A DNA stretch of 64,000 nt from a virus, in IMG/VR virus record IMGVR_UViG_3300020474_002475, positions 1-64,000 of that record; one strand, written 5' to 3'. Below the pieces are notes generated by a model that saw only the letters and a program-made list of their open reading frames with translations, was not told the DNA's origin and did not search any database. This document shows, piece after piece, positions 1-64,000 of the stretch. Positions within the stretch are counted from its first letter, which is position 1, and the number at the start of each line of letters is the position of its first letter. The translations under genes and the position numbers were made by a program.

Positions 1-245
1 CAAGTCCTCCTCCATCTCCGCCACCAGCAAGTCCACCGCCAGCACCTCCACCCGCACCTCCGCCTTCTCCTCCGCCTTCTCCTCCGCCATCTCCACCGCC
101 AGCACCTCCGCCATCTCAACCTCCTTCTCCACCATCTCCAGCACCACCAGCAGCACCACCAGTATCGCCACCAATACCGATACCACCACAGCCACCAGTA
201 CCACCTCCTCCGCCTCCACCTCCACCGCCACCGCCTCCTCCACCA
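1..245 (+). repeat. Low-complexity CCN-rich tract encoding SPPP/APPP repeats
   Basis: Imperfect repeats such as tctcctccgcct, in frame with the upstream part of the first CDS. Confidence 0.9.
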
Positions 246-1700
246 GTAGAGTTTGTTGAATGCTGTGATAATACTGTTAAAATAGATTATAAAAATAAGA
301 TTGATAAAAAACCATTAGCAAGATTATACGGACTAGATAAAAACCAAATATATTATATCAGAGTATCTGCTAAAAATTATGCTGGTACTGGATCTAGATC
401 AGACCCATTAATGGTTAAATATCATTTGACCGAACCTTTTCCTGAGTGCTTACGGGGTGAGGAAAGCCAAGCGGACAGTTCTCACTACTGTCCAAGCTCT
501 CCCGAAACATACAACCAAAAACTATCTTGTGACCAACAACCTGTTTGCAACAAGCCATGTAAACCAGATTCTATAAAGGCGTCTGTAGAAAATAATTATA
601 TACTATTACAGTGGGATCATCCTGTTAATGATGGCGGTTGTGATATTTTTAATTATAATATTAGAATATATTATTGCCCCGATTATTGCTCAGAACCTAA
701 TGATAATTTAAACATTGCTGATGAGTGTGTTCCGGTTGCGTCTCCACCGCCACCTCCTCCACCGCCACCTCCTCCACCGCCACCTCCTCCACCACCTCCA
801 CCTTCTCCTCCACCTCCACCACCAGCTGGTCCGCCGCCAGGTAATCCACCGGCAATTAGCCCACCACCAGCACCTCCACCGCCACCTCCTCCACCCCCAT
901 CGCCACCTCCGGGTGTACAGTTCGGGTTTGCTGGTGTAGATGGTAATCTAAACGTGCTCCACCACCACCACACGTCTTTTACTCCAAATATCGGCATTGA
1001 GATTCAACAATGGACGACAGTGGATCCAGACCTTTATGGTTTGACCATTTATGAATCAGACTCCGTGTGCGGATCTCAATCCCTTAATGTAGGCCAGTTA
1101 GCAAGGTTTCCAGCAGACGGTCGATTCGGTGGCAGAGCCATATACAATCCAGATGTCTTCAAATTTGTTGGCTCGTCGCAGACAGCTCTTTCAAATACAA
1201 TTGATTTGCGTGATGGCCTGACATTCAGTTATTGGTTCAAGTTTCCATTTGCCGTATCTCAAATTAGCACGTATTCGCCAGGATTCGCTTCCTCTGTAAG
1301 CTCCACACCCAACACGCAGTCGATAATACCTGTCAGTTGGCAAACAGATCCAGACGGCACGCCATTCTGGTCTTTTGGTACAGGATTTAGTTCCTTAATT
1401 GCGGCACCAAATCTTATTGATAATATATGGCATAATTTTACTTATTGCTTTGAGCCAAAAACCTGCAAAATGCAATTTTTTCTAGACGGAAAGTCTCAAG
1501 GTACGGTTATAGGTGCCAATGCTGGCAAACCCATTAGCATGTTATATTTAGCTAGTGATCTGGGAGGAGGGTTGCCTTATGTAGAAAGACAAGCATTCAT
1601 GGACTCGATATTCCTGCTCAATCGTGTGTTGTACACAAGCGACTTCACGCCTGTTGTATGTAACCCCACCATCTCCATCTCCTCCAATAGTTTGGAATAG
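3..1700 (+). CDS. 5'-truncated proline-rich virion/fibre-like protein with fibronectin type III half-domains and a C-terminal LamG/concanavalin A-like domain
   Basis: The frame of ORF 411..1700 stays open back to the window start (SPPPSPPPASPPP...). FN3 C-terminal signature GLDKNQIYYIRVSAKNYAGTG at ~330-395; FN3 N-terminal signature ILLQWDHPVNDGGCDIFNYNI at ~600-665; LamG-like LTFSYWFK...IWHNFTYCF...MQFFLDGK...MDSIFLLNRVL. Confidence 0.8.
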   Translation, partial: SPPPSPPPASPPPAPPPAPPPSPPPSPPPSPPPAPPPSQPPSPPSPAPPAAPPVSPPIPIPPQPPVPPPPPPPPPPPPPPPVEFVECCDNTVKIDYKNKIDKKPLARLYGLDKNQIYYIRVSAKNYAGTGSRSDPLMVKYHLTEPFPECLRGEESQADSSHYCPSSPETYNQKLSCDQQPVCNKPCKPDSIKASVENNYILLQWDHPVNDGGCDIFNYNIRIYYCPDYCSEPNDNLNIADECVPVASPPPPPPPPPPPPPPPPPPPPSPPPPPPAGPPPGNPPAISPPPAPPPPPPPPPSPPPGVQFGFAGVDGNLNVLHHHHTSFTPNIGIEIQQWTTVDPDLYGLTIYESDSVCGSQSLNVGQLARFPADGRFGGRAIYNPDVFKFVGSSQTALSNTIDLRDGLTFSYWFKFPFAVSQISTYSPGFASSVSSTPNTQSIIPVSWQTDPDGTPFWSFGTGFSSLIAAPNLIDNIWHNFTYCFEPKTCKMQFFLDGKSQGTVIGANAGKPISMLYLASDLGGGLPYVERQAFMDSIFLLNRVLYTSDFTPVVCNPTISISSNSLE

Positions 1701-1743
1701 TGTATTAACTGAAAATACTGATATGAAAAGTGTATAGAATAAT

Positions 1744-2430
1744 ATGATTATAGAAGAATTTAGAAATCCACAAGAAGACCCATTTAGCCTACTTAATGTG
1801 TGTAGAAAATGCGGACCTAAGATTAATCCTTGTGATAATATATATGAAGCTCTAACGGTAAGAGTATCAGCTGGTCCTGCACAAGGACATAGATGCAATC
1901 GTGCTATATTTGACGCATTTATACTTGACTTTTTGCAAACACAGGAAAGAGGTAAGCCCGTTTGGAGGTATATTCGTAGAACAAATTTTAATAATAATCC
2001 TCCTCCTCCAGGTCAAGGTAAGCAAGTTGAATACGATATTGAATTACCACAAGAATTAGTAGAATCAGTAAATGCAGGTAAAGAAGGCAGGGAAAACTGT
2101 TGTCTTTTAGATATAAAACTAGTACCTGGACCATGGCCTGAGCCTATAACTTTACCGTATGAACAAGAGACGTTGTTAGAAGGCGGTATTGGTATGACAG
2201 AATTTGGTACTGACATATATTTACCTCCTCTTGGTCAAGATAGTATGATTTTAGCTACAAGAACTGGTTTATCGGTTCATAATAATATTGTAAATACCGC
2301 AGTATTTAGAACAAGCGATACTGTCTTATTGGCTCCACCTTTTACTTGGCAGGGACAAAAGCCTATTGACCTATGCGTAGGATTTGACAATCCAGATTTA
2401 TCAAGAGATCCAATAGAGGTTGTTATATAA
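1744..2430 (+). CDS. Hypothetical protein, probably virion/fibre-associated
   Basis: 228-aa ORF between two fibre-like genes; its stop overlaps the next ATG (TAATG). Confidence 0.7.
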   Translation: MIIEEFRNPQEDPFSLLNVCRKCGPKINPCDNIYEALTVRVSAGPAQGHRCNRAIFDAFILDFLQTQERGKPVWRYIRRTNFNNNPPPPGQGKQVEYDIELPQELVESVNAGKEGRENCCLLDIKLVPGPWPEPITLPYEQETLLEGGIGMTEFGTDIYLPPLGQDSMILATRTGLSVHNNIVNTAVFRTSDTVLLAPPFTWQGQKPIDLCVGFDNPDLSRDPIEVVI

Positions 2431-5400
2431 TGGAAGATATGAATATTAATTCCGAATCTATTATTAGTAAAATAGGGCCTACAGGAATAGCTACCACAGG
2501 AATATTAGATTTAAAACAAACAGAATTATTACAAAATTTAACAGAAGGTAGCCTCCAAGAACCTGAAAAAGTATTTAATTCAAGTCAGAAACAATGCTGT
2601 ATTCCTTCGAGTCCTCCGCCTAATCCGCCAGCCCCTCCTGCGGTGAGTCCTTCTCCATCACCTCCAGTTGGTAATCCAAAACAAGATGTGGCTGGTTGTG
2701 TAGAAATGTTTTCGATATACTATAGCCAGAATCAACGGTTTTTAAACACACAAGATCCATTAGAAACAGTCACTTTAAACTACAAAATACAATTTAGAGA
2801 TGGTATATATGACCCCAATGACAAAATCTGGCCAACTGACGGGAACAGAGTAATTTTGTATATAGAAGCTCTTGAAGGAGTAAAAGAACTATTCGACCCT
2901 CATAATATACCAACAACATACCCTAAACAAATAGATTTAAATAATTTAGTCCAGCACTCAAGCCTACAACCGGGCCAACCGCTACCTCCAATAGCACATC
3001 CTCTTTTTCAATTTCCCCCACCATATGTTGGAACAATCTTGAAATGTAACTATGACAGGCTACAAGGAGCAACAGGCCCGACAGATCCTTCTGATAGAGT
3101 AGAATGCGGCACCCTAAGTGGCGGTCAAAATCTTGCTCCTCAGATAATTGAATTTACACAATTTACTATAAAATCTGAAGGAGCAACACCAAACAACAAA
3201 AGAACCTTAACAATTAGAGGTATTATAAGAGATAATAGATTTTACATACCTCAGCCTGGCATAACTAGTTGTGGATATACAGATGGTACGCAGGTTGAAT
3301 TTGACTTAGTGTTTTATGCTGATCAAATACATAGACATTATAAGGATTGGGGATTACAAACTGATCCCGGTGGAGGACAACAACAAAGTAGAATTTCAGA
3401 ATGGGCTACCTACAGGAATAGATCTACAATAGATGGAATACCTTTGAATCCAATAGATCAAGTAATTGAAGCTGCTAGTTTGACGATAGGTAGTGACGAG
3501 GTAAAATGCATACCTGCACTTCCTAGTCCCCCTCGACCTCCTGATCCTATATGCTTAGAATCAATAAGTATTGAGCATTCAAGAAGAGCAAGGGTTGCCA
3601 CAAGCACAAATTACGCAGTCACTAGCTTTATTTTGGACATTTCTTTTCGTAGAGGCTCAATTGATATTACAAGTGGTAAAGCAAGCAATGACTACAGTAA
3701 AAAATCATTTAAAATAGAAACATCATTTTCTTTAGCTCCTATATTTGGAAGAATTTCTAGTGATCAAAGTCCATGGGCCATACCAAGCGACGACCCTCCC
3801 GATTTTACAGGAATAAGTGCTGCAGATATAGGACTGACTTTTAAAAAAGAAGATAAAGCCTCGCATGATGCGGGTCATAACTGCGGTAGTGTTGCGTCAA
3901 AGTTAGACGTTTGGGAAATAGCTAGAGATCCACAAAGCAATCATATTATAAAATACACAGCTAAAGGAAAAATAGATAGTCCACAGGCTGGGGCCGATAG
4001 TATTTGTGAAACTCTAGACACCCCATTTAGTATAGAATTATCGTTAGATACCAAAAGCCTTACCAAAACTTCTGCACAAAGTATAGGTACCATACCTACT
4101 GACGGAGGAATTTGGCAACCAAGTGAATTGGGTCAGGAAGCATGGGAAATCTGCTTAATTAAAGCTGTAAATGATTTGCAAATAACTATTGGTGGGGATG
4201 TTTTCACTTATAATGATAATGTTTTAGGATGCGCACCACCAAGTCCTCCGCCAGCTAGTCCACCACCAGCTAGTCCACCACCAGCTAGTCCACCACCAGC
4301 TAGTCCACCACCAACTAGTCCACCACCAGCTAGTCCACCGCCACCTCCACCTCCTCCACCAGAAGTTGGCACTCCAACATGCTTAGGTCCACTTGTTGTG
4401 GACGATAATATTATTGATGTTACTTTTGAGACTGTTCGGGATATATATGGTCAATATAGCTATAAGTATGTTTTTGAGGGATTGTCTAGTAAAGATCATG
4501 TATTTAAAGCTAGTCCTGGTATTTATGTATTTAAGATTCCATCTACCCACCCAATTGCATTTCATACAAACAGTAATGTAACTTACTATGGAGGTGTTAC
4601 CCCGTATAAAAAGATAGCTTTAGATGGTCAATATAGGGAATATCATACTGGTACTGTAACGGTAACTGTTGATGGTGACTTTGGCACTATATCATATGAG
4701 TGTTATTATCATGGATATATGGGCGGACAAAATAATCTAGTATATGATTCTACTTGTCCACGTCCAGCACCAGGTGAACGAGGCGTAATATGTTTACAGG
4801 GACTCGGAAGCAGCGGTCATACGGCCGGGGGCGGTGTTGATGTTACTGTAGTTAATCAAGATGGAAATAAATATGCTTTTAGTGACCGTGACAATCCTAG
4901 TGTTTGGTCTAGTAGAGATTATAAATTTCAACTTAGAGAGGGTGTTTATAGATTTAGGGGTGTTCCAGAGAGCCACCCAATCGCCTTTCATACAAATAGT
5001 AATCGTGTAACTTATCGGGGCATTAGTTCAAATCTAGTACCTGTTACTAAAATCGCTTTAGATGGTCAATTAAGAGATTATTATTATGGTGTGGTGGAGC
5101 TAACTGTTAATGGTCCCTTCGATACTATGTCGTATGAGTGTTATAATCATGGCTACATGGGCGGAGAAAATAATCTAGAATATAATGCTAGTTGTCGAGA
5201 TCCCAATGCGCCTCCGCCATCACCTCCTCCTCCAGCTCCACCTGCTCCGCTCCCTCCAGTAGCATGCGAAGATTATATTCTTAAAATGGATATGGAGAAT
5301 TTAAGTGATTCTTCAAAACATAATCATACAATATCAACAGTAGGTAATCCAACAATAGATAGTAGTATTAAAAAAGTTGGAAACCACAGTCTTAAATTTA

Positions 5401-8400
5401 ATACCTGGCCACAAGCTGTAAACATAGATACACTAGATATAATTGCACATAATAATCAAAGCGCTTGTGCTAGTCGTTTTACAATTCAATTTTGGGTTTA
5501 TTTTACTGCTTTTAATCGACCCACATCAAGCACCGGTCTTTATTCTCCAAGTACTAATATTATTCTTGGCAATTCAATAAACTCCGCAGAAAATTACTCA
5601 GGAGTTGGATCTCAGTATACAAGCCCAGGTAACTTTTCAATATTTTTAGTTGAGTTCAATGGTGAACATACTATGCATATGGAGGTTCTAGGAAGCTGTG
5701 AAGTCAGGACCAACCGAGTTAGTGTTTTTAATACTGAGCGGATTCAAAAAAACAAATGGTATCATGTCGCCATATCTAGATTTCGTGATGTTGAACGAGA
5801 CTCTCTAGTTACTAAAATGTTTATAAATGGTAAGTGCAGAGGCTATAGGTTTGACGGTAGCGATCATAGTCACATTGACTATAAGGATTATCTTTTAGGA
5901 AATGGATATAGTGGAAACCCTTTGACTCAAACCAAGTTAGCCATAGGATTCGAAGGCACCACATTACCGGGGCCTGGCCCTAACACATATGTAGACGCAA
6001 AAAATTTCATAGGAAGCATTGATCAGCTAGAAATATTGGACAAAGGCTTGTATACACGAGATTTTGATGTTAACGAAATTGTATATAACGATTGTGATTC
6101 CTCTCCATCTCCACCCCCACCGCCACCATCTCCACCTCCATCGCCACCTCCGGTTCCTATTTCACCACCAACCCCAGAAACCCCACCTCCATCTTTTGGT
6201 GCTGGAACATTCATAAAGTTTGAAACAAATGCCCCGGATGGAAACAAAAACTTCTATGTTAAGTTAACAGAAAATACCCCTAAAACAAAAGAAAACTTTT
6301 TAAAGTATGTAACAAGCGGAAGATACAACAATACATTTTTCCATCGCTCTCTACCTCCAATGCCATCACAAAACACAGCCCACCTTACACTTATTCAGGG
6401 AGGCGGCTATAACGCACCTGTTGTTCCTTCTACTGATGCTGGCAGCAATCCTACGATGATACATAGATATGGAACAGTTGTCAACGAACCGGGCAATTCG
6501 AATGTTAAAGGTTCTATAGCAATGGCTAAATTGGGCGGTCAACCGAATAGTGCATCAAGTCAATTCTATATTAATACTAAAGATAATGTGCCTTGGTTAA
6601 ACGTAGATAACGGAGGATACACAGTATTTGGTAATGTAGTACACGGCATGGATGTTGTTCACAAGATGAATAATGCAGAAACATACGACGCCACAATATT
6701 TTACGGGATGCAGGGTTTTTCGGATATGCCCTTGTGGAGGTACGAAAAGCGTACCAACATAGTACGGCCGGACGATTTTGTGAAGATTTTAAAAGTTAGC
6801 ATATATACACCATCGGCTGCTCCTCCACCTCCTAGCCCACCTCCAGCTAGTCCGCCGCCTGCACCACCAGTTCCTATTTCAATAGCAAATTTTAATGCTA
6901 TGGTATTAAATTCAGCTGATTTTTTTGATCTGCCAACAGCTATGTACAGTCAAGCGGTTGTTCCTAGTACAGCACCCGATTATAAGCAATGTTTATTTAC
7001 ATACCAGTTGACACAACCAAAAGACGTAGCGGTTACACAAATACAAATATATGCAAATACAATAGAAGATGACGGAAGTGTGCAGGCAGCATTGAGAACA
7101 GTTTTTGATAATCCTCTTGTCAATGGCAACGATGCTGGTAAATATACTGCTGGTGAATCAATGAATTACCAAGAAGTTATTGTAATTCCTGAACAAAACA
7201 ATAATCGCGTTCTTAATGTTCGATTTTTAGCCAACGTTTTGTTTGAAAGTGGTATATCACAAAATATCAACGCTCTTGATCGGCCCTATAGTAGACGACA
7301 AAGGTTTAAGATAAGATACAAGTATCGTATGTCTAACGATACCACTGATAGATGGACCCCGTTTATAGAGAGTAATATTGTAGACCCAGATAATATTAAC
7401 GATCAGTATTTTAATGATCAGACACAGATTGATTCTTCTCCAAGATGGACTACGAGTACCGAAGCTACGCCGATAGTTAAAGATCCATCTTTATACGTAA
7501 AAAGAAATCTTACTGATGATAATGCTGAGTTAGAATTAAAAGTAACAATTCCAAATATCTCAGGTCGAGCTGGAACTACTGAAGCTAAAAACTTTAATTT
7601 AAGAATAGAAACAAAAAGTCACGAAAATAGAGATTGGCGTTATCGTAATGATCCAATATCTCGAACTACAAATAAATGGACAGGGAAGCCCATACCTAAC
7701 AGAGGATTAGTAGTAAAAGAAGGACAAACTAAAACATTTACAATACCATTTACTTTTACAAATTGGATGCAATATAAAAGTCAAGAATTTAGAATACGTA
7801 TTGAAGAAAATATTATAGATAATGGATATATTAATACTCAAAATTTTTCTAATCAGTATCAAGGCAAATGGCTTGTAGAAAATAAAAACAATGATGCATG
7901 GATGTACAAACCAAACGCTAGATTACCAGAAAACTTTTTGGTAGGCCCGTGGTATTATTTTAACAATACATACAGTAATAGAAATGGACCTTTTAAGACT
8001 GCGCCCCCAAGTCCACCACCAGCATCTCCACCCCCTGCACCCACTTCAAATCTTTACGCACAGTTTTGGGATGGGTATTTCTGGCCCAACTTTTTGGGAA
8101 ACACAGTAGTAGAAGGACATTTTCCTGATCATCCAAGGCCACCAGGCGTAACAATAACATATAAAAAGCCTACTATTATTCAAACGTATTATACATCTTC
8201 ATTTCAATGGAATCAAGACCCATATCCTTTTACAGGAGCCATGGGAGACATTGGATGTTTTGCTTTAGGTTCAAATACAGCAATAGAGGTTTATGAGACT
8301 GTTGAGGATGCTGAAAATAATCGTAACATGCTAGGATTTGTTGCTGGCCCTTTAATTTATGAAACCAGCAGAGGCGGGTCTAAATATTTGTATGATAATC

Positions 8401-10493
8401 TCCAATACAAAGTGAATGTCCACACTGGAAGAACATGGCAAATTGAATTGCCTCCAGGTGTTAGACATAAAGCTCGTGAAAAAACTTTGCCGTACAACAG
8501 AACATGGGTTACAGCTATAGGTGTAGGGGATAACACATACATACCTCCTGGAGGTATGCTTCAACCTACCTGGGAGGCAGAGATTTCGGGTTTATTTAGT
8601 CAAAAAGCATTAAAGATAGTTGAATATACTCCTCCTGCCCCTTCTCCACCTCCGGCTACTCCTCTTCCACCACCACCTGCTTCGCCTCCCCCTGTAGGTA
8701 CAAATTTTAATTTTACATCAAGATATTCATTTTCTCATTATGATCGATCTACTAATATATCATCATCTAAGATAAAAATACAATCTGATGGCTCGTTGTG
8801 GAATCCTAGTTTCATATATGAATTATCTATAGAAATATCAATTGATGATTACATGGTTAAAACAACAGATGATTTTGAAGTGGAATGGTTTTCTAGTGAT
8901 AACAATACTAATCCTGTAAGTAATGGTCAAATAAAATATTATTCTAGTTCTGAATTGAAAAAAGTCAGAAATGGATCTCAGATAAAATTTGTATTACACC
9001 AAGGAAGTGTGCCTAATAAAAAATATTATGCTGTACAGATTAGAAGAATCAGAAATGGTACAGTCAGTGAATACTATAAAGCTCCTAATTATGCTAAAAT
9101 ACCATCAAATTATGCAGTGCCTTCGCCCGACACCAATTATAAAATTATTACAGGTAAGCCATTTTCTAATCATGTCTTAACAGTTAATAACGACCTTGAT
9201 GGTATACAGGTGGATCTATCAGCAGATAAGGACAATGGATATTTTAAATATCAAAATATAAAAGGTACTTTGTATCGCATAAATACCAACACTCCTTTAG
9301 GACAAGTTTTCTTAGACAAAGAATCAAGTAGGACTTTATCTACTCATAGTCTTCTTTCAAGTTCTATCTTTATAGAATTATTTGATGCAGACAGCAGCGA
9401 TTATGATAAGGTCGATATTACAGCAAATTGGTTTAAAACATATGGAGAACTAGCGCAAAATTATGCATATAGTAGAACTTTCGTAAGTGCTAGTAGGAAA
9501 ATTACAGATTTATCTAATGCTAACTTTAGCAGTCACTATTTGATGTGCGGAGGGTTTACATTGCCAAGAGTACCTTCTGATGATTTAAATCTAAGTCTTA
9601 GTAATCCTAACGACATAAATACGGCACATGATGTATATAGATACCCTGAAACCAGTTCTCCAGATTATAATAAAAATCCTCCTAAAAGAGGTATAGTTTC
9701 CATGAATAGAGCTGGTCAGAGAGCCGCTAATTCTCAATATTATGATACTGCAACTCCAGAGTGGTTTATAAATGTTAGATATCAAGCGCCATACGACTCT
9801 CCAAGTAGTGTATATGGAACATTAGAAGGTGGATATACCGGCTTTGCAAGAATTGTAGGCAATCAAGGTTTAAGAATAGCAGATATCCTTTCTACAATAC
9901 CTACGTATAATACAACTGATTACTATAAAAATACGACGGGTAATCCTGTTAGATATACAGCCCTGGGTGCTGTGCCTTACTGGAATACTAACGATAATGG
10001 AATAGTTTATCCTCAAGACTTTTTACAAATGGAAACGGTTCCTGTATACTCTCATGAACAAATAATGAGATACTCTGTGGTTGCTGAAACAATTACTTAC
10101 AATCAAGAACAAATAAACGCTATCACTGTTCGTACGGTAAGGGATTCTCGTAATATACTGCATGGACAGTATCCTGTTTTAGAAATAAAAATAACAGACA
10201 AGATGAAAGAAATTATGTCTCAAGATAATAATTTGAGACAAGTAACGTGTAAAGTAACAGTAAAAGCATTTTCTTTATTAGATTTTGGTTCCGAACTTTC
10301 TGCGACACAAACATTTAATGTTATATTGTCAAATGGATTTAGTCCTGGTGGCGACACTACTGCTCCTGTTAGCTCAATGTCATACAGTACAAAAAGTGAT
10401 ATTTATGACATTAGAGGTAGCGGGGAATTGCATTCTAGCAAAAAAAATATTTTTGACTTACGAGGCTCTGGCAAATTGTACACTACTAATTAA
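2430..10493 (+). CDS. Giant (2687 aa) modular polyproline-linked protein: two related novel domains, two cupredoxin-like repeats, LamG, two cyclophilin-type PPIase domains; putative virion fibre/adhesin
   Basis: Multiple Pro tracts; HPIAFH...YECYxHGYMGG twice; LamG FTIQFWVY/KNKWYHVAISR/FIGSIDQLEI; cyclophilin FFHRS...IQGGG...SNVKGSIAMAK...NSASSQFYIN...GGYTVFGNV. Confidence 0.85.
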   Translation: MEDMNINSESIISKIGPTGIATTGILDLKQTELLQNLTEGSLQEPEKVFNSSQKQCCIPSSPPPNPPAPPAVSPSPSPPVGNPKQDVAGCVEMFSIYYSQNQRFLNTQDPLETVTLNYKIQFRDGIYDPNDKIWPTDGNRVILYIEALEGVKELFDPHNIPTTYPKQIDLNNLVQHSSLQPGQPLPPIAHPLFQFPPPYVGTILKCNYDRLQGATGPTDPSDRVECGTLSGGQNLAPQIIEFTQFTIKSEGATPNNKRTLTIRGIIRDNRFYIPQPGITSCGYTDGTQVEFDLVFYADQIHRHYKDWGLQTDPGGGQQQSRISEWATYRNRSTIDGIPLNPIDQVIEAASLTIGSDEVKCIPALPSPPRPPDPICLESISIEHSRRARVATSTNYAVTSFILDISFRRGSIDITSGKASNDYSKKSFKIETSFSLAPIFGRISSDQSPWAIPSDDPPDFTGISAADIGLTFKKEDKASHDAGHNCGSVASKLDVWEIARDPQSNHIIKYTAKGKIDSPQAGADSICETLDTPFSIELSLDTKSLTKTSAQSIGTIPTDGGIWQPSELGQEAWEICLIKAVNDLQITIGGDVFTYNDNVLGCAPPSPPPASPPPASPPPASPPPASPPPTSPPPASPPPPPPPPPEVGTPTCLGPLVVDDNIIDVTFETVRDIYGQYSYKYVFEGLSSKDHVFKASPGIYVFKIPSTHPIAFHTNSNVTYYGGVTPYKKIALDGQYREYHTGTVTVTVDGDFGTISYECYYHGYMGGQNNLVYDSTCPRPAPGERGVICLQGLGSSGHTAGGGVDVTVVNQDGNKYAFSDRDNPSVWSSRDYKFQLREGVYRFRGVPESHPIAFHTNSNRVTYRGISSNLVPVTKIALDGQLRDYYYGVVELTVNGPFDTMSYECYNHGYMGGENNLEYNASCRDPNAPPPSPPPPAPPAPLPPVACEDYILKMDMENLSDSSKHNHTISTVGNPTIDSSIKKVGNHSLKFNTWPQAVNIDTLDIIAHNNQSACASRFTIQFWVYFTAFNRPTSSTGLYSPSTNIILGNSINSAENYSGVGSQYTSPGNFSIFLVEFNGEHTMHMEVLGSCEVRTNRVSVFNTERIQKNKWYHVAISRFRDVERDSLVTKMFINGKCRGYRFDGSDHSHIDYKDYLLGNGYSGNPLTQTKLAIGFEGTTLPGPGPNTYVDAKNFIGSIDQLEILDKGLYTRDFDVNEIVYNDCDSSPSPPPPPPSPPPSPPPVPISPPTPETPPPSFGAGTFIKFETNAPDGNKNFYVKLTENTPKTKENFLKYVTSGRYNNTFFHRSLPPMPSQNTAHLTLIQGGGYNAPVVPSTDAGSNPTMIHRYGTVVNEPGNSNVKGSIAMAKLGGQPNSASSQFYINTKDNVPWLNVDNGGYTVFGNVVHGMDVVHKMNNAETYDATIFYGMQGFSDMPLWRYEKRTNIVRPDDFVKILKVSIYTPSAAPPPPSPPPASPPPAPPVPISIANFNAMVLNSADFFDLPTAMYSQAVVPSTAPDYKQCLFTYQLTQPKDVAVTQIQIYANTIEDDGSVQAALRTVFDNPLVNGNDAGKYTAGESMNYQEVIVIPEQNNNRVLNVRFLANVLFESGISQNINALDRPYSRRQRFKIRYKYRMSNDTTDRWTPFIESNIVDPDNINDQYFNDQTQIDSSPRWTTSTEATPIVKDPSLYVKRNLTDDNAELELKVTIPNISGRAGTTEAKNFNLRIETKSHENRDWRYRNDPISRTTNKWTGKPIPNRGLVVKEGQTKTFTIPFTFTNWMQYKSQEFRIRIEENIIDNGYINTQNFSNQYQGKWLVENKNNDAWMYKPNARLPENFLVGPWYYFNNTYSNRNGPFKTAPPSPPPASPPPAPTSNLYAQFWDGYFWPNFLGNTVVEGHFPDHPRPPGVTITYKKPTIIQTYYTSSFQWNQDPYPFTGAMGDIGCFALGSNTAIEVYETVEDAENNRNMLGFVAGPLIYETSRGGSKYLYDNLQYKVNVHTGRTWQIELPPGVRHKAREKTLPYNRTWVTAIGVGDNTYIPPGGMLQPTWEAEISGLFSQKALKIVEYTPPAPSPPPATPLPPPPASPPPVGTNFNFTSRYSFSHYDRSTNISSSKIKIQSDGSLWNPSFIYELSIEISIDDYMVKTTDDFEVEWFSSDNNTNPVSNGQIKYYSSSELKKVRNGSQIKFVLHQGSVPNKKYYAVQIRRIRNGTVSEYYKAPNYAKIPSNYAVPSPDTNYKIITGKPFSNHVLTVNNDLDGIQVDLSADKDNGYFKYQNIKGTLYRINTNTPLGQVFLDKESSRTLSTHSLLSSSIFIELFDADSSDYDKVDITANWFKTYGELAQNYAYSRTFVSASRKITDLSNANFSSHYLMCGGFTLPRVPSDDLNLSLSNPNDINTAHDVYRYPETSSPDYNKNPPKRGIVSMNRAGQRAANSQYYDTATPEWFINVRYQAPYDSPSSVYGTLEGGYTGFARIVGNQGLRIADILSTIPTYNTTDYYKNTTGNPVRYTALGAVPYWNTNDNGIVYPQDFLQMETVPVYSHEQIMRYSVVAETITYNQEQINAITVRTVRDSRNILHGQYPVLEIKITDKMKEIMSQDNNLRQVTCKVTVKAFSLLDFGSELSATQTFNVILSNGFSPGGDTTAPVSSMSYSTKSDIYDIRGSGELHSSKKNIFDLRGSGKLYTTN
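4251..4340 (+). repeat. Six tandem 15-nt units (ccagctagtccacca) encoding PASPP repeats
   Basis: Read directly; 4 exact units and 2 with single substitutions. Confidence 0.95.
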
Positions 10494-10506
10494 AAGGTTT
10501 AATAAA

Positions 10507-11928
10507 ATGGCACTTACTAATTTAAATATAGAAGTAACACAAATGGCTGTAGGGTATGGTCACTATTTAGCTATAGGTACTGACGGAGCTTTATACTCAT
10601 GGGGATTAAATAACCATGGTCAATTAGGTCATGGAGATAAAGTTAATAGATCTAATCCTACAAAAGTTGGAAATAAAACAGATTGGACTCAGATAGCATG
10701 TGGGGATTACCATTCTGTTGCACTGGATAGTAGAGGGATTGCATATGGTTTTGGTTTCAATAATAATGCGCAAGCTGGTGTTGGACAGTATGTAGGTAAT
10801 TCACACACTGGTATTGGTGGTACAAATAGTACATCTGATATAATATTTCCTACGCAAGGATTTTCAACCAGCAGTAATAGTGACCTCTCCACCATGAACG
10901 GTACTGACTATGGTGGAGCAGCATTGATAAAAGCTGCTGCAAATTACACTGTGATTGACTATATATTTCCAGGAGGAAATGCATTCACCACCTCATTTAG
11001 TCTAGGAGGAACTTGGGTATACGGCAACTCATTTGTATTTGATGAGATCGATAACCTTACTGCAGGGCCAAACGCGATATATAGTGAACGAAGGCATATT
11101 GCAAACTTACGAGACGGATCGGATTCCGACAGTGGGCGTATTGGTGGCTATGCCACCAAAGTCTTGCGCAATATAAGCAAATGTGAAATTAGTAGAAATT
11201 TTATAGCAGTTACAACAGGAACATCAGGTATAGACTGTTTGGGGAATTTACCGCTGAGTATGGTGACAAAACCTACAATCACTGCTCCTAACGGAGCTGC
11301 AGGTGATAAAAAAGCGATTGCTGATAACGAATGGGATTCGGGCTCAGGACCCAGAAAGGGCCTTTTTGGGGTAGGACCGCAATATGGCGTGGATACTGTA
11401 CAAAACTTTATGACAGTTAGAACACAAGGGTGGGAGCGTTTAAGAAGAGCAGAAGGGTCAGTCAACGCCAATAATTTTTCTGGTCCAGTAGATAACACCA
11501 ACTATATTGATTTTGGGGTAGGTGACGATTTTATTTTAGCAATAGATAGCGAAAACAGATTGCACGGAATGACTTTTGCAACATCTAACGGAACTGAAAT
11601 CCCATCTACTTCTGTTGGTAATTTTGGAGTGCAAGTATTAAGGAATAATCTCATCAATCCTAATAATAGATATGTTATTCATGGCATGGCTTTGATAGAT
11701 TCTAGCAGACGTTGGCTCAGTGTTTCTTGCGGGGCCAAACATGCTATAATTTCTGATGTTGATGGTAATATATTCTCTATAGGCAACAACAGATACGGAC
11801 AATTAGGTAGAGCCTATAATAATTTAGGAAACATTACAGAGATAGCGCAATTACAGTCCCCAGCAAACACATCAGGTTTCAATATACATGCCTGCGGCCC
11901 ACAAGCCTCATTAATTGCTAAAAGCTAG
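10507..11928 (+). CDS. RCC1/BLIP-II repeat beta-propeller protein
   Basis: MAVGYGHYLAIGTDGALYSWGLNNHGQLGHGD...WTQIACGDYHSVAL and C-terminal VSCGAKHAII...GNNRYGQLG; start moved to ATG 10507, after the giant gene's stop. Confidence 0.85.
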   Translation: MALTNLNIEVTQMAVGYGHYLAIGTDGALYSWGLNNHGQLGHGDKVNRSNPTKVGNKTDWTQIACGDYHSVALDSRGIAYGFGFNNNAQAGVGQYVGNSHTGIGGTNSTSDIIFPTQGFSTSSNSDLSTMNGTDYGGAALIKAAANYTVIDYIFPGGNAFTTSFSLGGTWVYGNSFVFDEIDNLTAGPNAIYSERRHIANLRDGSDSDSGRIGGYATKVLRNISKCEISRNFIAVTTGTSGIDCLGNLPLSMVTKPTITAPNGAAGDKKAIADNEWDSGSGPRKGLFGVGPQYGVDTVQNFMTVRTQGWERLRRAEGSVNANNFSGPVDNTNYIDFGVGDDFILAIDSENRLHGMTFATSNGTEIPSTSVGNFGVQVLRNNLINPNNRYVIHGMALIDSSRRWLSVSCGAKHAIISDVDGNIFSIGNNRYGQLGRAYNNLGNITEIAQLQSPANTSGFNIHACGPQASLIAKS

Positions 11929-14177
11929 TGCTCTCTTCTAATATTTCCGTCATAATGATCAAACCGATCATGTGTAATAGGAGAAAGTAATAGTAAAGCT
12001 GGTTTTATATAACCAGTAAGTGTTTTTTGATATATATACGACATCCATGTTTGTTCATATGGATGTGCCCATTTAGTTTCTAAAAACATTTTTTTACTAC
12101 CCTTTTTACTTACTATCTGAGGCCAATTGCAATAATAAACCTCACCATCAGCATAAGGTAACCCGTTATAAGATTTAATATTATTAAAATTGCATAGCGG
12201 GGGATTTTTCTCTAAACCATGTTCTGGTAGTTTAGTTTTGTTAGGCCACACCTCTTCTCTAACCTTTTGTGGGACATTGTACCAAGACCACTGTATAGTA
12301 TTATTTCCAAAAAATTCAGTAAAGCTCCATTTCAAAAAGTCATATTGCTCTCTATCCATAATTCCCAGCATGTCATTATAGATATTTTCATGATATTTAG
12401 AAAAACCATTTTCGCATTTTGCTGCTGCAAAAGAAGAGTCATTCATACCCATATCATCTTCAAAGAATATCATATATTCGTTAGCTGTAGTGTCAAAATG
12501 TTCAGCAATAAATTGTCTACCTCCACAAATACCTAAATTGTCTTCTTTAAATTCTGTAAAATTATATAGTTTAAAAAGACGCTTGTACTCTTTATCACAA
12601 GATTCATCAACACTATTATTTAATACATACTTATCGCTATTATTAAACATTTCAGGTGAAGCATTTTGTATTTTATTGACTGTAAACTCAAACTGTTTTG
12701 GTGAATTAAAAGTAACTATATATAAATCGGTTTTATGTTTAAAAGACTTTGTTTTGCATACCCAAGCAACATCTGCAAATTCTGTATGGTAGTCTTTTAA
12801 TTTATGTTTAACAACGGATTCCGATATATCATTATCATTAATCTCCATCCAATTCCACACCTTGTCCTTATATTTTTCTGCAAAAGTTGTTGCATCAGGC
12901 GCATAATCATGAGCCATAATTATATCACCAAGCTTTAAAAAATCAGAATAGGTATTAAACTCTTTAATTTTATTGCCACCATCACATAACACTAGAGCTT
13001 TACCGTGTGTAGATATTAGCTCTTTAACTTCTGTTATTGTTTTCTCGTCAAAAATGTCTTGTTGTTTAAAATTTATGCGTCTTTTGGTAAATTCGTCATT
13101 GTTTGTAATGCCAGCATCAGGATTTTTTTCATAAGTAATGAAAGATATATCATGTTTTTTACACTGATCACTTAAAAACATAGACAATCCACCGCCACCA
13201 GATCCAAGTTCTACTACTAAATCTAGATCTTGATTTTTTTCAAAAAACTTTTCAAAAACTTCTAATGCAGCCGGGTGCTGTTGCACTCTAGCATTAAGAT
13301 GTATAAATGTTCCTACTCCTGTAAACTTTTTTAGTTCATCACTTTGTGTAGTATTATTCTGTAATCTTTCAAAGAAATCAAAAACAAGACCATTACCTTG
13401 TATCATTTGGGTATTGCATAATCCAGGATAAAGATATGTAAGTATTGTATATAAAGATTCTTCAGTGCCCATATACCCTTCATCTAAAGAGTGATGAGCA
13501 AGTTGTCTAAACTTATCAGAAAAGAAAGTACACTCTGTTTTTCTTCCTCCAAAAAAAGTAGCTCTAGCTACTCTATCGACATACTTTGCTTTACTAAATT
13601 TGTGCATTCCATCTCTTTTGAAGCCATGTATTTCTCCATGCCCTTCATAAGGAAAACATAAAAATAAAAACTTATTTAGATGAGGTTCTAGCCTGTCTTC
13701 TAACCAAGGCTTAGAAAAGTATCCGGGGTGACACTGAGCGTTGGCGATACCTGCATCAAGCCAAACAAAATATTCTGTATCAAATGGATTCTCTTCTGCT
13801 ACATCAGACAGCCAGTGAATTTTATTAAATATTAAAGGGTTATATAATTCTAAATTAGCTTGAGTAGACTCAGACAACCATCCCACTTGATTTCTCCACT
13901 CATCGTCTTTCCTTATTTTTTGTATTTTTTGGTAATATTCTGATTGTCTAATACTGTCGCAGTCTATATATTTGACAATAATATTTTCATTTTTAATAGA
14001 TTTAATTAAAGGCTCATGTTCTTTTTCTATATAGATAACTAAATTTTTATCTTTGATATGCTTCAATAATACTGATAGTGTGTCTAAGTATCTTTTGAAT
14101 GGTCTTTGGAAAGTATTTGAAGTTAATTCTTCTCTTTTTATATCTAACAGTGCTGTGACAAATGTAATCTTACTCAT
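11925..14177 (-). CDS. Multidomain glycan-modifying protein: HtrL/WlaTC-like glycosyltransferase, class I SAM methyltransferase-like domain, GT-A-like C-terminal domain
   Basis: ITFVTALLDIKR...ENPFDTEYFVWLDAG; VVELGSGGGG...LCDGG...IIMAHD; LGICGGRQF...YMIFFEDD; start at MSKITF. Confidence 0.7.
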   Translation of the reverse strand: MSKITFVTALLDIKREELTSNTFQRPFKRYLDTLSVLLKHIKDKNLVIYIEKEHEPLIKSIKNENIIVKYIDCDSIRQSEYYQKIQKIRKDDEWRNQVGWLSESTQANLELYNPLIFNKIHWLSDVAEENPFDTEYFVWLDAGIANAQCHPGYFSKPWLEDRLEPHLNKFLFLCFPYEGHGEIHGFKRDGMHKFSKAKYVDRVARATFFGGRKTECTFFSDKFRQLAHHSLDEGYMGTEESLYTILTYLYPGLCNTQMIQGNGLVFDFFERLQNNTTQSDELKKFTGVGTFIHLNARVQQHPAALEVFEKFFEKNQDLDLVVELGSGGGGLSMFLSDQCKKHDISFITYEKNPDAGITNNDEFTKRRINFKQQDIFDEKTITEVKELISTHGKALVLCDGGNKIKEFNTYSDFLKLGDIIMAHDYAPDATTFAEKYKDKVWNWMEINDNDISESVVKHKLKDYHTEFADVAWVCKTKSFKHKTDLYIVTFNSPKQFEFTVNKIQNASPEMFNNSDKYVLNNSVDESCDKEYKRLFKLYNFTEFKEDNLGICGGRQFIAEHFDTTANEYMIFFEDDMGMNDSSFAAAKCENGFSKYHENIYNDMLGIMDREQYDFLKWSFTEFFGNNTIQWSWYNVPQKVREEVWPNKTKLPEHGLEKNPPLCNFNNIKSYNGLPYADGEVYYCNWPQIVSKKGSKKMFLETKWAHPYEQTWMSYIYQKTLTGYIKPALLLLSPITHDRFDHYDGNIRREH

Positions 14178-14922
14178 TAAAGGCTTCCTTGTATAGTCTA
14201 AAATCATACGAGTTAATTGTGCGTAGAAAATTCTCAATATCTTTTGGTACTTTGTGTGGATTTTCTGTTTTGCTTTGCATTGGTCTATGTTTCAATTGGA
14301 ACAGGTCGAAAACTTTACCAACTGTTGCGGTGTAATCTTCAAACTTACCCACGAATATCATTCTCTTTAAGTTATGTTTTGCTTTTTGAAATACTTGCTC
14401 GTCTACATCACATTCATTTGCTAGATTTATCCCTGCTAATATTTTTGTCATATAATTACTAAAACCATGCCTCTCATGCATCATGAGTCCAGATGTGTTA
14501 TTGGTTTCAATATATTGCTTGGCATTACTCCAGAACTGTTCACTATTAATCTCACAGTCGCTAGCTATTGCGCTTTTAAAATTCCTGGAACTAGTAACCT
14601 TTTTTATAAAAGAAATTGTTCTATTTAAAGGATCTCTTAATATAGTCATATATTTATATTCGTATTCTTCAGGTAAAAATTTATGAATATTTAAAGAAAA
14701 ATGTCCAGAAAATAATCTGGCAGTAGGCCAGTTGGGAATAGATAAAAGATTTTGCTGTCTTCCTACATCTCTTTCTATATATTCTACAAGACCCAACTTA
14801 TTGGGAACCTGTTCATTGGGTGTTCCAAAAAAGTTTAAAAATTGATCTGGTCCCATAATTGTAAGCAGGGCTTCTAAATATGTCCCACCAGTTCTGGGTA
14901 TATGAGCAAAACCTATTTTCAT
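14170..14922 (-). CDS. Sulfotransferase (Sulfotransfer_2-like)
   Basis: 5'-PSB motif HIPRTGGT and 3'-PB motif TILRDPLNRTIS. Confidence 0.8.
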   Translation of the reverse strand: MKIGFAHIPRTGGTYLEALLTIMGPDQFLNFFGTPNEQVPNKLGLVEYIERDVGRQQNLLSIPNWPTARLFSGHFSLNIHKFLPEEYEYKYMTILRDPLNRTISFIKKVTSSRNFKSAIASDCEINSEQFWSNAKQYIETNNTSGLMMHERHGFSNYMTKILAGINLANECDVDEQVFQKAKHNLKRMIFVGKFEDYTATVGKVFDLFQLKHRPMQSKTENPHKVPKDIENFLRTINSYDFRLYKEAFNE

Positions 14923-14926
14923 AATT

Positions 14927-15670
14927 CTACCACCTCACATGAGTTCTACCGTCTTTAGATTGAAATTTAAAACATTCTGACATTATCTTATGATGATTAT
15001 TAATCGCTAACATACCAGCATCTGTATATGACATACCTATCTCAACTCCTTCAGCCCAAGGTCTTATGTTGTTCTCTAAACATATAATATTTCTTTTCTT
15101 CCAAGAATCAACGAATATTGACATTTTTTTATTATTTTTAAATACTAAAAACTGTTCATTAACAACATGCGCATTATCATACTTATTTGTGTTTTTAAGA
15201 TTATATAAATCAACCTTATGCCTCCAAAACAAACGGTTTTCTTTTTTACAGCCAGATATAAGATGAGGTCTTTCAAAAACAAAATCCGAGTCCGATTGCA
15301 TGAATGTGTCAATAAATAATCTAACTTTATCTATTTGAAAATTACCATGAGTCTTCCAATCAGAATCTATAAATATTATACAGTCTGTGTCGTTTTGTGC
15401 TGATGAAGCAGCTATGGGTAGATATTTTAAATTAAAATTAAATTCATTTCTGTGTCCGTGTCTATAAAATAATTTATGATTACTATTTGCTATATTAATA
15501 TTTTTACAAGAGTTGGACATATTATTGTCGGTATCAGTAACGCATAAGAAGTTTAGCTTTATTTTGTGGCTATGTAAAGAATCTTGTATACAAATATTAT
15601 CTATTAATCTATAAAAACTATCTTGATAATCCTTACCTATTGCTATGCTGCATATAGTAGTATTAATCAT
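14927..15670 (-). CDS. Putative GT-A fold glycosyltransferase
   Basis: CSIAIG.DY, CVTD, FNFNLK and IIFIDSD (DxD); operon context. Confidence 0.55.
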   Translation of the reverse strand: MINTTICSIAIGKDYQDSFYRLIDNICIQDSLHSHKIKLNFLCVTDTDNNMSNSCKNINIANSNHKLFYRHGHRNEFNFNLKYLPIAASSAQNDTDCIIFIDSDWKTHGNFQIDKVRLFIDTFMQSDSDFVFERPHLISGCKKENRLFWRHKVDLYNLKNTNKYDNAHVVNEQFLVFKNNKKMSIFVDSWKKRNIICLENNIRPWAEGVEIGMSYTDAGMLAINNHHKIMSECFKFQSKDGRTHVRW

Positions 15671-16616
15671 TAATAACTTTCTCTAAAAAACTAAACACAT
15701 AATCTTCTTTATAATCATCAGGAAGTCTATTGTTTGTAAATATAGGTTGTTCTAATTTTTGTTTAAGTAGTTTTTCATCTTCATTAATTCTTTTTATATG
15801 TTCTACAACAGCATCTATATCATCATTAAAATCGTGACAATTAATAAAAGCTTCAGGATTCCAACCGTCTTCTAATATTTTATGGTTGCCCCAGAATATC
15901 GGAATAGTATTTGCAGCAAATGCCTGTATCATTTTTTCTTGAGAAAAATAATTAAGCAAGTGAGTCTGTATCTGTAGTGAGAAAAGACACTCATCCATAA
16001 ATTTATGTTTATTCCCATATCCTTCTTTCTCGTCTCTACCTCTTACAAACCCTTCTACATTAGTCTCAAAAGCTCCAACGGCACGAACAAACTTATATGC
16101 ATGTAGCTTATCAAACATTTTACGTCTGTATTCTACTTTAGAATTTTGAACAATAGCACAAAAGTATTTCTTTTTTTGTTTAATTACTTCATAGTCTTTT
16201 TTGTCTAACATCCAACCTTCCGGTATAAGATTACAAACAGCTTGAAGCCACCACCCCTGAACAACAGAATGAAATTGACATGGTAAGATTTTATCATTAA
16301 TCACACTAGAAGGCCAACCAATTGCATAATTTAAAGGCTCCTTGATAAAAACAGAAAAATCATTCACTACTTCTCCACTAACAAAAATTCTTTTGTGTCC
16401 AACATAATCAGAAGAGACTTTACACTCTTGTCCTGTTACGGTATCTATTTGGCCTTTGGGGGTAGAAAGATTAGAACATATAACAATATCTGGATTGTCA
16501 TTAGTCACTATGACATTATATTTTCTGTCTAGTAAATACTTTACATATTCAAAAAATGCTGCTGCAGATCTCTGAGAACAACTGGCTCTTGTGATTTTTA
16601 CATTTGGTTTATTCAT
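15663..16616 (-). CDS. GT10 family alpha-1,3/4-fucosyltransferase-like protein
   Basis: KKYFCAIVQNS...RRKMFDKL...YFSQEKMIQAFAANTIPIFWG...NPEAFINCHDF. Confidence 0.8.
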   Translation of the reverse strand: MNKPNVKITRASCSQRSAAAFFEYVKYLLDRKYNVIVTNDNPDIVICSNLSTPKGQIDTVTGQECKVSSDYVGHKRIFVSGEVVNDFSVFIKEPLNYAIGWPSSVINDKILPCQFHSVVQGWWLQAVCNLIPEGWMLDKKDYEVIKQKKKYFCAIVQNSKVEYRRKMFDKLHAYKFVRAVGAFETNVEGFVRGRDEKEGYGNKHKFMDECLFSLQIQTHLLNYFSQEKMIQAFAANTIPIFWGNHKILEDGWNPEAFINCHDFNDDIDAVVEHIKRINEDEKLLKQKLEQPIFTNNRLPDDYKEDYVFSFLEKVIND

Positions 16617-17305
16617 AATTCCTTGGTGATCTTTATAGTATCTGGGGTATTAGGACCATTATCGTGAACGATATACGGAGATTGTTTGATAATAAATTTA
16701 TCTCTTTCAAATGTTATGTCTGCCTTGGCTTCAAGCGTACTAAAGAAAATAGACCTATGTTGATCAACCTTAATCTCTTGTTGATTATCATGTATGTATA
16801 AATATGTCCAATTGCCTTGATCGTCTATATTTTCATACGGTCTCTGATGTGTCAACGTCTCTAAACAATGTATGATATAGTCAGTATATCCAATATATGC
16901 ACCAGAATTTAAGTAGCAATAGTCAGAAAGTTTTGGTTTAGTATTATAAAGATTGGTCGCTTCTGTTTTAGGCCATATATGAGGATCTGCACAAAACAAA
17001 GCTTTGCATTGATGTTTTAGAAAATCTGTAACCATATTGATAGGGTCTTTATAAAAGTTGGTATCGGTAGCGTCTAAAAATAATATATAATCTTTAAGAT
17101 TTTTACAAGACTTAAGATATTCTAAAAGTTTTGGAACTTTATAATAATATAGTTTATCGTACCTTGAACCTTCTATTTCTTTCTTATATCTTAATATATG
17201 AATGTCAGAATTATCAAAATACTTCATAGCATTACTTTGGAATACTGTAGGGTAATTATCGGGGTACTCAAACAAAGTAGAAAGTAAACTTAGATTATTA
17301 GTCAT
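16613..17305 (-). CDS. PLOD (procollagen lysyl hydroxylase N-terminal)-like glycosyltransferase domain protein
   Basis: ILFLDATD, LFCADPHIWP, YLNSGAYIGY, DDQGNWT, IKVDQHRSIF, IVHDNG. Confidence 0.75.
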   Translation of the reverse strand: MTNNLSLLSTLFEYPDNYPTVFQSNAMKYFDNSDIHILRYKKEIEGSRYDKLYYYKVPKLLEYLKSCKNLKDYILFLDATDTNFYKDPINMVTDFLKHQCKALFCADPHIWPKTEATNLYNTKPKLSDYCYLNSGAYIGYTDYIIHCLETLTHQRPYENIDDQGNWTYLYIHDNQQEIKVDQHRSIFFSTLEAKADITFERDKFIIKQSPYIVHDNGPNTPDTIKITKEL

Positions 17306-17987
17306 TTTTAATATCCTTCCAGTATTTTAAACATATATTAGGCTTATCGAAGTAAGTATCATAGAATGGTTTTGTTTCTTCATAAAATGGAACACCTAAA
17401 GATTTTTGATCTTCTCTATTGAACCATACTATATTCAAATCTATAGATTTAAAAAATTGTAATAAAACACCAAATCCTGTAAGACAGCTATATATAGGAT
17501 TTGTATTCTTTACACATAAGTTAACATTATAGTTTATGTCAAAATTTTTATCAAATTTAATATATTTATATCTGTCGTCAGGAAACTTCCCGCATCTACG
17601 CATGATAGGTCTATCATTATTGGGTGTATTTTTGTCTATCACTATGGGCATAGATAATTTATCAAAAGGAATATCTACATCTTTATAATTTAATATTAAG
17701 TTTTCATCGATACTTAAACCTAATCTTAAAGCCTCACATCTTGCTCTGCAGGGTCTTGGTTCATCACACCTATGAGCCTGTATATCTAAATCTCCTTTAG
17801 TGTCTAAAAAATCTACTTCATCTATAAAGTTTTGATAAAGTAAAAAGTTTTTTAATCCTGAGAAAACAGAATATCTTTTAGGCAAGGAAAGGTGGATGTA
17901 CTTCTCTCTTTTTTTTAATGAAGAAACAAGAGGTAACAATGCAATAAAATCACCTAATGTGCCTGTATTTTTATGAGTAACTATCAT
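17298..17987 (-). CDS. Hypothetical protein, possibly GT-B/GT9-like
   Basis: N-terminal TLGDFIALLP resembles the GT9 IGDxv motif; operon context. Confidence 0.5.
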   Translation of the reverse strand: MIVTHKNTGTLGDFIALLPLVSSLKKREKYIHLSLPKRYSVFSGLKNFLLYQNFIDEVDFLDTKGDLDIQAHRCDEPRPCRARCEALRLGLSIDENLILNYKDVDIPFDKLSMPIVIDKNTPNNDRPIMRRCGKFPDDRYKYIKFDKNFDINYNVNLCVKNTNPIYSCLTGFGVLLQFFKSIDLNIVWFNREDQKSLGVPFYEETKPFYDTYFDKPNICLKYWKDIKND

Positions 17988-19243
17988 AGCATTCCGGTAA
18001 TTGGTTCACACCATCCCTTTGATATACTATGGGGCCATACTAACCAGCTTTGTGGCTGTTTTGTGGTATTAAATTCTCTCCATAACTTAATATAACCATC
18101 CGGATCATTTTTGATTCTTTCTATCTCTGCTAAATCGGCGTCTTGTCTAAATACATCTTCATTATTAGAATCTCTAAAAGCAACACACCAAAAATCATAA
18201 TCAGTATCAGGCACTTGACTAAATTGAATATCTATACAGTGTTTGAATATTCTACTTAAAGATTTATCAAAGTCTTCATCAGAAATATTTTTTATATTAT
18301 CAAGATCAGGTATCTTTTTTTCAATCACCGTTTGAGTAATAGACCTATTACCAAAACATAAACCCGCATATTTTTCATAATCTTTTAAAGATCTAGTTTT
18401 ACCAAAACCATATTCTCCAAAATCAATATCTCTTTTTTCTCCATCCATTTCAAATAATTTTCTATTTCTCAAATGACATGCACTGTTCCTTGATCCCCAT
18501 TCTTTATCGTCGTCCCATTGCTTGGTCCTTCCTTTCCTAGTGTACTCATGCCAAACAAGTACCTCATTAGGATGAAATAAGTCATAACCATGAGTGAAAG
18601 CCCTAACTGCTATACTAATTTCTTCTCCATGAAAATAGTAATTAGGATCATGAGGAACTTCTTTGCAGAATTTACCTGTTGTAAAAGCAAAATGGGCGCT
18701 ATAAAATCTAGACGGTAAAGGCTCATCGGAATTATCCCACGAATCATATGAAGCAGGAATAAAAAATACAACTCCCTCTGGAGTAAATCTATCAAAATTC
18801 ATTTTCCAAGGCACATTCACACGGCCTTCAGGATCATTTTCTGGATCAAAACTAGGTATATAAGATGTCAATAAAGGTTTTTTATGTCCTTTCTTCTTAA
18901 TCTTTTTATACATAGACACCAACTTCTTGTCCCAATCTTGTACAAATCTGTGATGGCTATCTAGTTGTAAAGTATATTCTTCATTGTCATACATCTGCTG
19001 AACAGCATGTCTTGCCCAGCATACTCCTTTGCTTTCAGAATAATCAACATCCATAATCTTAAATCTTTTATCATTAATAAATTCATCTAAATTATCCCAC
19101 TCGTCTTCTTTACTATGCTGCCAACATATGCCTACAACCAAGTTTTCTGGCTTTGCTGCTTTACTAATCATATCTTTTAAAGTTGGCAATAATTCTGGAT
19201 CTCTATAGGAAGCTATCTGTATGAATATCTTATTCTTTTTCAT
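17984..19243 (-). CDS. GT60 family GlcNAc-transferase (Skp1-hydroxyproline / polypeptide alpha-GlcNAc transferase-like)
   Basis: IFIQIASYRDPEL, SKGVCWAR, YTLQLDSHHRF..WD, YSAHFAF, YFHGEEI...RAFTHGYDLFHP...WHEY. Confidence 0.8.
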   Translation of the reverse strand: MKKNKIFIQIASYRDPELLPTLKDMISKAAKPENLVVGICWQHSKEDEWDNLDEFINDKRFKIMDVDYSESKGVCWARHAVQQMYDNEEYTLQLDSHHRFVQDWDKKLVSMYKKIKKKGHKKPLLTSYIPSFDPENDPEGRVNVPWKMNFDRFTPEGVVFFIPASYDSWDNSDEPLPSRFYSAHFAFTTGKFCKEVPHDPNYYFHGEEISIAVRAFTHGYDLFHPNEVLVWHEYTRKGRTKQWDDDKEWGSRNSACHLRNRKLFEMDGEKRDIDFGEYGFGKTRSLKDYEKYAGLCFGNRSITQTVIEKKIPDLDNIKNISDEDFDKSLSRIFKHCIDIQFSQVPDTDYDFWCVAFRDSNNEDVFRQDADLAEIERIKNDPDGYIKLWREFNTTKQPQSWLVWPHSISKGWCEPITGML

Positions 19244-19301
19244 TATTATGTTTCGTTATTGTTGAGTATAAGGAAGTATATTAATCTCGCTGGCCTGCAT
19301 A

Positions 19302-19330
19302 ATATTAATAACCAAATGGGTTGTAGTCAA
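19302..19330 (-). promoter_or_regulatory. Putative sigma70-type promoter for the minus-strand glycosyltransferase operon
   Basis: On the minus strand, TTGACT (19330-19325), 17-nt spacer, TAATAT (19307-19302); about 60 nt upstream of the ATG at 19243. Confidence 0.55.
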
Positions 19331-19364
19331 TCTAACAAAATCTTATTTTCTACTGCTTTGTAGC

Positions 19365-19393
19365 TTGACAAGGTTCGTGCTTTAATATACAAT
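19365..19393 (+). promoter_or_regulatory. Near-consensus sigma70 promoter upstream of the DUF1559 gene
   Basis: TTGACA (19365-19370), 17-nt spacer, TACAAT (19388-19393); GGAGGA RBS before ATG 19444. Confidence 0.75.
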
Positions 19394-19443
19394 ATACAGT
19401 GGAACCCAATAAACTCATTTCCCTTTTCTGTGGAGGAAATACT

Positions 19444-20331
19444 ATGAAAGCTACATCTCGTCAAGGTTTTACTCTCATCGAACTTCTTGTTGTTATTGCA
19501 ATAATCGGCGTACTTGTTGGTCTTTTATTGCCAGCCGTACAACAAGCTCGTGAAGCTGCTCGAAGGTCATCATGTGGAAATAAGCTTAAACAACAGGGTT
19601 TAGCATGTCACAATTATGCAGACAAACACGCCACTCGTGGCGACAACTTCTTGCCTAGTGCATTTGGTGTCAATAACACAGGTGTTGCCGTCAGTACTAA
19701 CCCAATTACCGCCGTTGGTGATGCTGCAGCTGGTGCTAATACTGGTTGGAGTCACATTGTATCAATTCTTCCATATGGTGAAGAAAACAATCTTTACAAT
19801 GCGATCAACGGAGCTGGCAACTACGCTGTTCCAACAGGTGCTAACGCAACAGTAGAAGTTGATTGGCTGATCTGCCCATCATTCGTTGGTGACACAGCTG
19901 GCCAAAGTGTTTACAAGGCCAACGTTGGAACCAGTGATGAAACAGGTGCAAGCGTTACTGCTTCTGGTCCTATCACTGGAAAGACACTTGACGACAATGG
20001 TGGTCTCGGTCTTTTTGCTGATAAAGGATTTGCTTCCTATCGTGATGGTACCAGTAACACTCTCATGATCGTTGAAGAAAATTTCAATGAAAATTACTGG
20101 GAAGGACACACAAACACATCAACGTTTGGTCTTGCAACTGGAGCATCAGTTTCACCAATTCCAGGAACTGTTTCACAGGCTTTCCCAAGTTCACCACATG
20201 CTGGTGGAGTAAATGGTTACTGCCTTGCTGATGGTTCAAGCGGCTTTTTGTCTAACACCATTAGTAAAGCTACTTTACGGGCTTTGTCAACCTGTAATAG
20301 TGGCGATACTGTTGGTAGTGATCGTCCCTAA
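19444..20331 (+). CDS. DUF1559 prepilin-type N-terminal cleavage/methylation domain protein (Planctomycete family)
   Basis: [53 protein letters not shown]; [12 protein letters not shown]; C-terminal SSPHAGG...ADGS. Confidence 0.95.
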
Positions 20332-20353
20332 TTATTAGAAAATATAAATAAAA

Positions 20354-20533
20354 ATGGACGAAGTTAAAAATAAGAAGCATAAGATTATTAAAAGAAAAAC
20401 CAAATCTATTAGTAATCCTAGTGAAGAAGAAAAAGAAAAGAAAAAAATAGCTAATAAGGAATTTAAAAAAAACAAAAAAGAAAATATAGAAGATCAAGAA
20501 GATTGGGAATATTGGCAGGAATATTATAAATGA
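20354..20533 (+). CDS. Small Lys/Glu-rich hypothetical protein (59 aa; not in the ORF track)
   Basis: MDEVKNKKHK...EDWEYWQEYYK*; stop overlaps the next ATG (ATGA). Confidence 0.65.
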   Translation: MDEVKNKKHKIIKRKTKSISNPSEEEKEKKKIANKEFKKNKKENIEDQEDWEYWQEYYK

Positions 20534-20781
20534 AATATATAGAAGAGTTTGCTCCCGGAGAGTGTTTTTTACATTCGGATAGTTATTATGTAGTTACATC
20601 TGATTTCAATAATAGGCAAAAAAGGCTCTGTATAAATTTACAAACAGGTCAAAATAGATGGATTCCATTTGACAGTGCGGTAGAGAAAATTAGTATATAT
20701 ACGATAGACGATAATGGAAATTTTGCACCCATAAATCCAGAGCCCGCCAATGCTTCTATTAAGAATCAAGACATTTCTTAA
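20530..20781 (+). CDS. Hypothetical protein
   Basis: 83-aa ORF in an overlapping gene chain. Confidence 0.65.
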   Translation: MKYIEEFAPGECFLHSDSYYVVTSDFNNRQKRLCINLQTGQNRWIPFDSAVEKISIYTIDDNGNFAPINPEPANASIKNQDIS

Positions 20782-21004
20782 GTCTTTGTTTTTTCATATA
20801 TATTCAGGTTTCCCAAAGGCAACCGTAGAAGAAATACAAGAAAGATATAAAATCTGTACAGAATGCGAGCATTTCGACAGCAAAGAATCTCAATGCAATA
20901 TATGTGGGTGTAATTTATCTAAGAAAAAAGTGTTTCTTAATAAATTAGCTTGGGCAGATCAAAAATGTCCCGATAATAAATGGCACCAAATCATCAGGAG
21001 ATAG
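20750..21004 (+). CDS. Small Cys-rich phage protein (CxxC...CxxCGC...CP)
   Basis: ERYKICTECEHF...QCNICGCNL...KCPDNKW. Confidence 0.7.
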   Translation: MLLLRIKTFLKSLFFHIYSGFPKATVEEIQERYKICTECEHFDSKESQCNICGCNLSKKKVFLNKLAWADQKCPDNKWHQIIRR

Positions 21005-21006
21005 TA

Positions 21007-21546
21007 ATGAAAACATTAAATAAAAATAAGATATCGTATGATAAAGTGCATGATATTTTTAACGTAATAGATAATCAGATTAATGGACAACATTTAGGAA
21101 GTAGTGTCATAGTACCAAATATATGCAATATTAAAAGTATTAATTTTAGCAACGGCTTCGCTTCAACATTAGCAAGCCATTATCCTAATGCTTTAAATGG
21201 ATATCAGGTATTATCTAATAATGAAAGAAAATTAGGATATTGTCAAATATTTGCTGTAGGTTCATCTAAAAGCAAAGAATATCAACACAAAGTTTATATT
21301 GCAAACATGATGTGTCAAGTTGGCTTTAACTCTAAAAACAATAGATCAAGAAACTTAAACTATGCTGCTATGGCGACATGTTTAAATAAAATTAATCACT
21401 TTCTTAAAAACCATTTAAACAAAGATCAGCAATGCGAAATTAGAACTCATAAATATTTAGTCAATTACGTTGGCTCAGACAGTAGATTTGTTTCCTATTT
21501 ATTAGAAGACACTTTTGATAATAATATAACTATACATCTTAACTAA
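21007..21546 (+). CDS. Divergent macrodomain-like protein
   Basis: VIVPNICN...FSNGFASTLASHYP...LGYCQ...YIANMMCQ...LNYAAMATCL resembles Poa1p-type macro domains. Confidence 0.55.
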   Translation: MKTLNKNKISYDKVHDIFNVIDNQINGQHLGSSVIVPNICNIKSINFSNGFASTLASHYPNALNGYQVLSNNERKLGYCQIFAVGSSKSKEYQHKVYIANMMCQVGFNSKNNRSRNLNYAAMATCLNKINHFLKNHLNKDQQCEIRTHKYLVNYVGSDSRFVSYLLEDTFDNNITIHLN

Positions 21547-21553
21547 TGTAATT

Positions 21554-22213
21554 ATGGACAAGACTAAAGTAATATCCTTTTCTTTGTGGGGCAGTTCTTC
21601 AAAGTATTGCGTGGGTGCAGTTCGTAATGCTGAATTGTCTCAGTCTATCTATCCTGGTTGGAGATGTAGATTTTATATTGCAAATAGCGTTCCAGATATT
21701 TATATTAAAGAATTACAACAGTTTGATAATGTAGACATAGTACAGCGCTTGCAAGAAAGTGGCAGCTGGGAAAGTATGTTCTGGAGGCATGAAACTTGCT
21801 GGGATGAGTCTGTAAGTGTTTCTATATTTAGAGACACTGACTGTAGATTAAACAGTAGAGAAAAATGTGCTGTTGATCAATGGTTGCAAAGCGATAAAAC
21901 TTTTCATATTATGAGAGATCATCCTTTTCACGGATATCATATACTAGGAGGAATGTGGGGATATAAATACAATTCAAAGTATAATTTAAAAGAAGCTTTT
22001 GAGAAATTTAAACCGCAAGATCATTATGGTACTGATTACATTTTCTTTAGAGATATATTATTTCCTTTAATTAAAGATGATAAAATTACGCATGATGAAT
22101 TTTTTGAAAAGAAACCTTTTCCTGTAAAGAGAAATAATAATGAATTTGTTGGAGAAGTCTATGACGAGAAAGATATAAGACACCCTGATCATTATAGGTA
22201 TATTAATCAATGA
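21554..22213 (+). CDS. Conserved phage glycosyltransferase-like protein
   Basis: ISFSLWG...GAVRNAEL...YPGW, MFWR, IFRDTD (DxD), FHIMRDHP.H...ILGGMWG. Confidence 0.6.
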   Translation: MDKTKVISFSLWGSSSKYCVGAVRNAELSQSIYPGWRCRFYIANSVPDIYIKELQQFDNVDIVQRLQESGSWESMFWRHETCWDESVSVSIFRDTDCRLNSREKCAVDQWLQSDKTFHIMRDHPFHGYHILGGMWGYKYNSKYNLKEAFEKFKPQDHYGTDYIFFRDILFPLIKDDKITHDEFFEKKPFPVKRNNNEFVGEVYDEKDIRHPDHYRYINQ

Positions 22214-22791
22214 AAATACAAGAAATACGCACTAGAGATAAAGTTATCCAATATATAAAAACCTTGGATTCACCAAAGATATGTGAAGTTGGCACTAGAA
22301 CTGCTGACTTCTTTTACAAGTGGATGTTTGCAGATAATTGTGAATTAGGTATTATGGTTGATATATGGCAAAATACAGAAGATCCTAATCAAAACGATAA
22401 TAGCTATAGTCAAGCAGAATTAGATAGTCAATATAGGGAAGTGTTTCAAGAAACACTAAAACACCCCAATGCTAGAATCATTAGAGAATTTAGCGATAAA
22501 GCATGTAATTTTTTTCCAGATGAAACCTTTGATTTTGTTTATTTAGATGCTGATCATAGCTACAAAGGATGTTTAAGAGATTTAAGGTGTTGGTATCCTA
22601 AAGTAAAAAAGGGAGGCATTTTGGCAGGTCATGACTATATAGATGCTGAAATGACAATCAGAATGGGACACAGAACGGTTTTTGGTGTGGTACCAGCAGT
22701 GACAGAATTTCTAGAAGAAAAAAATATAGAAAACGAACTAATACATATAACGTCAGAGACCTATGGAACATACTTCATTAGAAGATCATAA
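22210..22791 (+). CDS. Class I SAM methyltransferase (Methyltransf_24-like)
   Basis: CEVGT...FDFVYLDADHSY...WYPKVKKGGILAGHDY. Confidence 0.85.
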   Translation: MKIQEIRTRDKVIQYIKTLDSPKICEVGTRTADFFYKWMFADNCELGIMVDIWQNTEDPNQNDNSYSQAELDSQYREVFQETLKHPNARIIREFSDKACNFFPDETFDFVYLDADHSYKGCLRDLRCWYPKVKKGGILAGHDYIDAEMTIRMGHRTVFGVVPAVTEFLEEKNIENELIHITSETYGTYFIRRS

Positions 22792-23458
22792 AATATTTTG
22801 TATATGGTCTGGTAATAATCAAATGTCGGATAATAGAAAAAGATGTTTGCAGTCTTTAGAAGAGAGTGCCGACTGTGAAGTTATATTAGTAACTCCTAAT
22901 AATTTAGATACTTATATTCTAAAAAATAATCCATTACATCCAGCTTATGAATACTTAAGTCTTACACATAAAGCGGATTATCTAAGAGCATATTTGATGT
23001 ATCATCATGGAGGAGGATATAGCGATATAAAGCTTAATAATAATTCATGGGAAAAATATTTTTCTGATTTAAATCAAAGCGATAAACAGTTCAGTGGCTA
23101 TGCAGAGGTTAGACCAGAACACGTAGCATCTAATTATGACTTCGTTAAAAGAGATTTCCATAAATTACCAGGAGTTGTACACTTTGTATTTAAAAAAAAT
23201 ACATCTTTAGCAAAATCTTGGCTAGAGCAAGTAGACAAAATACTAGATATTAAATACGAATTATTAAAAAAATATCCCGGAGACTATCATCCTAGAGCAG
23301 TATATGGAGGCGCATTCGGTACAAGTCTTTTTAAAGGCGCTAAGTATCCGCTAGGATGGAATGAAATTCTGGCTATGATTTTTCACGAATTGTGTTATCA
23401 TAATTCTAATATTTATTCTTTAAGTATGCACTATCCAAATACTCATAACTATAGATAA
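22763..23458 (+). CDS. GT32-like / capsular polysaccharide synthesis glycosyltransferase
   Basis: IFCIWSG...HKADYLRAYLMYHHGGGYSDIK. Confidence 0.7.
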   Translation: MEHTSLEDHKIFCIWSGNNQMSDNRKRCLQSLEESADCEVILVTPNNLDTYILKNNPLHPAYEYLSLTHKADYLRAYLMYHHGGGYSDIKLNNNSWEKYFSDLNQSDKQFSGYAEVRPEHVASNYDFVKRDFHKLPGVVHFVFKKNTSLAKSWLEQVDKILDIKYELLKKYPGDYHPRAVYGGAFGTSLFKGAKYPLGWNEILAMIFHELCYHNSNIYSLSMHYPNTHNYR

Positions 23459-23459
23459 A

Positions 23460-24119
23460 ATGAATAAACTATCATTCTGCATTACGTCATATTATAAAGA
23501 TATTCACTACTTACAAAGTTTGTTAGATAAATTAATAAATCAAACATGCGCACCGCATGAAATCATTATATATTGCAGTGGTGTTAGGGGTATTGATATT
23601 CCCAGTAGTATTGCTATTAATAACATTACAGTACCCATGAGAACAATTATTGACCAAAGTCCTCAATTACAAACCGTAGCCAGAAACATTTGTGCTGATG
23701 CCGCTCACGGTAATATTGTTACTTTTTTTGATATCGACGATATACCCCATCCACAAAAAATAGAAGCAACTCTGAAATATATCGGAGACTATGACTTTTT
23801 AGTTCATTCTTATAAAAAAGATAAAAATGAATTCGATACAATAGATGTTGATAATATTAAATACAATGATAAAGTCAGAGCTAATCCTAATCCGATAACG
23901 ACTAATTTACAGGTTCTTCCTGAAAGACCTATCCATCACGGTCATTTAACTGTAAAAAAATCATTGTTTTCAAATATTAGATACGATGAAAACTTTTATT
24001 TTACTAATTCTTTAGGGCAAAAATTTTGCAATGGAGAAGATGGTAAATTTTGTCAAGATCTTGTTAATAGTAATTACAAGGGTATTTTTCTAGATGAACC
24101 TCTAATTATATATACATAA
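23460..24119 (+). CDS. GT2 family glycosyltransferase
   Basis: SFCITSY...NQT..PHEIII...ARN...VTFFDIDD...GED. Confidence 0.8.
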   Translation: MNKLSFCITSYYKDIHYLQSLLDKLINQTCAPHEIIIYCSGVRGIDIPSSIAINNITVPMRTIIDQSPQLQTVARNICADAAHGNIVTFFDIDDIPHPQKIEATLKYIGDYDFLVHSYKKDKNEFDTIDVDNIKYNDKVRANPNPITTNLQVLPERPIHHGHLTVKKSLFSNIRYDENFYFTNSLGQKFCNGEDGKFCQDLVNSNYKGIFLDEPLIIYT

Positions 24120-24122
24120 ATT

Positions 24123-24800
24123 ATGGAAACAGTTTTTATACATCATCATCTTGGTCTTGGAGATCATATTATATGTAATGGTCTCGTGAGAGAGTTTGCT
24201 AAAAGTTATAATATTAATCTTTTTTGTAAAAGCAAAAATATGTATAATGTTTCTGTTATGTTTGCAGACGTAAAGAATATTTCTATAATTGGCGTATCTA
24301 AAGACGATGATGTAACCAATTTTATTTCACAGTTAGCAAAAACACAAAGTGAAAAATATATTAAGTTAGGTATTGCTTTAAATTCTAATTTTGACTATAA
24401 TAGGATTGACTGCTGCTGGGATGAAATATTTTACGAACAAACTAAGTTACCATTTGATTTATCATGGTCCAACTTTTCCTATAAAAAACCTTTATCTCAA
24501 CAACCTATCCCAGATACGCCTTATGCTTTTATTTGTGACAAAGGATCAGATGGTATCAACGGAATAGATTATAATTTTGTAGATAGTGACCTTAAGAAAA
24601 TTTATAGCAATCAAGGATACTTTTTTGATAATTTAGAATTAATCCAAAACGCCAGTGAAATACACACAATTAATTCTTCTTACATACATCTTATAGACAG
24701 AATAAACAATCTTAATTGTGACAATCTTTTTTATCACAAAAATTTTGTTAAAAAACCATATAGTAATTTTACTATAAGAAAAAAATGGAAAATATTATGA
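24123..24800 (+). CDS. Conserved phage glycan-cluster protein (GT-B-like)
   Basis: HHHLGLGDHIICNGLVR...LIQNASEIHTINSS. Confidence 0.55.
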   Translation: METVFIHHHLGLGDHIICNGLVREFAKSYNINLFCKSKNMYNVSVMFADVKNISIIGVSKDDDVTNFISQLAKTQSEKYIKLGIALNSNFDYNRIDCCWDEIFYEQTKLPFDLSWSNFSYKKPLSQQPIPDTPYAFICDKGSDGINGIDYNFVDSDLKKIYSNQGYFFDNLELIQNASEIHTINSSYIHLIDRINNLNCDNLFYHKNFVKKPYSNFTIRKKWKIL

Positions 24801-24821
24801 GAATCTATATCGGGAGGAAAT

Positions 24822-25418
24822 ATGATTATTAAAGGACAGATTTTGCCGGAGTCAGACTTTGCGCAATCGATTGATAATACTATAGCCACATATAAACCAC
24901 GAACCATTGTCGAGATAGGTACTTGGAGAGGTCTAGGCTCTACTAAAACTATTATTGATTCCATAATTAAAAATAATTTACAAAGCGAATTTACAAGCAT
25001 AGAATCTAATCTTACTTTTCACACTGAAGCTGTAGAAAATTTAAGAGATTATAAAAATTATGTAAATTTAATTCATGGCAGAATCGTCGAAGTCGATGAG
25101 GTTATATCTTTTTGTAAAAAAGAAGGAGTAAGTGTCGTTTATGAATGGCTTAAAAATGATATTGTAGATATAGAAAATAATAAAAATATTATTGCTGACA
25201 TTCCTGAATTTATTGACTTTCTATTATTAGACGGTGGGGAGTACGCTACCTTTGCAGAATGGAATAAGCTAAAAGACAGAACAAAAATAGTAGCTTTGGA
25301 TGATACCCTTACAATGAAATGTCAACATATTAGAGCAGAATTAATAAAAAATGATGAATACGAATGTCTTATCGACTCTGATGATCGTAACGGCTACAGC
25401 ATATTTATAAAAAAATAA
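24822..25418 (+). CDS. SAM methyltransferase-like protein
   Basis: IVEIGTWRGLGST...IDFLLLDGGEY...VALDD; GGAGG RBS. Confidence 0.65.
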   Translation: MIIKGQILPESDFAQSIDNTIATYKPRTIVEIGTWRGLGSTKTIIDSIIKNNLQSEFTSIESNLTFHTEAVENLRDYKNYVNLIHGRIVEVDEVISFCKKEGVSVVYEWLKNDIVDIENNKNIIADIPEFIDFLLLDGGEYATFAEWNKLKDRTKIVALDDTLTMKCQHIRAELIKNDEYECLIDSDDRNGYSIFIKK

Positions 25419-25422
25419 TATT

Positions 25423-26220
25423 ATGGACTATATACAAATAAATAAGTTTTCTGATTTACATGGATCTCCATCAAATGTTCATTTTTGCAAAACAGACTAT
25501 ATCATTTCAGACTTCAAAAAAATTTCTCAATTAGATACAAGTGTTGTTTTTATTACAGGCAATTCTGATTATGCTATTCCAGATGACGCCATAGATATTG
25601 CACCAAAAAATATAAAAGTGTGGTATGCCCAAAATGCATTATCTAACCACAATAAAATAGAACCTTTACCTATAGGTATAGAAAATAAAGAGCCATCAAA
25701 AAGAGAGGGTCATGGAGTAGGATATTTTGATAGAGTAAGCCAAAAAGAAAAGATACTTAATGCAATAAATACATTGTCTCCATTTAAGTCAATACAGCCT
25801 AAAAAATTTATGTATTCGAATTTTGTTGTGCGTAATAATCCTACTCACAGAAGTCTAGCAAAAGAAATTTCAATTAAACAAGATTATATTGATTGGGAAG
25901 AGCCTAACCTGTCTTTAGAGCAATTGTTCTTAAAGTTCTTACGATACAAAATGGTACTTTGTCCTATAGGGAATGGAATAGATACACACAGGTTATGGGA
26001 AGTTCTGTACTGCAATAGAATTCCTGTTACAATCAAAGTTGGAGATTTCAAAGTATATAGTCTTTATGAGCAGTTGCCGATTGTTATTTTAGATAGCTAT
26101 TCCGAATTGCTAAAGCCGGAACGCATAGAACAAAAATATCAAGAAGCAATAAATAAAAAATATGATAAAAATATATTATCTGCAGAATACTGGAAGAATA
26201 AAATAAGGAATCATAAATAA
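25423..26220 (+). CDS. Exostosin/GT47-like glycosyltransferase
   Basis: PLPIGIEN...KMVLCPIGNGIDTHRLWEVLYCNRIPV. Confidence 0.7.
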   Translation: MDYIQINKFSDLHGSPSNVHFCKTDYIISDFKKISQLDTSVVFITGNSDYAIPDDAIDIAPKNIKVWYAQNALSNHNKIEPLPIGIENKEPSKREGHGVGYFDRVSQKEKILNAINTLSPFKSIQPKKFMYSNFVVRNNPTHRSLAKEISIKQDYIDWEEPNLSLEQLFLKFLRYKMVLCPIGNGIDTHRLWEVLYCNRIPVTIKVGDFKVYSLYEQLPIVILDSYSELLKPERIEQKYQEAINKKYDKNILSAEYWKNKIRNHK

Positions 26221-26792
26221 TGAAAGTATACATAGAGGCAGGAGCTAATGACGGAATATTTCAATCTAGATCTTTAGAACATTTAAATGAAGAATATTTT
26301 GGAATTTTAATAGAAGCTTTACCTGCTGTCGCTGAACAGTGCAGAAAAAACAGAAAGGGTACAAATTGTGTAGTTGTTAATACTGCGTTAGTTCCATTTA
26401 ATTATCCAAACAAAACTATTGAAATTAATCTACATAAACAGCATACCGCAATGGCCACCCTAAGAGATTTAGATAAAGATGAATATCCAAATACCATAAC
26501 TGTAAATGCATCTACGCTGACAGATATCTTAAATACTTTAAATATTAACAAGATTGATATATTTTACCTAGACGTTGAAGGATATGAACTAGAAGTTTTA
26601 AAAGGAATTGATTTTGATAAAATTCATATAGATAATATTGAATTAGAAGCCCACTATAATCTTAAAGGTATTGATAATACCAAAGAAGAAGAAATAAAAA
26701 AACATGTTGACTATTTGACTCCTCTTGGTTATAATCATAAGATAGTTAGCGAGCAGGGACAACACGATAAAATTATTTTTACAAAAAATTAA
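26220..26792 (+). CDS. FkbM family methyltransferase
   Basis: YIEAGANDG..QS...GILIEA...IDIFYLDVEGYELEVLKG. Confidence 0.85.
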   Translation: MKVYIEAGANDGIFQSRSLEHLNEEYFGILIEALPAVAEQCRKNRKGTNCVVVNTALVPFNYPNKTIEINLHKQHTAMATLRDLDKDEYPNTITVNASTLTDILNTLNINKIDIFYLDVEGYELEVLKGIDFDKIHIDNIELEAHYNLKGIDNTKEEEIKKHVDYLTPLGYNHKIVSEQGQHDKIIFTKN

Positions 26793-26803
26793 GGTATTAA
26801 TTT

Positions 26804-27529
26804 ATGACAAACTATAAGTGCTCTTTATTTTGTGTTTATGTTAATGAAGATGAATTTATTCGTGAATATCTACACGATTGTGTAAATCAGTCTATATTCC
26901 AAGATATAGAATTTGTATTTTTAGACTGTAACGGTACAGGAAATGATAGCTTTATTTTACAAGAGTATAGTAAGCTTTTTCCTAATATTAAATATCATAG
27001 AGTAGATGAAGATCCTGGTCTTTATGCTGGCTGGAACATTGCAATAGACCTTTGTTCTGCTCCTATTATAGGTAATTGGAACATAGACGATAGAAAAAAT
27101 AATGAAGGTACAGAAATTTTATTAAAGCAGTTTGAAAAAAATGCCGATTTAGATGTAGCGTATGGTATAACTTATGTTAGCAAAAAGATGAATGAGAGGT
27201 ATGTCGATAGTGACTTTACGAATGTCTACCCTTGTCTTCCGCATTCTACCGAAAACTTATTTAAAAATAACAGTCCTCATTGTATGCCCTTATGGAAGAA
27301 AAGTTTGCATGAAAGATTTGGTTATTTTGACGAAAATTACAAAACAGCATCTGATGGAGATTTTTGGTTGCGTTGTGCCATTGGGGGTGCTATAATGGAA
27401 ATGGTTAATCATCCTGTGGGTTTGTATTTTGAAAATCCTAAAGGTCGATCAACTAATCCTGAAACTCTTCAGGAAATGATAGATGAAGTTAATACTATGA
27501 GAAAAAAACACTTGGAAAGTTTAAAATAA
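26804..27529 (+). CDS. GT2 family glycosyltransferase
   Basis: GLYAGWNIAI...NWNIDD...FGYFDENYKTASDGDFWLR. Confidence 0.85.
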   Translation: MTNYKCSLFCVYVNEDEFIREYLHDCVNQSIFQDIEFVFLDCNGTGNDSFILQEYSKLFPNIKYHRVDEDPGLYAGWNIAIDLCSAPIIGNWNIDDRKNNEGTEILLKQFEKNADLDVAYGITYVSKKMNERYVDSDFTNVYPCLPHSTENLFKNNSPHCMPLWKKSLHERFGYFDENYKTASDGDFWLRCAIGGAIMEMVNHPVGLYFENPKGRSTNPETLQEMIDEVNTMRKKHLESLK

Positions 27530-27666
27530 TGTACGGAATACTATTCTTGTTTTTGTGCGCTTGTGGACTGATACAAGCATTTGGTAAAAACAATTATGTT
27601 ATTTATTCAGGGAAAAGACCAAAGAACAAAGCCCACGACCACTATGTATTTTTTATAGATAATTAA
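27529..27666 (+). CDS. Small membrane/secreted peptide (45 aa; not in the ORF track)
   Basis: MYGILFLFLCACGLIQAFGK...; TAATG overlap with the previous gene and fills the gap. Confidence 0.5.
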   Translation: MYGILFLFLCACGLIQAFGKNNYVIYSGKRPKNKAHDHYVFFIDN

Positions 27667-27671
27667 TTAAT

Positions 27672-28325
27672 ATGTTAAAAGATTTATTAATACCTTATAA
27701 AATTTTTGATAAGATTAGGCTTGGAAGTCCTCAAGATGGGGGATATGTTGTTTCTTCACAGAATTTAAGGTCGAACAGATTAGTGTCTGTAGGATGCGAT
27801 AATCAAACATCTTTTGAAGAACATTTTTTAAACATAAATCCTCATAGCGTTGTAGACATCTATGACAAGAATGATGTATGTGATTTTGCAAGTAGACATC
27901 CAAACGTTAACTTTTATAATATAGAGGTCAATAATTTTGAACAGCTAAGTATTGACTCAAACTGTATAGTACAAATGGACATTGAAGGATCTGAATACGA
28001 TGTATTTTCTAACTATAATGGAAATTTTGAACATATTCAACAACTCATAATAGAGTTTCATTTCAAATTTAAAGGCGATTCATCGGGCTGGGAAAATGTA
28101 TTAAAAAAGATTAACGAGAGTTTTTATCTTGTTCACGTACACGGTAACAATTGTGCGCCAATAACAGAATACAATCCTGTGCCCGATGTAATCGAATGTA
28201 CATATATAAATAAAAATCATTTAACCCACACAATGGACAAAGAAGATGTAGCATATCCATTGCAAAATTTAGATAAGACCAATTGTAGCAATAAGGATGA
28301 CTTTGTATTGAGCTGGTGGTTATGA
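27672..28325 (+). CDS. FkbM/Methyltransf_22-like methyltransferase
   Basis: RLGSPQDGGYVV...QMDIEGSEY...QLIIEFH...VHVHGNN. Confidence 0.8.
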   Translation: MLKDLLIPYKIFDKIRLGSPQDGGYVVSSQNLRSNRLVSVGCDNQTSFEEHFLNINPHSVVDIYDKNDVCDFASRHPNVNFYNIEVNNFEQLSIDSNCIVQMDIEGSEYDVFSNYNGNFEHIQQLIIEFHFKFKGDSSGWENVLKKINESFYLVHVHGNNCAPITEYNPVPDVIECTYINKNHLTHTMDKEDVAYPLQNLDKTNCSNKDDFVLSWWL

Positions 28326-28852
28326 ATAGATTAAAAAATCAAAGAGCATATTTAGCTGGCGCTATGGACCGCGTTGCAGACAGGGGTAAAGGATGGAGAC
28401 AAAATATTACTCCGTTTTTAGAATCTTTAGGTATAATAGTCTTCAACCCTATCACTAAACCAACAGATATAGGTTTAGAAGATAATGATAGTCATTTAGT
28501 AAAAACTAAACTAAAAAGCGGCAGAAGATATGACGAACTAAGTTCTATGATGAAAGTCATTAGATCTGTAGACTTGAGATTAGTCGATATTAGCGATTTT
28601 TTAATAGTCAATTTAGATCTAGATATTCATCCTTGTGGAACTTACGAAGAAATTTTTTGGGCTAACAGACAAAAGAAGCCTATTATTATACATATGGTTC
28701 AAGGTAAAGAACATACTCCGGATTGGCTTTTCGGTACCGTTCCTCATCAAATGATATACTCAGATTGGAATGACATCTATGGATACCTACAACATATAAA
28801 CAATTCAGAAAGCATTAACACCTACAACAGATGGTACTTTTTTAGCATATGA
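28322..28852 (+). CDS. Nucleoside 2-deoxyribosyltransferase-like protein
   Basis: AYLAGAMD...WR...VFNP...DLRLVDISDFLIV...GTYEEIFWA...KKP. Confidence 0.75.
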   Translation: MNRLKNQRAYLAGAMDRVADRGKGWRQNITPFLESLGIIVFNPITKPTDIGLEDNDSHLVKTKLKSGRRYDELSSMMKVIRSVDLRLVDISDFLIVNLDLDIHPCGTYEEIFWANRQKKPIIIHMVQGKEHTPDWLFGTVPHQMIYSDWNDIYGYLQHINNSESINTYNRWYFFSI

Positions 28853-29910
28853 AAAAATTAAATATAAATTGCCCAATAAATAAAACAGGTTATGGCATTG
28901 CCAGCTTAAACATAGTTAAAGAACTTAATAAATTATATGATCTTTATTATTTCTCTCAGGGAGGTATCGCAGTAGAAACTCAAGAAGATTATGATATTAT
29001 TAAAGAAGTTTTAGAAAAACAAGTTAATTTCGATTGCAGTGCTAATTTTTTAAAAATCTGGCATCAATTTGATCTAGCAACTAGAATAGGCAATAGTAAA
29101 TCTGAATATAATGCTTTATCTTTTTTTGAATTAGACACCCTAAACGATCTTGAGAAAACACATATAAATTGTGTTGATCAAATGTTCGTAACCTCTAAAT
29201 GGGCAAAAGACGTATTAATCAATAATGATATAAAAACCAAAATTAATGTCGTGCCTCTAGGTGTTGATACCAATATTTTTGATTATAAAAAATATCCTAA
29301 ACCACAAAATGAGAAATATGTATTTTTAAATCTTGGCAAATGGGAGATTAGAAAAGGGCACGATATACTTTTAGATATTTTTGAAAAAGCTTTTCCTGAT
29401 AATACAACAGAGTTATGGTTAATGAGTGCCGAGCATACTAATAATTATTCTCAAAAAGAAGAAATACAAAAATGGCATCAAATGTATGATAAGCCAAATA
29501 TTAAAATAATTCCAGCCGTGAAAGATCATGCTGCTGTAGCTGAACTTATTTCACAAGCAGATTGTTGTATATTCCCCTCTAGAGCTGAAGGATGGAATAT
29601 GGAATTATTAGAATCTATGGCAATGAACAAACCCTCAATCGCCACTGATTATTCAGCACATACAGAATTTTGCACAAAAGACAACTGTTTTTTAGTACCT
29701 ATTGATAATATAGAACCAGCACATGATGGCAAGGCATTTCATGGGCAGGGGAATTGGGCCAAAATGGAAGATAAACAGCTAGATATGTGTATAGATTATA
29801 TGAGATACGTATGTGCTCAAAGAGTCACAGAAAATCCTGAAGGATTAAAAACTGCAGAAAAATTTAGTTGGTCAAATACTGCATCAATAATACAAAAATA
29901 TATAGAGTAA
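28849..29910 (+). CDS. GT4 family (GT-B) glycosyltransferase
   Basis: TGYG...VVPLGVD...GKWEIRKGHD...FPSRAEGWNMELLESMAM. Confidence 0.85.
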   Translation: MKKLNINCPINKTGYGIASLNIVKELNKLYDLYYFSQGGIAVETQEDYDIIKEVLEKQVNFDCSANFLKIWHQFDLATRIGNSKSEYNALSFFELDTLNDLEKTHINCVDQMFVTSKWAKDVLINNDIKTKINVVPLGVDTNIFDYKKYPKPQNEKYVFLNLGKWEIRKGHDILLDIFEKAFPDNTTELWLMSAEHTNNYSQKEEIQKWHQMYDKPNIKIIPAVKDHAAVAELISQADCCIFPSRAEGWNMELLESMAMNKPSIATDYSAHTEFCTKDNCFLVPIDNIEPAHDGKAFHGQGNWAKMEDKQLDMCIDYMRYVCAQRVTENPEGLKTAEKFSWSNTASIIQKYIE

Positions 29911-29915
29911 ATATT

Positions 29916-30434
29916 ATGCCTTTACCTAAACAAAAACCCGGTGAAAACAGACAGCAGTTTGTTTCTCGCTGTATGAGCGACCCAAAATCTAAAGAAGAGT
30001 TTAAAGACACAAAACAGCGCATTAGCTACTGTGTTAAAACTGCACGTGAAGACAGTAAGGGAACTTTAATTGAGCAGGTACATGACAATCTATTGGCCTC
30101 TAACTGCTCTTGGGATGATGAATGGGATGAGTTTGTCTGGGAAATAGAAGCTAAAGAAATATACGATGAAGAAGGCAAAGCTTTAGGTGCTGAATATCAA
30201 GGCCGTAAAGTAAGTTTAAACAAACCATTCAGGACTCCAGATGGTCCCAAAAAGTTTAGTGTTTATGTTAAAAATGAAAAAGGCAATGTTGTTAAAGTAA
30301 ATTTTGGTGACCCCAATATGGAAATAAAAAGAGACAACCCAGCTAGACGTAAAAGTTTTCGTGCTAGACATAAATGTGATACTAACCCCGGACCAAAATG
30401 GAAAGCCAGATATTGGTCTTGTAAAAAATGGTAA
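29916..30434 (+). CDS. Conserved phage protein with basic C-terminal domain
   Basis: MPLPK...FVSRCM; AEYQGRKVSLNKPFR...KKFSVYVKN...VNFGDPNM...RRKSFRARHKC...YWSC, a motif pattern I recognise from large phages. Confidence 0.7.
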   Translation: MPLPKQKPGENRQQFVSRCMSDPKSKEEFKDTKQRISYCVKTAREDSKGTLIEQVHDNLLASNCSWDDEWDEFVWEIEAKEIYDEEGKALGAEYQGRKVSLNKPFRTPDGPKKFSVYVKNEKGNVVKVNFGDPNMEIKRDNPARRKSFRARHKCDTNPGPKWKARYWSCKKW

Positions 30435-30453
30435 AAAATAACGGAGAAAAATA

Positions 30454-31062
30454 ATGAACTATAAACAAATTCTTGATGGCATTCAAAGACAACTGACTAA
30501 ATCTGTAACGCTACCACAGCCTAGTGTTGATGTAAAGCTTGAAAAAGAAGGAGATATACATAAGAAATCTCTGCAAGAGGGGTTGTCAGATGAAAAGTCA
30601 AAGAAAGAAGCTATGAAATCTGGTCAAGATAAAATTGAAGAATTGAGGCCAGATAATCCTAGCAAAGACGCTCCCATAAGTGGGGAGACAGAAGCGGATG
30701 AAAAAAATTTACAAGAATACAAAGAAGATTTTTTAGAAATGAATGTAGGTTCTTTAACCTCAATAGTTAGAAACGCTCAAGCCATTTTGGAATCCTTAGA
30801 AGAAGAACAAGTAAAAGACAACTTGACAGAAGGTTGGTTACAGGGTAAAATTGCTATTACAGAAGACTACATGACTACAATACATGATTTTGTAAAGTAT
30901 TCTCCTGATAATGACGATAAAGAAAATATGGCTCCTGCAAGTTTGTGGGAGAACATAAGAAAGAAAAAGCTTCGTGAAGGCAAGAATTATAAACCGGCAC
31001 AACCGGGAGATAAAGACAGGCCAACACCAGAAGCTTTAAAGAAAGCGCAAAAGAAAAAGTAA
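30454..31062 (+). CDS. Hypothetical phage protein
   Basis: GGAG RBS; EGWLQGKIAITEDYMTTIHDF; C-terminal LWENIRKK...PGDKDRP. Confidence 0.7.
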   Translation: MNYKQILDGIQRQLTKSVTLPQPSVDVKLEKEGDIHKKSLQEGLSDEKSKKEAMKSGQDKIEELRPDNPSKDAPISGETEADEKNLQEYKEDFLEMNVGSLTSIVRNAQAILESLEEEQVKDNLTEGWLQGKIAITEDYMTTIHDFVKYSPDNDDKENMAPASLWENIRKKKLREGKNYKPAQPGDKDRPTPEALKKAQKKK

Positions 31063-31097
31063 TATTTGATTTTAGGATTTAAACTTAAGGATTTACA

Positions 31098-31697
31098 ATG
31101 GAAAAAGAATTTGACTGTCTGTGTGACTATATATCTTTAGCTAAGAAAACTATTTCTAAGTTTGCACCCAAGTTTTATAAAAATTTGTCAACAGAAATGT
31201 TGCAAAGCGAGGATGCGATCTCTGATGTTGCTACTGCAATTATGTATGCTGATTGGAGATATGATGAAACTAGAACGGGCAAAACAGGATTAAAAAAGAC
31301 TCAATACTCATATAGAAATCAGTGTGCGATTTGGGCTATCAAAACCTACATTACACAAAAGTATAAAACAAAAAGCGTTAAGAAGAATGAGTATAGCTTA
31401 GATTATCAAAGTAATGATAAGTCTTTAAATGAGTTTATTCCTGACAGCAAAATAAAAACACCTTTAGAAAACGCTATAGAAAAAGAAGACCTACAATGTC
31501 TTTCTACAGACGTCAGGGCTCTTATAGACTCTCCTTATATTACGGAAAAACAAAGAGAGCAAATTATTTTATATTATTTTAAGGACCAAACATTGGCTCA
31601 AATAGGTAAAAAGTTTTCTATATCCAGAGAAGCAGTAAGACAAAATATTAAAAGAGCATTTGACTCTATTAGAAAATATGACTACAGTACAACTTAA
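31098..31697 (+). CDS. Phage sigma70-like RNA polymerase sigma factor
   Basis: Region 2-like ADWRYD...SYRNQCAIWAI; region 4 HTH TEKQREQIILYYFKDQTLAQIGKKFSISREAVRQNIKRA. Confidence 0.8.
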   Translation: MEKEFDCLCDYISLAKKTISKFAPKFYKNLSTEMLQSEDAISDVATAIMYADWRYDETRTGKTGLKKTQYSYRNQCAIWAIKTYITQKYKTKSVKKNEYSLDYQSNDKSLNEFIPDSKIKTPLENAIEKEDLQCLSTDVRALIDSPYITEKQREQIILYYFKDQTLAQIGKKFSISREAVRQNIKRAFDSIRKYDYSTT

Positions 31698-32028
31698 TTT
31701 ATATATATTTACATATAATATTAATAATAAAGATTTTGATGTAATTTCTTGTAAAGAAGATAGACTAGAAGTTCCACATATCAATTTCGAAAACAATACT
31801 TTAACACTAAGGCAACAACTAGACTCTTTGTTTGAAAACATTAGTATAGAGTATAAACCGGTTTATAGACTACTAAATAATATATATATTGATTCGCTTT
31901 TCCATTGTGTTTATTTTTGTGTAATTCCAAACTACATTCCAATTAAAGATACAGTTTTTAAGATACCAGTACAAAAATATGGAATTCATTCGCCAAATAT
32001 ACAACAGATTTTGCAAACTATTCGGTAG
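31678..32028 (+). CDS. Hypothetical protein
   Basis: ORF in an overlapping gene chain. Confidence 0.55.
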   Translation: MTTVQLNLYIFTYNINNKDFDVISCKEDRLEVPHINFENNTLTLRQQLDSLFENISIEYKPVYRLLNNIYIDSLFHCVYFCVIPNYIPIKDTVFKIPVQKYGIHSPNIQQILQTIR

Positions 32029-32362
32029 ACGAGCAAAAAATGAGAGTGATGAACCTAATATAATTTTTTCGATCGACATAGACGATGAATATGTTAGACA
32101 TATTAATGTATACATACCAGAGGATATTGATATAGACAAAATAACAGAATTAGCTAATGCGTATAGCGAAAGTCTTTTGGATATGCGTTCAGGTAAAGTG
32201 GTACAACAATTATTGTATGCTTTAGAATCGTCTATCGATAAAACAAATCCCAACGAGGTTTTATTATTCGAAAATATATTATCTTTATTTGTTCAAAGCT
32301 CTCAAATCAGATCGGACTCAACAGACCCTATGATAGAACCTTTATCGGTTTTTAAAAAATGA
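31979..32362 (+). CDS. Hypothetical protein
   Basis: 127-aa ORF with ATGA overlap to the next gene. Confidence 0.6.
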   Translation: MEFIRQIYNRFCKLFGRRAKNESDEPNIIFSIDIDDEYVRHINVYIPEDIDIDKITELANAYSESLLDMRSGKVVQQLLYALESSIDKTNPNEVLLFENILSLFVQSSQIRSDSTDPMIEPLSVFKK

Positions 32363-32811
32363 ATAAGGATGTTCAAATAGTGTGGGAAAAATGGTACTGT
32401 CCTTTTGGTCAAGATGATCCAGAGGCTGAATCTTTGTTGGATAGTGCTGCCTTAAATGAATTATTAGAAGAAATAGATGAAGAGAATAGTGAGGAAGCTG
32501 AAACATTATTACCTCCAATCGATCTTGATCAAAAGTTATCCAAACAATTTGGCGGACAAAAATTCATGATCACTCCGATGGGGGTTATGCCAATAACGGA
32601 TAATACAATTAGTACGAAAATTTTTAATTTTTGGACTGGACATACAAATTTTAATATTTCAACTTCTGTTGCCGATACTATACAAAGGTGCGACGGTGTT
32701 GAATCCTTAGATGTTTTTACTAGATATAGATTTAGAATTAGCATAGGCAAAGTGTTTAAAGAATCAGATGTAATGCACACCATAAATCAAAAAGTATACG
32801 AGTCATTATGA
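32359..32811 (+). CDS. Conserved hypothetical phage protein
   Basis: WEKW.CPFG...TPMG...FNFWTGHTNFNI...GVESLDVFTRYRFRISIGKVF. Confidence 0.7.
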   Translation: MNKDVQIVWEKWYCPFGQDDPEAESLLDSAALNELLEEIDEENSEEAETLLPPIDLDQKLSKQFGGQKFMITPMGVMPITDNTISTKIFNFWTGHTNFNISTSVADTIQRCDGVESLDVFTRYRFRISIGKVFKESDVMHTINQKVYESL

Positions 32812-33452
32812 TAAATAGCCAAGGCGACATAATCAACGACCTGCATAATAATTGCATAGATTTTAAATCAAGAGAGATATATCTTCATAATTATTTTGGT
32901 TCAGCAGATACGGAGAATCCTGGTGTTGAATATAAAATGTCTAATATTTTCTTAAAAAACTTAAGAGTATTAGAACTAAAAAGTCAAGATCCTATTATTA
33001 TACATATGAACAGTATTGGCGGAGAATGGACTGATGGTATGGCAATATTTGATGCTATTAGAATGTGTAATTCTTATGTGACTATAATATCTTACGGACA
33101 GGTAGAATCCATGAGCAGTATTATATTACAAGCCGCAGACTATAGGCTCATAACTACAAATTCTTATTTTATGTGTCACTACGGCAGTTCTGGTATAATA
33201 AGTGATTACTTGAGCGCACAAAATTGGATTCATTATGAAAAATATATATGTGATACTATGTTAGGTATATATTCTAATAAATGTTTTAAAGGACAATTTT
33301 TTAAAGAAAAATATGTTAAACCTGATGAAGTAAAAGTAAAAAACTTTTTATCTAAAAAGCTTAAAGATGGTGATTGGTATATGACTGCTGAACAGTGTGT
33401 GTATTACGGTTTTGCAGATAAGATAATTAAAGATTGGAAACAATTGACATAG
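32808..33452 (+). CDS. clpP: ClpP-like ATP-dependent protease proteolytic subunit
   Basis: REIYL...MNSIGG...GMAIFD...GQVESMSSIILQA (Ser)...FMCH (His)...DWYMTAEQCVYYGFADKI. Confidence 0.85.
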   Translation: MINSQGDIINDLHNNCIDFKSREIYLHNYFGSADTENPGVEYKMSNIFLKNLRVLELKSQDPIIIHMNSIGGEWTDGMAIFDAIRMCNSYVTIISYGQVESMSSIILQAADYRLITTNSYFMCHYGSSGIISDYLSAQNWIHYEKYICDTMLGIYSNKCFKGQFFKEKYVKPDEVKVKNFLSKKLKDGDWYMTAEQCVYYGFADKIIKDWKQLT

Positions 33453-33515
33453 ACGCAATATTATTTAGTGTATAGTAATATGAATATTAAATATTATAAA
33501 CACAGAGTTTGCAGT

Positions 33516-34157
33516 ATGTTAATTGAATTACAAATAGTAGACGAAACACTGTCCAACAAAGATATAAGACCTTTTATAGATCAAATCAATACTAAAAATA
33601 TTTCTAAAGTATGTGTATTGCCTTGTCATTTACCTGTATTTAAAAAATATCTTAGCGACAAAATAAAATTATCTACAATCATAGATTTTCCATTTGGTAT
33701 ATTGTCTACGGACAGTAGACAGTCTTTGATTAAAAACGCTATTAAAAATGGAGCTAAAAGCATAGAGGTTATATGCCCTTCATATATGATAGTAAATAAA
33801 TTATATACCCAATTAAAAAATGACATATCAACAATTTATGATATATGCTCTGAAAGCAAAGTAGACATTTCTTATGTGCTAGAGTATAGAACTTACACAT
33901 ACGATTCTCTGTATAAAATATCTAAAATTTTATTAGGTAGCAACATTAATTCTATTTATATTTCTACTGGATACAAATTAGATGATATTTATGACCATTT
34001 AATTGCTATGACAATGATCCAAAAAAAGCTGCCAGATATGAATATTGTTGTTAATGGCAATGCTTTTAACAGTAATCACCGAAATGTAATAAAAATGGCT
34101 GATTTGCCCATTGTTCGGGTGAATTCCCTTAATGCTGTTAATTTATTCTTAAATTAG
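33516..34157 (+). CDS. Deoxyribose-phosphate aldolase (DeoC)-like protein lacking catalytic lysines
   Basis: VCVLP, STIIDFPFG, AIKNGAKSIEV, YVLE, IYISTGY match the DeoC layout, but KTSTG appears as ISTG. Confidence 0.65.
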   Translation: MLIELQIVDETLSNKDIRPFIDQINTKNISKVCVLPCHLPVFKKYLSDKIKLSTIIDFPFGILSTDSRQSLIKNAIKNGAKSIEVICPSYMIVNKLYTQLKNDISTIYDICSESKVDISYVLEYRTYTYDSLYKISKILLGSNINSIYISTGYKLDDIYDHLIAMTMIQKKLPDMNIVVNGNAFNSNHRNVIKMADLPIVRVNSLNAVNLFLN

Positions 34158-34229
34158 CGTATTTTTGGGGTATTATACTACATAACGTTATTGTAAGATG
34201 TAAATTTACACACTCCATGGAGAAATCGA

Positions 34230-34754
34230 ATGTCAACACAAACAGCTAAAGGTAGCGGATCTACGGTCAACAATGGTGGCACTGTTGTTGCTGGAGGTAC
34301 AGCTTCCAAACTAACTAAAGTTATTCACGGACAAGAAGTATTCCGTAGCACAAAACCCCAAGTAGCCTCAGCCGATTTGCAAAAATCAATTAGTGCTGGC
34401 ACTTTTGCTTTTGACGATGCTGGAACTGGTATTGTTGCTAAAAAAGTTAATACCACTCTTTCTGGTGCTGCTAATACCTTCTTAAGGTCCGGAGCAGCTA
34501 CAACTGCTGATGGTCCTATTAGAGCTAAGGTTCACAAGATTGAAGGCTTAACAACCAGCAAAATTACTACTTCTCTTAGAAATGGCGAGTATAACCACGT
34601 ATCTGGAGTTTTTGATGGTGGCAAGCCAGCTTCTTCAGTAGATAGTTTTGGTACAGATGATGCAGTCACTTCAAACGAATTACAGTACATGTACGGTAAT
34701 CCTGTTCCTGCAAGTGGTGCATACGGTGCTGATAACACCACAAGTCTTGTTTAG
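34230..34754 (+). CDS. Gly/Thr/Ala-rich putative virion structural protein
   Basis: GGAG RBS, composition typical of virion proteins, followed by a terminator hairpin. Confidence 0.65.
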   Translation: MSTQTAKGSGSTVNNGGTVVAGGTASKLTKVIHGQEVFRSTKPQVASADLQKSISAGTFAFDDAGTGIVAKKVNTTLSGAANTFLRSGAATTADGPIRAKVHKIEGLTTSKITTSLRNGEYNHVSGVFDGGKPASSVDSFGTDDAVTSNELQYMYGNPVPASGAYGADNTTSLV

Positions 34755-34782
34755 TTTTTAATATTTATAAGTTTTATTCGAG

Positions 34783-34823
34783 TAGGCCAGTAATAGTGTA
34801 TACATTATTGCTGGCTTATTTTA
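34783..34823 (+). terminator. Putative intrinsic terminator hairpin
   Basis: taggccagtaatagtg-tata-cattattgctggctta forms a ~16-bp stem with G.U pairs, followed by tttta. Confidence 0.65.
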
Positions 34824-34842
34824 TATCTTGGAGATTATAACC

Positions 34843-35175
34843 ATGGCAGATCCAGATACATTAGGACATTTTTTTGAAAACTTTACAACATCTATACTTA
34901 GCATACTTATTGCTCTTGTAGGATTTTGGACAACTTTTATTAAAAACCTAGTAAACAGAAAAGATGTTGAAGAAATGCTTGCTGCTCAATCACAAGCAAG
35001 TCAATATGCTAAAGATAGACAGTTCATAATGGAACGATTAAACACACATAAAGAAGATACTAATATTTTATTTAGAGCATTAGAAAAAAACACAGAAGTT
35101 ATGCAAGAACTTCGTATACAAATGGCCACATTAACTAATACGTTAGAGTCTTTAGAGAAAAGAATAGAGGAATAA
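34843..35175 (+). CDS. Single-TM coiled-coil protein (holin-like topology)
   Basis: Hydrophobic TSILSILIALVGFWTTFI followed by a heptad-rich C-terminus; GGAG RBS. Confidence 0.6.
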   Translation: MADPDTLGHFFENFTTSILSILIALVGFWTTFIKNLVNRKDVEEMLAAQSQASQYAKDRQFIMERLNTHKEDTNILFRALEKNTEVMQELRIQMATLTNTLESLEKRIEE

Positions 35176-35176
35176 T

Positions 35177-37783
35177 ATGTCTGACTTTATTAAAAAGGCT
35201 AAAGAAGAAAAAGACATTAATAATGGCTCCGCTATTGTAAGTAGCAGAACGGACGGCGCCGCACCAGAACATCATGTTCAAAACTCTCAATTGTCAGAAA
35301 AGGCTCAAACAGATAACGAAACAAAATTAGAAAATAAGTTTGGAAATAAATTTAAATATTTTGATAGTGCCGCAGAAATTGAAAAGATGCAGTCTAAGGG
35401 TGGCGGCGTTAACAAAACTCTCTCACAGGTACAATCTCGCTTATCTGATGTTAAAGAAAAATCAGAAACCGTTGTAACTAAAGCAGAAGAAAATAAAGAT
35501 TTTAAAAGCGGCGGTGCTGTGTCTAATGCTGGTGGGGGTAGCAAGTTTAGTGATACATTAGAAACAAATCTTTCACAAAAAGATCAAAGCGATACGGCGA
35601 CAGTTATAAATGACAAGATAGGCCAATCTGTACAAACAGGTTCAAATAGTGGTTCACAAGATGCAACGGCTATTAGAGAAGAAATAATTAATAATGATCA
35701 AGCAATAGCTAATGCAGACGCTAGTACAGATAGTGATGGCTTAACAGTAGGCGGATGTAAAGGAGCTAAAACTAGAGGTCAATCAAGGACTTTGCAAAAT
35801 GCTATTTCTGTTTCTCTAACTGATGAGAGTGGCAATTTTGGCCCAAGTGCCGCTTTGTACGGAGACATACCTTGTGATTGCTATGTTCCTTTAAACTTGC
35901 CTCTACTAGGAGCACTAACTAAATCGGCTAAACTAATAGGTGGCTTTACCAATGTTTTTCAAGGTCTGCTAAAATTTGTAGGTGTTTGGGGTAAATATAC
36001 TGCCGCAGTGGGTGATGCGGCAAGAAAAGCTAAAGGTTTCCGCTGGCACCAAGGTCTAAAAAAATTCATGCATCCATTAGAAGGAGAATTAAGTGCTCTG
36101 AAAAAGGCTATGGACCAATTAAAAATAAACACAATCAACCTAGCGAATCAAGCAGGGGACGCTCTCTACGCTTTGAATCAAGCAAAAAGAAAAAGGGAAA
36201 TTGCTTTAAATAATCTGAGTGTGACAGAAACAGCGCTGAACGATACTTTGCCTTTTTCTTTAGGTAAGTTAATAAATGCTACTCCCGCCGAACTCCCAGG
36301 CTTGCTTAATCAATTGACTAGTGGACAGCAGGCGTTTTGGAACGGCTATAATCAGGCATTAAATTTCTTAAGTGTTTATGATCCTGCTATGATAGCGCAA
36401 TTACAAAGTAATTATAATAATTTGTCCGTTCTTGCTACCGCAGCAAGAATAGCGGAATTAGAACAGAGAAGCAAAATTGATGGAACTCTCAGAGCAATTG
36501 CCAGAGTAAATAAAGAGGTAAATGAACTTATTGCTCAATGCCATAAGAGCGATGCTCTAGGCCTCTTGAGTGGACTAATAGGTATAGGCTTTGATGCACT
36601 AGCAGCTCTTGATCCAGTAAGAAAAAAAGAATGTTTAGGCACAGGAACGACAAGGAATGAAAAAACGTGTGCTTGTGACTGCTCACCCGGTTACACAGAA
36701 GGTGTCGGAGGAACTGGAGACTCACCCGAATGGAGCCTACTTGACTTCATAGCTCCTGTACAAAGTGATGAACTTAAAAGATGTTATCCTGCATGTCCAT
36801 GTAATATGGAAAGGGGCCTCGTAGGTCCTAGAGGTAGCGATTTAGAATGTAGTGATTGTAAATCTGGATATACTTGGTATGCTGGCGCTACGTGCGAATG
36901 CGAAAGAACTACAGGATACGACCACGGCTTTCTTGGTTTACAGAAACCGGTAAGAAAAACAGAAATAGGAACGTGTGTAAAAAGTGAGCAAGTTACTGCA
37001 AATGCAAGTCTAGGTAAAACTTGGGATAGTAAAGCGTGTGGATTTAAGTGCGGACCTGATACGGACGTCGGCAACAAAGACAAACCTTTTGGTACTTATC
37101 ATAGACTAAACGATAACTACCCAGCTATTGCACCAAGTAAACATCACGCATTATATGCTACAGGATGCACTTATGTTTGTGATGGTAGAGATCGTCCAGA
37201 AGGAACTCCTTGGCCTCCGGATTGTGTTGGAGGTTTCTTTAATACTGAAAAGTGCGAATGTGCTCCTACAAACTGCCCTCAGTATATGGGACACAATGCA
37301 TTAGTTCTGCAAAACGTAAGTTACGGACTAGATCCTGACACTGGAGAACCGCTTGATTACGATAACTTCTGGAGTGTTTACGAGACACGAAGAGGAGGCT
37401 CAACATCACTAGGCTTACCAGCAGGCGCAACTGTAACTCCTCCTGGTGGCGGTCAAGATTACGGTTTATATATTGATTCTGCGAGCGCACAGGGATATGA
37501 ATTTTCAGCAGATCCTCGTAGATATGTAGAGTGGAGCAGTAGTAGAGTTAGATATAAAGCGTTTGAATGTAATGACGACGGTACTTTGGGATCAGACATT
37601 ACAGGCAGTGTAATTGATATTACTGGAGTTACTGGTGCGCTTGAAAGCTGTTATCAGGAAACATATGGGGAAAACCCCAGAGATCCTCCAACAGAAAGCG
37701 AAACAGATACGTGGCTGGGCTGCCTATCATTAAATTATGGAGTAGCTGGCGTTTCTAGTGTCAACCCTGATATTATACCGTAA
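35177..37783 (+). CDS. Large protein with N-terminal repeats, coiled coil and Cys-rich (EGF-like) C-terminal region; putative virion protein
   Basis: Many CxC/CxxC motifs (CACDCSPGY, CPCN, CECE, CECAPTNC) after a helical region. Confidence 0.7.
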   Translation: MSDFIKKAKEEKDINNGSAIVSSRTDGAAPEHHVQNSQLSEKAQTDNETKLENKFGNKFKYFDSAAEIEKMQSKGGGVNKTLSQVQSRLSDVKEKSETVVTKAEENKDFKSGGAVSNAGGGSKFSDTLETNLSQKDQSDTATVINDKIGQSVQTGSNSGSQDATAIREEIINNDQAIANADASTDSDGLTVGGCKGAKTRGQSRTLQNAISVSLTDESGNFGPSAALYGDIPCDCYVPLNLPLLGALTKSAKLIGGFTNVFQGLLKFVGVWGKYTAAVGDAARKAKGFRWHQGLKKFMHPLEGELSALKKAMDQLKINTINLANQAGDALYALNQAKRKREIALNNLSVTETALNDTLPFSLGKLINATPAELPGLLNQLTSGQQAFWNGYNQALNFLSVYDPAMIAQLQSNYNNLSVLATAARIAELEQRSKIDGTLRAIARVNKEVNELIAQCHKSDALGLLSGLIGIGFDALAALDPVRKKECLGTGTTRNEKTCACDCSPGYTEGVGGTGDSPEWSLLDFIAPVQSDELKRCYPACPCNMERGLVGPRGSDLECSDCKSGYTWYAGATCECERTTGYDHGFLGLQKPVRKTEIGTCVKSEQVTANASLGKTWDSKACGFKCGPDTDVGNKDKPFGTYHRLNDNYPAIAPSKHHALYATGCTYVCDGRDRPEGTPWPPDCVGGFFNTEKCECAPTNCPQYMGHNALVLQNVSYGLDPDTGEPLDYDNFWSVYETRRGGSTSLGLPAGATVTPPGGGQDYGLYIDSASAQGYEFSADPRRYVEWSSSRVRYKAFECNDDGTLGSDITGSVIDITGVTGALESCYQETYGENPRDPPTESETDTWLGCLSLNYGVAGVSSVNPDIIP

Positions 37784-37865
37784 AAAATAAAAAGTTGATA
37801 TAACTAGACAGATGTGTATTATATTATAGTGGGTTTTCGTAAATATATAAAATCAAGGTGCTTTT

Positions 37866-38159
37866 ATGGGAAATGTTAATACTAATGACGTTGTAACAAA
37901 TGCAAAAAACAATAGTACAGATGCCAAACAAGGTTCGGTGGTTACAAAGTCTAAAATAGGACAAACCATAAACTCCGAAGACACGTATGCAAAAACTACA
38001 TCTTTAACAGACCTTGAGTCTAGACTAGAAAATAAGTTTGATGAAGTAGATTATTATGATATACCAGAAGCACTAAATGGTGGAGGATTTACTCCAACAC
38101 CTTCTCCTACGCCAACATTAACCCCAACACCTACTCCAACACCAACCCCAGTATCATAA
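37866..38159 (+). CDS. Small protein with C-terminal (PT)n tail; N-terminus paralogous to 35177
   Basis: LESRLENKF vs ETKLENKF; TPTPSPTPTLTPTPTPTPTP. Confidence 0.7.
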   Translation: MGNVNTNDVVTNAKNNSTDAKQGSVVTKSKIGQTINSEDTYAKTTSLTDLESRLENKFDEVDYYDIPEALNGGGFTPTPSPTPTLTPTPTPTPTPVS

Positions 38160-38169
38160 GGAAGCTAAA

Positions 38170-38454
38170 ATGCCCAGAAATACTACTTTGATTATTAGAA
38201 ATGGCAATAGCGATCCTCTGCATTATAGCGGTGAGGTTTTAGCTAGTGGAGAATTAGCAGCAGCAGTTGATAGTGGTATAGTAAAGGTAGGCAATGGTAA
38301 CGCTCCTTGGTCAGGACTGCCTTCTATAGGAGTGCCCAGTAATCCAATTTCTATAACTGGAGCTAGCGGGGTGTTAAATATGATCTCAATTGCACAAGCA
38401 GATTATGATAATATAGCTAATCCAGATCCTCATACATTATATTTTATAGTATAA
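38170..38454 (+). CDS. Mini tail-fibre protein: Mtd_N/hyaluronidase-like N-terminal module plus upper-tail-fibre C-terminal motif
   Basis: LIIRNG...VLASGELA...DSGIVKVGNGNAPWSGLP; ISIAQADYDNIANPDPHTLYFIV. Confidence 0.7.
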   Translation: MPRNTTLIIRNGNSDPLHYSGEVLASGELAAAVDSGIVKVGNGNAPWSGLPSIGVPSNPISITGASGVLNMISIAQADYDNIANPDPHTLYFIV

Positions 38455-38472
38455 ATATAGGCTTTAAATAAT

Positions 38473-38574
38473 ATGGCAGTAAAAGTAGCCAGTACCACAG
38501 TGTCTAAAATATACTTAGGCGGAAACTTAGTATCTAAGATATATTTAGGCGGTACTCAAATATATACAGGTTAA
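38473..38574 (+). CDS. 33-aa tail-fibre-associated peptide (VSKIYLGG twice; not in the ORF track)
   Basis: MAVKVASTTVSKIYLGGNLVSKIYLGGTQIYTG*. Confidence 0.7.
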   Translation: MAVKVASTTVSKIYLGGNLVSKIYLGGTQIYTG

Positions 38575-38609
38575 GGTGTATAATATAGTATACAATTAAG
38601 AGGTTTACT

Positions 38610-39095
38610 ATGAGAACACCCGGTTATAAAACTAGTGAATTTTGGTTTACGCTGGTTAGCTTTATAGTCAGTGGACTGTTTCTTTTTGGGGTCATAACCG
38701 AACCAGATACTAAAGATCAACTGATAGATGTATTTACCCATGCCACTGAAAGTATTTTGCTTTTAGGTGGACAAGGATTTTTATTATATAAATATTTAGG
38801 TAAAAGAAGACAAGAAAAAATAGAATACGAAAAAACGAAACAAAAAGAAGCCGATAATAATCGTAAGGAACTAGAAGATTATGTTGGCATAGACAAAACA
38901 TATAAAGAAATTAATATAAATACAGCAAAGCTTGCGGAATTAATTCAATTACCACATATTGGACCTATATTAGCGCAAAACATTATTGACTATAGGAATA
39001 GTGCAGGGAAATTTAAAGACAAGGTAGAAATAATTGCTGTTAAAAATATAACTTATTCAATGTACGAAGATATTAAACCCTATATAATTTTGTGA
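38610..39095 (+). CDS. Membrane protein with C-terminal ComEA-type helix-hairpin-helix domain
   Basis: GYKTSEFW plus 2 hydrophobic segments; ININTAKLAELIQLPHIGPILAQNIIDYRNSAGKFKDKVEIIAVKNI. Confidence 0.8.
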   Translation: MRTPGYKTSEFWFTLVSFIVSGLFLFGVITEPDTKDQLIDVFTHATESILLLGGQGFLLYKYLGKRRQEKIEYEKTKQKEADNNRKELEDYVGIDKTYKEININTAKLAELIQLPHIGPILAQNIIDYRNSAGKFKDKVEIIAVKNITYSMYEDIKPYIIL

Positions 39096-39104
39096 GGCAT
39101 AACA

Positions 39105-39581
39105 ATGAGCGACGAAAGCACCAAAGAATTAATTCGCATAGAAGTAGAAAATTTAATTGCTGAAACTAAAAAAGCTGTTTCAGATGTAAAAAGATTTGCC
39201 GTCAGTGAAGTGTGGAAGATTCTACAATTATTGACAGCGGTTGTGATACGATTAATTGAAAATTTTGGTAAAGACCTTAGCAGTCCAGAAAAGAAAAAAC
39301 TAGCATTAGAATTAATTGGCAGTTTTTACGATCAGATATTTATTCGTGTAGATCTGCCTTGGGTTCCATCTGTATTAGAGCCTATTATTCATAGTCATGT
39401 TAAAAGCTTTTTAATGATACTGGTAAGCTCAGGTATTGATGCAATGGTTGCCACATTTAGACAAATCGGTGTTTTTCAACCAAAAGAAAAAGAAGTATTA
39501 GAAGCTGCTGTGGGTATGGCGGAAAAAAATCCCATAGTTGAGAATTTTTTAAAAGACCTTAAAACCATAGTGAGGAAATAA
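39105..39581 (+). CDS. Hypothetical protein
   Basis: 158-aa ORF with GAGG RBS. Confidence 0.7.
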   Translation: MSDESTKELIRIEVENLIAETKKAVSDVKRFAVSEVWKILQLLTAVVIRLIENFGKDLSSPEKKKLALELIGSFYDQIFIRVDLPWVPSVLEPIIHSHVKSFLMILVSSGIDAMVATFRQIGVFQPKEKEVLEAAVGMAEKNPIVENFLKDLKTIVRK

Positions 39582-39982
39582 TGAATTTTACAGAAAGTTT
39601 TAGCGAATTTAGTAGCAGGGTAGGGCCAACGGACTTGGCTCTGTATGCGGGTGCGGGTATAATTATATGGGTATTATTTAAGGACAAGATGAGCCCTGTA
39701 CAAGAATTTCTTTCTGATATCATTAAGAAAATTAAAGGTAGTGCTAAAAACAATGAGTTTTCTAAACACGTTAAGAAAATTATTGATAATTCTGACGAAA
39801 AGCCAGAAGATGAAAATTTATTTTTTGACCTAGTAGTGTCGTGGAAACAAACAAGAGATTTAGCACAAAAAAGCGGATGCAAAAAGGCCGTAGAAGTTGC
39901 AGATCAAATGTTTCCTTATCTTTCTCCAATGGTTTGTGAAGATCTAGGCGCAAAAGTTAAGGAGCCTTCTGATGAAGAATAG
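39581..39982 (+). CDS. Hypothetical membrane protein
   Basis: TM segment LALYAGAGIIIWVLF; GAGG RBS. Confidence 0.7.
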   Translation: MNFTESFSEFSSRVGPTDLALYAGAGIIIWVLFKDKMSPVQEFLSDIIKKIKGSAKNNEFSKHVKKIIDNSDEKPEDENLFFDLVVSWKQTRDLAQKSGCKKAVEVADQMFPYLSPMVCEDLGAKVKEPSDEE

Positions 39983-40469
39983 TGTCATCTTATTTGCTGG
40001 AGTATTATTAGTACTATTTGGTTGCTTTGGAGAACAAATTACTAATAGTGTTTTTAGTCCTAATATTCCTGTAGTAGAGGGATATGTGGTAGATGCGCCA
40101 GCCAATAAAGAACTGCTAGATAAAGCCAGAGTTATCATCGACATACTTAATGATTCTAATGATTCTACTACTCGCATGGACTGTTTAAAATTATCGTCAT
40201 TATATTCAGACCTTGCAACACTTGTTGAATTAGATGCAGATGATCAAGTAGTCAAAGATACAGCTACTATAAAAGAAGCTAATGGCTTATCCGGTAAAAT
40301 GCTAAGACTAGACATTAAAGACAAATATCCTGGATTAGCAGAAGCTTCTAAGGACTTAGTTGTAACCTCTATCGGAGAGGACGATGTTGCATTAGATAAA
40401 GACACTAGATCAAACGCAGTTGACGCATTCAGAGCATTAAGTTGGGCTTTTTACGAAGGTAGCAAATAA
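39972..40469 (+). CDS. Secreted or lipoprotein-like hypothetical protein
   Basis: Signal-like MKNSVILFAGVLLVLFGC (non-canonical lipobox). Confidence 0.65.
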   Translation: MKNSVILFAGVLLVLFGCFGEQITNSVFSPNIPVVEGYVVDAPANKELLDKARVIIDILNDSNDSTTRMDCLKLSSLYSDLATLVELDADDQVVKDTATIKEANGLSGKMLRLDIKDKYPGLAEASKDLVVTSIGEDDVALDKDTRSNAVDAFRALSWAFYEGSK

Positions 40470-41395
40470 TGTCTAGAATGACGCCTCAATCTTTGTACGA
40501 TTCTTACAGGCAGGGTTATAGTGGATGCTTGTGGGAAGAACACATATTTGAAGAATTAATAGAAACCTCCAGATATGCATTCTTTAAAGAAGGAGCAAAA
40601 AGAATTAAAGATAGTGGCAAAGGTAAATTATCTACTCCATTTAAATCTGTATTAAAGTTTGATAAACGATCTTTTACAGAAAGACAAACTACAGGAGATT
40701 GTGTCTCTCACGCTACTCGTAATGCATGTGATTTAACAAGAGCAATTGAAATAGACATTAAAGGGGATAAAGAAAGCTGGATTGCTAGAGGGGCTACAGA
40801 AGCCATATATGGCTGTAGAGGCCATGGCGGTCAAGGTATGAGTTGTAGTCGTGCTGCTACTTTTGTAAGCCAAACCGGTGGAGTATTGGTTCGTAAAAAT
40901 TATCCTGGCGTTGCAGATTTTAGTAAATACAACAGTAAACTTGGAACCACTTGGGGTTCCAGAGGTTTACCAGATAAAGTAATAGATAAAGCCGATGATC
41001 ATCAAGTTAAAACCGCATCCTTGATTAAAACTGTAGAAGAAGCTAGAGACGCACTAGCTAATGGATATGGATTAAGTGTATGCTCTGGTTATGGATTTTC
41101 TAACAAAAGAAATAAACAAGGATTTGCAAGAAAATCTGGTAGCTGGTCACACGCAATGGCGTGGACGGCTTGTGATGATACAAATGGAGAACCTGCTTTT
41201 TTAGTACAAAATAGCTGGGGTAAATGGAATGATGGAGGACACCCAGAATGGGGTCCAATTCCAGATGGTTCTTTTTTAATACATGCAGATGTTGCAGAAG
41301 GTATGTTAAGGCAAAACGGAGCTTATGCCTTTAGTGACTTTAACGGATTTCCTCCACAAAAACTCCCGGACTACGGTTTCGTAGATTACTTATGA
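40469..41395 (+). CDS. Papain-like (C1) cysteine peptidase
   Basis: QTTGDCVSHA (Gln/Cys), WSHAMA (His), VQNSWG (Asn). Confidence 0.8.
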   Translation: MSRMTPQSLYDSYRQGYSGCLWEEHIFEELIETSRYAFFKEGAKRIKDSGKGKLSTPFKSVLKFDKRSFTERQTTGDCVSHATRNACDLTRAIEIDIKGDKESWIARGATEAIYGCRGHGGQGMSCSRAATFVSQTGGVLVRKNYPGVADFSKYNSKLGTTWGSRGLPDKVIDKADDHQVKTASLIKTVEEARDALANGYGLSVCSGYGFSNKRNKQGFARKSGSWSHAMAWTACDDTNGEPAFLVQNSWGKWNDGGHPEWGPIPDGSFLIHADVAEGMLRQNGAYAFSDFNGFPPQKLPDYGFVDYL

Positions 41396-41547
41396 AATTA
41401 TTAGATAAAATCGCTTTGAATAGCCTTGTAAAAACAATTACTAATTTTATATTAGCAATTTTAAAAATGTTTAAACCTACTGACATTACAACACCAAAGA
41501 ATAAAAGACCACTAAAGGATTTATTAGATAGGATATTTAAAAAATGA
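41392..41547 (+). CDS. Small hypothetical protein (51 aa; not in the ORF track)
   Basis: MKLLDKIALNSLVK...DRIFKK*; ATGA overlaps at both ends. Confidence 0.65.
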   Translation: MKLLDKIALNSLVKTITNFILAILKMFKPTDITTPKNKRPLKDLLDRIFKK

Positions 41548-41825
41548 AAATTTTATTGTCTTGCATTCTAATAGCCTCTGTGTTTTTTGCCGTAAGTACA
41601 AATTACAGTACAACCGCTGTTGTTACATTGGTTGGTGGTAAAATTATTGCATCTCAAAAAGACACCCCTATTAAAAAATACAAGCGTAAAGATTGTCCAG
41701 TATGTAAAGGTAAAGGATGGTACATTAGCGGAGACGGTATCGCTAAAGTTAGCTGCGGATATTGCGAACCGGAAGATGGTAAAAAATCCATAGACTATTC
41801 CAATCCTTCAATAAAAATACGGTAA
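41544..41825 (+). CDS. Signal-peptide protein with DnaJ-type zinc-finger motif
   Basis: Hydrophobic N-terminus; CPVCKGKG...CGYC. Confidence 0.65.
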   Translation: MKILLSCILIASVFFAVSTNYSTTAVVTLVGGKIIASQKDTPIKKYKRKDCPVCKGKGWYISGDGIAKVSCGYCEPEDGKKSIDYSNPSIKIR

Positions 41826-41829
41826 TACA

Positions 41830-42225
41830 ATGAATAAAATATTATTAGAGCAAGTTGCTGAAGATGTCTCTTGCGGAGCTTCTAAAAAATCACAAAATGA
41901 AAATTTTGGAAGTATTATTTTAACTATTATGATTGTAGGAATTATAGTTAATTTAATAAGGGTAACACAAGAATGCAATAAAAATAAAGTTAGAGATCTG
42001 GAGCAAGAAGCAAAAAATAAATATAATGCTGGACATATTAAAAACTTATGTGCAGATAGAGGATGGTTTACTAAAATGAGAATTAAAAAAGCTATTAGAC
42101 AACAATTAGGTTCAGAAAAATACAAAGAATATGGCAACGTATTATTAGATTCAATCATGGATACTGGTGAAAATCTCACGGATGATAAACTTATAGAACT
42201 TGTGGAGGTTTCAAACAATGTTTAG
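41830..42225 (+). CDS. Hypothetical membrane protein
   Basis: FGSIILTIMIVGIIVNLIRV TM segment. Confidence 0.65.
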   Translation: MNKILLEQVAEDVSCGASKKSQNENFGSIILTIMIVGIIVNLIRVTQECNKNKVRDLEQEAKNKYNAGHIKNLCADRGWFTKMRIKKAIRQQLGSEKYKEYGNVLLDSIMDTGENLTDDKLIELVEVSNNV

Positions 42226-42466
42226 TATTTTAATATGGTGTGTTTATGGCATATTTGTTGGAGCAATAGCTAAAAGCTTAGTTCCTGGTGAAGAAAATTT
42301 TGGTTTTTTTAAAACAGTAGCTCTGGGAGTTGCTGGATCGTACATGGGTGGAGCTATACATTATATGCTAGGCATGCAAAATGAGTTGGCACCATCTGGT
42401 ATTTTTATGGGTGTTGCTGGTTCCGTTATAAGCCTAATATTATATAATAAGTTAACTAAAAAATGA
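42218..42466 (+). CDS. GlsB/YeaQ/YmgE (transglycosylase-associated) membrane protein
   Basis: ILIWCVYGIFVGAIAKSLVPG...TVALGVAGSYMGG...GVAGSVISL. Confidence 0.85.
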   Translation: MFSILIWCVYGIFVGAIAKSLVPGEENFGFFKTVALGVAGSYMGGAIHYMLGMQNELAPSGIFMGVAGSVISLILYNKLTKK

Positions 42467-42720
42467 GTCACATAAATACATTAATTGTTTCACGAACGCA
42501 TTATGATAACATTATAGATCTGCATACTACTACAGAATATAGTGTTTTAATTAATATAGAATATTTAAAATCTTTTATAGATTCTCTTCCGTCTGGAATG
42601 TCTGCTATAGAATTAACTAATAGAATTAGTACATGGTCTAATAAAATATTAAGACTAGACATCAAGGATCTAGATCATAATATAATACTGTCAACCGTAC
42701 TGGAAGAAGAAGACCATTAA
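42463..42720 (+). CDS. Hypothetical protein
   Basis: 85-aa ORF with ATGA overlap. Confidence 0.55.
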   Translation: MSHINTLIVSRTHYDNIIDLHTTTEYSVLINIEYLKSFIDSLPSGMSAIELTNRISTWSNKILRLDIKDLDHNIILSTVLEEEDH

Positions 42721-42750
42721 AATTATTTAAAATAATAATACAGAGGAACT

Positions 42751-43737
42751 ATGAAAAGGATACTTATTACAGGAGCCGCTGGCTTCCTGGGATCTCATTT
42801 TGTCGAAGAGGTATTATTAAATACTGACTGGGAAATAGTTGCTTTATGTAGGCTTACATATGTTGGAGACATGGAAAGGATTGTACAAAGCTTACACGTT
42901 AAAGAGCATGCACATAGAATCAAGATTATATATCATGATTTAAAATTTGAGCTACCTTCTCACACCATTGAGGCCATAGGAGAGGTCGATTATGTAGCCC
43001 ATATAGCAGCTAATAGCCATGTTAGCAGAAGTATAATACATCCAAAACAATTTGTTGAGGATAATGTTGTAGGCACTGTAAACCTTTTAGAGTGGTACAG
43101 AAACAATTGTCCCAGAGCCCTGTTTATTAACTATCTAACAGATGAAGTCTTCGGACCTGCCCCAGAAGGCTATGATTTTAAAGAAGACGATAGATGGCGT
43201 CCTAGCAATCCATATAGCGCTAGTAAAGCAGGCCAAGGAGCTTTAGGTATTTCTTATTATAATACATATAAACTTCCTATTATACATACTTATACTATGA
43301 ATCTTTTTGGAGAAAGGCAGCATAAAGAAAAATTTGTTGCCTTAGCTATCGATCTTATCAATAAAAATCAACCAGTTAAAATTCATGCGAAACTAGACGA
43401 TCAAGGTAATGTAGAATATGTAGGACAAAGACACTGGCTTCATGCTAGAAATGCAGCTAATGCTACATTATTTTTATTCAAGCATGGACAAGCAGGAGAA
43501 CACTATAATGTGGTTGGAGATGTTGAGTTATATAACGACGATATGGTGCAAAGATTAGGCCAATTAATGAATAAAAAACCCAGATTACAATACGTAGATT
43601 TAGAAAAAAGTAGACCGGGACACGATAGAAGATACAGTCTTGATGGTAGCAAACTACGTAATATGGGATGGCAGCAACCAATTTCTTTTGACGATTCTTT
43701 AACCAAAACAATAGATTGGATATTAAGCGGTGAATAA
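42751..43737 (+). CDS. rfbB: dTDP-glucose 4,6-dehydratase
   Basis: ILITGAAGFLGSH, LTYVGD, AANSHVSRSI, TDEVFG, PSNPYSASKA, RPGHDRRYSLD. Confidence 0.9.
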   Translation: MKRILITGAAGFLGSHFVEEVLLNTDWEIVALCRLTYVGDMERIVQSLHVKEHAHRIKIIYHDLKFELPSHTIEAIGEVDYVAHIAANSHVSRSIIHPKQFVEDNVVGTVNLLEWYRNNCPRALFINYLTDEVFGPAPEGYDFKEDDRWRPSNPYSASKAGQGALGISYYNTYKLPIIHTYTMNLFGERQHKEKFVALAIDLINKNQPVKIHAKLDDQGNVEYVGQRHWLHARNAANATLFLFKHGQAGEHYNVVGDVELYNDDMVQRLGQLMNKKPRLQYVDLEKSRPGHDRRYSLDGSKLRNMGWQQPISFDDSLTKTIDWILSGE

Positions 43738-44218
43738 GTATTCAACAGTTGTAGAGGATTGTTTTTGGATTCAGCCAACAATATTCCAAGACCATAGAGG
43801 TACATTTTCTGAAATATATAAAAGTTCTAAATTAGATAATTTATTTAAACCAGTACAAACAAACTATAGTTCTTCTAAAAAGGGTACAATAAGAGGTATA
43901 CACAGAACACCTTATGCAAAATATGTTACATGTATTAAAGGTTCTGTGTATGATGTATGCGTAGATTTAAGACCCTCAAGCAAAACTCATTTAGAACATT
44001 TTGGTATAGAATTAAAAGCTGATCAATTAAACAGTTTATATATACCTGCTTTTTGTGGACACGCATTTTTAGCACTTGAAGACTGCACACTAATCTATCA
44101 ACAGGATCATGAATATAATGCTAAGTTAGATCAAACTTATTGTTATAAAAATTTTGATATAGAGTGGCCTATGAAACCAACAATTATTTCAGATAAAGAC
44201 ACAGACATATGTCAATGA
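43730..44218 (+). CDS. rfbC: dTDP-4-dehydrorhamnose 3,5-epimerase
   Basis: FQDHRGTFSE, QTNYSSSKKGTIRGIH, KYVTCIKGSVYDVCVDLRPSS, LYIPAFCGHAF. Confidence 0.9.
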   Translation: MNKYSTVVEDCFWIQPTIFQDHRGTFSEIYKSSKLDNLFKPVQTNYSSSKKGTIRGIHRTPYAKYVTCIKGSVYDVCVDLRPSSKTHLEHFGIELKADQLNSLYIPAFCGHAFLALEDCTLIYQQDHEYNAKLDQTYCYKNFDIEWPMKPTIISDKDTDICQ

Positions 44219-45969
44219 CAATAAAAAGATCTGACTTACCAAAAGACTTTGATTGGAAGTTTTATTTAGATAACCATAAAGACTTAACTATAGCGGGATT
44301 ATCTACAGAAAAAGATGCTATAGCCCATTACTTTATGTTTGGTAAAAAAGAGGGTAGGATATATAAACCTGTTTGTGATAGCATTATAGACATTCATAGT
44401 CATAACCTTGTTCAACAGCCTACCACTTCTGATATAACACTATTTGTACAATGGTACGAAGATAAAGACACACAAGAAAATAGAATTAAATGTTTAAAGA
44501 AAAATCTTAAAAATAATAAAATTAATCATGTTCATATTTTCTATGAAAAAAATTCTGTGGAATCATTGTCTAAAATAATTAAAAAACACAAGCATGTATC
44601 AAAATCTTTGATTAAAAAAAGACTATCTTATTCAAATTGGATGTTATATGCAAATAAGAACTTCCCAGACGATATCAAGCTCTTAGCTAATTCTGACATT
44701 TATTTTGATAAAACAATTGATTTAATCAGAAAACAAAATTTTTCTAGTAATATATTTTATGGTATCACCAGAAAAGACCTGAATGAAGAAGGAGAAATTG
44801 TAGAAAGTAGCGATTACTTTCAAGACGATTCTTGTCCTACTAATCCAATGTATTCTCATGATGCTTGGGTGTATTTTAATTCGCCCCACCTACCACCAGA
44901 GACTATCAAAGAAGTCTTTAATTTAGACCTAGGTAAAGGCAATTGTGACAGACTATTTAAAAGGTTTTTAGCTGAACAAAAAATATCTTTTAAAAATCTA
45001 TACCCTAAAGTTAATGCAATACATATAGATCACAGAAAAGAAAAAACCAGAGAAAGTTATAATTTAGATTATCACCCTCGTCAAAAAGTTTTGGTTAATA
45101 TTAATCAATATATATCACGAGAAGACAGATTAGATTATCATGACAATAAATTAGAGTGTCTCTGCTTGTTGATAACAGCAAAAGAACTTGAAGACGGTCA
45201 GTATAAAACATTTATCGACAATCTTAAAGACTCAATGAGGTTTTATAAAAATAGATTAGCTGCTAGAAAAATACATTTTCGTATAATTAGAAATAAAATA
45301 AAAAAAGAAGCTATAGATATTAGCTATCTAAAAAGAATATTTAAAACAGTAGATATTATATATCTAGATATACCAGAAAAATATAATCACTATAATTCCA
45401 ATAACGATTTGAAAGATCAAACATATGGCAATCAGTCTGGTCCTTCGTATTCTTTCTTTAGTATTTTTGCAAACAGGTATTTAGAACGATTTAATACCAC
45501 ATTGTTTTTAGAGTGTGACTGTGTTTTGTTACCTAACTGGTTGTATAGAATTAATAATTATTGCAAACATGCTGGTTCTTTTCTAATTTCTGGCTCTCAA
45601 TATGATGGTCATAATTTTATGAAATACTATAATATCAATAGTCAGCACATGAATGGAGGAATATGCTTATATGCCACCAGTAGTAACATTCTAAATAAAT
45701 ATATGGATTTTTGTTTTGATTCTATGCCTCTTTATATAAAATATATTTCTAAGGACATACCATATGATTATATTATGTATTACGTATTAGAAAATAATTA
45801 CGACTACGATTTAAATAACAGAGAAATTTTTAAGTTTCTTAAAAAGAATATTATTTCAAATACTATTATATGCAATTATTCAAACAATATACCTGAGGAT
45901 ATAAATTTTTCTATAGAGAAGATAATAAGTAGATACAATCCTTGCATTATACACAAAAAGCTGAAATGA
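44209..45969 (+). CDS. Multidomain glycan-cluster protein (N-terminal FDW..Y...DL...HY..G..EGR module plus two GT-A-like domains)
   Basis: FDWKFYLDNHKDL...HYFMFGKKEGR; LANSDIYFD...SHDAWV...CD; LFLECDC. Confidence 0.6.
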   Translation: MSMTIKRSDLPKDFDWKFYLDNHKDLTIAGLSTEKDAIAHYFMFGKKEGRIYKPVCDSIIDIHSHNLVQQPTTSDITLFVQWYEDKDTQENRIKCLKKNLKNNKINHVHIFYEKNSVESLSKIIKKHKHVSKSLIKKRLSYSNWMLYANKNFPDDIKLLANSDIYFDKTIDLIRKQNFSSNIFYGITRKDLNEEGEIVESSDYFQDDSCPTNPMYSHDAWVYFNSPHLPPETIKEVFNLDLGKGNCDRLFKRFLAEQKISFKNLYPKVNAIHIDHRKEKTRESYNLDYHPRQKVLVNINQYISREDRLDYHDNKLECLCLLITAKELEDGQYKTFIDNLKDSMRFYKNRLAARKIHFRIIRNKIKKEAIDISYLKRIFKTVDIIYLDIPEKYNHYNSNNDLKDQTYGNQSGPSYSFFSIFANRYLERFNTTLFLECDCVLLPNWLYRINNYCKHAGSFLISGSQYDGHNFMKYYNINSQHMNGGICLYATSSNILNKYMDFCFDSMPLYIKYISKDIPYDYIMYYVLENNYDYDLNNREIFKFLKKNIISNTIICNYSNNIPEDINFSIEKIISRYNPCIIHKKLK

Positions 45970-45973
45970 AATT

Positions 45974-46726
45974 ATGAAGATATACACTTATCATGAAGAT
46001 GTAGAATTTAAAAAACAATTAGAGCTTATAAAACTTTGGAAAGAAAGCTGGTCAAGACAAGGATTTGACCCAATTGTTCTAGATAGAAACGACGCTAAAC
46101 AATCACCTTTGTATCAACAATATTACGACTTTGTGCAAAATGTTCACAAAAAAAGTGTGGGTATTGAATTAAAAGATAATTCTTATTGGATGGCTGCTCA
46201 ATTAGAAATTGTAGCCTGGCACACAATAAAAGAACCCTCTTTTATATCTGACTATGATGTTATAAATAAAAACTGGCAATGTAGATGGCAGGATAAACAT
46301 GAATTAAAAGGCAAAGTTCACTGGAGAGATGATTGTTGTTCTTGTTTTGCTTCGGGTAATAGCTGGGGTTGGAAGAAGTACATACAGTTTCTCTTAAATA
46401 GTGAAGCCTGTATAATAGAATGGTGTAAAGACTGCAACAGAAAACGTCAAAGAACACATTTTGGTGATCAAGATTTTTTAATAGCTGTCAGCAATTTAGA
46501 AGATTTTATGCATAAAACAGTAACTATGACAAGATCGCACTTTAAGCTTTGTGTCGGGATAGATAATGTATATGGAGTAAATAAAGACAAGAGATTTGAC
46601 AATGCGCAAACATATCATTTAGGACATTCATCTCTTTACAAGATAATTAATGACAATCCAAAATATAAGGACTATGATGTTGATAGTTTAAGAATAAAGA
46701 TAGCTAAAGAAATTATGGAACTTTGA
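45974..46726 (+). CDS. Hypothetical GT-like protein
   Basis: LWKESWSRQGFDP, ISDYDVIN (DxD), GDQD. Confidence 0.55.
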   Translation: MKIYTYHEDVEFKKQLELIKLWKESWSRQGFDPIVLDRNDAKQSPLYQQYYDFVQNVHKKSVGIELKDNSYWMAAQLEIVAWHTIKEPSFISDYDVINKNWQCRWQDKHELKGKVHWRDDCCSCFASGNSWGWKKYIQFLLNSEACIIEWCKDCNRKRQRTHFGDQDFLIAVSNLEDFMHKTVTMTRSHFKLCVGIDNVYGVNKDKRFDNAQTYHLGHSSLYKIINDNPKYKDYDVDSLRIKIAKEIMEL

Positions 46727-46729
46727 TAT

Positions 46730-47368
46730 ATGTACAATGAAAACCTTTTTGTAAACAATAAAATAATTACACAATTAAACAAAATAGTTGAACCTTATGC
46801 TCCTGAAGGGTTTGAGGGCAACTGCTTGTATCAACACGCCAGTAATTTTGTAATAGATAAAACTAAAAATATATTAAGACAAAATTTATATAATATATCC
46901 AAAAATGCAGAATCTATTATTGAGATAGGCATCAACGGAGGGCATTCTATTGCATTATTTTTATATTCAAATCCTAATTTAAAAATACTTGGTTTTGATA
47001 TATGTCAACACCCGTACACACGACCTTGCTGCAATTTTCTTTCTAGTGAATATAATTTTACTCTCATAGAGGGAGACACAAAACAGACACTAGCAGACCA
47101 TACCACAAATATAAAATATGATATTATTCATATAGATGGTGGACATACCACAAACGATCTAATGCAGGATGTGTACGACTGCAAAAGCTTTGCTCATGCT
47201 GATACAATAATAATTATTGATGATATCCCTAACCAAGAGGTATATCAAGGAGTAATTAATATGTGCAACAATAATACTATAGCAGATATTACAGAACATT
47301 TGCTGATGGATCGTAATGCGGGGATAATAGACTGTTCTTTTCATAGGTTTTTTGCTTACAAAAATTAA
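46730..47368 (+). CDS. Class I SAM methyltransferase (Methyltransf_24-like)
   Basis: IIEIGINGGHS...LGFDIC...YDIIHIDGGH...IIIDD. Confidence 0.8.
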   Translation: MYNENLFVNNKIITQLNKIVEPYAPEGFEGNCLYQHASNFVIDKTKNILRQNLYNISKNAESIIEIGINGGHSIALFLYSNPNLKILGFDICQHPYTRPCCNFLSSEYNFTLIEGDTKQTLADHTTNIKYDIIHIDGGHTTNDLMQDVYDCKSFAHADTIIIIDDIPNQEVYQGVINMCNNNTIADITEHLLMDRNAGIIDCSFHRFFAYKN

Positions 47369-47371
47369 ATT

Positions 47372-47815
47372 ATGAATGATATATCTATAGAAGATTTTTA
47401 CAAAAATAATATTTGTAATAAATTCTTTGATGAAATAAACTACATTAAAAAGAATCCGTCTATTGGTGATTTTTATCAACCGCATTCTAAAGATAATGGT
47501 TTTTCTGAAAAAGAAAGATTATATTTTCATTGGTCCTTATATGGACTAGACATGGGACATGAGCCTTGTAAAGACAACAAGTATCATATTCATGCTTTTA
47601 TGATGGAGGAAATAAATAAATCAGAAAGTTTAACAAATGAAGATGAAAAAACTAAACTGCTAAAAGTTTTCTTTAATCTAACAAGAAACAATCTTTATGA
47701 TCCTTATATCTGCGAAGACGAACAAGATAAAAAAATTAATATTAATATCATAAGATATATGATTAAATCCATAGATTTAGATGTTCACGCAAAGGCTTTA
47801 TATTATTATGATTAA
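47372..47815 (+). CDS. Hypothetical protein
   Basis: FDEINYIKKNP...HWSLYG resembles the N-terminal module of 44209. Confidence 0.55.
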   Translation: MNDISIEDFYKNNICNKFFDEINYIKKNPSIGDFYQPHSKDNGFSEKERLYFHWSLYGLDMGHEPCKDNKYHIHAFMMEEINKSESLTNEDEKTKLLKVFFNLTRNNLYDPYICEDEQDKKININIIRYMIKSIDLDVHAKALYYYD

Positions 47816-48662
47816 GTGTATATGTTCTTATTTTAATTATTACGAAGATGAATTAAGAAAGCAAAACTATATCAAATTTAGGAAAAATTTTGCACACGAT
47901 CTATTGACGGTAGAAGTGGCAAAAGATGAATCTGAATTTTTTATAGACGACGCAATACAAATCATTGCTAAACCAGAAAATTTATTGTGGCAAAAAGAAA
48001 GATGTTTTAATATAGCTTTAGAGTCGCTACCGCCTTCTGTTGATAAAATTGTGTGGGTAGATACGGATATTATTTTTCATAATAAAAACTGGTTAGACGA
48101 TTTAGAAACGCAATTAGATAATTATGCTTTTGTACAACCTTTTGAAAGAGTTGTTGAAATAAATAATCATTACAATCATAATTTAAATTGTTTTGGGTAT
48201 GGCAAACTTGTGTATGACAAAATACAAGATGGATCAACATTACCCGCAAGTATTGCTCAAGGCTTGTCTTGGGGTGTTAATAGAAGCATATTAAAAAATG
48301 GATTTTATGATAAACACATATTAGGCAGCAATGATGCTTTGCAATTAATTTCTTGGCTTGGTGATGTTTTTAACATAATATTGCTGCAATTACCACATTC
48401 CCTAATTATGGATTTCTTGGACTATTATAATGACATGGATCATTTCCTTGGTTCAAATATGAATTATTGCAAAGGTGTTGTTGAGCATATGTATCATGGA
48501 GACACATTCAAGAGAGGATATAACGCTAGGGAAAAACTATTCAGAGAAAATTTTGAGATTGATGATCTTGAAATTGACAACAATGGATTATATAAATTAA
48601 ACAATAATAAAAAACTGCTTGAAATAACCAATCATTTTTCTAACCTACCCACACACACATGA
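47808..48662 (+). CDS. GT-A fold glycosyltransferase-like protein
   Basis: LWQKERCFNIAL...IVWVDTDIIF...VQPF...HMYHG. Confidence 0.65.
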   Translation: MIKCICSYFNYYEDELRKQNYIKFRKNFAHDLLTVEVAKDESEFFIDDAIQIIAKPENLLWQKERCFNIALESLPPSVDKIVWVDTDIIFHNKNWLDDLETQLDNYAFVQPFERVVEINNHYNHNLNCFGYGKLVYDKIQDGSTLPASIAQGLSWGVNRSILKNGFYDKHILGSNDALQLISWLGDVFNIILLQLPHSLIMDFLDYYNDMDHFLGSNMNYCKGVVEHMYHGDTFKRGYNAREKLFRENFEIDDLEIDNNGLYKLNNNKKLLEITNHFSNLPTHT

Positions 48663-49573
48663 ATAAAAACAATCTTGTAGTTTTAGCTGCTGCTGGTAGA
48701 ACTGGCACAAATTATGTTATGAATACTATAACTTCTGACAAGACTTATTATATGTTAGGTGAATTTTTTAATCATATCCCTTGGAATATCGTTTGGCACA
48801 CAGATTTACTTGCTAAAATGTTAGAAAAAAATAGTCCATATGTCTTTGAGTATAAAGATTGGTTTAAAGAATTATCATTATGCTACAAAAGAAATGGTAG
48901 GACAGTATTTAGTGAGAACGGTAATTTACTACAAAAAGATATGAGACGTTTTATAAAAATATCTAATTTACCATTGTTTGAAAACTGTATAAATTTTATT
49001 AATTATGAATTAAATCTAAACAGTGTACATAAAACATTTCTATTCCATACCTCTCTAATAGACACACCTGAAAATGATATAGACTTAGAAACACTATTAA
49101 AGCATTGCAATAATTTAGTAGTTGTATATAGAAATAATATTTTAGAGCAATACATAAGCGAACAAAAAGCTAATATAACTAACTTGTGGTATATAGGTGG
49201 TAACATAGTAAATACTGAAACTTATAAAATACGAATTAAAAAATCTCAAGAACTTAAATTACAATGGGATAAATCAAACTATGTGGAAAGACACAAGCAA
49301 ATAGAAGGATATTACAAAATACTATTGGAAATTTATAAAAATTATAATGGCAACAAATGTCAAATTGAATACGATGAACTTCATAGTCAAAAAAACAAAT
49401 TAGAGTATTTACAAGAAATATATAACAAGAATAATATTGATGTTACTATCAATACTGACAATTATAAACCTGCAATTAAATTAGCTAAAGACCAACCTTT
49501 AGAAGATAATTTCAGTAATTCTGAAGAATTTTTAAAAGACCTTCCCAGCATACCAATATTTTTTAAATCATGA
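48659..49573 (+). CDS. Sulfotransferase-like protein (Stf0-like)
   Basis: AAGRTGTNY...GEFFN; YRNNILEQYISEQKA...W; IEYDEL. Confidence 0.65.
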   Translation: MNKNNLVVLAAAGRTGTNYVMNTITSDKTYYMLGEFFNHIPWNIVWHTDLLAKMLEKNSPYVFEYKDWFKELSLCYKRNGRTVFSENGNLLQKDMRRFIKISNLPLFENCINFINYELNLNSVHKTFLFHTSLIDTPENDIDLETLLKHCNNLVVVYRNNILEQYISEQKANITNLWYIGGNIVNTETYKIRIKKSQELKLQWDKSNYVERHKQIEGYYKILLEIYKNYNGNKCQIEYDELHSQKNKLEYLQEIYNKNNIDVTINTDNYKPAIKLAKDQPLEDNFSNSEEFLKDLPSIPIFFKS

Positions 49574-50220
49574 ATAACGGAATTGTGGAAGCGTGTAATA
49601 TATACGGAAGATATGCTATACCTAAAAATTCTTTATGGAGAATTGCAGCGCAAACTGTTCTTGAGGGAGAAGTATGGGAACCTGATACTATTAAATACAT
49701 AATTAATAATTGCGGGAATAGTAGTATTATCCATGCGGGTACTTACTTTGGGGATTTTTTACCAGCATTATCTAAACATTGTAAAAACACAGTGTTCGCT
49801 TTTGAGCCCAATACAGAGAGTTATGGTTGTGCAAGAAAAACTTGTTTGTTTAATAATTGTAAAAATGTTATCTTAAAAAACAACGCATTGGGTAGTTGCA
49901 CTAAAATGGTAAATCTAAAAATTAAAGACAAAGACAAATACATTGGTGGACTTAGTAGCGTGGTTGATGATGAAAGTCCAGATACAGAAAAAGTTTGTCA
50001 GGTAAAAATAGATGATGTAATATGTGATACTACGCCTATATCGATTTTACATTTAGATTTAGAAGGATATGAATTAAATGCAATTAATGGGGCAATCAAC
50101 ATAGTCAAGAACTGGAAACCAATTATTATAATTGAAGACAACGGCAATAATTATATAGATCTAGAAAATTTAGGCTATAGGTATACAAAAAGAATAGATA
50201 ACAATTTAGTATGGAGATAA
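49570..50220 (+). CDS. FkbM family methyltransferase
   Basis: WEPDT, IHAGTYFG, VFAFEPN, LHLDLEGYELNAINGA, PIIIIE. Confidence 0.85.
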   Translation: MNNGIVEACNIYGRYAIPKNSLWRIAAQTVLEGEVWEPDTIKYIINNCGNSSIIHAGTYFGDFLPALSKHCKNTVFAFEPNTESYGCARKTCLFNNCKNVILKNNALGSCTKMVNLKIKDKDKYIGGLSSVVDDESPDTEKVCQVKIDDVICDTTPISILHLDLEGYELNAINGAINIVKNWKPIIIIEDNGNNYIDLENLGYRYTKRIDNNLVWR

Positions 50221-50221
50221 A

Positions 50222-50701
50222 ATGAGACCGGATTGGACAGATTATTTTTTGGGATTAGCAAAAGTTATTTCACAAAGAAGTCACGATATTCATACGCAAC
50301 ACGGCTGTATCATTACAGATCAAGATAATTTAATTTTGGGAACAGGATATAATGGATTCCCAAGAGGTATGGACGAAAAACTATTACCTACTTCTCGCCC
50401 AGAAAAATATCACTGGATGATTCATGCTGAAAGAAATGCACTATCTAATTGTACACACAAACCTACAGATGGAATAGCCTATGTAACAGGACAGTGCTGT
50501 AATGATTGCGTAATGGCCCTGTGGCAAGCTGGCGTGACTAAAGTAATTATGTCTGACAGTCATGGTACTAAATTATTCGATAATGATGCGCAAAAACGTT
50601 TTGATTTATTTGTGGAATTGACCGGTATAGAAATTGTAAAACATACACCAAATTTTAATTGGATTCAAGAAATAGATTTTAAAAAGCTTCACATTAGATA
50701 A
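50222..50701 (+). CDS. dCMP deaminase (ComEB-like)
   Basis: RPDWTDYFL...RSHD...GTGYNGFPRG...IHAERNAL...CCNDC. Confidence 0.9.
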   Translation: MRPDWTDYFLGLAKVISQRSHDIHTQHGCIITDQDNLILGTGYNGFPRGMDEKLLPTSRPEKYHWMIHAERNALSNCTHKPTDGIAYVTGQCCNDCVMALWQAGVTKVIMSDSHGTKLFDNDAQKRFDLFVELTGIEIVKHTPNFNWIQEIDFKKLHIR

Positions 50702-50839
50702 ACTGTAGTGGTGTATCTATTAACATCAACAAAGTTTCAATATGGCCCTTGCTTCCTCTAACCAATGATTTATCATAACTTATGACCAAATCAATCTTTC
50801 TTTCGGGCCAGTTCTTCAATAAAGTTTTAAGGAGTTAGT

Positions 50840-53038
50840 ATGTCGGCGTTAAATGAATTACAGAACTATACTTTTGTTAGTAAGTATGCCCGTTGGATAG
50901 AAAGTGAAAATAGAAGAGAAACTTGGAAAGAAGCGGTTGATAGAGTCAAAAATATGATGCATACTCAATACGAGGACAAAAATATTACTGAAGAAATAGA
51001 TTGGGCTTATGATCTAATGTTTAAAAAGCGTGTATTAGGCAGCCAAAGAGCTTTACAGTTTGGCGGAGAGCCTATCTTGAAGAGACACGCTAAAATTTAT
51101 AACTGCACAAGCTCTTACTGTGATCGTTTAAGATTTTTTCAAGAATGTTTTTGGTTATTATTGTGCGGAAGTGGTACCGGCTTTAGTGTACAAAAACATC
51201 ATGTAAGTAAACTGCCAACATTATCTCATAATAAAAAAGATAAAAGAAAAGGTGTAAAATATAAGATAGAAGACAGTATAGAAGGCTGGGCTGATTCTTT
51301 GGGTGTTTTATTAAGTTCTTACTTTAATAAACCTAGTGAGTCTCGTTTTGCGGAATATAAAGATCAATATATAGTTTTTGACTATAGTAATATCCGCAAA
51401 AAGGGCGCAACTTTATCTTCTGGAGTAGGTAAGGCTCCTGGTTTTGAGCCCTTACAAAATGGTTTAGAAAAAATTAGAGAATTATTGGAGGCGTGTGTTG
51501 AGAGTAAGCAAAAAAAATTACGACCGATCGATGCTTATGATATTATTATGCACAGCAGCGATGCTGTATTATCTGGTGGTGTTCGTAGAAGTGCGTCGTT
51601 AGCATTATTTAGTGCAAATGATGAAGAGATGGCTAAGGCTAAGACAGGTAACTGGTATGTAGACAATCCACAAAGAGCTAGAAGCAATAATTCTGCGCTG
51701 CTGTTAAAAGACGATACCTCTTATGAACAGTTTTCTGAATTAATGGAATCAGTTAAAGAGTTCGGAGAGCCTGGATTTATTTGGAGCGATTCTACAGAAA
51801 TGACTTTTAATCCATGCGTAGAAGTAGGCATGTGGCCCGTAGATGAAAAAACAGGCAAATCTGGCTGGCAAGGATGTAACTTATCTACTATCAACTGTTC
51901 ATCCGTAATTGATGAAGAAGATTTTTACGAAAGATGTAAAGCCGCTGCAATTATTGGTACTTTGCAAGCTGGTTTTACAGACCTAGAATACTTAGGTAAA
52001 ACCACTAACTCTATTTTTGAACGAGAGGCTTTACTTGGTGTTTCATTAACAGGAATCATGGAAAAGCACGAACTAGTATTAACAGAAAAAGTATTGAAAA
52101 AGGGCGCTAAGATTGCTGTAGATACCAATAAAGAGATGGCTAAAAAAATAGCTATTAATCAAGCAGCAAGAGTTACCTGCCTAAAACCTGAAGGTACTAG
52201 TAGTAGCATGCTGGGTACAAGTTCCGGTATTCATCCTCACCACGCTAAAAGGTACATTAGGCATGTACAGGCCAATATTCTTGAACCACCATATCAGTAT
52301 TTTAAAAGTTATAATCCCCAAGCTTGTGAAAAATCATCTTGGTCTGCTAATGATACTGATGAGGTGGTTAAATTCCCTATAGAAGTGCCAGATGGTTCAA
52401 AATTAAAAAATCAATTACCAGCAGTAAAAATGTTAGGAGTTGTTAAAGACGCACAAACTAATTGGGTGCATTCTGGTAAAAATAGATCTTTATGTACTCA
52501 AGACTTTTTAAGTCACAATGTAAGCAATACAGTAACTGTACAACCAGACGAATGGCAGGCCGTAACTAAATTTATTTATAATAACAGAAAATTCTTTGCT
52601 GGTATTAGTCTTATTCCACAAAGCGGAGATAAAGATTATCCACAAGCCCCCTTTACTACAGTCTATACAAGTAGAGAGATTGTTAAAGAATATGGAGATG
52701 CAGCACTATGGTGTTCTGGATTAATTGAATTGGGATTAAATGCATTTGAAAATAATTTATGGTCAGCATGTGATTATATTACCCTTAAACAGCAAGGGCA
52801 AAAAGACTCAGAAGATAAACAGTTATTTGCTATCAAAATGCATAGGTTTGCTAAAAGATATTTTGAAGAAGATCTTAGAAGACTAACTTATTGCATGAAA
52901 GATGTTTATAATTGGAAAATATATAAAGATTTATATGATAGCTTTAGTAAAGTTGATTATACACAACTACTAGAAACAGAGGATAATACTACAGGAATAG
53001 AGGAAATTAGTTGTGCCGGTGGTGCCTGTCTAATTTAG
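50840..53038 (+). CDS. nrdJ: Class II (adenosylcobalamin-dependent) ribonucleotide reductase
   Basis: RRETWKEAVDRV, YNC, VLSGGVRRSA, GEPG, NPCVE, GCNL, TCLKPEGTSS, C-terminal CAGGAC; no beta subunit nearby; GGAG RBS. Confidence 0.9.
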   Translation: MSALNELQNYTFVSKYARWIESENRRETWKEAVDRVKNMMHTQYEDKNITEEIDWAYDLMFKKRVLGSQRALQFGGEPILKRHAKIYNCTSSYCDRLRFFQECFWLLLCGSGTGFSVQKHHVSKLPTLSHNKKDKRKGVKYKIEDSIEGWADSLGVLLSSYFNKPSESRFAEYKDQYIVFDYSNIRKKGATLSSGVGKAPGFEPLQNGLEKIRELLEACVESKQKKLRPIDAYDIIMHSSDAVLSGGVRRSASLALFSANDEEMAKAKTGNWYVDNPQRARSNNSALLLKDDTSYEQFSELMESVKEFGEPGFIWSDSTEMTFNPCVEVGMWPVDEKTGKSGWQGCNLSTINCSSVIDEEDFYERCKAAAIIGTLQAGFTDLEYLGKTTNSIFEREALLGVSLTGIMEKHELVLTEKVLKKGAKIAVDTNKEMAKKIAINQAARVTCLKPEGTSSSMLGTSSGIHPHHAKRYIRHVQANILEPPYQYFKSYNPQACEKSSWSANDTDEVVKFPIEVPDGSKLKNQLPAVKMLGVVKDAQTNWVHSGKNRSLCTQDFLSHNVSNTVTVQPDEWQAVTKFIYNNRKFFAGISLIPQSGDKDYPQAPFTTVYTSREIVKEYGDAALWCSGLIELGLNAFENNLWSACDYITLKQQGQKDSEDKQLFAIKMHRFAKRYFEEDLRRLTYCMKDVYNWKIYKDLYDSFSKVDYTQLLETEDNTTGIEEISCAGGACLI

Positions 53039-53062
53039 TCTCTTTCTTGAAAGGTTATATCG

Positions 53063-53770
53063 TTGAGAAAAAAAAAGAAAGTTGTAGATACAACAAAAAA
53101 AATTGCTGCTGAAAATAATATTATTGGTTTTAAAAATAGGTTAAAGCCTAGAAGCATAAATCAAAAAGAGTATATTAGATCAGTAGCAGAGAATACTATT
53201 ACCTTTTGTCAAGGAGTCCCCGGTAGTGGTAAAACACATATAGCCGTTGGTATGGCTTTGGAATATCTTATTGATCACAAAGTAGAAAAATTAGTTATTA
53301 CTAGACCGGTGGTAGAGGCTGGCGAAAGACTAGGCTTTTTACCCGGTACTGCAGAAGAAAAACTGCATCCGTACCTCTTGCCTTTGTTTGATGAAATTAA
53401 TTATTTTTTAGAAATGCAAAGCTACACGAAGCTAAAAGTAGGTAAACAAATAGAAATTGTGCCTCTTGGTTTAATGAGAGGTAGAAGTTTTAACAACGCA
53501 TTTATTGTAGCTGACGAATGCCAAAATGCTTCATATGATCAGTTAAAAATGTTATTAACTAGAATTGGAATGAATAGCAAAATGGTGCTTACGGGAGATG
53601 TGGCGCAATCTGACCTGCAGAGACAACAACAGGGAGGGTTCTTAGAATTGATAGAACGACTTAATGGTATCGACAGCATAGGCATTGCCAATCTTTATGC
53701 GACAGACATAGTTAGAAATCCCATTATAGGTTCTATTATTTCTAGGTTAGAAGAATATGAAAACAAATAG
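53063..53770 (+). CDS. phoH: PhoH-like protein
   Basis: GVPGSGKT, ITRPVVEAGERLGFLPG, MRGRSF, DECQN, LTRIG, GDVAQSD; TTG start. Confidence 0.92.
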   Translation: MRKKKKVVDTTKKIAAENNIIGFKNRLKPRSINQKEYIRSVAENTITFCQGVPGSGKTHIAVGMALEYLIDHKVEKLVITRPVVEAGERLGFLPGTAEEKLHPYLLPLFDEINYFLEMQSYTKLKVGKQIEIVPLGLMRGRSFNNAFIVADECQNASYDQLKMLLTRIGMNSKMVLTGDVAQSDLQRQQQGGFLELIERLNGIDSIGIANLYATDIVRNPIIGSIISRLEEYENK

Positions 53771-54359
53771 ACAGTGCTTATTGTTAAATAGTGACTTTAG
53801 TCCAATATGTGTTATAGATTGGAAAAAAGCTATTGTATGGCATATGAAGTATAATAATAGTTTTAGTTATAGTATACAAATTATAGAATCATATGATGAT
53901 CACATTTTATGCGCAAATGGTAGTAATATACCTGTTCCTGCCGTAGCAAGAACAACCAAATACTATCGGGTACATCACAATAAATTCGATTTAAAGTTGT
54001 CTAGAAGAAATCTATTTACTAGAGATGATTATTGCTGCCAATATTGCGGTAAATATTTACTTAAAAATCAATTGACATATGACCACATAATACCAAAATC
54101 CAAATTTAAAGAGTCTAAAATGGCAACTACATGGGATAATGTTGTTACAGCATGCCGTAAATGCAATTGTAAGAAGGGCAATAAAACACCCAAAGAGTCG
54201 GGCATGTCCCTTTTAAAACAGCCTGAATGTCCAAAATTTTCGCCCAAGTACTTGCCATGGCACGATCAGGTTACTAATATAGTATATGAATCTAGAACGA
54301 TATGGGACAAATATATAGAAAGATACTTAAGTACAAATGAAAGAGAAAGATCAAAATAA
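53757..54359 (+). CDS. HNH endonuclease (McrA-like)
   Basis: LLLNSDF.P; SRRNLFTRDDYCCQYCG...TYDHIIPKS...WDNVVTACRKCNCKKGNKTP. Confidence 0.9.
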   Translation: MKTNRQCLLLNSDFSPICVIDWKKAIVWHMKYNNSFSYSIQIIESYDDHILCANGSNIPVPAVARTTKYYRVHHNKFDLKLSRRNLFTRDDYCCQYCGKYLLKNQLTYDHIIPKSKFKESKMATTWDNVVTACRKCNCKKGNKTPKESGMSLLKQPECPKFSPKYLPWHDQVTNIVYESRTIWDKYIERYLSTNERERSK

Positions 54360-54720
54360 GTACTATACTTTTCTAGGAAAAGAAGACTTTATAGACGACA
54401 AAGGATTTGCTAGGGCAAAAAACGAATCTAAAGAAGTTTATGCTAAATGTTCTTTATCTCAAAAGCCTAAACATATAGCATCTAGGAGTAATTTAGGAGT
54501 AGATAAAACATCGTATAAGTATTATATTGCTGTCAATTCAAATAAAGAAGCATATAATCCAGATAATCCAAATCAACCCAAAGCAAATTTTATAGATAAT
54601 GTTTGTAGAAATAATACAAAATTTCAAGAAGTAAATCAATACATATTTGAAAAATACGTCAACTTTTTAATGACAAAAAATGATGGGTGGATTAGAGAAA
54701 TTAATAGGGATTTAAAATAA
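54337..54720 (+). CDS. Hypothetical protein, paralog of 55357..55725
   Basis: YYTFLGKEDFIDD...VYAK...FEKYVNFLMTKN. Confidence 0.7.
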   Translation: MKEKDQNKYYTFLGKEDFIDDKGFARAKNESKEVYAKCSLSQKPKHIASRSNLGVDKTSYKYYIAVNSNKEAYNPDNPNQPKANFIDNVCRNNTKFQEVNQYIFEKYVNFLMTKNDGWIREINRDLK

Positions 54721-55065
54721 ATGCCAGTTTATACTTTTGAATGTTGTAAATGCAAACATCTTTTTGAATTATTTGCAAGTTACTCTAATTATAATAGTGC
54801 AAAAGTCGAATGTCCAAAATGTCAAAGTAAAAAAGTAGAGCGTTCCTATGGTATAGATTTACAGAATATGACGGGAAGTGTTGTTAAATCTGATGCAGAT
54901 ATGAAGTTGGGAGATTTAGCAAACAGAAATAGAGACAGAATGAGTGATGATCATAAACAGCATTTATATAATAAGCACAATAAGTATAAGGACCCATCTT
55001 TTAATAAGCCTTTACCCAAGGGTATGTCTAGAACAAAAAGGAAAAACAAAACTAAATGGACATAG
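54721..55065 (+). CDS. FmdB family zinc-ribbon protein
   Basis: MPVYTFECCKCKHLFE...CPKCQSKKVER. Confidence 0.8.
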   Translation: MPVYTFECCKCKHLFELFASYSNYNSAKVECPKCQSKKVERSYGIDLQNMTGSVVKSDADMKLGDLANRNRDRMSDDHKQHLYNKHNKYKDPSFNKPLPKGMSRTKRKNKTKWT

Positions 55066-55364
55066 AAAGTAAAGTTAAAGAGATCTTACAAGATCCGGAA
55101 AAAAGAAAAGAATTTTTGAAGTATGAAGAGTTAGATAGTACTCCTAAGAAGCTGATTGATGCTCCTTACGAAATTATTTTTACAGTAGAAGCTAATATAA
55201 TGGAGCAAAATGAAAAGCACGAAAATGTAAGCTCTAAATTAATACATAAAACAAACTTTCATATGCCAGTACCAGAAGGTAAAGAAGCATTAGAATATAT
55301 GGATGGGTTTTTACAGCACTTTCAAAAGTGTTTACTTAACACAGAAGAGAAGATTAATGAGTGA
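55056..55364 (+). CDS. Hypothetical protein
   Basis: 102-aa ORF in an overlapping chain. Confidence 0.65.
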   Translation: MDIESKVKEILQDPEKRKEFLKYEELDSTPKKLIDAPYEIIFTVEANIMEQNEKHENVSSKLIHKTNFHMPVPEGKEALEYMDGFLQHFQKCLLNTEEKINE

Positions 55365-55725
55365 TATTTTTACAACCGCTAAACAAAAAAATAAACCAAA
55401 AGATGATGAATATTATGTATATTTAGGCGATGAAGACTTTGTAGACGATAATAACAATCTTAGATCTAAGCAAGACGATAACAAGGTTTTAGCTAAAAAA
55501 ATCTATAGAGACAATGGCGGATACAAACTTATGATAAAATGTGATTCGTATAATAAACCATTTGATCCAGATAATCAAATACAGTCCGCAAATAAGACTG
55601 TAGCATCGTATAAAAATGGACATAAGTTTATTACAGTTGGTCAAAAGGCTTTTGATCATTATTTAATGTTTTTACAAACTAAAAACAAATCGTGGCTATT
55701 GAATACAGAAAGAGAGTTGATATAA
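55357..55725 (+). CDS. Hypothetical protein, paralog of 54337..54720
   Basis: YYVYLGDEDFVDD...VLAK...FDHYLMFLQTKN. Confidence 0.7.
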   Translation: MSDIFTTAKQKNKPKDDEYYVYLGDEDFVDDNNNLRSKQDDNKVLAKKIYRDNGGYKLMIKCDSYNKPFDPDNQIQSANKTVASYKNGHKFITVGQKAFDHYLMFLQTKNKSWLLNTERELI

Positions 55726-56048
55726 TGGCAAGAGTAAGCAAAGCACAAACATACGCCGTCAGGTGGCTTGATCACGAGAATAAGAATACAGAGGATATTG
55801 CATCTGAATTAAATCTCTCTGTTAAACAAGTGGCTAACATATTAGAAAAATATGGCAAGTCAGAAGGTTCCGTTGATACTAAACAGCAGCCCGTTTCTGG
55901 CGTCAGAAATATGATGAATTCAAAAACAAATAGCAACAAGGGCGTGACAGTAATGACTCAAGAAGCTTCAATGGCTATTCAAGAAGCCGCAGAAAAAAAA
56001 CCACCATCCACAGACAGGTCATCTTATATCTATAGTCCTAATGGTTAA
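55725..56048 (+). CDS. HTH-containing hypothetical protein
   Basis: TEDIASELNLSVKQVANIL; TAATG overlap. Confidence 0.65.
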   Translation: MARVSKAQTYAVRWLDHENKNTEDIASELNLSVKQVANILEKYGKSEGSVDTKQQPVSGVRNMMNSKTNSNKGVTVMTQEASMAIQEAAEKKPPSTDRSSYIYSPNG

Positions 56049-56051
56049 TAG

Positions 56052-56468
56052 ATGTATATATCAAAATATTCTAACGGCAAAAAGGTATCTGATGCTCAGT
56101 ATATCACAGAAATAATATGTGAGCATAAAGCCAAAAGAGATAAAAAGGATCTACATTATAGATTCTGGCTTAATAAAGAATGGGAAAAGTTTTTTAAAAG
56201 TCAAATAGCTTCTGCGCACAAGCTATTAAAACAATATGGGGCTCAAGCAATAGTAGCAGCTTTAAATAATCCTAGAACTAGAAATACATATTCTCTTAGA
56301 TCTAAATATTTAAAGCCAATTATTGAAAGTGAACAAAAGATTCTAGATAATAAAAATAATTCTCTATCTAAAGAAATAGAAAGAATTAGTGATCCAACAT
56401 CATTTAGAAAAGTACAAGTAAAGAAAAACATTTTGTCTAATTTAGAGGATATAGATAATGAGCATTAA
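56052..56468 (+). CDS. Hypothetical protein (replication module)
   Basis: 138-aa ORF directly upstream of recA. Confidence 0.7.
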   Translation: MYISKYSNGKKVSDAQYITEIICEHKAKRDKKDLHYRFWLNKEWEKFFKSQIASAHKLLKQYGAQAIVAALNNPRTRNTYSLRSKYLKPIIESEQKILDNKNNSLSKEIERISDPTSFRKVQVKKNILSNLEDIDNEH

Positions 56469-57471
56469 GACAGATATTAAAAAGAACTTTGGCGACAATA
56501 TTATACTATCCGGTAATTCGGTTATAGATAAAAAAGTATTAAATGTATCAATTAGTCCTTCGCTAGACATAGCATTAAATGGAGGTATTCCAGAAGGAAG
56601 TTTTATGATATTGACAGGGCAACCTAAATGTGGTAAAACTACAACATCTCTCCAGATTGCTGCTTTAGCACAGCAAAAACAATATGCTTATGGAGATTTT
56701 GAAAAGGGTAGAGAAGTGTATTTTCTAAACATTGAAGGTAGGATTAAGAAAAGAGACTTAGCTGGAATTAAAGGATTAGATTTAGATAGATTTCATATCA
56801 TAGGCTCTAAGACAGGTAAGATTTTACACGCAGAAGAATATTTGCAGATGGCTGAAAAAATCATTAATGAAGTTCCCGGCTCTGTCGTTATTATAGATTC
56901 ATATTCAGCTCTATGTACAGAATCAGAGATTACTTCAGACATGAGTAAAATGCAAAGAGCAGATGGCGCCAAGCTATTAGCAAAATTTTGCAGGAAAGTA
57001 GCTAATGTTATACCTGTTAATAAAAATATTGTTATGGGCATCACTCATCTTATGGGAAATCCTGGTTATGGCAGCAGTGAATGGAAAGAAAAATCTGGGC
57101 AGGCTATTGCTTATCAAACAGATGTAAAAATAAAAGCTACATATTTTAAACCGTGGACAGTCGGAAAAGAAGAAACACAGATTGGACAAACAATAGAATG
57201 GCAAGTTGTTTGCTCGGCTTTAGGTCCTCCTGGTGCTAAAATTACTAGTTATATTAGATATGGACAAGGCATAGACAAAGAGATGGAGCTATTTAATCTT
57301 GCAACAGATTTGGGAATTATTGACAAGGCAGGAGCTTGGTATACATTTACGACAGTTAAAGATAGTCCCAAATTCCAAGGAGCAGAAAAGTCTAGAGATT
57401 ACTTAGCACAAAATCCTAAACTATATACTTCTTTATGGAATACTGTTAAAGAGACAATGGGAATTAAATAA
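56458..57471 (+). CDS. recA: RecA/UvsX-like recombinase
   Basis: SLDIALNGGIPEG, Walker A GQPKCGKTT, IIDSYSAL, GIDKEMEL...LGIIDKAGAWY. Confidence 0.9.
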   Translation: MSIKTDIKKNFGDNIILSGNSVIDKKVLNVSISPSLDIALNGGIPEGSFMILTGQPKCGKTTTSLQIAALAQQKQYAYGDFEKGREVYFLNIEGRIKKRDLAGIKGLDLDRFHIIGSKTGKILHAEEYLQMAEKIINEVPGSVVIIDSYSALCTESEITSDMSKMQRADGAKLLAKFCRKVANVIPVNKNIVMGITHLMGNPGYGSSEWKEKSGQAIAYQTDVKIKATYFKPWTVGKEETQIGQTIEWQVVCSALGPPGAKITSYIRYGQGIDKEMELFNLATDLGIIDKAGAWYTFTTVKDSPKFQGAEKSRDYLAQNPKLYTSLWNTVKETMGIK

Positions 57472-57878
57472 TGGATGTGATCGACTTAGATGGCAAAATA
57501 CAAAAATGGGCTTTAACAGGACATATAGCCAAAGGTAGTAGGCAGAATAAGTCTACTTTACATTTACAAGCAAGAGATGTTATAAAAAATATCCATCCCA
57601 CTTTACAACTTTTAGAGGAGGTTTCGATACCTTTAAGGAGAACTGAAACTTTGTACCTTGACTTTTACTTGCCTTTGACTAAAACATGTATAGAGGTGCA
57701 TGGCGAACAGCATTATAAATTTGTGCAATTTTATCACAATAATACTCTTGGCTTTTTAAAACATAAAAAAAGAGATGCCGAAAAAAAAGAGTGGTGTCAA
57801 AAAAACGACATTAGATATATTGAGTTTCCATATAATGAGTCTGTAGAGGAATGGACCAAAAGGATGACTGATGAGTAA
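57471..57878 (+). CDS. PD-(D/E)XK / Vsr-like endonuclease
   Basis: LEEV...LYLDFYLP...IEVHGEQHY...RDAEKKEWC. Confidence 0.75.
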   Translation: MDVIDLDGKIQKWALTGHIAKGSRQNKSTLHLQARDVIKNIHPTLQLLEEVSIPLRRTETLYLDFYLPLTKTCIEVHGEQHYKFVQFYHNNTLGFLKHKKRDAEKKEWCQKNDIRYIEFPYNESVEEWTKRMTDE

Positions 57879-58356
57879 AACAAGCAAAGAAGAATTACAG
57901 CATTGGGATGCGGTTTTAGACGAGTATGAGTCGTCTATAGGTCTTCCTCCATATCTTGATGATAATATGCCAGCAGAAGAATTAAATTCATATTTAACAA
58001 TGAATCGTAATGAATTAGAAAAATTGACACCTGATGATTGTGGAGAAATTGCATACAGATTATCACAATTCTGTTTTCATATACAAAGAACAATTAATAG
58101 AGAAATAGCTAGACATAATTGGGCTGATGAAAAAATTAAAGAAGTTATAGCAGACCAAATTAATAATTACAAAGGTTATGGCTATATTGAAAAATCTTTA
58201 CAGGCGATTAAACATAATGAAAAGGCTTATTCTTTGAGTCAGATAAAAAGATATGCTAAACAAAGAATGGATAGACTTTCTTACATAGCAAATACAACAA
58301 AAAACTTATCGGATATCATAATTTCTATACAACGAAGTAAGGTGAAAAATGGGTAA
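57871..58356 (+). CDS. Hypothetical helical protein (possible recombination mediator)
   Basis: Helical 161-aa ORF between recA and dnaB; function inferred from position only. Confidence 0.55.
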   Translation: MSKTSKEELQHWDAVLDEYESSIGLPPYLDDNMPAEELNSYLTMNRNELEKLTPDDCGEIAYRLSQFCFHIQRTINREIARHNWADEKIKEVIADQINNYKGYGYIEKSLQAIKHNEKAYSLSQIKRYAKQRMDRLSYIANTTKNLSDIIISIQRSKVKNG

Positions 58357-58735
58357 TGTAGATACTGACAAACTAAAACAATTGTTGTATGCAATGATAG
58401 AAACATTAGATGGAGAAACATCTGAATCTAGTGAAAAAGTAGAAGAAACAAAAGATGTAAACTCTAATGCTCAACAACCAAAGAATTCTCGTAGAAAAAG
58501 ATACGGTGGAGAAGAAAATTTATTTTTAAGCATGCCAGAAAAAGACATGCATAAGGCAGATGTTGAAATAGATAAAAAACTAGCACCTAAACAGTTAACG
58601 GCAAGAAACAGAGTTTCTACAGAAATGGATGTCCGATGTAGAATTTGCGGCAAAGAGCAGAGGGTAAGCAAATCTTTGATAACTGATGGTGCCCATAGAT
58701 ATAAATGCAATGATTGTTCTAGGAGTTCAGGCTAA
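58349..58735 (+). CDS. Hypothetical protein with C-terminal zinc ribbon
   Basis: CRICG...YKCNDC. Confidence 0.7.
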   Translation: MGNVDTDKLKQLLYAMIETLDGETSESSEKVEETKDVNSNAQQPKNSRRKRYGGEENLFLSMPEKDMHKADVEIDKKLAPKQLTARNRVSTEMDVRCRICGKEQRVSKSLITDGAHRYKCNDCSRSSG

Positions 58736-60201
58736 TGATATTGTGTGATCCTGCAGCAGAACGTGCTGTTCTTAGCACCATTATGCAAAATGGTGACAAA
58801 TCTTACTTGGAAATTTCTGATATAGTAAATGAATCTACGTTTACTGTTGATAGCAACCAATATTTGTATCAGTGTTTAAAGCACATTTGCGAACAAAGCT
58901 CATGCAGCAATATAGATATTGCTTCTGTATTTTCTGCGGCTCAAGAACTTGGATTATCTCATTTATTAAACACAAAGTCGGAAGCCCAGCATATTAAAGC
59001 AATCAAAGATTTTCCTGTAGAAAAAAGCAATCTTAGGAAATTTGGTGCAAAAATTAAAAAATTAGAGATTGCCAGAGATCTACATAAACAGCTTAAAGAT
59101 ACACAAGACAAGATTTTAGACATTAACGGAAATGAAAGCATAACTTCTATTTTGGGTATAGCAGAAGATTCGATATTTGATTTTTCTTCTAAGTTAAATG
59201 ATTCAGAATCTGGACCACAAACAATCGGTGAGAATATTGAAGACTATGTAAAGTATCTAGAAGAAAATCCCATCGAACAAGTTGGTATTTCTACAGGCTT
59301 TCCTGTATATGATAAGTCTATTGGTGGAGGTTTGAGAAAGAGTACCGTAAATGTTATAGCTGCTAGACCTAAAACTGGTAAAACATTGTTGTCTGACAAT
59401 ATGGGATATTATATAGCAAACACCTTGAATATTCCTGTTTTAAATATGGACACGGAAATGACTAGAGAGGATCATGTTCATAGATTATTGGCTATGTCAA
59501 CAGAGATAGAAATGAATCAAATAGAGACAGGTAGGTTCGCAGAATCTCCTAATCTTAAAAAGAAGATATATGAAAGCGCTAATAAAATTTCTAAGATACC
59601 ATACTACCATAAAAGCATTGCAGGTAAACCATTCGAAGAACAATTAGCGGTAATGAGAAGATGGATAGTTAAAGAAGTAGGCTTAAAACCAGATGGTACA
59701 GCTAAAGACTGTGTTGTATTTTACGATTACTTAAAATTAATGGATACTCAAGGTATGAGTCAAGATCTAAAAGAGTATCAAGTTTTAGGTTTTATGATGA
59801 CGCAATTACATAATTTTTCTACTAAATATGGCATTCCTGTTGTCGCTTTTGTTCAGTTAAATAGAGATGGCATTACAAAAGAGTCGACAGATACGGCAAG
59901 CGGTTCTGATAGAATTATCTGGCTATGTAGCAATTTTACAATATTTAAAAAGAAAACAGATGAAGAAATTGCAGAAGACGGACCAGACAATGGCAATAGA
60001 AAACTAATACCAATTATTAGTCGTCATGGCGGAGGATTAGACGACAATGATTATATAAACTGTCATATGAAAGGCTGGTGTGCTAAAATTGCTGAAGGTC
60101 AAACTAGATTAGAATTAACTTCAGGTGGTAGTAATAACTTTAAAGATGATGGGTTCATAGTAAATGAAAATGATGAAAATGAAAAAATTGAATTCGTATG
60201 A
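58735..60201 (+). CDS. dnaB: Replicative DNA helicase
   Basis: AERAVL; GISTGF..YD..IGGGLR; AARPKTGKT; DTEM; YDYLKL; QLNRDG; GSDRI. Confidence 0.92.
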   Translation: MILCDPAAERAVLSTIMQNGDKSYLEISDIVNESTFTVDSNQYLYQCLKHICEQSSCSNIDIASVFSAAQELGLSHLLNTKSEAQHIKAIKDFPVEKSNLRKFGAKIKKLEIARDLHKQLKDTQDKILDINGNESITSILGIAEDSIFDFSSKLNDSESGPQTIGENIEDYVKYLEENPIEQVGISTGFPVYDKSIGGGLRKSTVNVIAARPKTGKTLLSDNMGYYIANTLNIPVLNMDTEMTREDHVHRLLAMSTEIEMNQIETGRFAESPNLKKKIYESANKISKIPYYHKSIAGKPFEEQLAVMRRWIVKEVGLKPDGTAKDCVVFYDYLKLMDTQGMSQDLKEYQVLGFMMTQLHNFSTKYGIPVVAFVQLNRDGITKESTDTASGSDRIIWLCSNFTIFKKKTDEEIAEDGPDNGNRKLIPIISRHGGGLDDNDYINCHMKGWCAKIAEGQTRLELTSGGSNNFKDDGFIVNENDENEKIEFV

Positions 60202-61318
60202 CCAAGCCAAGTTAAAGGCTATGTCAGACAGCTTGTGTGATAATATAGAAGAACTATTAGATGTCTTAGATGTTACAGACTACAGGATATCTGATAAAAT
60301 GGTTATTTGTAGTTGTCCAATACACGGTGGAGATAATCCGTCTGCATTTAATTTATACCACACTGGAGATAGCTATAGGGGCAATTGGAAATGCAGGACT
60401 CACAATTGCGAAGAAATATTTAAACCTTCTATACTGGGTTTTATTAGAGGATGTCTGTCTAATAAAAAGTATGATTGGTCTTCGAAAGAAGGTCAGGTTT
60501 GTACATTTAAAGAAACAATAACTTTTGCTGAACGCTTTTTAGGCAATAAACTTGATGACATAAAAATATCTAGCAAACAAAAAGAAAAAACTAGCTTTGT
60601 TAATGTTGTTAAATATATCAATACAAAAAACGAAGAAGAAACAAATAAAATACCTAGAAGCACAATTGTCTCGTCTCTAGATATACCATCCAAATACTTT
60701 ATAGAAAGAGGTTTTTCTAAAGACATTTTACTTAAATATGACGTAGGAGACTGCAATACAGCAAGCAAACCTATGTTTGGCAGGGCAGTGGTGCCAGTAT
60801 ATGATCAAGATTATAAATATATGGTTGGATGTACTGGAAGATCTATAGACAATAAATGTAATAAATGTTCATGTTATCATAAAAGTTCGGAATGTCCACC
60901 AGAAGATAAGCAATATCTGCATTCTAAATGGAGACATAATTTTGGTTTTAAAACACAAAACCACTTATATAACTACTGGTTTGCAAAAGACCATATAAAG
61001 AAAACGGGTAAGGTTATATTAGTAGAAAGTCCCGGTAATGTATGGAGACTAGAAGAGGCTGGTATACACAATTCTGTCGCCTTATTTGGTGCTTCATTAG
61101 CAGATATACAAAAAATGATTTTAGATATATCTGGAGCAATGACTATATATACTATTATGGACAATGATGACGCCGGTAAAAAAGCAGCGGAAAATATATA
61201 TAAAAAATGTGAAAGAATATACAATGTTCATAACATAGAGCTTGAACAGGCAGATGTAGCTAGTATGAATGTTGATCAAGTTAAGGACTTTATAAAACCA
61301 AGGATAGACCATGACTAA
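60164..61318 (+). CDS. dnaG: DNA primase (zinc-binding domain plus TOPRIM)
   Basis: CPIHGGDNPSA...WKCRTHNC; LVESPGNVWRL; MDNDDAG; exact start among several Met uncertain. Confidence 0.85.
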   Translation: MKMMKMKKLNSYDQAKLKAMSDSLCDNIEELLDVLDVTDYRISDKMVICSCPIHGGDNPSAFNLYHTGDSYRGNWKCRTHNCEEIFKPSILGFIRGCLSNKKYDWSSKEGQVCTFKETITFAERFLGNKLDDIKISSKQKEKTSFVNVVKYINTKNEEETNKIPRSTIVSSLDIPSKYFIERGFSKDILLKYDVGDCNTASKPMFGRAVVPVYDQDYKYMVGCTGRSIDNKCNKCSCYHKSSECPPEDKQYLHSKWRHNFGFKTQNHLYNYWFAKDHIKKTGKVILVESPGNVWRLEEAGIHNSVALFGASLADIQKMILDISGAMTIYTIMDNDDAGKKAAENIYKKCERIYNVHNIELEQADVASMNVDQVKDFIKPRIDHD

Positions 61319-62036
61319 AATTATAGCATTTTCTGGAAAAAAACAGTCAGGTAAAAATACCTGTGCAAATTTTATATATTCTACATATATGGCAAATCTT
61401 AAAATTAGTAAAAAAATACACATCAATGATCTTGGAGAAATAGAAGTATCTGATCTCTTTGGTAAAAAAGAATATTCGGGAATATTTAATCCAGAAAGAT
61501 ATGATTCTACAGATTTTATTTTACAACAAGCACTAACAAAAGTTAATCCTCATATTAAACTTTATAGCTTTGCTGAACCTCTTAAAACGGATATCTGTAT
61601 TAATATATTGGGACTAAGCTATGAACAATGTTATGGGTCGGATAATGATAAAAATTCAATAACAGATTTACAATGGGAAAACAAAAACTTAACAGCTAGA
61701 GATGTTATGCAAATTGTTGGTACAGACATTTTACGAAAAATGAAACCAGATGTTTGGACTAGCGCACTAATAAGAAAAATCAAAAGCGATAACCCCAATC
61801 TAGCCATTATTACAGATTGTAGATTTCCTAACGAAGTTGATTGCATACAAGACAATGAAGGTGTTGTTATTCGTTTAACAAGAAGTACTAGTGATTCTCA
61901 ACATAGCAGTGAAACTATCCTAGATAGGAACAATTATGCGTGGGACAATTTTGACTATGTACTCGATAATAACAATTTGGATATATATAATCAGTCTTTG
62001 TCAATAGAAAAAATACTAAAAGAGGTGTTATCATAA
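61311..62036 (+). CDS. Deoxynucleoside monophosphate kinase
   Basis: IAFSGKKQSGKNT, SFAEPLK, RDVMQIVGTD, ITDCRFPNE, HSSE. Confidence 0.85.
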   Translation: MTKIIAFSGKKQSGKNTCANFIYSTYMANLKISKKIHINDLGEIEVSDLFGKKEYSGIFNPERYDSTDFILQQALTKVNPHIKLYSFAEPLKTDICINILGLSYEQCYGSDNDKNSITDLQWENKNLTARDVMQIVGTDILRKMKPDVWTSALIRKIKSDNPNLAIITDCRFPNEVDCIQDNEGVVIRLTRSTSDSQHSSETILDRNNYAWDNFDYVLDNNNLDIYNQSLSIEKILKEVLS

Positions 62037-63082
62037 TTATTACATATTTTCGTAGTTCTAGCTATAACACACACAATATGTGTGAACAACAATATCTATT
62101 TGATTATGTTCTTGGCTATAGATCTCCGTCTAATAAAAAAGCAGACAAAGGTACAATTGTACACAAAATATTGGAAATATTAGCTTTTGTTAAATTTACC
62201 ATACAAAAAAATGAACAAACATTTGAAGATGATATTTTGGGTAAAATCAATGTTTATAATTATGATTTAGACGATATTATTGATAGAGTCTATAATTTTT
62301 ACACATCGCACTTTACACATCATGAATGGAAAGATGTGGACCATAGAGATTGTAAAAAATGGAGTTATAAAGCGATAGAATATGCAGGAGGTATGTTTGA
62401 TCCTAGAAATAGAACCATCTTATATCCAGAACAAAGATTTGATATAACAATTGAAAAGCCTTGGGCAGAGTATGAATATGAATTGCCTAGCGGAGAAAAA
62501 CTAAAAGGACACCTATCTATTAAGGGTACTATCGATTTAATTACCAAACCAAGTGACAATACATTAGAAATCGTCGACTGGAAAACAGGGAGAAGACTTG
62601 ACTGGGCTACAGGACAAGAAAAAACTCAAGAAAAACTAGAAACAGATCCGCAGCTTATGATATACTATTATGCTGCTCAAAAACTCTATCCTGAAATAGA
62701 TCATTGTATCGTAACGATATACTTCATTAATGATGGTGGTCCTTTTAGTATGACATTCGACAAATCGCATTTACAAAAAACGGAAGACTTACTAAGAGAA
62801 AAATTTTATAAAATTAAACAATCCAATAAACCTCGACTATCTAAAACTTGGAAATGTAGAAAATTGTGTCATTATGGTAAAAATACTTTTCAAGGACATG
62901 ATAGTATATTGCCGATGCTTGAATATAGAGAAGGTCAAGTATGTAATCCGGGATATAATATGACGATGTGCGAACAAGTAGCTCATGACATAAAAACTAA
63001 AGGTTTAAAAAATGTTGTTGACGAATACACTGTTCCAGGGTATAATGTAGGACATTACCAAGCTCCTGGAAGTACAGAATGA
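62033..63082 (+). CDS. PD-(D/E)XK (RecB/Cas4-like) exonuclease; probable non-canonical start at 62033 (ORF track starts at 62078)
   Basis: KGTIVHKILE, EQRF, KGTIDL, IVDWKTG, QLMIY, CRKLC; frame open from 62033 (IIITYFRSSSYNTHNMC) with GAGGTG RBS. Confidence 0.8.
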   Translation: MIITYFRSSSYNTHNMCEQQYLFDYVLGYRSPSNKKADKGTIVHKILEILAFVKFTIQKNEQTFEDDILGKINVYNYDLDDIIDRVYNFYTSHFTHHEWKDVDHRDCKKWSYKAIEYAGGMFDPRNRTILYPEQRFDITIEKPWAEYEYELPSGEKLKGHLSIKGTIDLITKPSDNTLEIVDWKTGRRLDWATGQEKTQEKLETDPQLMIYYYAAQKLYPEIDHCIVTIYFINDGGPFSMTFDKSHLQKTEDLLREKFYKIKQSNKPRLSKTWKCRKLCHYGKNTFQGHDSILPMLEYREGQVCNPGYNMTMCEQVAHDIKTKGLKNVVDEYTVPGYNVGHYQAPGSTE

Positions 63083-64000
63083 AAAATTATATTCCATTAC
63101 ATGTTCACAGTCATTATTCTCTATTAGATGGCTTATCTAAGCCCGAACAAATAGCAAATAGATGCAATAAGATTGGAGTAAATAGCTGTGCTATTACAGA
63201 CCATGGCTCTATCTCCGGTGCAGTACAAATGTATTCAGCACTTAAAGCTAAAAATATAAAGCCTATATTAGGCTGTGAACTGTATTTGGCGTTTAACGAC
63301 TCCTGTATAAAAACAAAAGAGAATATAAAATTAACTCACTTTCTTGTTTTGGCCAAGAACTTAGAAGGTTGGAAAAATTTAATAAAAATAGTTTCTACGT
63401 CCAACAGCGAAGAAAACTACTACAGAAAACCTAGACTTTCTATAGATAAACTTAAAGAACTAGTTACTGGCAAAAATTTAATTAGTTTTTGTGGTCACAT
63501 GGGATCTTATTTGCCAGATTTAATAGAACAGCATCCAGATAATTATAAAAAACATTGCCTAAATTTTATAGACGAGATGAAAGATATTTTTGGTAAAGAA
63601 AATTTCTTTTTAGAATCTCAGCTTATGGACAAAGAGTATATGCCTAAGCAGATAGAGCTTTCTGATATAATGAGAGACCTATCGTCTTTATCAAATACCA
63701 AAGTCTTAGCGACCCCCGATGCTCATTACGCAGAGCAAGAGGATGCTATAGATCAAAGAATTCTATTATGCAATAATATTAAAACAACCCTCACTAATAT
63801 TAACAAAAAAATTATTAATGAAGAAAGTGTTCCTTTTGATTGTTTCTTTAAGTCTGATAAGTATTATATTTTATCTCCAGAAGAGATGAATGAATTACAT
63901 AAAGAAGAAGAAATAGAAAACACACAACTGGTAGATAGTATGTGTGAAGAGTATGATATTTTAAATAAGCCCTTATTGCCTCCATTTAGATGTCCTAATG
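63079..64000 (+). CDS. dnaE: DNA polymerase III alpha subunit, PHP domain (3'-truncated by window end)
   Basis: MKNYIPLHVHSHYSLLDG...AITDHG...KPILGCELY...LAKNLEGWKNL...YRKPR...TPDAHY. Confidence 0.9.
   Translation, partial: MKNYIPLHVHSHYSLLDGLSKPEQIANRCNKIGVNSCAITDHGSISGAVQMYSALKAKNIKPILGCELYLAFNDSCIKTKENIKLTHFLVLAKNLEGWKNLIKIVSTSNSEENYYRKPRLSIDKLKELVTGKNLISFCGHMGSYLPDLIEQHPDNYKKHCLNFIDEMKDIFGKENFFLESQLMDKEYMPKQIELSDIMRDLSSLSNTKVLATPDAHYAEQEDAIDQRILLCNNIKTTLTNINKKIINEESVPFDCFFKSDKYYILSPEEMNELHKEEEIENTQLVDSMCEEYDILNKPLLPPFRCPN

Follow-up and report, generated by a model that had tools for sequence, protein, structure and literature searches.

Genes of the fibre block and of the glycan island

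The window analysed here, a stretch of 64,000 nucleotides, is part of a 118-kb record with 105 ORFs that was estimated by CheckV to be 83% complete, and both contig ends fall inside genes that encode proline arrays. The whole record bears out that the virus is a phage, as the preliminary description had it, and its source is an uncultured marine jumbo-type phage. The genes considered in this work are the following (coordinates, strand, product and evidence).

3..1700, plus: Pro-array protein 1 (fib1), with SPPP/APPP arrays and a P20 run, globular at the C-terminus (ORF composition)
1744..2430, plus: g228, 228-aa protein, family unassigned, marks the fibre block of a sub-lineage (homologues in metagenome loci)
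2430..10493, plus: fib2, fibre-like multidomain protein of 2687 aa, seven linkers of the (A/S)PPP type (ORF reading, Pfam)
10507..11928, plus: RCC1-repeat (beta-propeller) protein, closes the plus-strand block and separates fib2 from the operon (PF00415 1.9e-26, PF13540 3.4e-26, phrog_7220)
11925..14237, minus: 770-aa three-part enzyme, conserved partner of GT60 (HtrL_YibB N-terminus, methyltransferase middle, C-terminal domain)
14170..14922, minus: sulfotransferase (PF03567, Sulfotransfer_2, 5.6e-7, 30.4 bits, cut-off 22)
14927..15670, minus: probable 247-aa GT-A-type nucleotide-sugar transferase, a lead only (Atlas structure search)
15663..16616, minus: enzyme of the GT10 (alpha-1,3-fucosyltransferase) family (PF00852 4.1e-11)
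16613..17305, minus: GT-A enzyme matching the PLOD glycosyltransferase domain, GT_PLOD (PF25342 4e-21)
17298..17987, minus: probable 229-aa GT9-like transferase, a lead only (Atlas structure search, TM 0.69 to PF01075 clusters)
17984..19243, minus: GT60-family, ppGalNAc-transferase-like protein, heads the operon, core gene in the phage clade (PF11397 7e-77)
19399..20331, plus: type IV pilin-like protein (N_methyl + DUF1559), host-derived, between the island halves (PF07596 3.3e-28, PF07963)
20980..29910, plus: second half of the island, with Methyltransf_24, GT32-like (Caps_synth/DXD), two GT2, FkbM methyltransferases, GT4 and several unnamed ORFs (profile matches)
42751..44218, plus: dTDP-glucose 4,6-dehydratase-like and dTDP-4-dehydrorhamnose 3,5-epimerase-like genes, 6-deoxyhexose supply (TIGR01181, TIGR01221)

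The two huge fibre-like proteins built on Ser/Ala-Pro linkers that had been described before are indeed encoded here, by fib1 and fib2. The 5' end of fib1 is cut by the contig start; the 565 residues that are visible contain 24% Pro, the median over the 105 ORFs of the record being 3.6%, and its arrays include SPPPSPPPASPPP, with a longest Pro run of 20. No PHROG match was obtained for this protein, and its fn3 match, like the other fn3 and LamG matches in the fibre proteins, falls under the Pfam cut-off. The g228 product has neither a Pfam nor a PHROG match. The fib2 protein embeds a cyclophilin PPIase (PF00160, 3.4e-32, residues 1262-1420, about nt 6213-6689) and two domains in which a Cys-x2-His-x2-Met motif was recognised by eye. 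Five proteins of the record carry Ser-Pro(n) arrays, the kind of acceptor expected of an extensin-like system, and three of them are encoded at its far end; in the five proteins together, the residue preceding PPP is Ser in 54 of 69 cases. A PHROG scan of 27 proteins revealed no capsid, portal or terminase, and the only match to tail-fibre families concerned one N-terminal domain of the protein encoded at 95481-98930. Contigs from RNA libraries (two runs of one study) map on both fib2 and the operon, which does not by itself prove transcription.

Convergent to the fibre block, seven tightly packed genes run on the minus strand from 19243 to 11925, the last of them overlapping the stop of the RCC1 gene by 4 nt. 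Pfam searches agree with the composition proposed earlier for this operon, i.e. GT60, PLOD-type, GT10, sulfotransferase and a glycosyltransferase/methyltransferase fusion, and the three glycosyltransferase families that were to be checked with HMMs all score above their cut-offs. The PLOD-type enzyme matches PF25342 with 75.8 bits (cut-off 27), and the GT10 enzyme matches PF00852 with 43.3 bits (cut-off 23.9), in the C-terminal domain only. The 247-aa protein has no Pfam match and gives TM values of 0.64-0.74 to the Nucleotid_trans, TOD1/MUCI70 and GT6 clusters in the Atlas. The GT9-like lead also lacks a Pfam match, and has a homologue in none of the 80 GT60 loci described below. In the 770-aa protein, the middle part is a SAM methyltransferase of the FtsJ/CmcI type (27.8 bits, cut-off 24.1), and it is followed by a conserved C-terminal domain of approximately 270 residues that looks GT-A-like by eye and has no Pfam match.

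Together with the plus-strand half, the operon forms an island of approximately 18 kb (11925-29910) with more than 10 glycosyltransferase domains. None of its enzymes has a hydrophobic segment, no multi-span protein is found in the 105 ORFs, and no flippase, polymerase, lipid-carrier transferase or export gene was detected among the island ORFs scanned. The fucosylation suggested by the GT10 gene is not accompanied by a GDP-fucose pathway: the only sugar-nucleotide genes seen are the RmlB-like (TIGR01181 236.7 bits, gmd 49.4) and the RmlC-like one (TIGR01221 115.7 bits), all these scores being below the equivalog cut-offs. GDP-fucose from the host could serve the GT10 enzyme. A collagen-like substrate for the PLOD-type enzyme finds no counterpart in the 105 ORFs of the record, where there are no Gly-X-Y runs of six or more triplets and neither a lysyl hydroxylase nor any other 2OG oxygenase.

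Separating the two halves of the island, the pilin-like gene shares 78-86% identity with genes of Pirellulales/Planctomycetaceae MAGs, and its GC content is 0.44, against 0.30-0.37 in the adjoining bins of the window (14001-22000) and about 0.48 in the MAG flanks. Since this DUF1559 gene is host-derived, the host is probably a member of the Pirellulales (Planctomycetota), so that the planctomycete host named in the preliminary description is likely.

The GT60 enzyme and its distribution among related phages

The first gene of the operon, initially described as GT60-like, encodes a bona fide member of the family: it matches PF11397 with 259.7 bits (cut-off 21), and the best stretch covers positions 94-348 of the 352 of the profile. 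D95-S96-H97 is invariant across 48 sequences and corresponds to the Asp-x-His metal motif, which we take as the motif of GT27 and GT60, on a GT-A fold. In structure searches, the fold is closest to polypeptide-directed transferases that initiate O-glycans; these searches do not cover the extra C-terminal beta domain (residues 333-419), and a search by sequence for solved GT60 structures gave no match. A shared fold is insufficient to prove that the substrate is a protein. Members of GT60 act in the glycosylation of hydroxyproline in Skp1 of Dictyostelium and Toxoplasma, where the prolyl 4-hydroxylase PhyA is followed by Gnt1, and in Trypanosoma cruzi, where a UDP-GlcNAc:polypeptide alpha-GlcNAc-transferase initiates mucin O-glycans on Thr. 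The Thr/Pro-rich acceptor repeats of the T. cruzi enzyme resemble the (TP)n linkers of the phage; however, that enzyme is a eukaryotic Golgi membrane protein, whereas the phage protein has no membrane anchor and carries the additional beta domain. Identity is only 11-17% with GT27, the polypeptide GalNAc-transferases of animals that begin mucin-type O-glycosylation, and the Pfam family is different; unlike these, the phage protein has no match to a ricin-type lectin domain.

GT60 and its HtrL/GT-A partner form a core module that was found in 455 viral contigs and in the Xanthomonas phage XacN1. The C-terminal or the N-terminal part of the 770-aa partner is present in 76 of 80 viral GT60 loci, as well as in XacN1 and Xoo-sp13. 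In four whole relatives GT60 is 66-72% identical, and by this measure it is conserved to the same degree as the replication genes (helicase 62-68%, N-part of DnaE 62-72%, UvsX-like 69-73%). In contrast to this core, gene content between GT60 and its partner differs among loci: a PLOD-type gene occurs in 6 of the 80, GT10 in 4, the sulfotransferase in 1 and the 247-aa GT-A-type gene in 7. GT25 is present in 27 of the 80 loci. The PLOD/GT10/sulfotransferase system of the earlier proposal is real in this phage, but it is a lineage-variable cassette. The plus-strand half of the island is only partly conserved in the four whole relatives.

The fibre genes have a narrower distribution. Across the 80 loci fib1 and g228 have no match and fib2 has one, all three lack homologues in the four whole relatives, and in most relatives the island is flanked by subtilase, trypsin-like, HNH, Volactin and RuvB genes, with no fibres. 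In a closer sub-lineage (L126, L127 and L129), a Pro-array protein, g228 and a cyclophilin fibre are convergent with HtrL-MT (77% identity), the sulfotransferase (48%), a 378-aa gene and GT60 (77-79%). Homologues of g228 occupy the same position in five metagenome loci, and this layout is maintained in the sub-lineage despite an identity of only 36-38% in g228. Over the cyclophilin part, identity to L125-L127 and L129 is 41-51%, and PF00160 is also matched by the fibre of L127.

Proline arrays and prolyl hydroxylases in related phages

Arrays, defined as (XPPP)3 or (XPP)4, were found in 4 of 11 complete GT60-carrying relatives, and GT60 is also encoded by the 7 without them. SPPP-fibre genes and GT60 had been expected to occur together; the operon core without arrays in these 7 genomes is an outcome that the preliminary description itself had named as refuting its proposal, and it means that Pro arrays are not an obligatory acceptor of GT60. 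The convergent layout in the closer sub-lineage speaks for a link between fibres and GT60, but the core module as such does not depend on arrays. Linkers of the (TP)4 type are present in 9 of the 11; such (TP)n linkers are a frequent feature of large proteins in phages.

In plants and algae, extensins are products of the secretory pathway, and their Hyp-arabinosyl and Ser-galactosyl transferases belong to GT95 and GT96; nothing of such a route is apparent in this phage. A prolyl 4-hydroxylase acting on the arrays, as in an extensin-like system, was sought in the rest of the genome, and the 118-kb record gave no match to 2OG oxygenase profiles (PF13640, PF03171 and PF13759) and no homologue of the oxygenases of the relatives. 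Given that the record is 83% complete and is cut at both ends inside array genes, this does not prove that the phage lacks a hydroxylase. Putative prolyl-hydroxylase-like oxygenases, with the 2OG-Fe(II) double-stranded beta-helix, the His-x-Asp...His triad and the 2OG-binding Arg, are encoded by 9 of 32 relatives, 6 of which carry Pro arrays; the other three (G002, G004 and G029) are records 25-65% complete. These nine carriers represent three lineages on the GT60 tree, each including array-bearing records, and the arrays in them are long (SPP)n or polyproline. In seven loci centred on the oxygenase, a Pro-array ORF lies 1.3-2.5 kb downstream.

Possible substrates of the island

The reading that we favour, with a probability of roughly 0.4, is that the phage encodes O-glycosylation of phage proteins. 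That it coats its own proteins with sugar is probable, because the giant proteins with polyproline linkers adjoin an island whose lead enzyme resembles mucin-type initiators, and glycosylation in the cytoplasm fits the soluble island enzymes and the export genes not seen. In such a pathway the GT60-family enzyme, similar to polypeptide GalNAc-transferases, would attach the initial HexNAc to a Ser or Thr residue in a protein, or alternatively to hydroxyproline where a hydroxylase exists, and the conserved HtrL/GT-A partner would work with it. Lineage-specific cassettes would then extend and decorate the chain; here the cassette would comprise the GT9-like, PLOD-type and GT10 enzymes, the other GT-A-like enzyme and the sulfotransferase, with a methyltransferase domain fused to the partner gene. 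GT2, GT4 and GT32-like enzymes and more methyltransferases may be added by the plus-strand half, and a 6-deoxyhexose by the RmlB/RmlC-like genes. The likeliest acceptors would be the large surface-type proteins of the phage, with Ser-Pro3 and Thr-Pro linkers as mucin- or extensin-like sites. If so, the phage would carry variable, methylated, sulfated glycoprotein fibres, which on the virion could serve in shielding or adhesion; a lure that imitates sulfated fucans, as first suggested, is a conjecture that the data neither favour nor oppose. A specific tie to the polyproline fibres is partly supported: the sulfated, fucosylated and methylated O-glycans originally proposed for them gain from the fold of GT60, the soluble enzymes and the synteny, and lose from the array-free relatives and the missing GDP-fucose genes.

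It is unlikely, but it deserves consideration, that the island remodels LPS, capsule or other surface polymers of the host through host carriers and export, maybe blocking superinfection. The HtrL, GT25, GT9-like and Caps_synth-like families usually go with LPS or capsule synthesis, and HtrL_YibB presumably comes from an LPS-core gene neighbourhood; this locus has HtrL_YibB, Caps_synth/GT32-like, GT2 and GT4 genes and the GT9-like lead, GT25 recurs in the relatives, and a host-derived pilin-like gene lies inside the island. The hypervariable glycosyltransferase cassettes of jumbo cyanophages have been interpreted likewise (PMC7824862). Nevertheless, no enzyme that spans the membrane was seen in the island, nor was any lipid-carrier transferase, flippase, polymerase or ligase; its lead enzyme is closest to polypeptide-directed transferases, and it is strictly conserved as a core gene, which would be unusual for a moron of superinfection exclusion. 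Somewhat less probable still is that the island does glycosylate protein, the acceptor of GT60 being a conserved phage protein (capsid, tail or a conserved giant) or a host protein, and that the Pro-array fibres are an accident of gene order. All relatives examined have GT60 and its partner, with or without arrays, none of the four whole relatives has a homologue of the fibre genes, and the conservation of GT60, equal to that of replication genes, suggests a conserved substrate. In mycobacteriophages, glycans are found on capsid and tail-tube subunits (Freeman 2023, cited in PMC12619734). Against an accident of gene order, the sub-lineage retains the fibre-operon layout while g228 diverges, and among relatives prolyl-hydroxylase-like genes go together with long Pro arrays; moreover, no specific core acceptor is indicated, because no capsid or tail protein was identified among the proteins scanned. 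Glycosylation of a hypermodified base in phage DNA by the GT60-like enzyme, evading restriction, is very improbable. Phage GT-A and GT-B enzymes acting on 5hmC or 5hmU DNA exist (bioRxiv 10.1101/2023.12.21.572611), and in XacN1 and Xoo-sp13 genes for DNA polymerase and RNase H are located some 5 kb away from GT60. Nonetheless, in 12 of 12 records a hydroxymethylase of the thymidylate-synthase family was not found (control positive in 10 of 14 genomes), nor was Tet_JBP, the latter a weak result with a silent control, and more than 10 glycosyltransferase domains with a sulfotransferase and a GT10 enzyme fit a DNA adduct poorly.

Glycosylation of its own proteins would place this phage beside several viral systems. 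PBCV-1 has a prolyl hydroxylase, vCPH, with Pro-rich repeat proteins and a GT-GT-methyltransferase protein, A064R; Mimivirus has fibril glycans, the PLOD-like L230 and a surface cyclophilin. The phage clade shares with these giant viruses a virus-encoded, clade-variable and cytoplasmic glycan machinery with a multi-domain GT/MT protein, a viral prolyl hydroxylase paired with Pro-rich proteins (5c5t was among the Foldseek matches) and a cyclophilin associated with surface fibres. However, these are viruses of eukaryotes, the phage lacks collagen-like Gly-X-Y repeats, and we know of no GT60 initiator or sulfotransferase in them. XacN1, in which ORF334 is the GT60 homologue, is reported to have at least two virion glycoproteins (PMC5852040, which also deals with the capsid glycans of PBCV-1). 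In the mycobacteriophages, the phage brings glycosyltransferases that modify its own structural proteins in the cytoplasm, as is proposed here from the genes, and a few such enzymes are described, which modify capsid and tail-tube subunits at their C-termini (PMC12619734); in contrast, the phage studied here has a whole island, with methyltransferases, a sulfotransferase and a GT60 initiator.

Polyproline proteins and the glycan island

The window opens with four plus-strand genes that are convergent with a tight operon of seven minus-strand genes (19243 to 11925), the stop codons of the two blocks overlapping by 4 nt. The preliminary description of polyproline fibres convergent with a seven-gene GT60/PLOD/GT10/sulfotransferase operon was confirmed in every particular by the ORF and Pfam data, and the HMM searches recovered GT60, GT_PLOD and GT10 within the operon at the values given here.

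3-1700, plus strand: Pro-array protein (fib1), 5'-truncated, 565 aa visible, 24% Pro
1744-2430, plus strand: 228-aa protein (g228), family not assigned
2430-10493, plus strand: 2687-aa protein (fib2), cyclophilin domain embedded (PF00160, 3.4e-32), (A/S)PPP linkers at seven places
10507-11928, plus strand: RCC1-repeat protein, last of the four plus-strand genes
17984-19243, minus strand: operon gene 1, GT60 (PF11397, 7e-77)
minus strand: operon gene 2, 229-aa ORF, GT9-like lead (ESM Atlas structure match)
minus strand: operon gene 3, GT_PLOD (4e-21)
minus strand: operon gene 4, GT10 (4e-11)
minus strand: operon gene 5, 247-aa ORF, GT-A-like lead (ESM Atlas structure match)
minus strand: operon gene 6, Sulfotransfer_2 (5.6e-7)
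minus strand: operon gene 7, 770-aa protein with an HtrL_YibB N-terminus
19399-20331, plus strand: type IV pilin-like gene (N_methyl and DUF1559), separating the minus-strand and plus-strand halves of the island
up to 29910, plus strand: Methyltransf_24, GT32-like, two GT2, FkbM methyltransferases and GT4
42751-44218: RmlB-like and RmlC-like genes
46730 and 49570: two further methyltransferases
98945-101137, 104323-110955 and 116907 to the contig end (record positions), minus strand: three (ASPPP)n or (VSPPP)n array genes

The truncated fib1 has, for example, the array SPPPSPPPASPPP, as well as 20 consecutive Pro. Given that the median Pro fraction over the 105 ORFs of the whole record is 3.6%, and that in the five Pro-array proteins 54 of the 69 residues directly before PPP are Ser, these arrays are not attributable to chance. 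The three array genes at the far end of the record belong to a block of giant minus-strand genes, several of which have long Thr-Pro linkers. A DNA pattern for six prolines (P6) was set aside because it also matches opposite-strand Gly runs and other reading frames. The cyclophilin-type peptidyl-prolyl isomerase domain lies inside fib2 at aa 1262-1420 (window ~6213-6689), where it may help to fold the Pro arrays as a built-in foldase.

Glycan genes extend beyond the operon, past the pilin-like gene and on the plus strand up to 29910. In the last operon gene the HtrL_YibB part is followed by an FtsJ-type methyltransferase (27.8 bits) and by a conserved C-terminal domain that has no Pfam match. 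The structure matches of the 229-aa and 247-aa ORFs (ESM Atlas, TM 0.64-0.74) are leads only, to predicted GT9-like and GT-A-like folds. Two points of the earlier reading need correction. For the PLOD-type transferase, neither a partner lysyl hydroxylase nor a Gly-X-Y substrate was found in the record; as for fucose, the sugar-nucleotide genes are of the dTDP-6-deoxyhexose type and not of the GDP-fucose pathway, so that the term "fucosylated" depends solely on the GT10 family match.

A Cys-x2-His-x2-Met motif, noticed by eye and reminiscent of cupredoxins, occurs in repeated domains (YECYYHGYMGG, YYCGNHSGMGG) of fib2 (aa ~700-1000, window ~4500-5500) and at the N-terminus of the 1149-aa protein encoded at record 95481-98930. 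Within the giant proteins, PHROG tail-fibre families are matched by this N-terminal copy alone (E ~1e-15).

Conserved and variable genes among relatives

The GT60 protein matches 7860 database proteins and has relatives in 455 viral contigs. By tblastn, 25 window proteins were compared with the best 80 of these 455 loci (63-72% identity in GT60), each including GT60 +/- 10 kb. GT60 was present in 80/80 loci and the HtrL/C-terminal-domain protein in 76/80; the remaining operon genes were rare (PLOD 6/80, GT10 4/80, the 247-aa ORF 7/80, the sulfotransferase 1/80 and the 229-aa ORF 0/80), as were those of the fibre block (fib1 0/80, g228 0/80, fib2 1/80, RCC1 1/80). In most of the 80 loci a 553-aa HtrL/C-terminal-domain gene is placed directly upstream of GT60; in others, as in our record, a variable cassette separates the two. 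The cultured Xanthomonas jumbo phages XacN1 and Xoo-sp13 also carry GT60 (46-48% identity) paired with the HtrL/GT-A gene, a carbamoyltransferase lying between the two. Across four whole relatives GT60 is as conserved (66-72% identity) as replication genes are, i.e. the helicase (62-68%), the DnaE N-part (62-72%) and the UvsX-like protein (69-73%). From the locus counts and this conservation, a large clade shares GT60 plus HtrL/GT-A as a core module, and the set of PLOD, GT10 and sulfotransferase genes is one swappable cassette among many.

The fibre genes have no homologues in the four whole relatives. In most relatives other genes adjoin the island: 56 of the 80 loci have a subtilase 4-9 kb downstream of GT60, 52 have a trypsin-like protease there, 41 an HNH nuclease, 38 a Volactin-type actin homologue and 22 RuvB.

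Of the 80 loci, 42 were queried, and the whole records of 32 relatives among these were searched for long Pro arrays, defined as three or more matches to the patterns (XPPP)3 or (XPP)4; eleven of these records are at least 90% complete (CheckV). Arrays were found in 10/32 relatives and in 4/11 complete ones, thus GT60 operates in many phages without them, an outcome that the preliminary description had itself named as speaking against its reading. Linkers of the (TP)4 type are more general (9/11 complete relatives, a figure obtained from GT60 carriers alone). By contrast, a metagenome scan with g228 revealed a closer sub-lineage, with identities of 77-79% in GT60, 77% in the HtrL/methyltransferase fusion and 48% in the sulfotransferase. 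Three of its contigs (L126, L127 and L129) reach across the whole region, and each keeps the same layout: at the contig end a Pro-array protein, which in L127 has as many as 60 consecutive Pro, then g228 and a fibre that includes the cyclophilin, this block being convergent with HtrL/methyltransferase, sulfotransferase, a 378-aa gene and GT60. In the sub-lineage (L125-L127 and L129) the cyclophilin is 41-51% identical and lies at the fibre C-terminus. The layout is kept despite a g228 identity of 36-38%, a pattern that may reflect either conserved synteny or functional coupling.

It had been suggested that a prolyl hydroxylase could lie elsewhere in the genome. Searches of our record, 83% complete by the CheckV estimate, gave no match to PF13640, PF03171 or PF13759, and the positive controls were detected. 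Nine of the 32 relatives encode a PF13640 protein of 283-319 aa, from a family of 49 database proteins in which H126, D128, H219 and R228 are invariant.

G025 (whole record of a relative), 44103-44990: oxygenase (locus L117), ~4 kb from GT60
G006 (whole record of a relative), 122574-123422: oxygenase (locus L118)
L130-L162: oxygenase-centred loci

The nine carriers occupy three separate positions on the GT60 tree: G010 alone; G025 and G029; and a clade of G005, G003/G004 and G002/G006/G007. Each of the three lineages has long Pro arrays, e.g. more than 50 (SPP) units in G006 and G-P(8-19) in G025. Arrays without the oxygenase are present in G015, G020, G026/G027 and our record; G015, G026/G027 and our record are cut at an array gene. 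In the 32 relatives, six have both features, three only the oxygenase, four only arrays and 19 neither (one-sided Fisher p 0.013 for 32 non-independent records, 0.11 for the 11 complete ones). An apparently perfect association (2/2 vs 0/9) obtained with the pattern (XPPP)3 was discarded, since that pattern missed (SPP)n and the association was gone once (XPP)4 was added. Seven oxygenase-centred loci have a Pro-array ORF 1.3-2.5 kb downstream on the same strand; proximity is modest, with a Pro-array ORF in 6/33 oxygenase-centred vs 6/80 GT60-centred loci at a 60%-Pro threshold. Taken together, the distribution of these genes is suggestive of a link between oxygenase and arrays. The protein is OGFOD1/Tpa1-like, and the structures closest to it are of enzymes with ribosomal protein uS12 or EF-Tu as hydroxylation substrate; by analogy with these, it may tune polyproline-tract translation, acting on the machinery that reads 20-60 consecutive Pro codons and not on the arrays.

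Two further proteins of G006 (89316-96803, L105) were observed. In the first, of 1049 aa, BNR-like repeats come after an (SPP) array with over 50 units; the second, of 931 aa, starts with polyproline and has CxxC-like repeats that together hold hundreds of Cys.

The acceptor of the glycans

No hydrophobic segment was detected in any island enzyme, and there is no multi-span membrane protein among the 105 ORFs, which favours glycosylation in the cytoplasm of a soluble acceptor, most simply a protein. Chloroviruses and mimiviruses glycosylate in the cytoplasm in a similar way. Cytoplasmic glycosylation of the phage's own proteins is described for mycobacteriophages, and core glycosyltransferases for the moraphages, another large aquatic phage lineage (both in PMC12619734). 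The authors of the XacN1 study report two or more glycoproteins in its virions and suggest ORF328 and ORF334 as their makers (PMC5852040); the second of these ORFs encodes the homologue of GT60. A PDB sequence search with our GT60 protein returned 0 matches. Its C-terminal beta-rich domain (aa 333-419, window 17984-18245) was modelled confidently, is outside the cover of the structure matches, and has the place of the lectin domain in ppGalNAc-transferases.

The reading we favour, at a probability of roughly 0.4, is that these phages O-glycosylate their own proteins by means of a conserved initiator and a variable cassette; the acceptors would most plausibly be linkers rich in Pro, Ser and Thr in the giant proteins. 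The original proposal that the phage glycosylates its polyproline fibres is supported in part: protein O-glycosylation is retained as most likely, given the soluble enzymes and the polypeptide-transferase-like GT60, and a dependence of GT60 on arrays is not, as they occur in 4/11 complete relatives. A conserved core protein is a possible acceptor too, and with it the conservation of GT60 would be easier to explain than with the fibres.

Variable glycosyltransferase clusters of jumbo phages are usually read as remodelling the host envelope (PMC7824862), and the HtrL, GT25, GT9-like and Caps_synth-like families agree with that function; nevertheless, membrane, carrier and export genes are all lacking, and the lead enzyme is polypeptide-transferase-like and a core gene, so this explanation is weakened. 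Glycosylation of DNA, established for phage GT-A and GT-B enzymes (bioRxiv 10.1101/2023.12.21.572611), could be invoked from the closeness of the XacN1 GT60 gene to the polymerase, but several findings speak against it: a thymidylate-synthase-type hydroxymethylase was not found in 12/12 records (the control was detected in 10/14 genomes), nor was Tet_JBP, for which the control was silent, and more than 10 glycosyltransferase domains plus a sulfotransferase are not what a DNA adduct would call for.

Within protein O-glycosylation, a bolder version that we regard as unlikely is that large phages of a widespread marine and freshwater lineage make true mucin- or extensin-like glycoproteins. In this scheme the core GT60/ppGalNAc-T-like initiator, working in the host cytoplasm, would attach O-glycans to phage-encoded Ser-Pro(n), (SPP)n and (TP)n arrays, in some lineages after the OGFOD1/P4H-like oxygenase has hydroxylated prolines; hypervariable cassettes would finish the chains with methyl and sulfate groups, and the built-in cyclophilin would serve the polyproline fibres. 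Glycoproteins of the hydroxyproline-rich or mucin type would then be on record for a bacterial virus for the first time. A separate question is how phages translate and fold runs of 20-60 prolines; the embedded cyclophilin and the OGFOD1-like hydroxylases are met with precisely where there are arrays of this kind.

Few cases are known of phage proteins glycosylated by the phage's own enzymes. Protein O-glycosylation as favoured here would extend the phenomenon to an abundant uncultured clade of large aquatic phages, bring eukaryote-like initiation chemistry (GT60/GT27-type) into phages and imply sulfated and methylated phage glycans. It also yields a testable rule, namely that a conserved initiator with a swappable cassette produces clade-specific coats. 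XacN1, having the same GT60 and HtrL/GT-A module and, according to its authors, virion glycoproteins (PMC5852040), offers a cultured entry point. We rate the system as belonging with virus-encoded protein glycosylation, an already known phenomenon; no description of a phage GT60/prolyl-hydroxylase/polyproline system was found in the literature searched, which is largely that outside subscription journals.

Phage type, host and assembly of the record

The window is the first 64 kb of a linear IMG/VR virus record of 117,939 bp. PHROGs matches include ribonucleotide reductase, a DnaB-like helicase, primase, exonuclease, a UvsX-like recombinase and a split DnaE-type polymerase, the latter with at most ~34% identity to any entry of the cultured-phage collection; the PHROGs scan, which covered 27 proteins, turned up no recognisable capsid, portal or terminase. 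The polymerase (record 63079-67452) consists of two ORFs of 624 and 541 aa separated by a conserved 223-aa ORF, a split also present in the four whole relatives. All four share three large or giant proteins (2512, 2118 and 652 aa; record 79592-95460) at 23-41% identity; those of 2118 and 652 aa have no PHROG match.

The pilin-like gene has its matches among chromosomal genes of Pirellulales/Planctomycetaceae MAGs (78-86% identity), including one in a contig of 3.04 Mb. Its GC content is 0.44 vs 0.30-0.37 in the adjacent window bins (14001-22000) and ~0.48 in the MAG flanks, and it was found in one of the 80 related loci (L060, 88%). On this basis the gene looks like a recent capture from the host, which supports the Planctomycete host proposed earlier. 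Near-identical copies of the operon occur in marine metagenomes from 9 studies, in one viral-fraction metagenome and in two metatranscriptome libraries of one study; contigs of these RNA libraries cover both fib2 and the operon, although such contigs are not proof of transcription.

Our record begins (window 1-250) and ends (record 117517-117939) inside Pro-array genes on opposite strands. Neither g228 nor the last protein of the record has relatives among the viral contigs, and the metagenome contigs related to g228 likewise break at the Pro array. Breaks inside Pro-array genes recur in assemblies of the clade (the starts of L126, L127, L129, G003 and G015, and the end of G026), which makes completeness estimates of its records doubtful. 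A 178-aa protein (window 28316-28852), with sub-threshold nucleoside 2-deoxyribosyltransferase-like matches only, is 69-86% identical in the four whole relatives and ranks among the most conserved genes of the clade.
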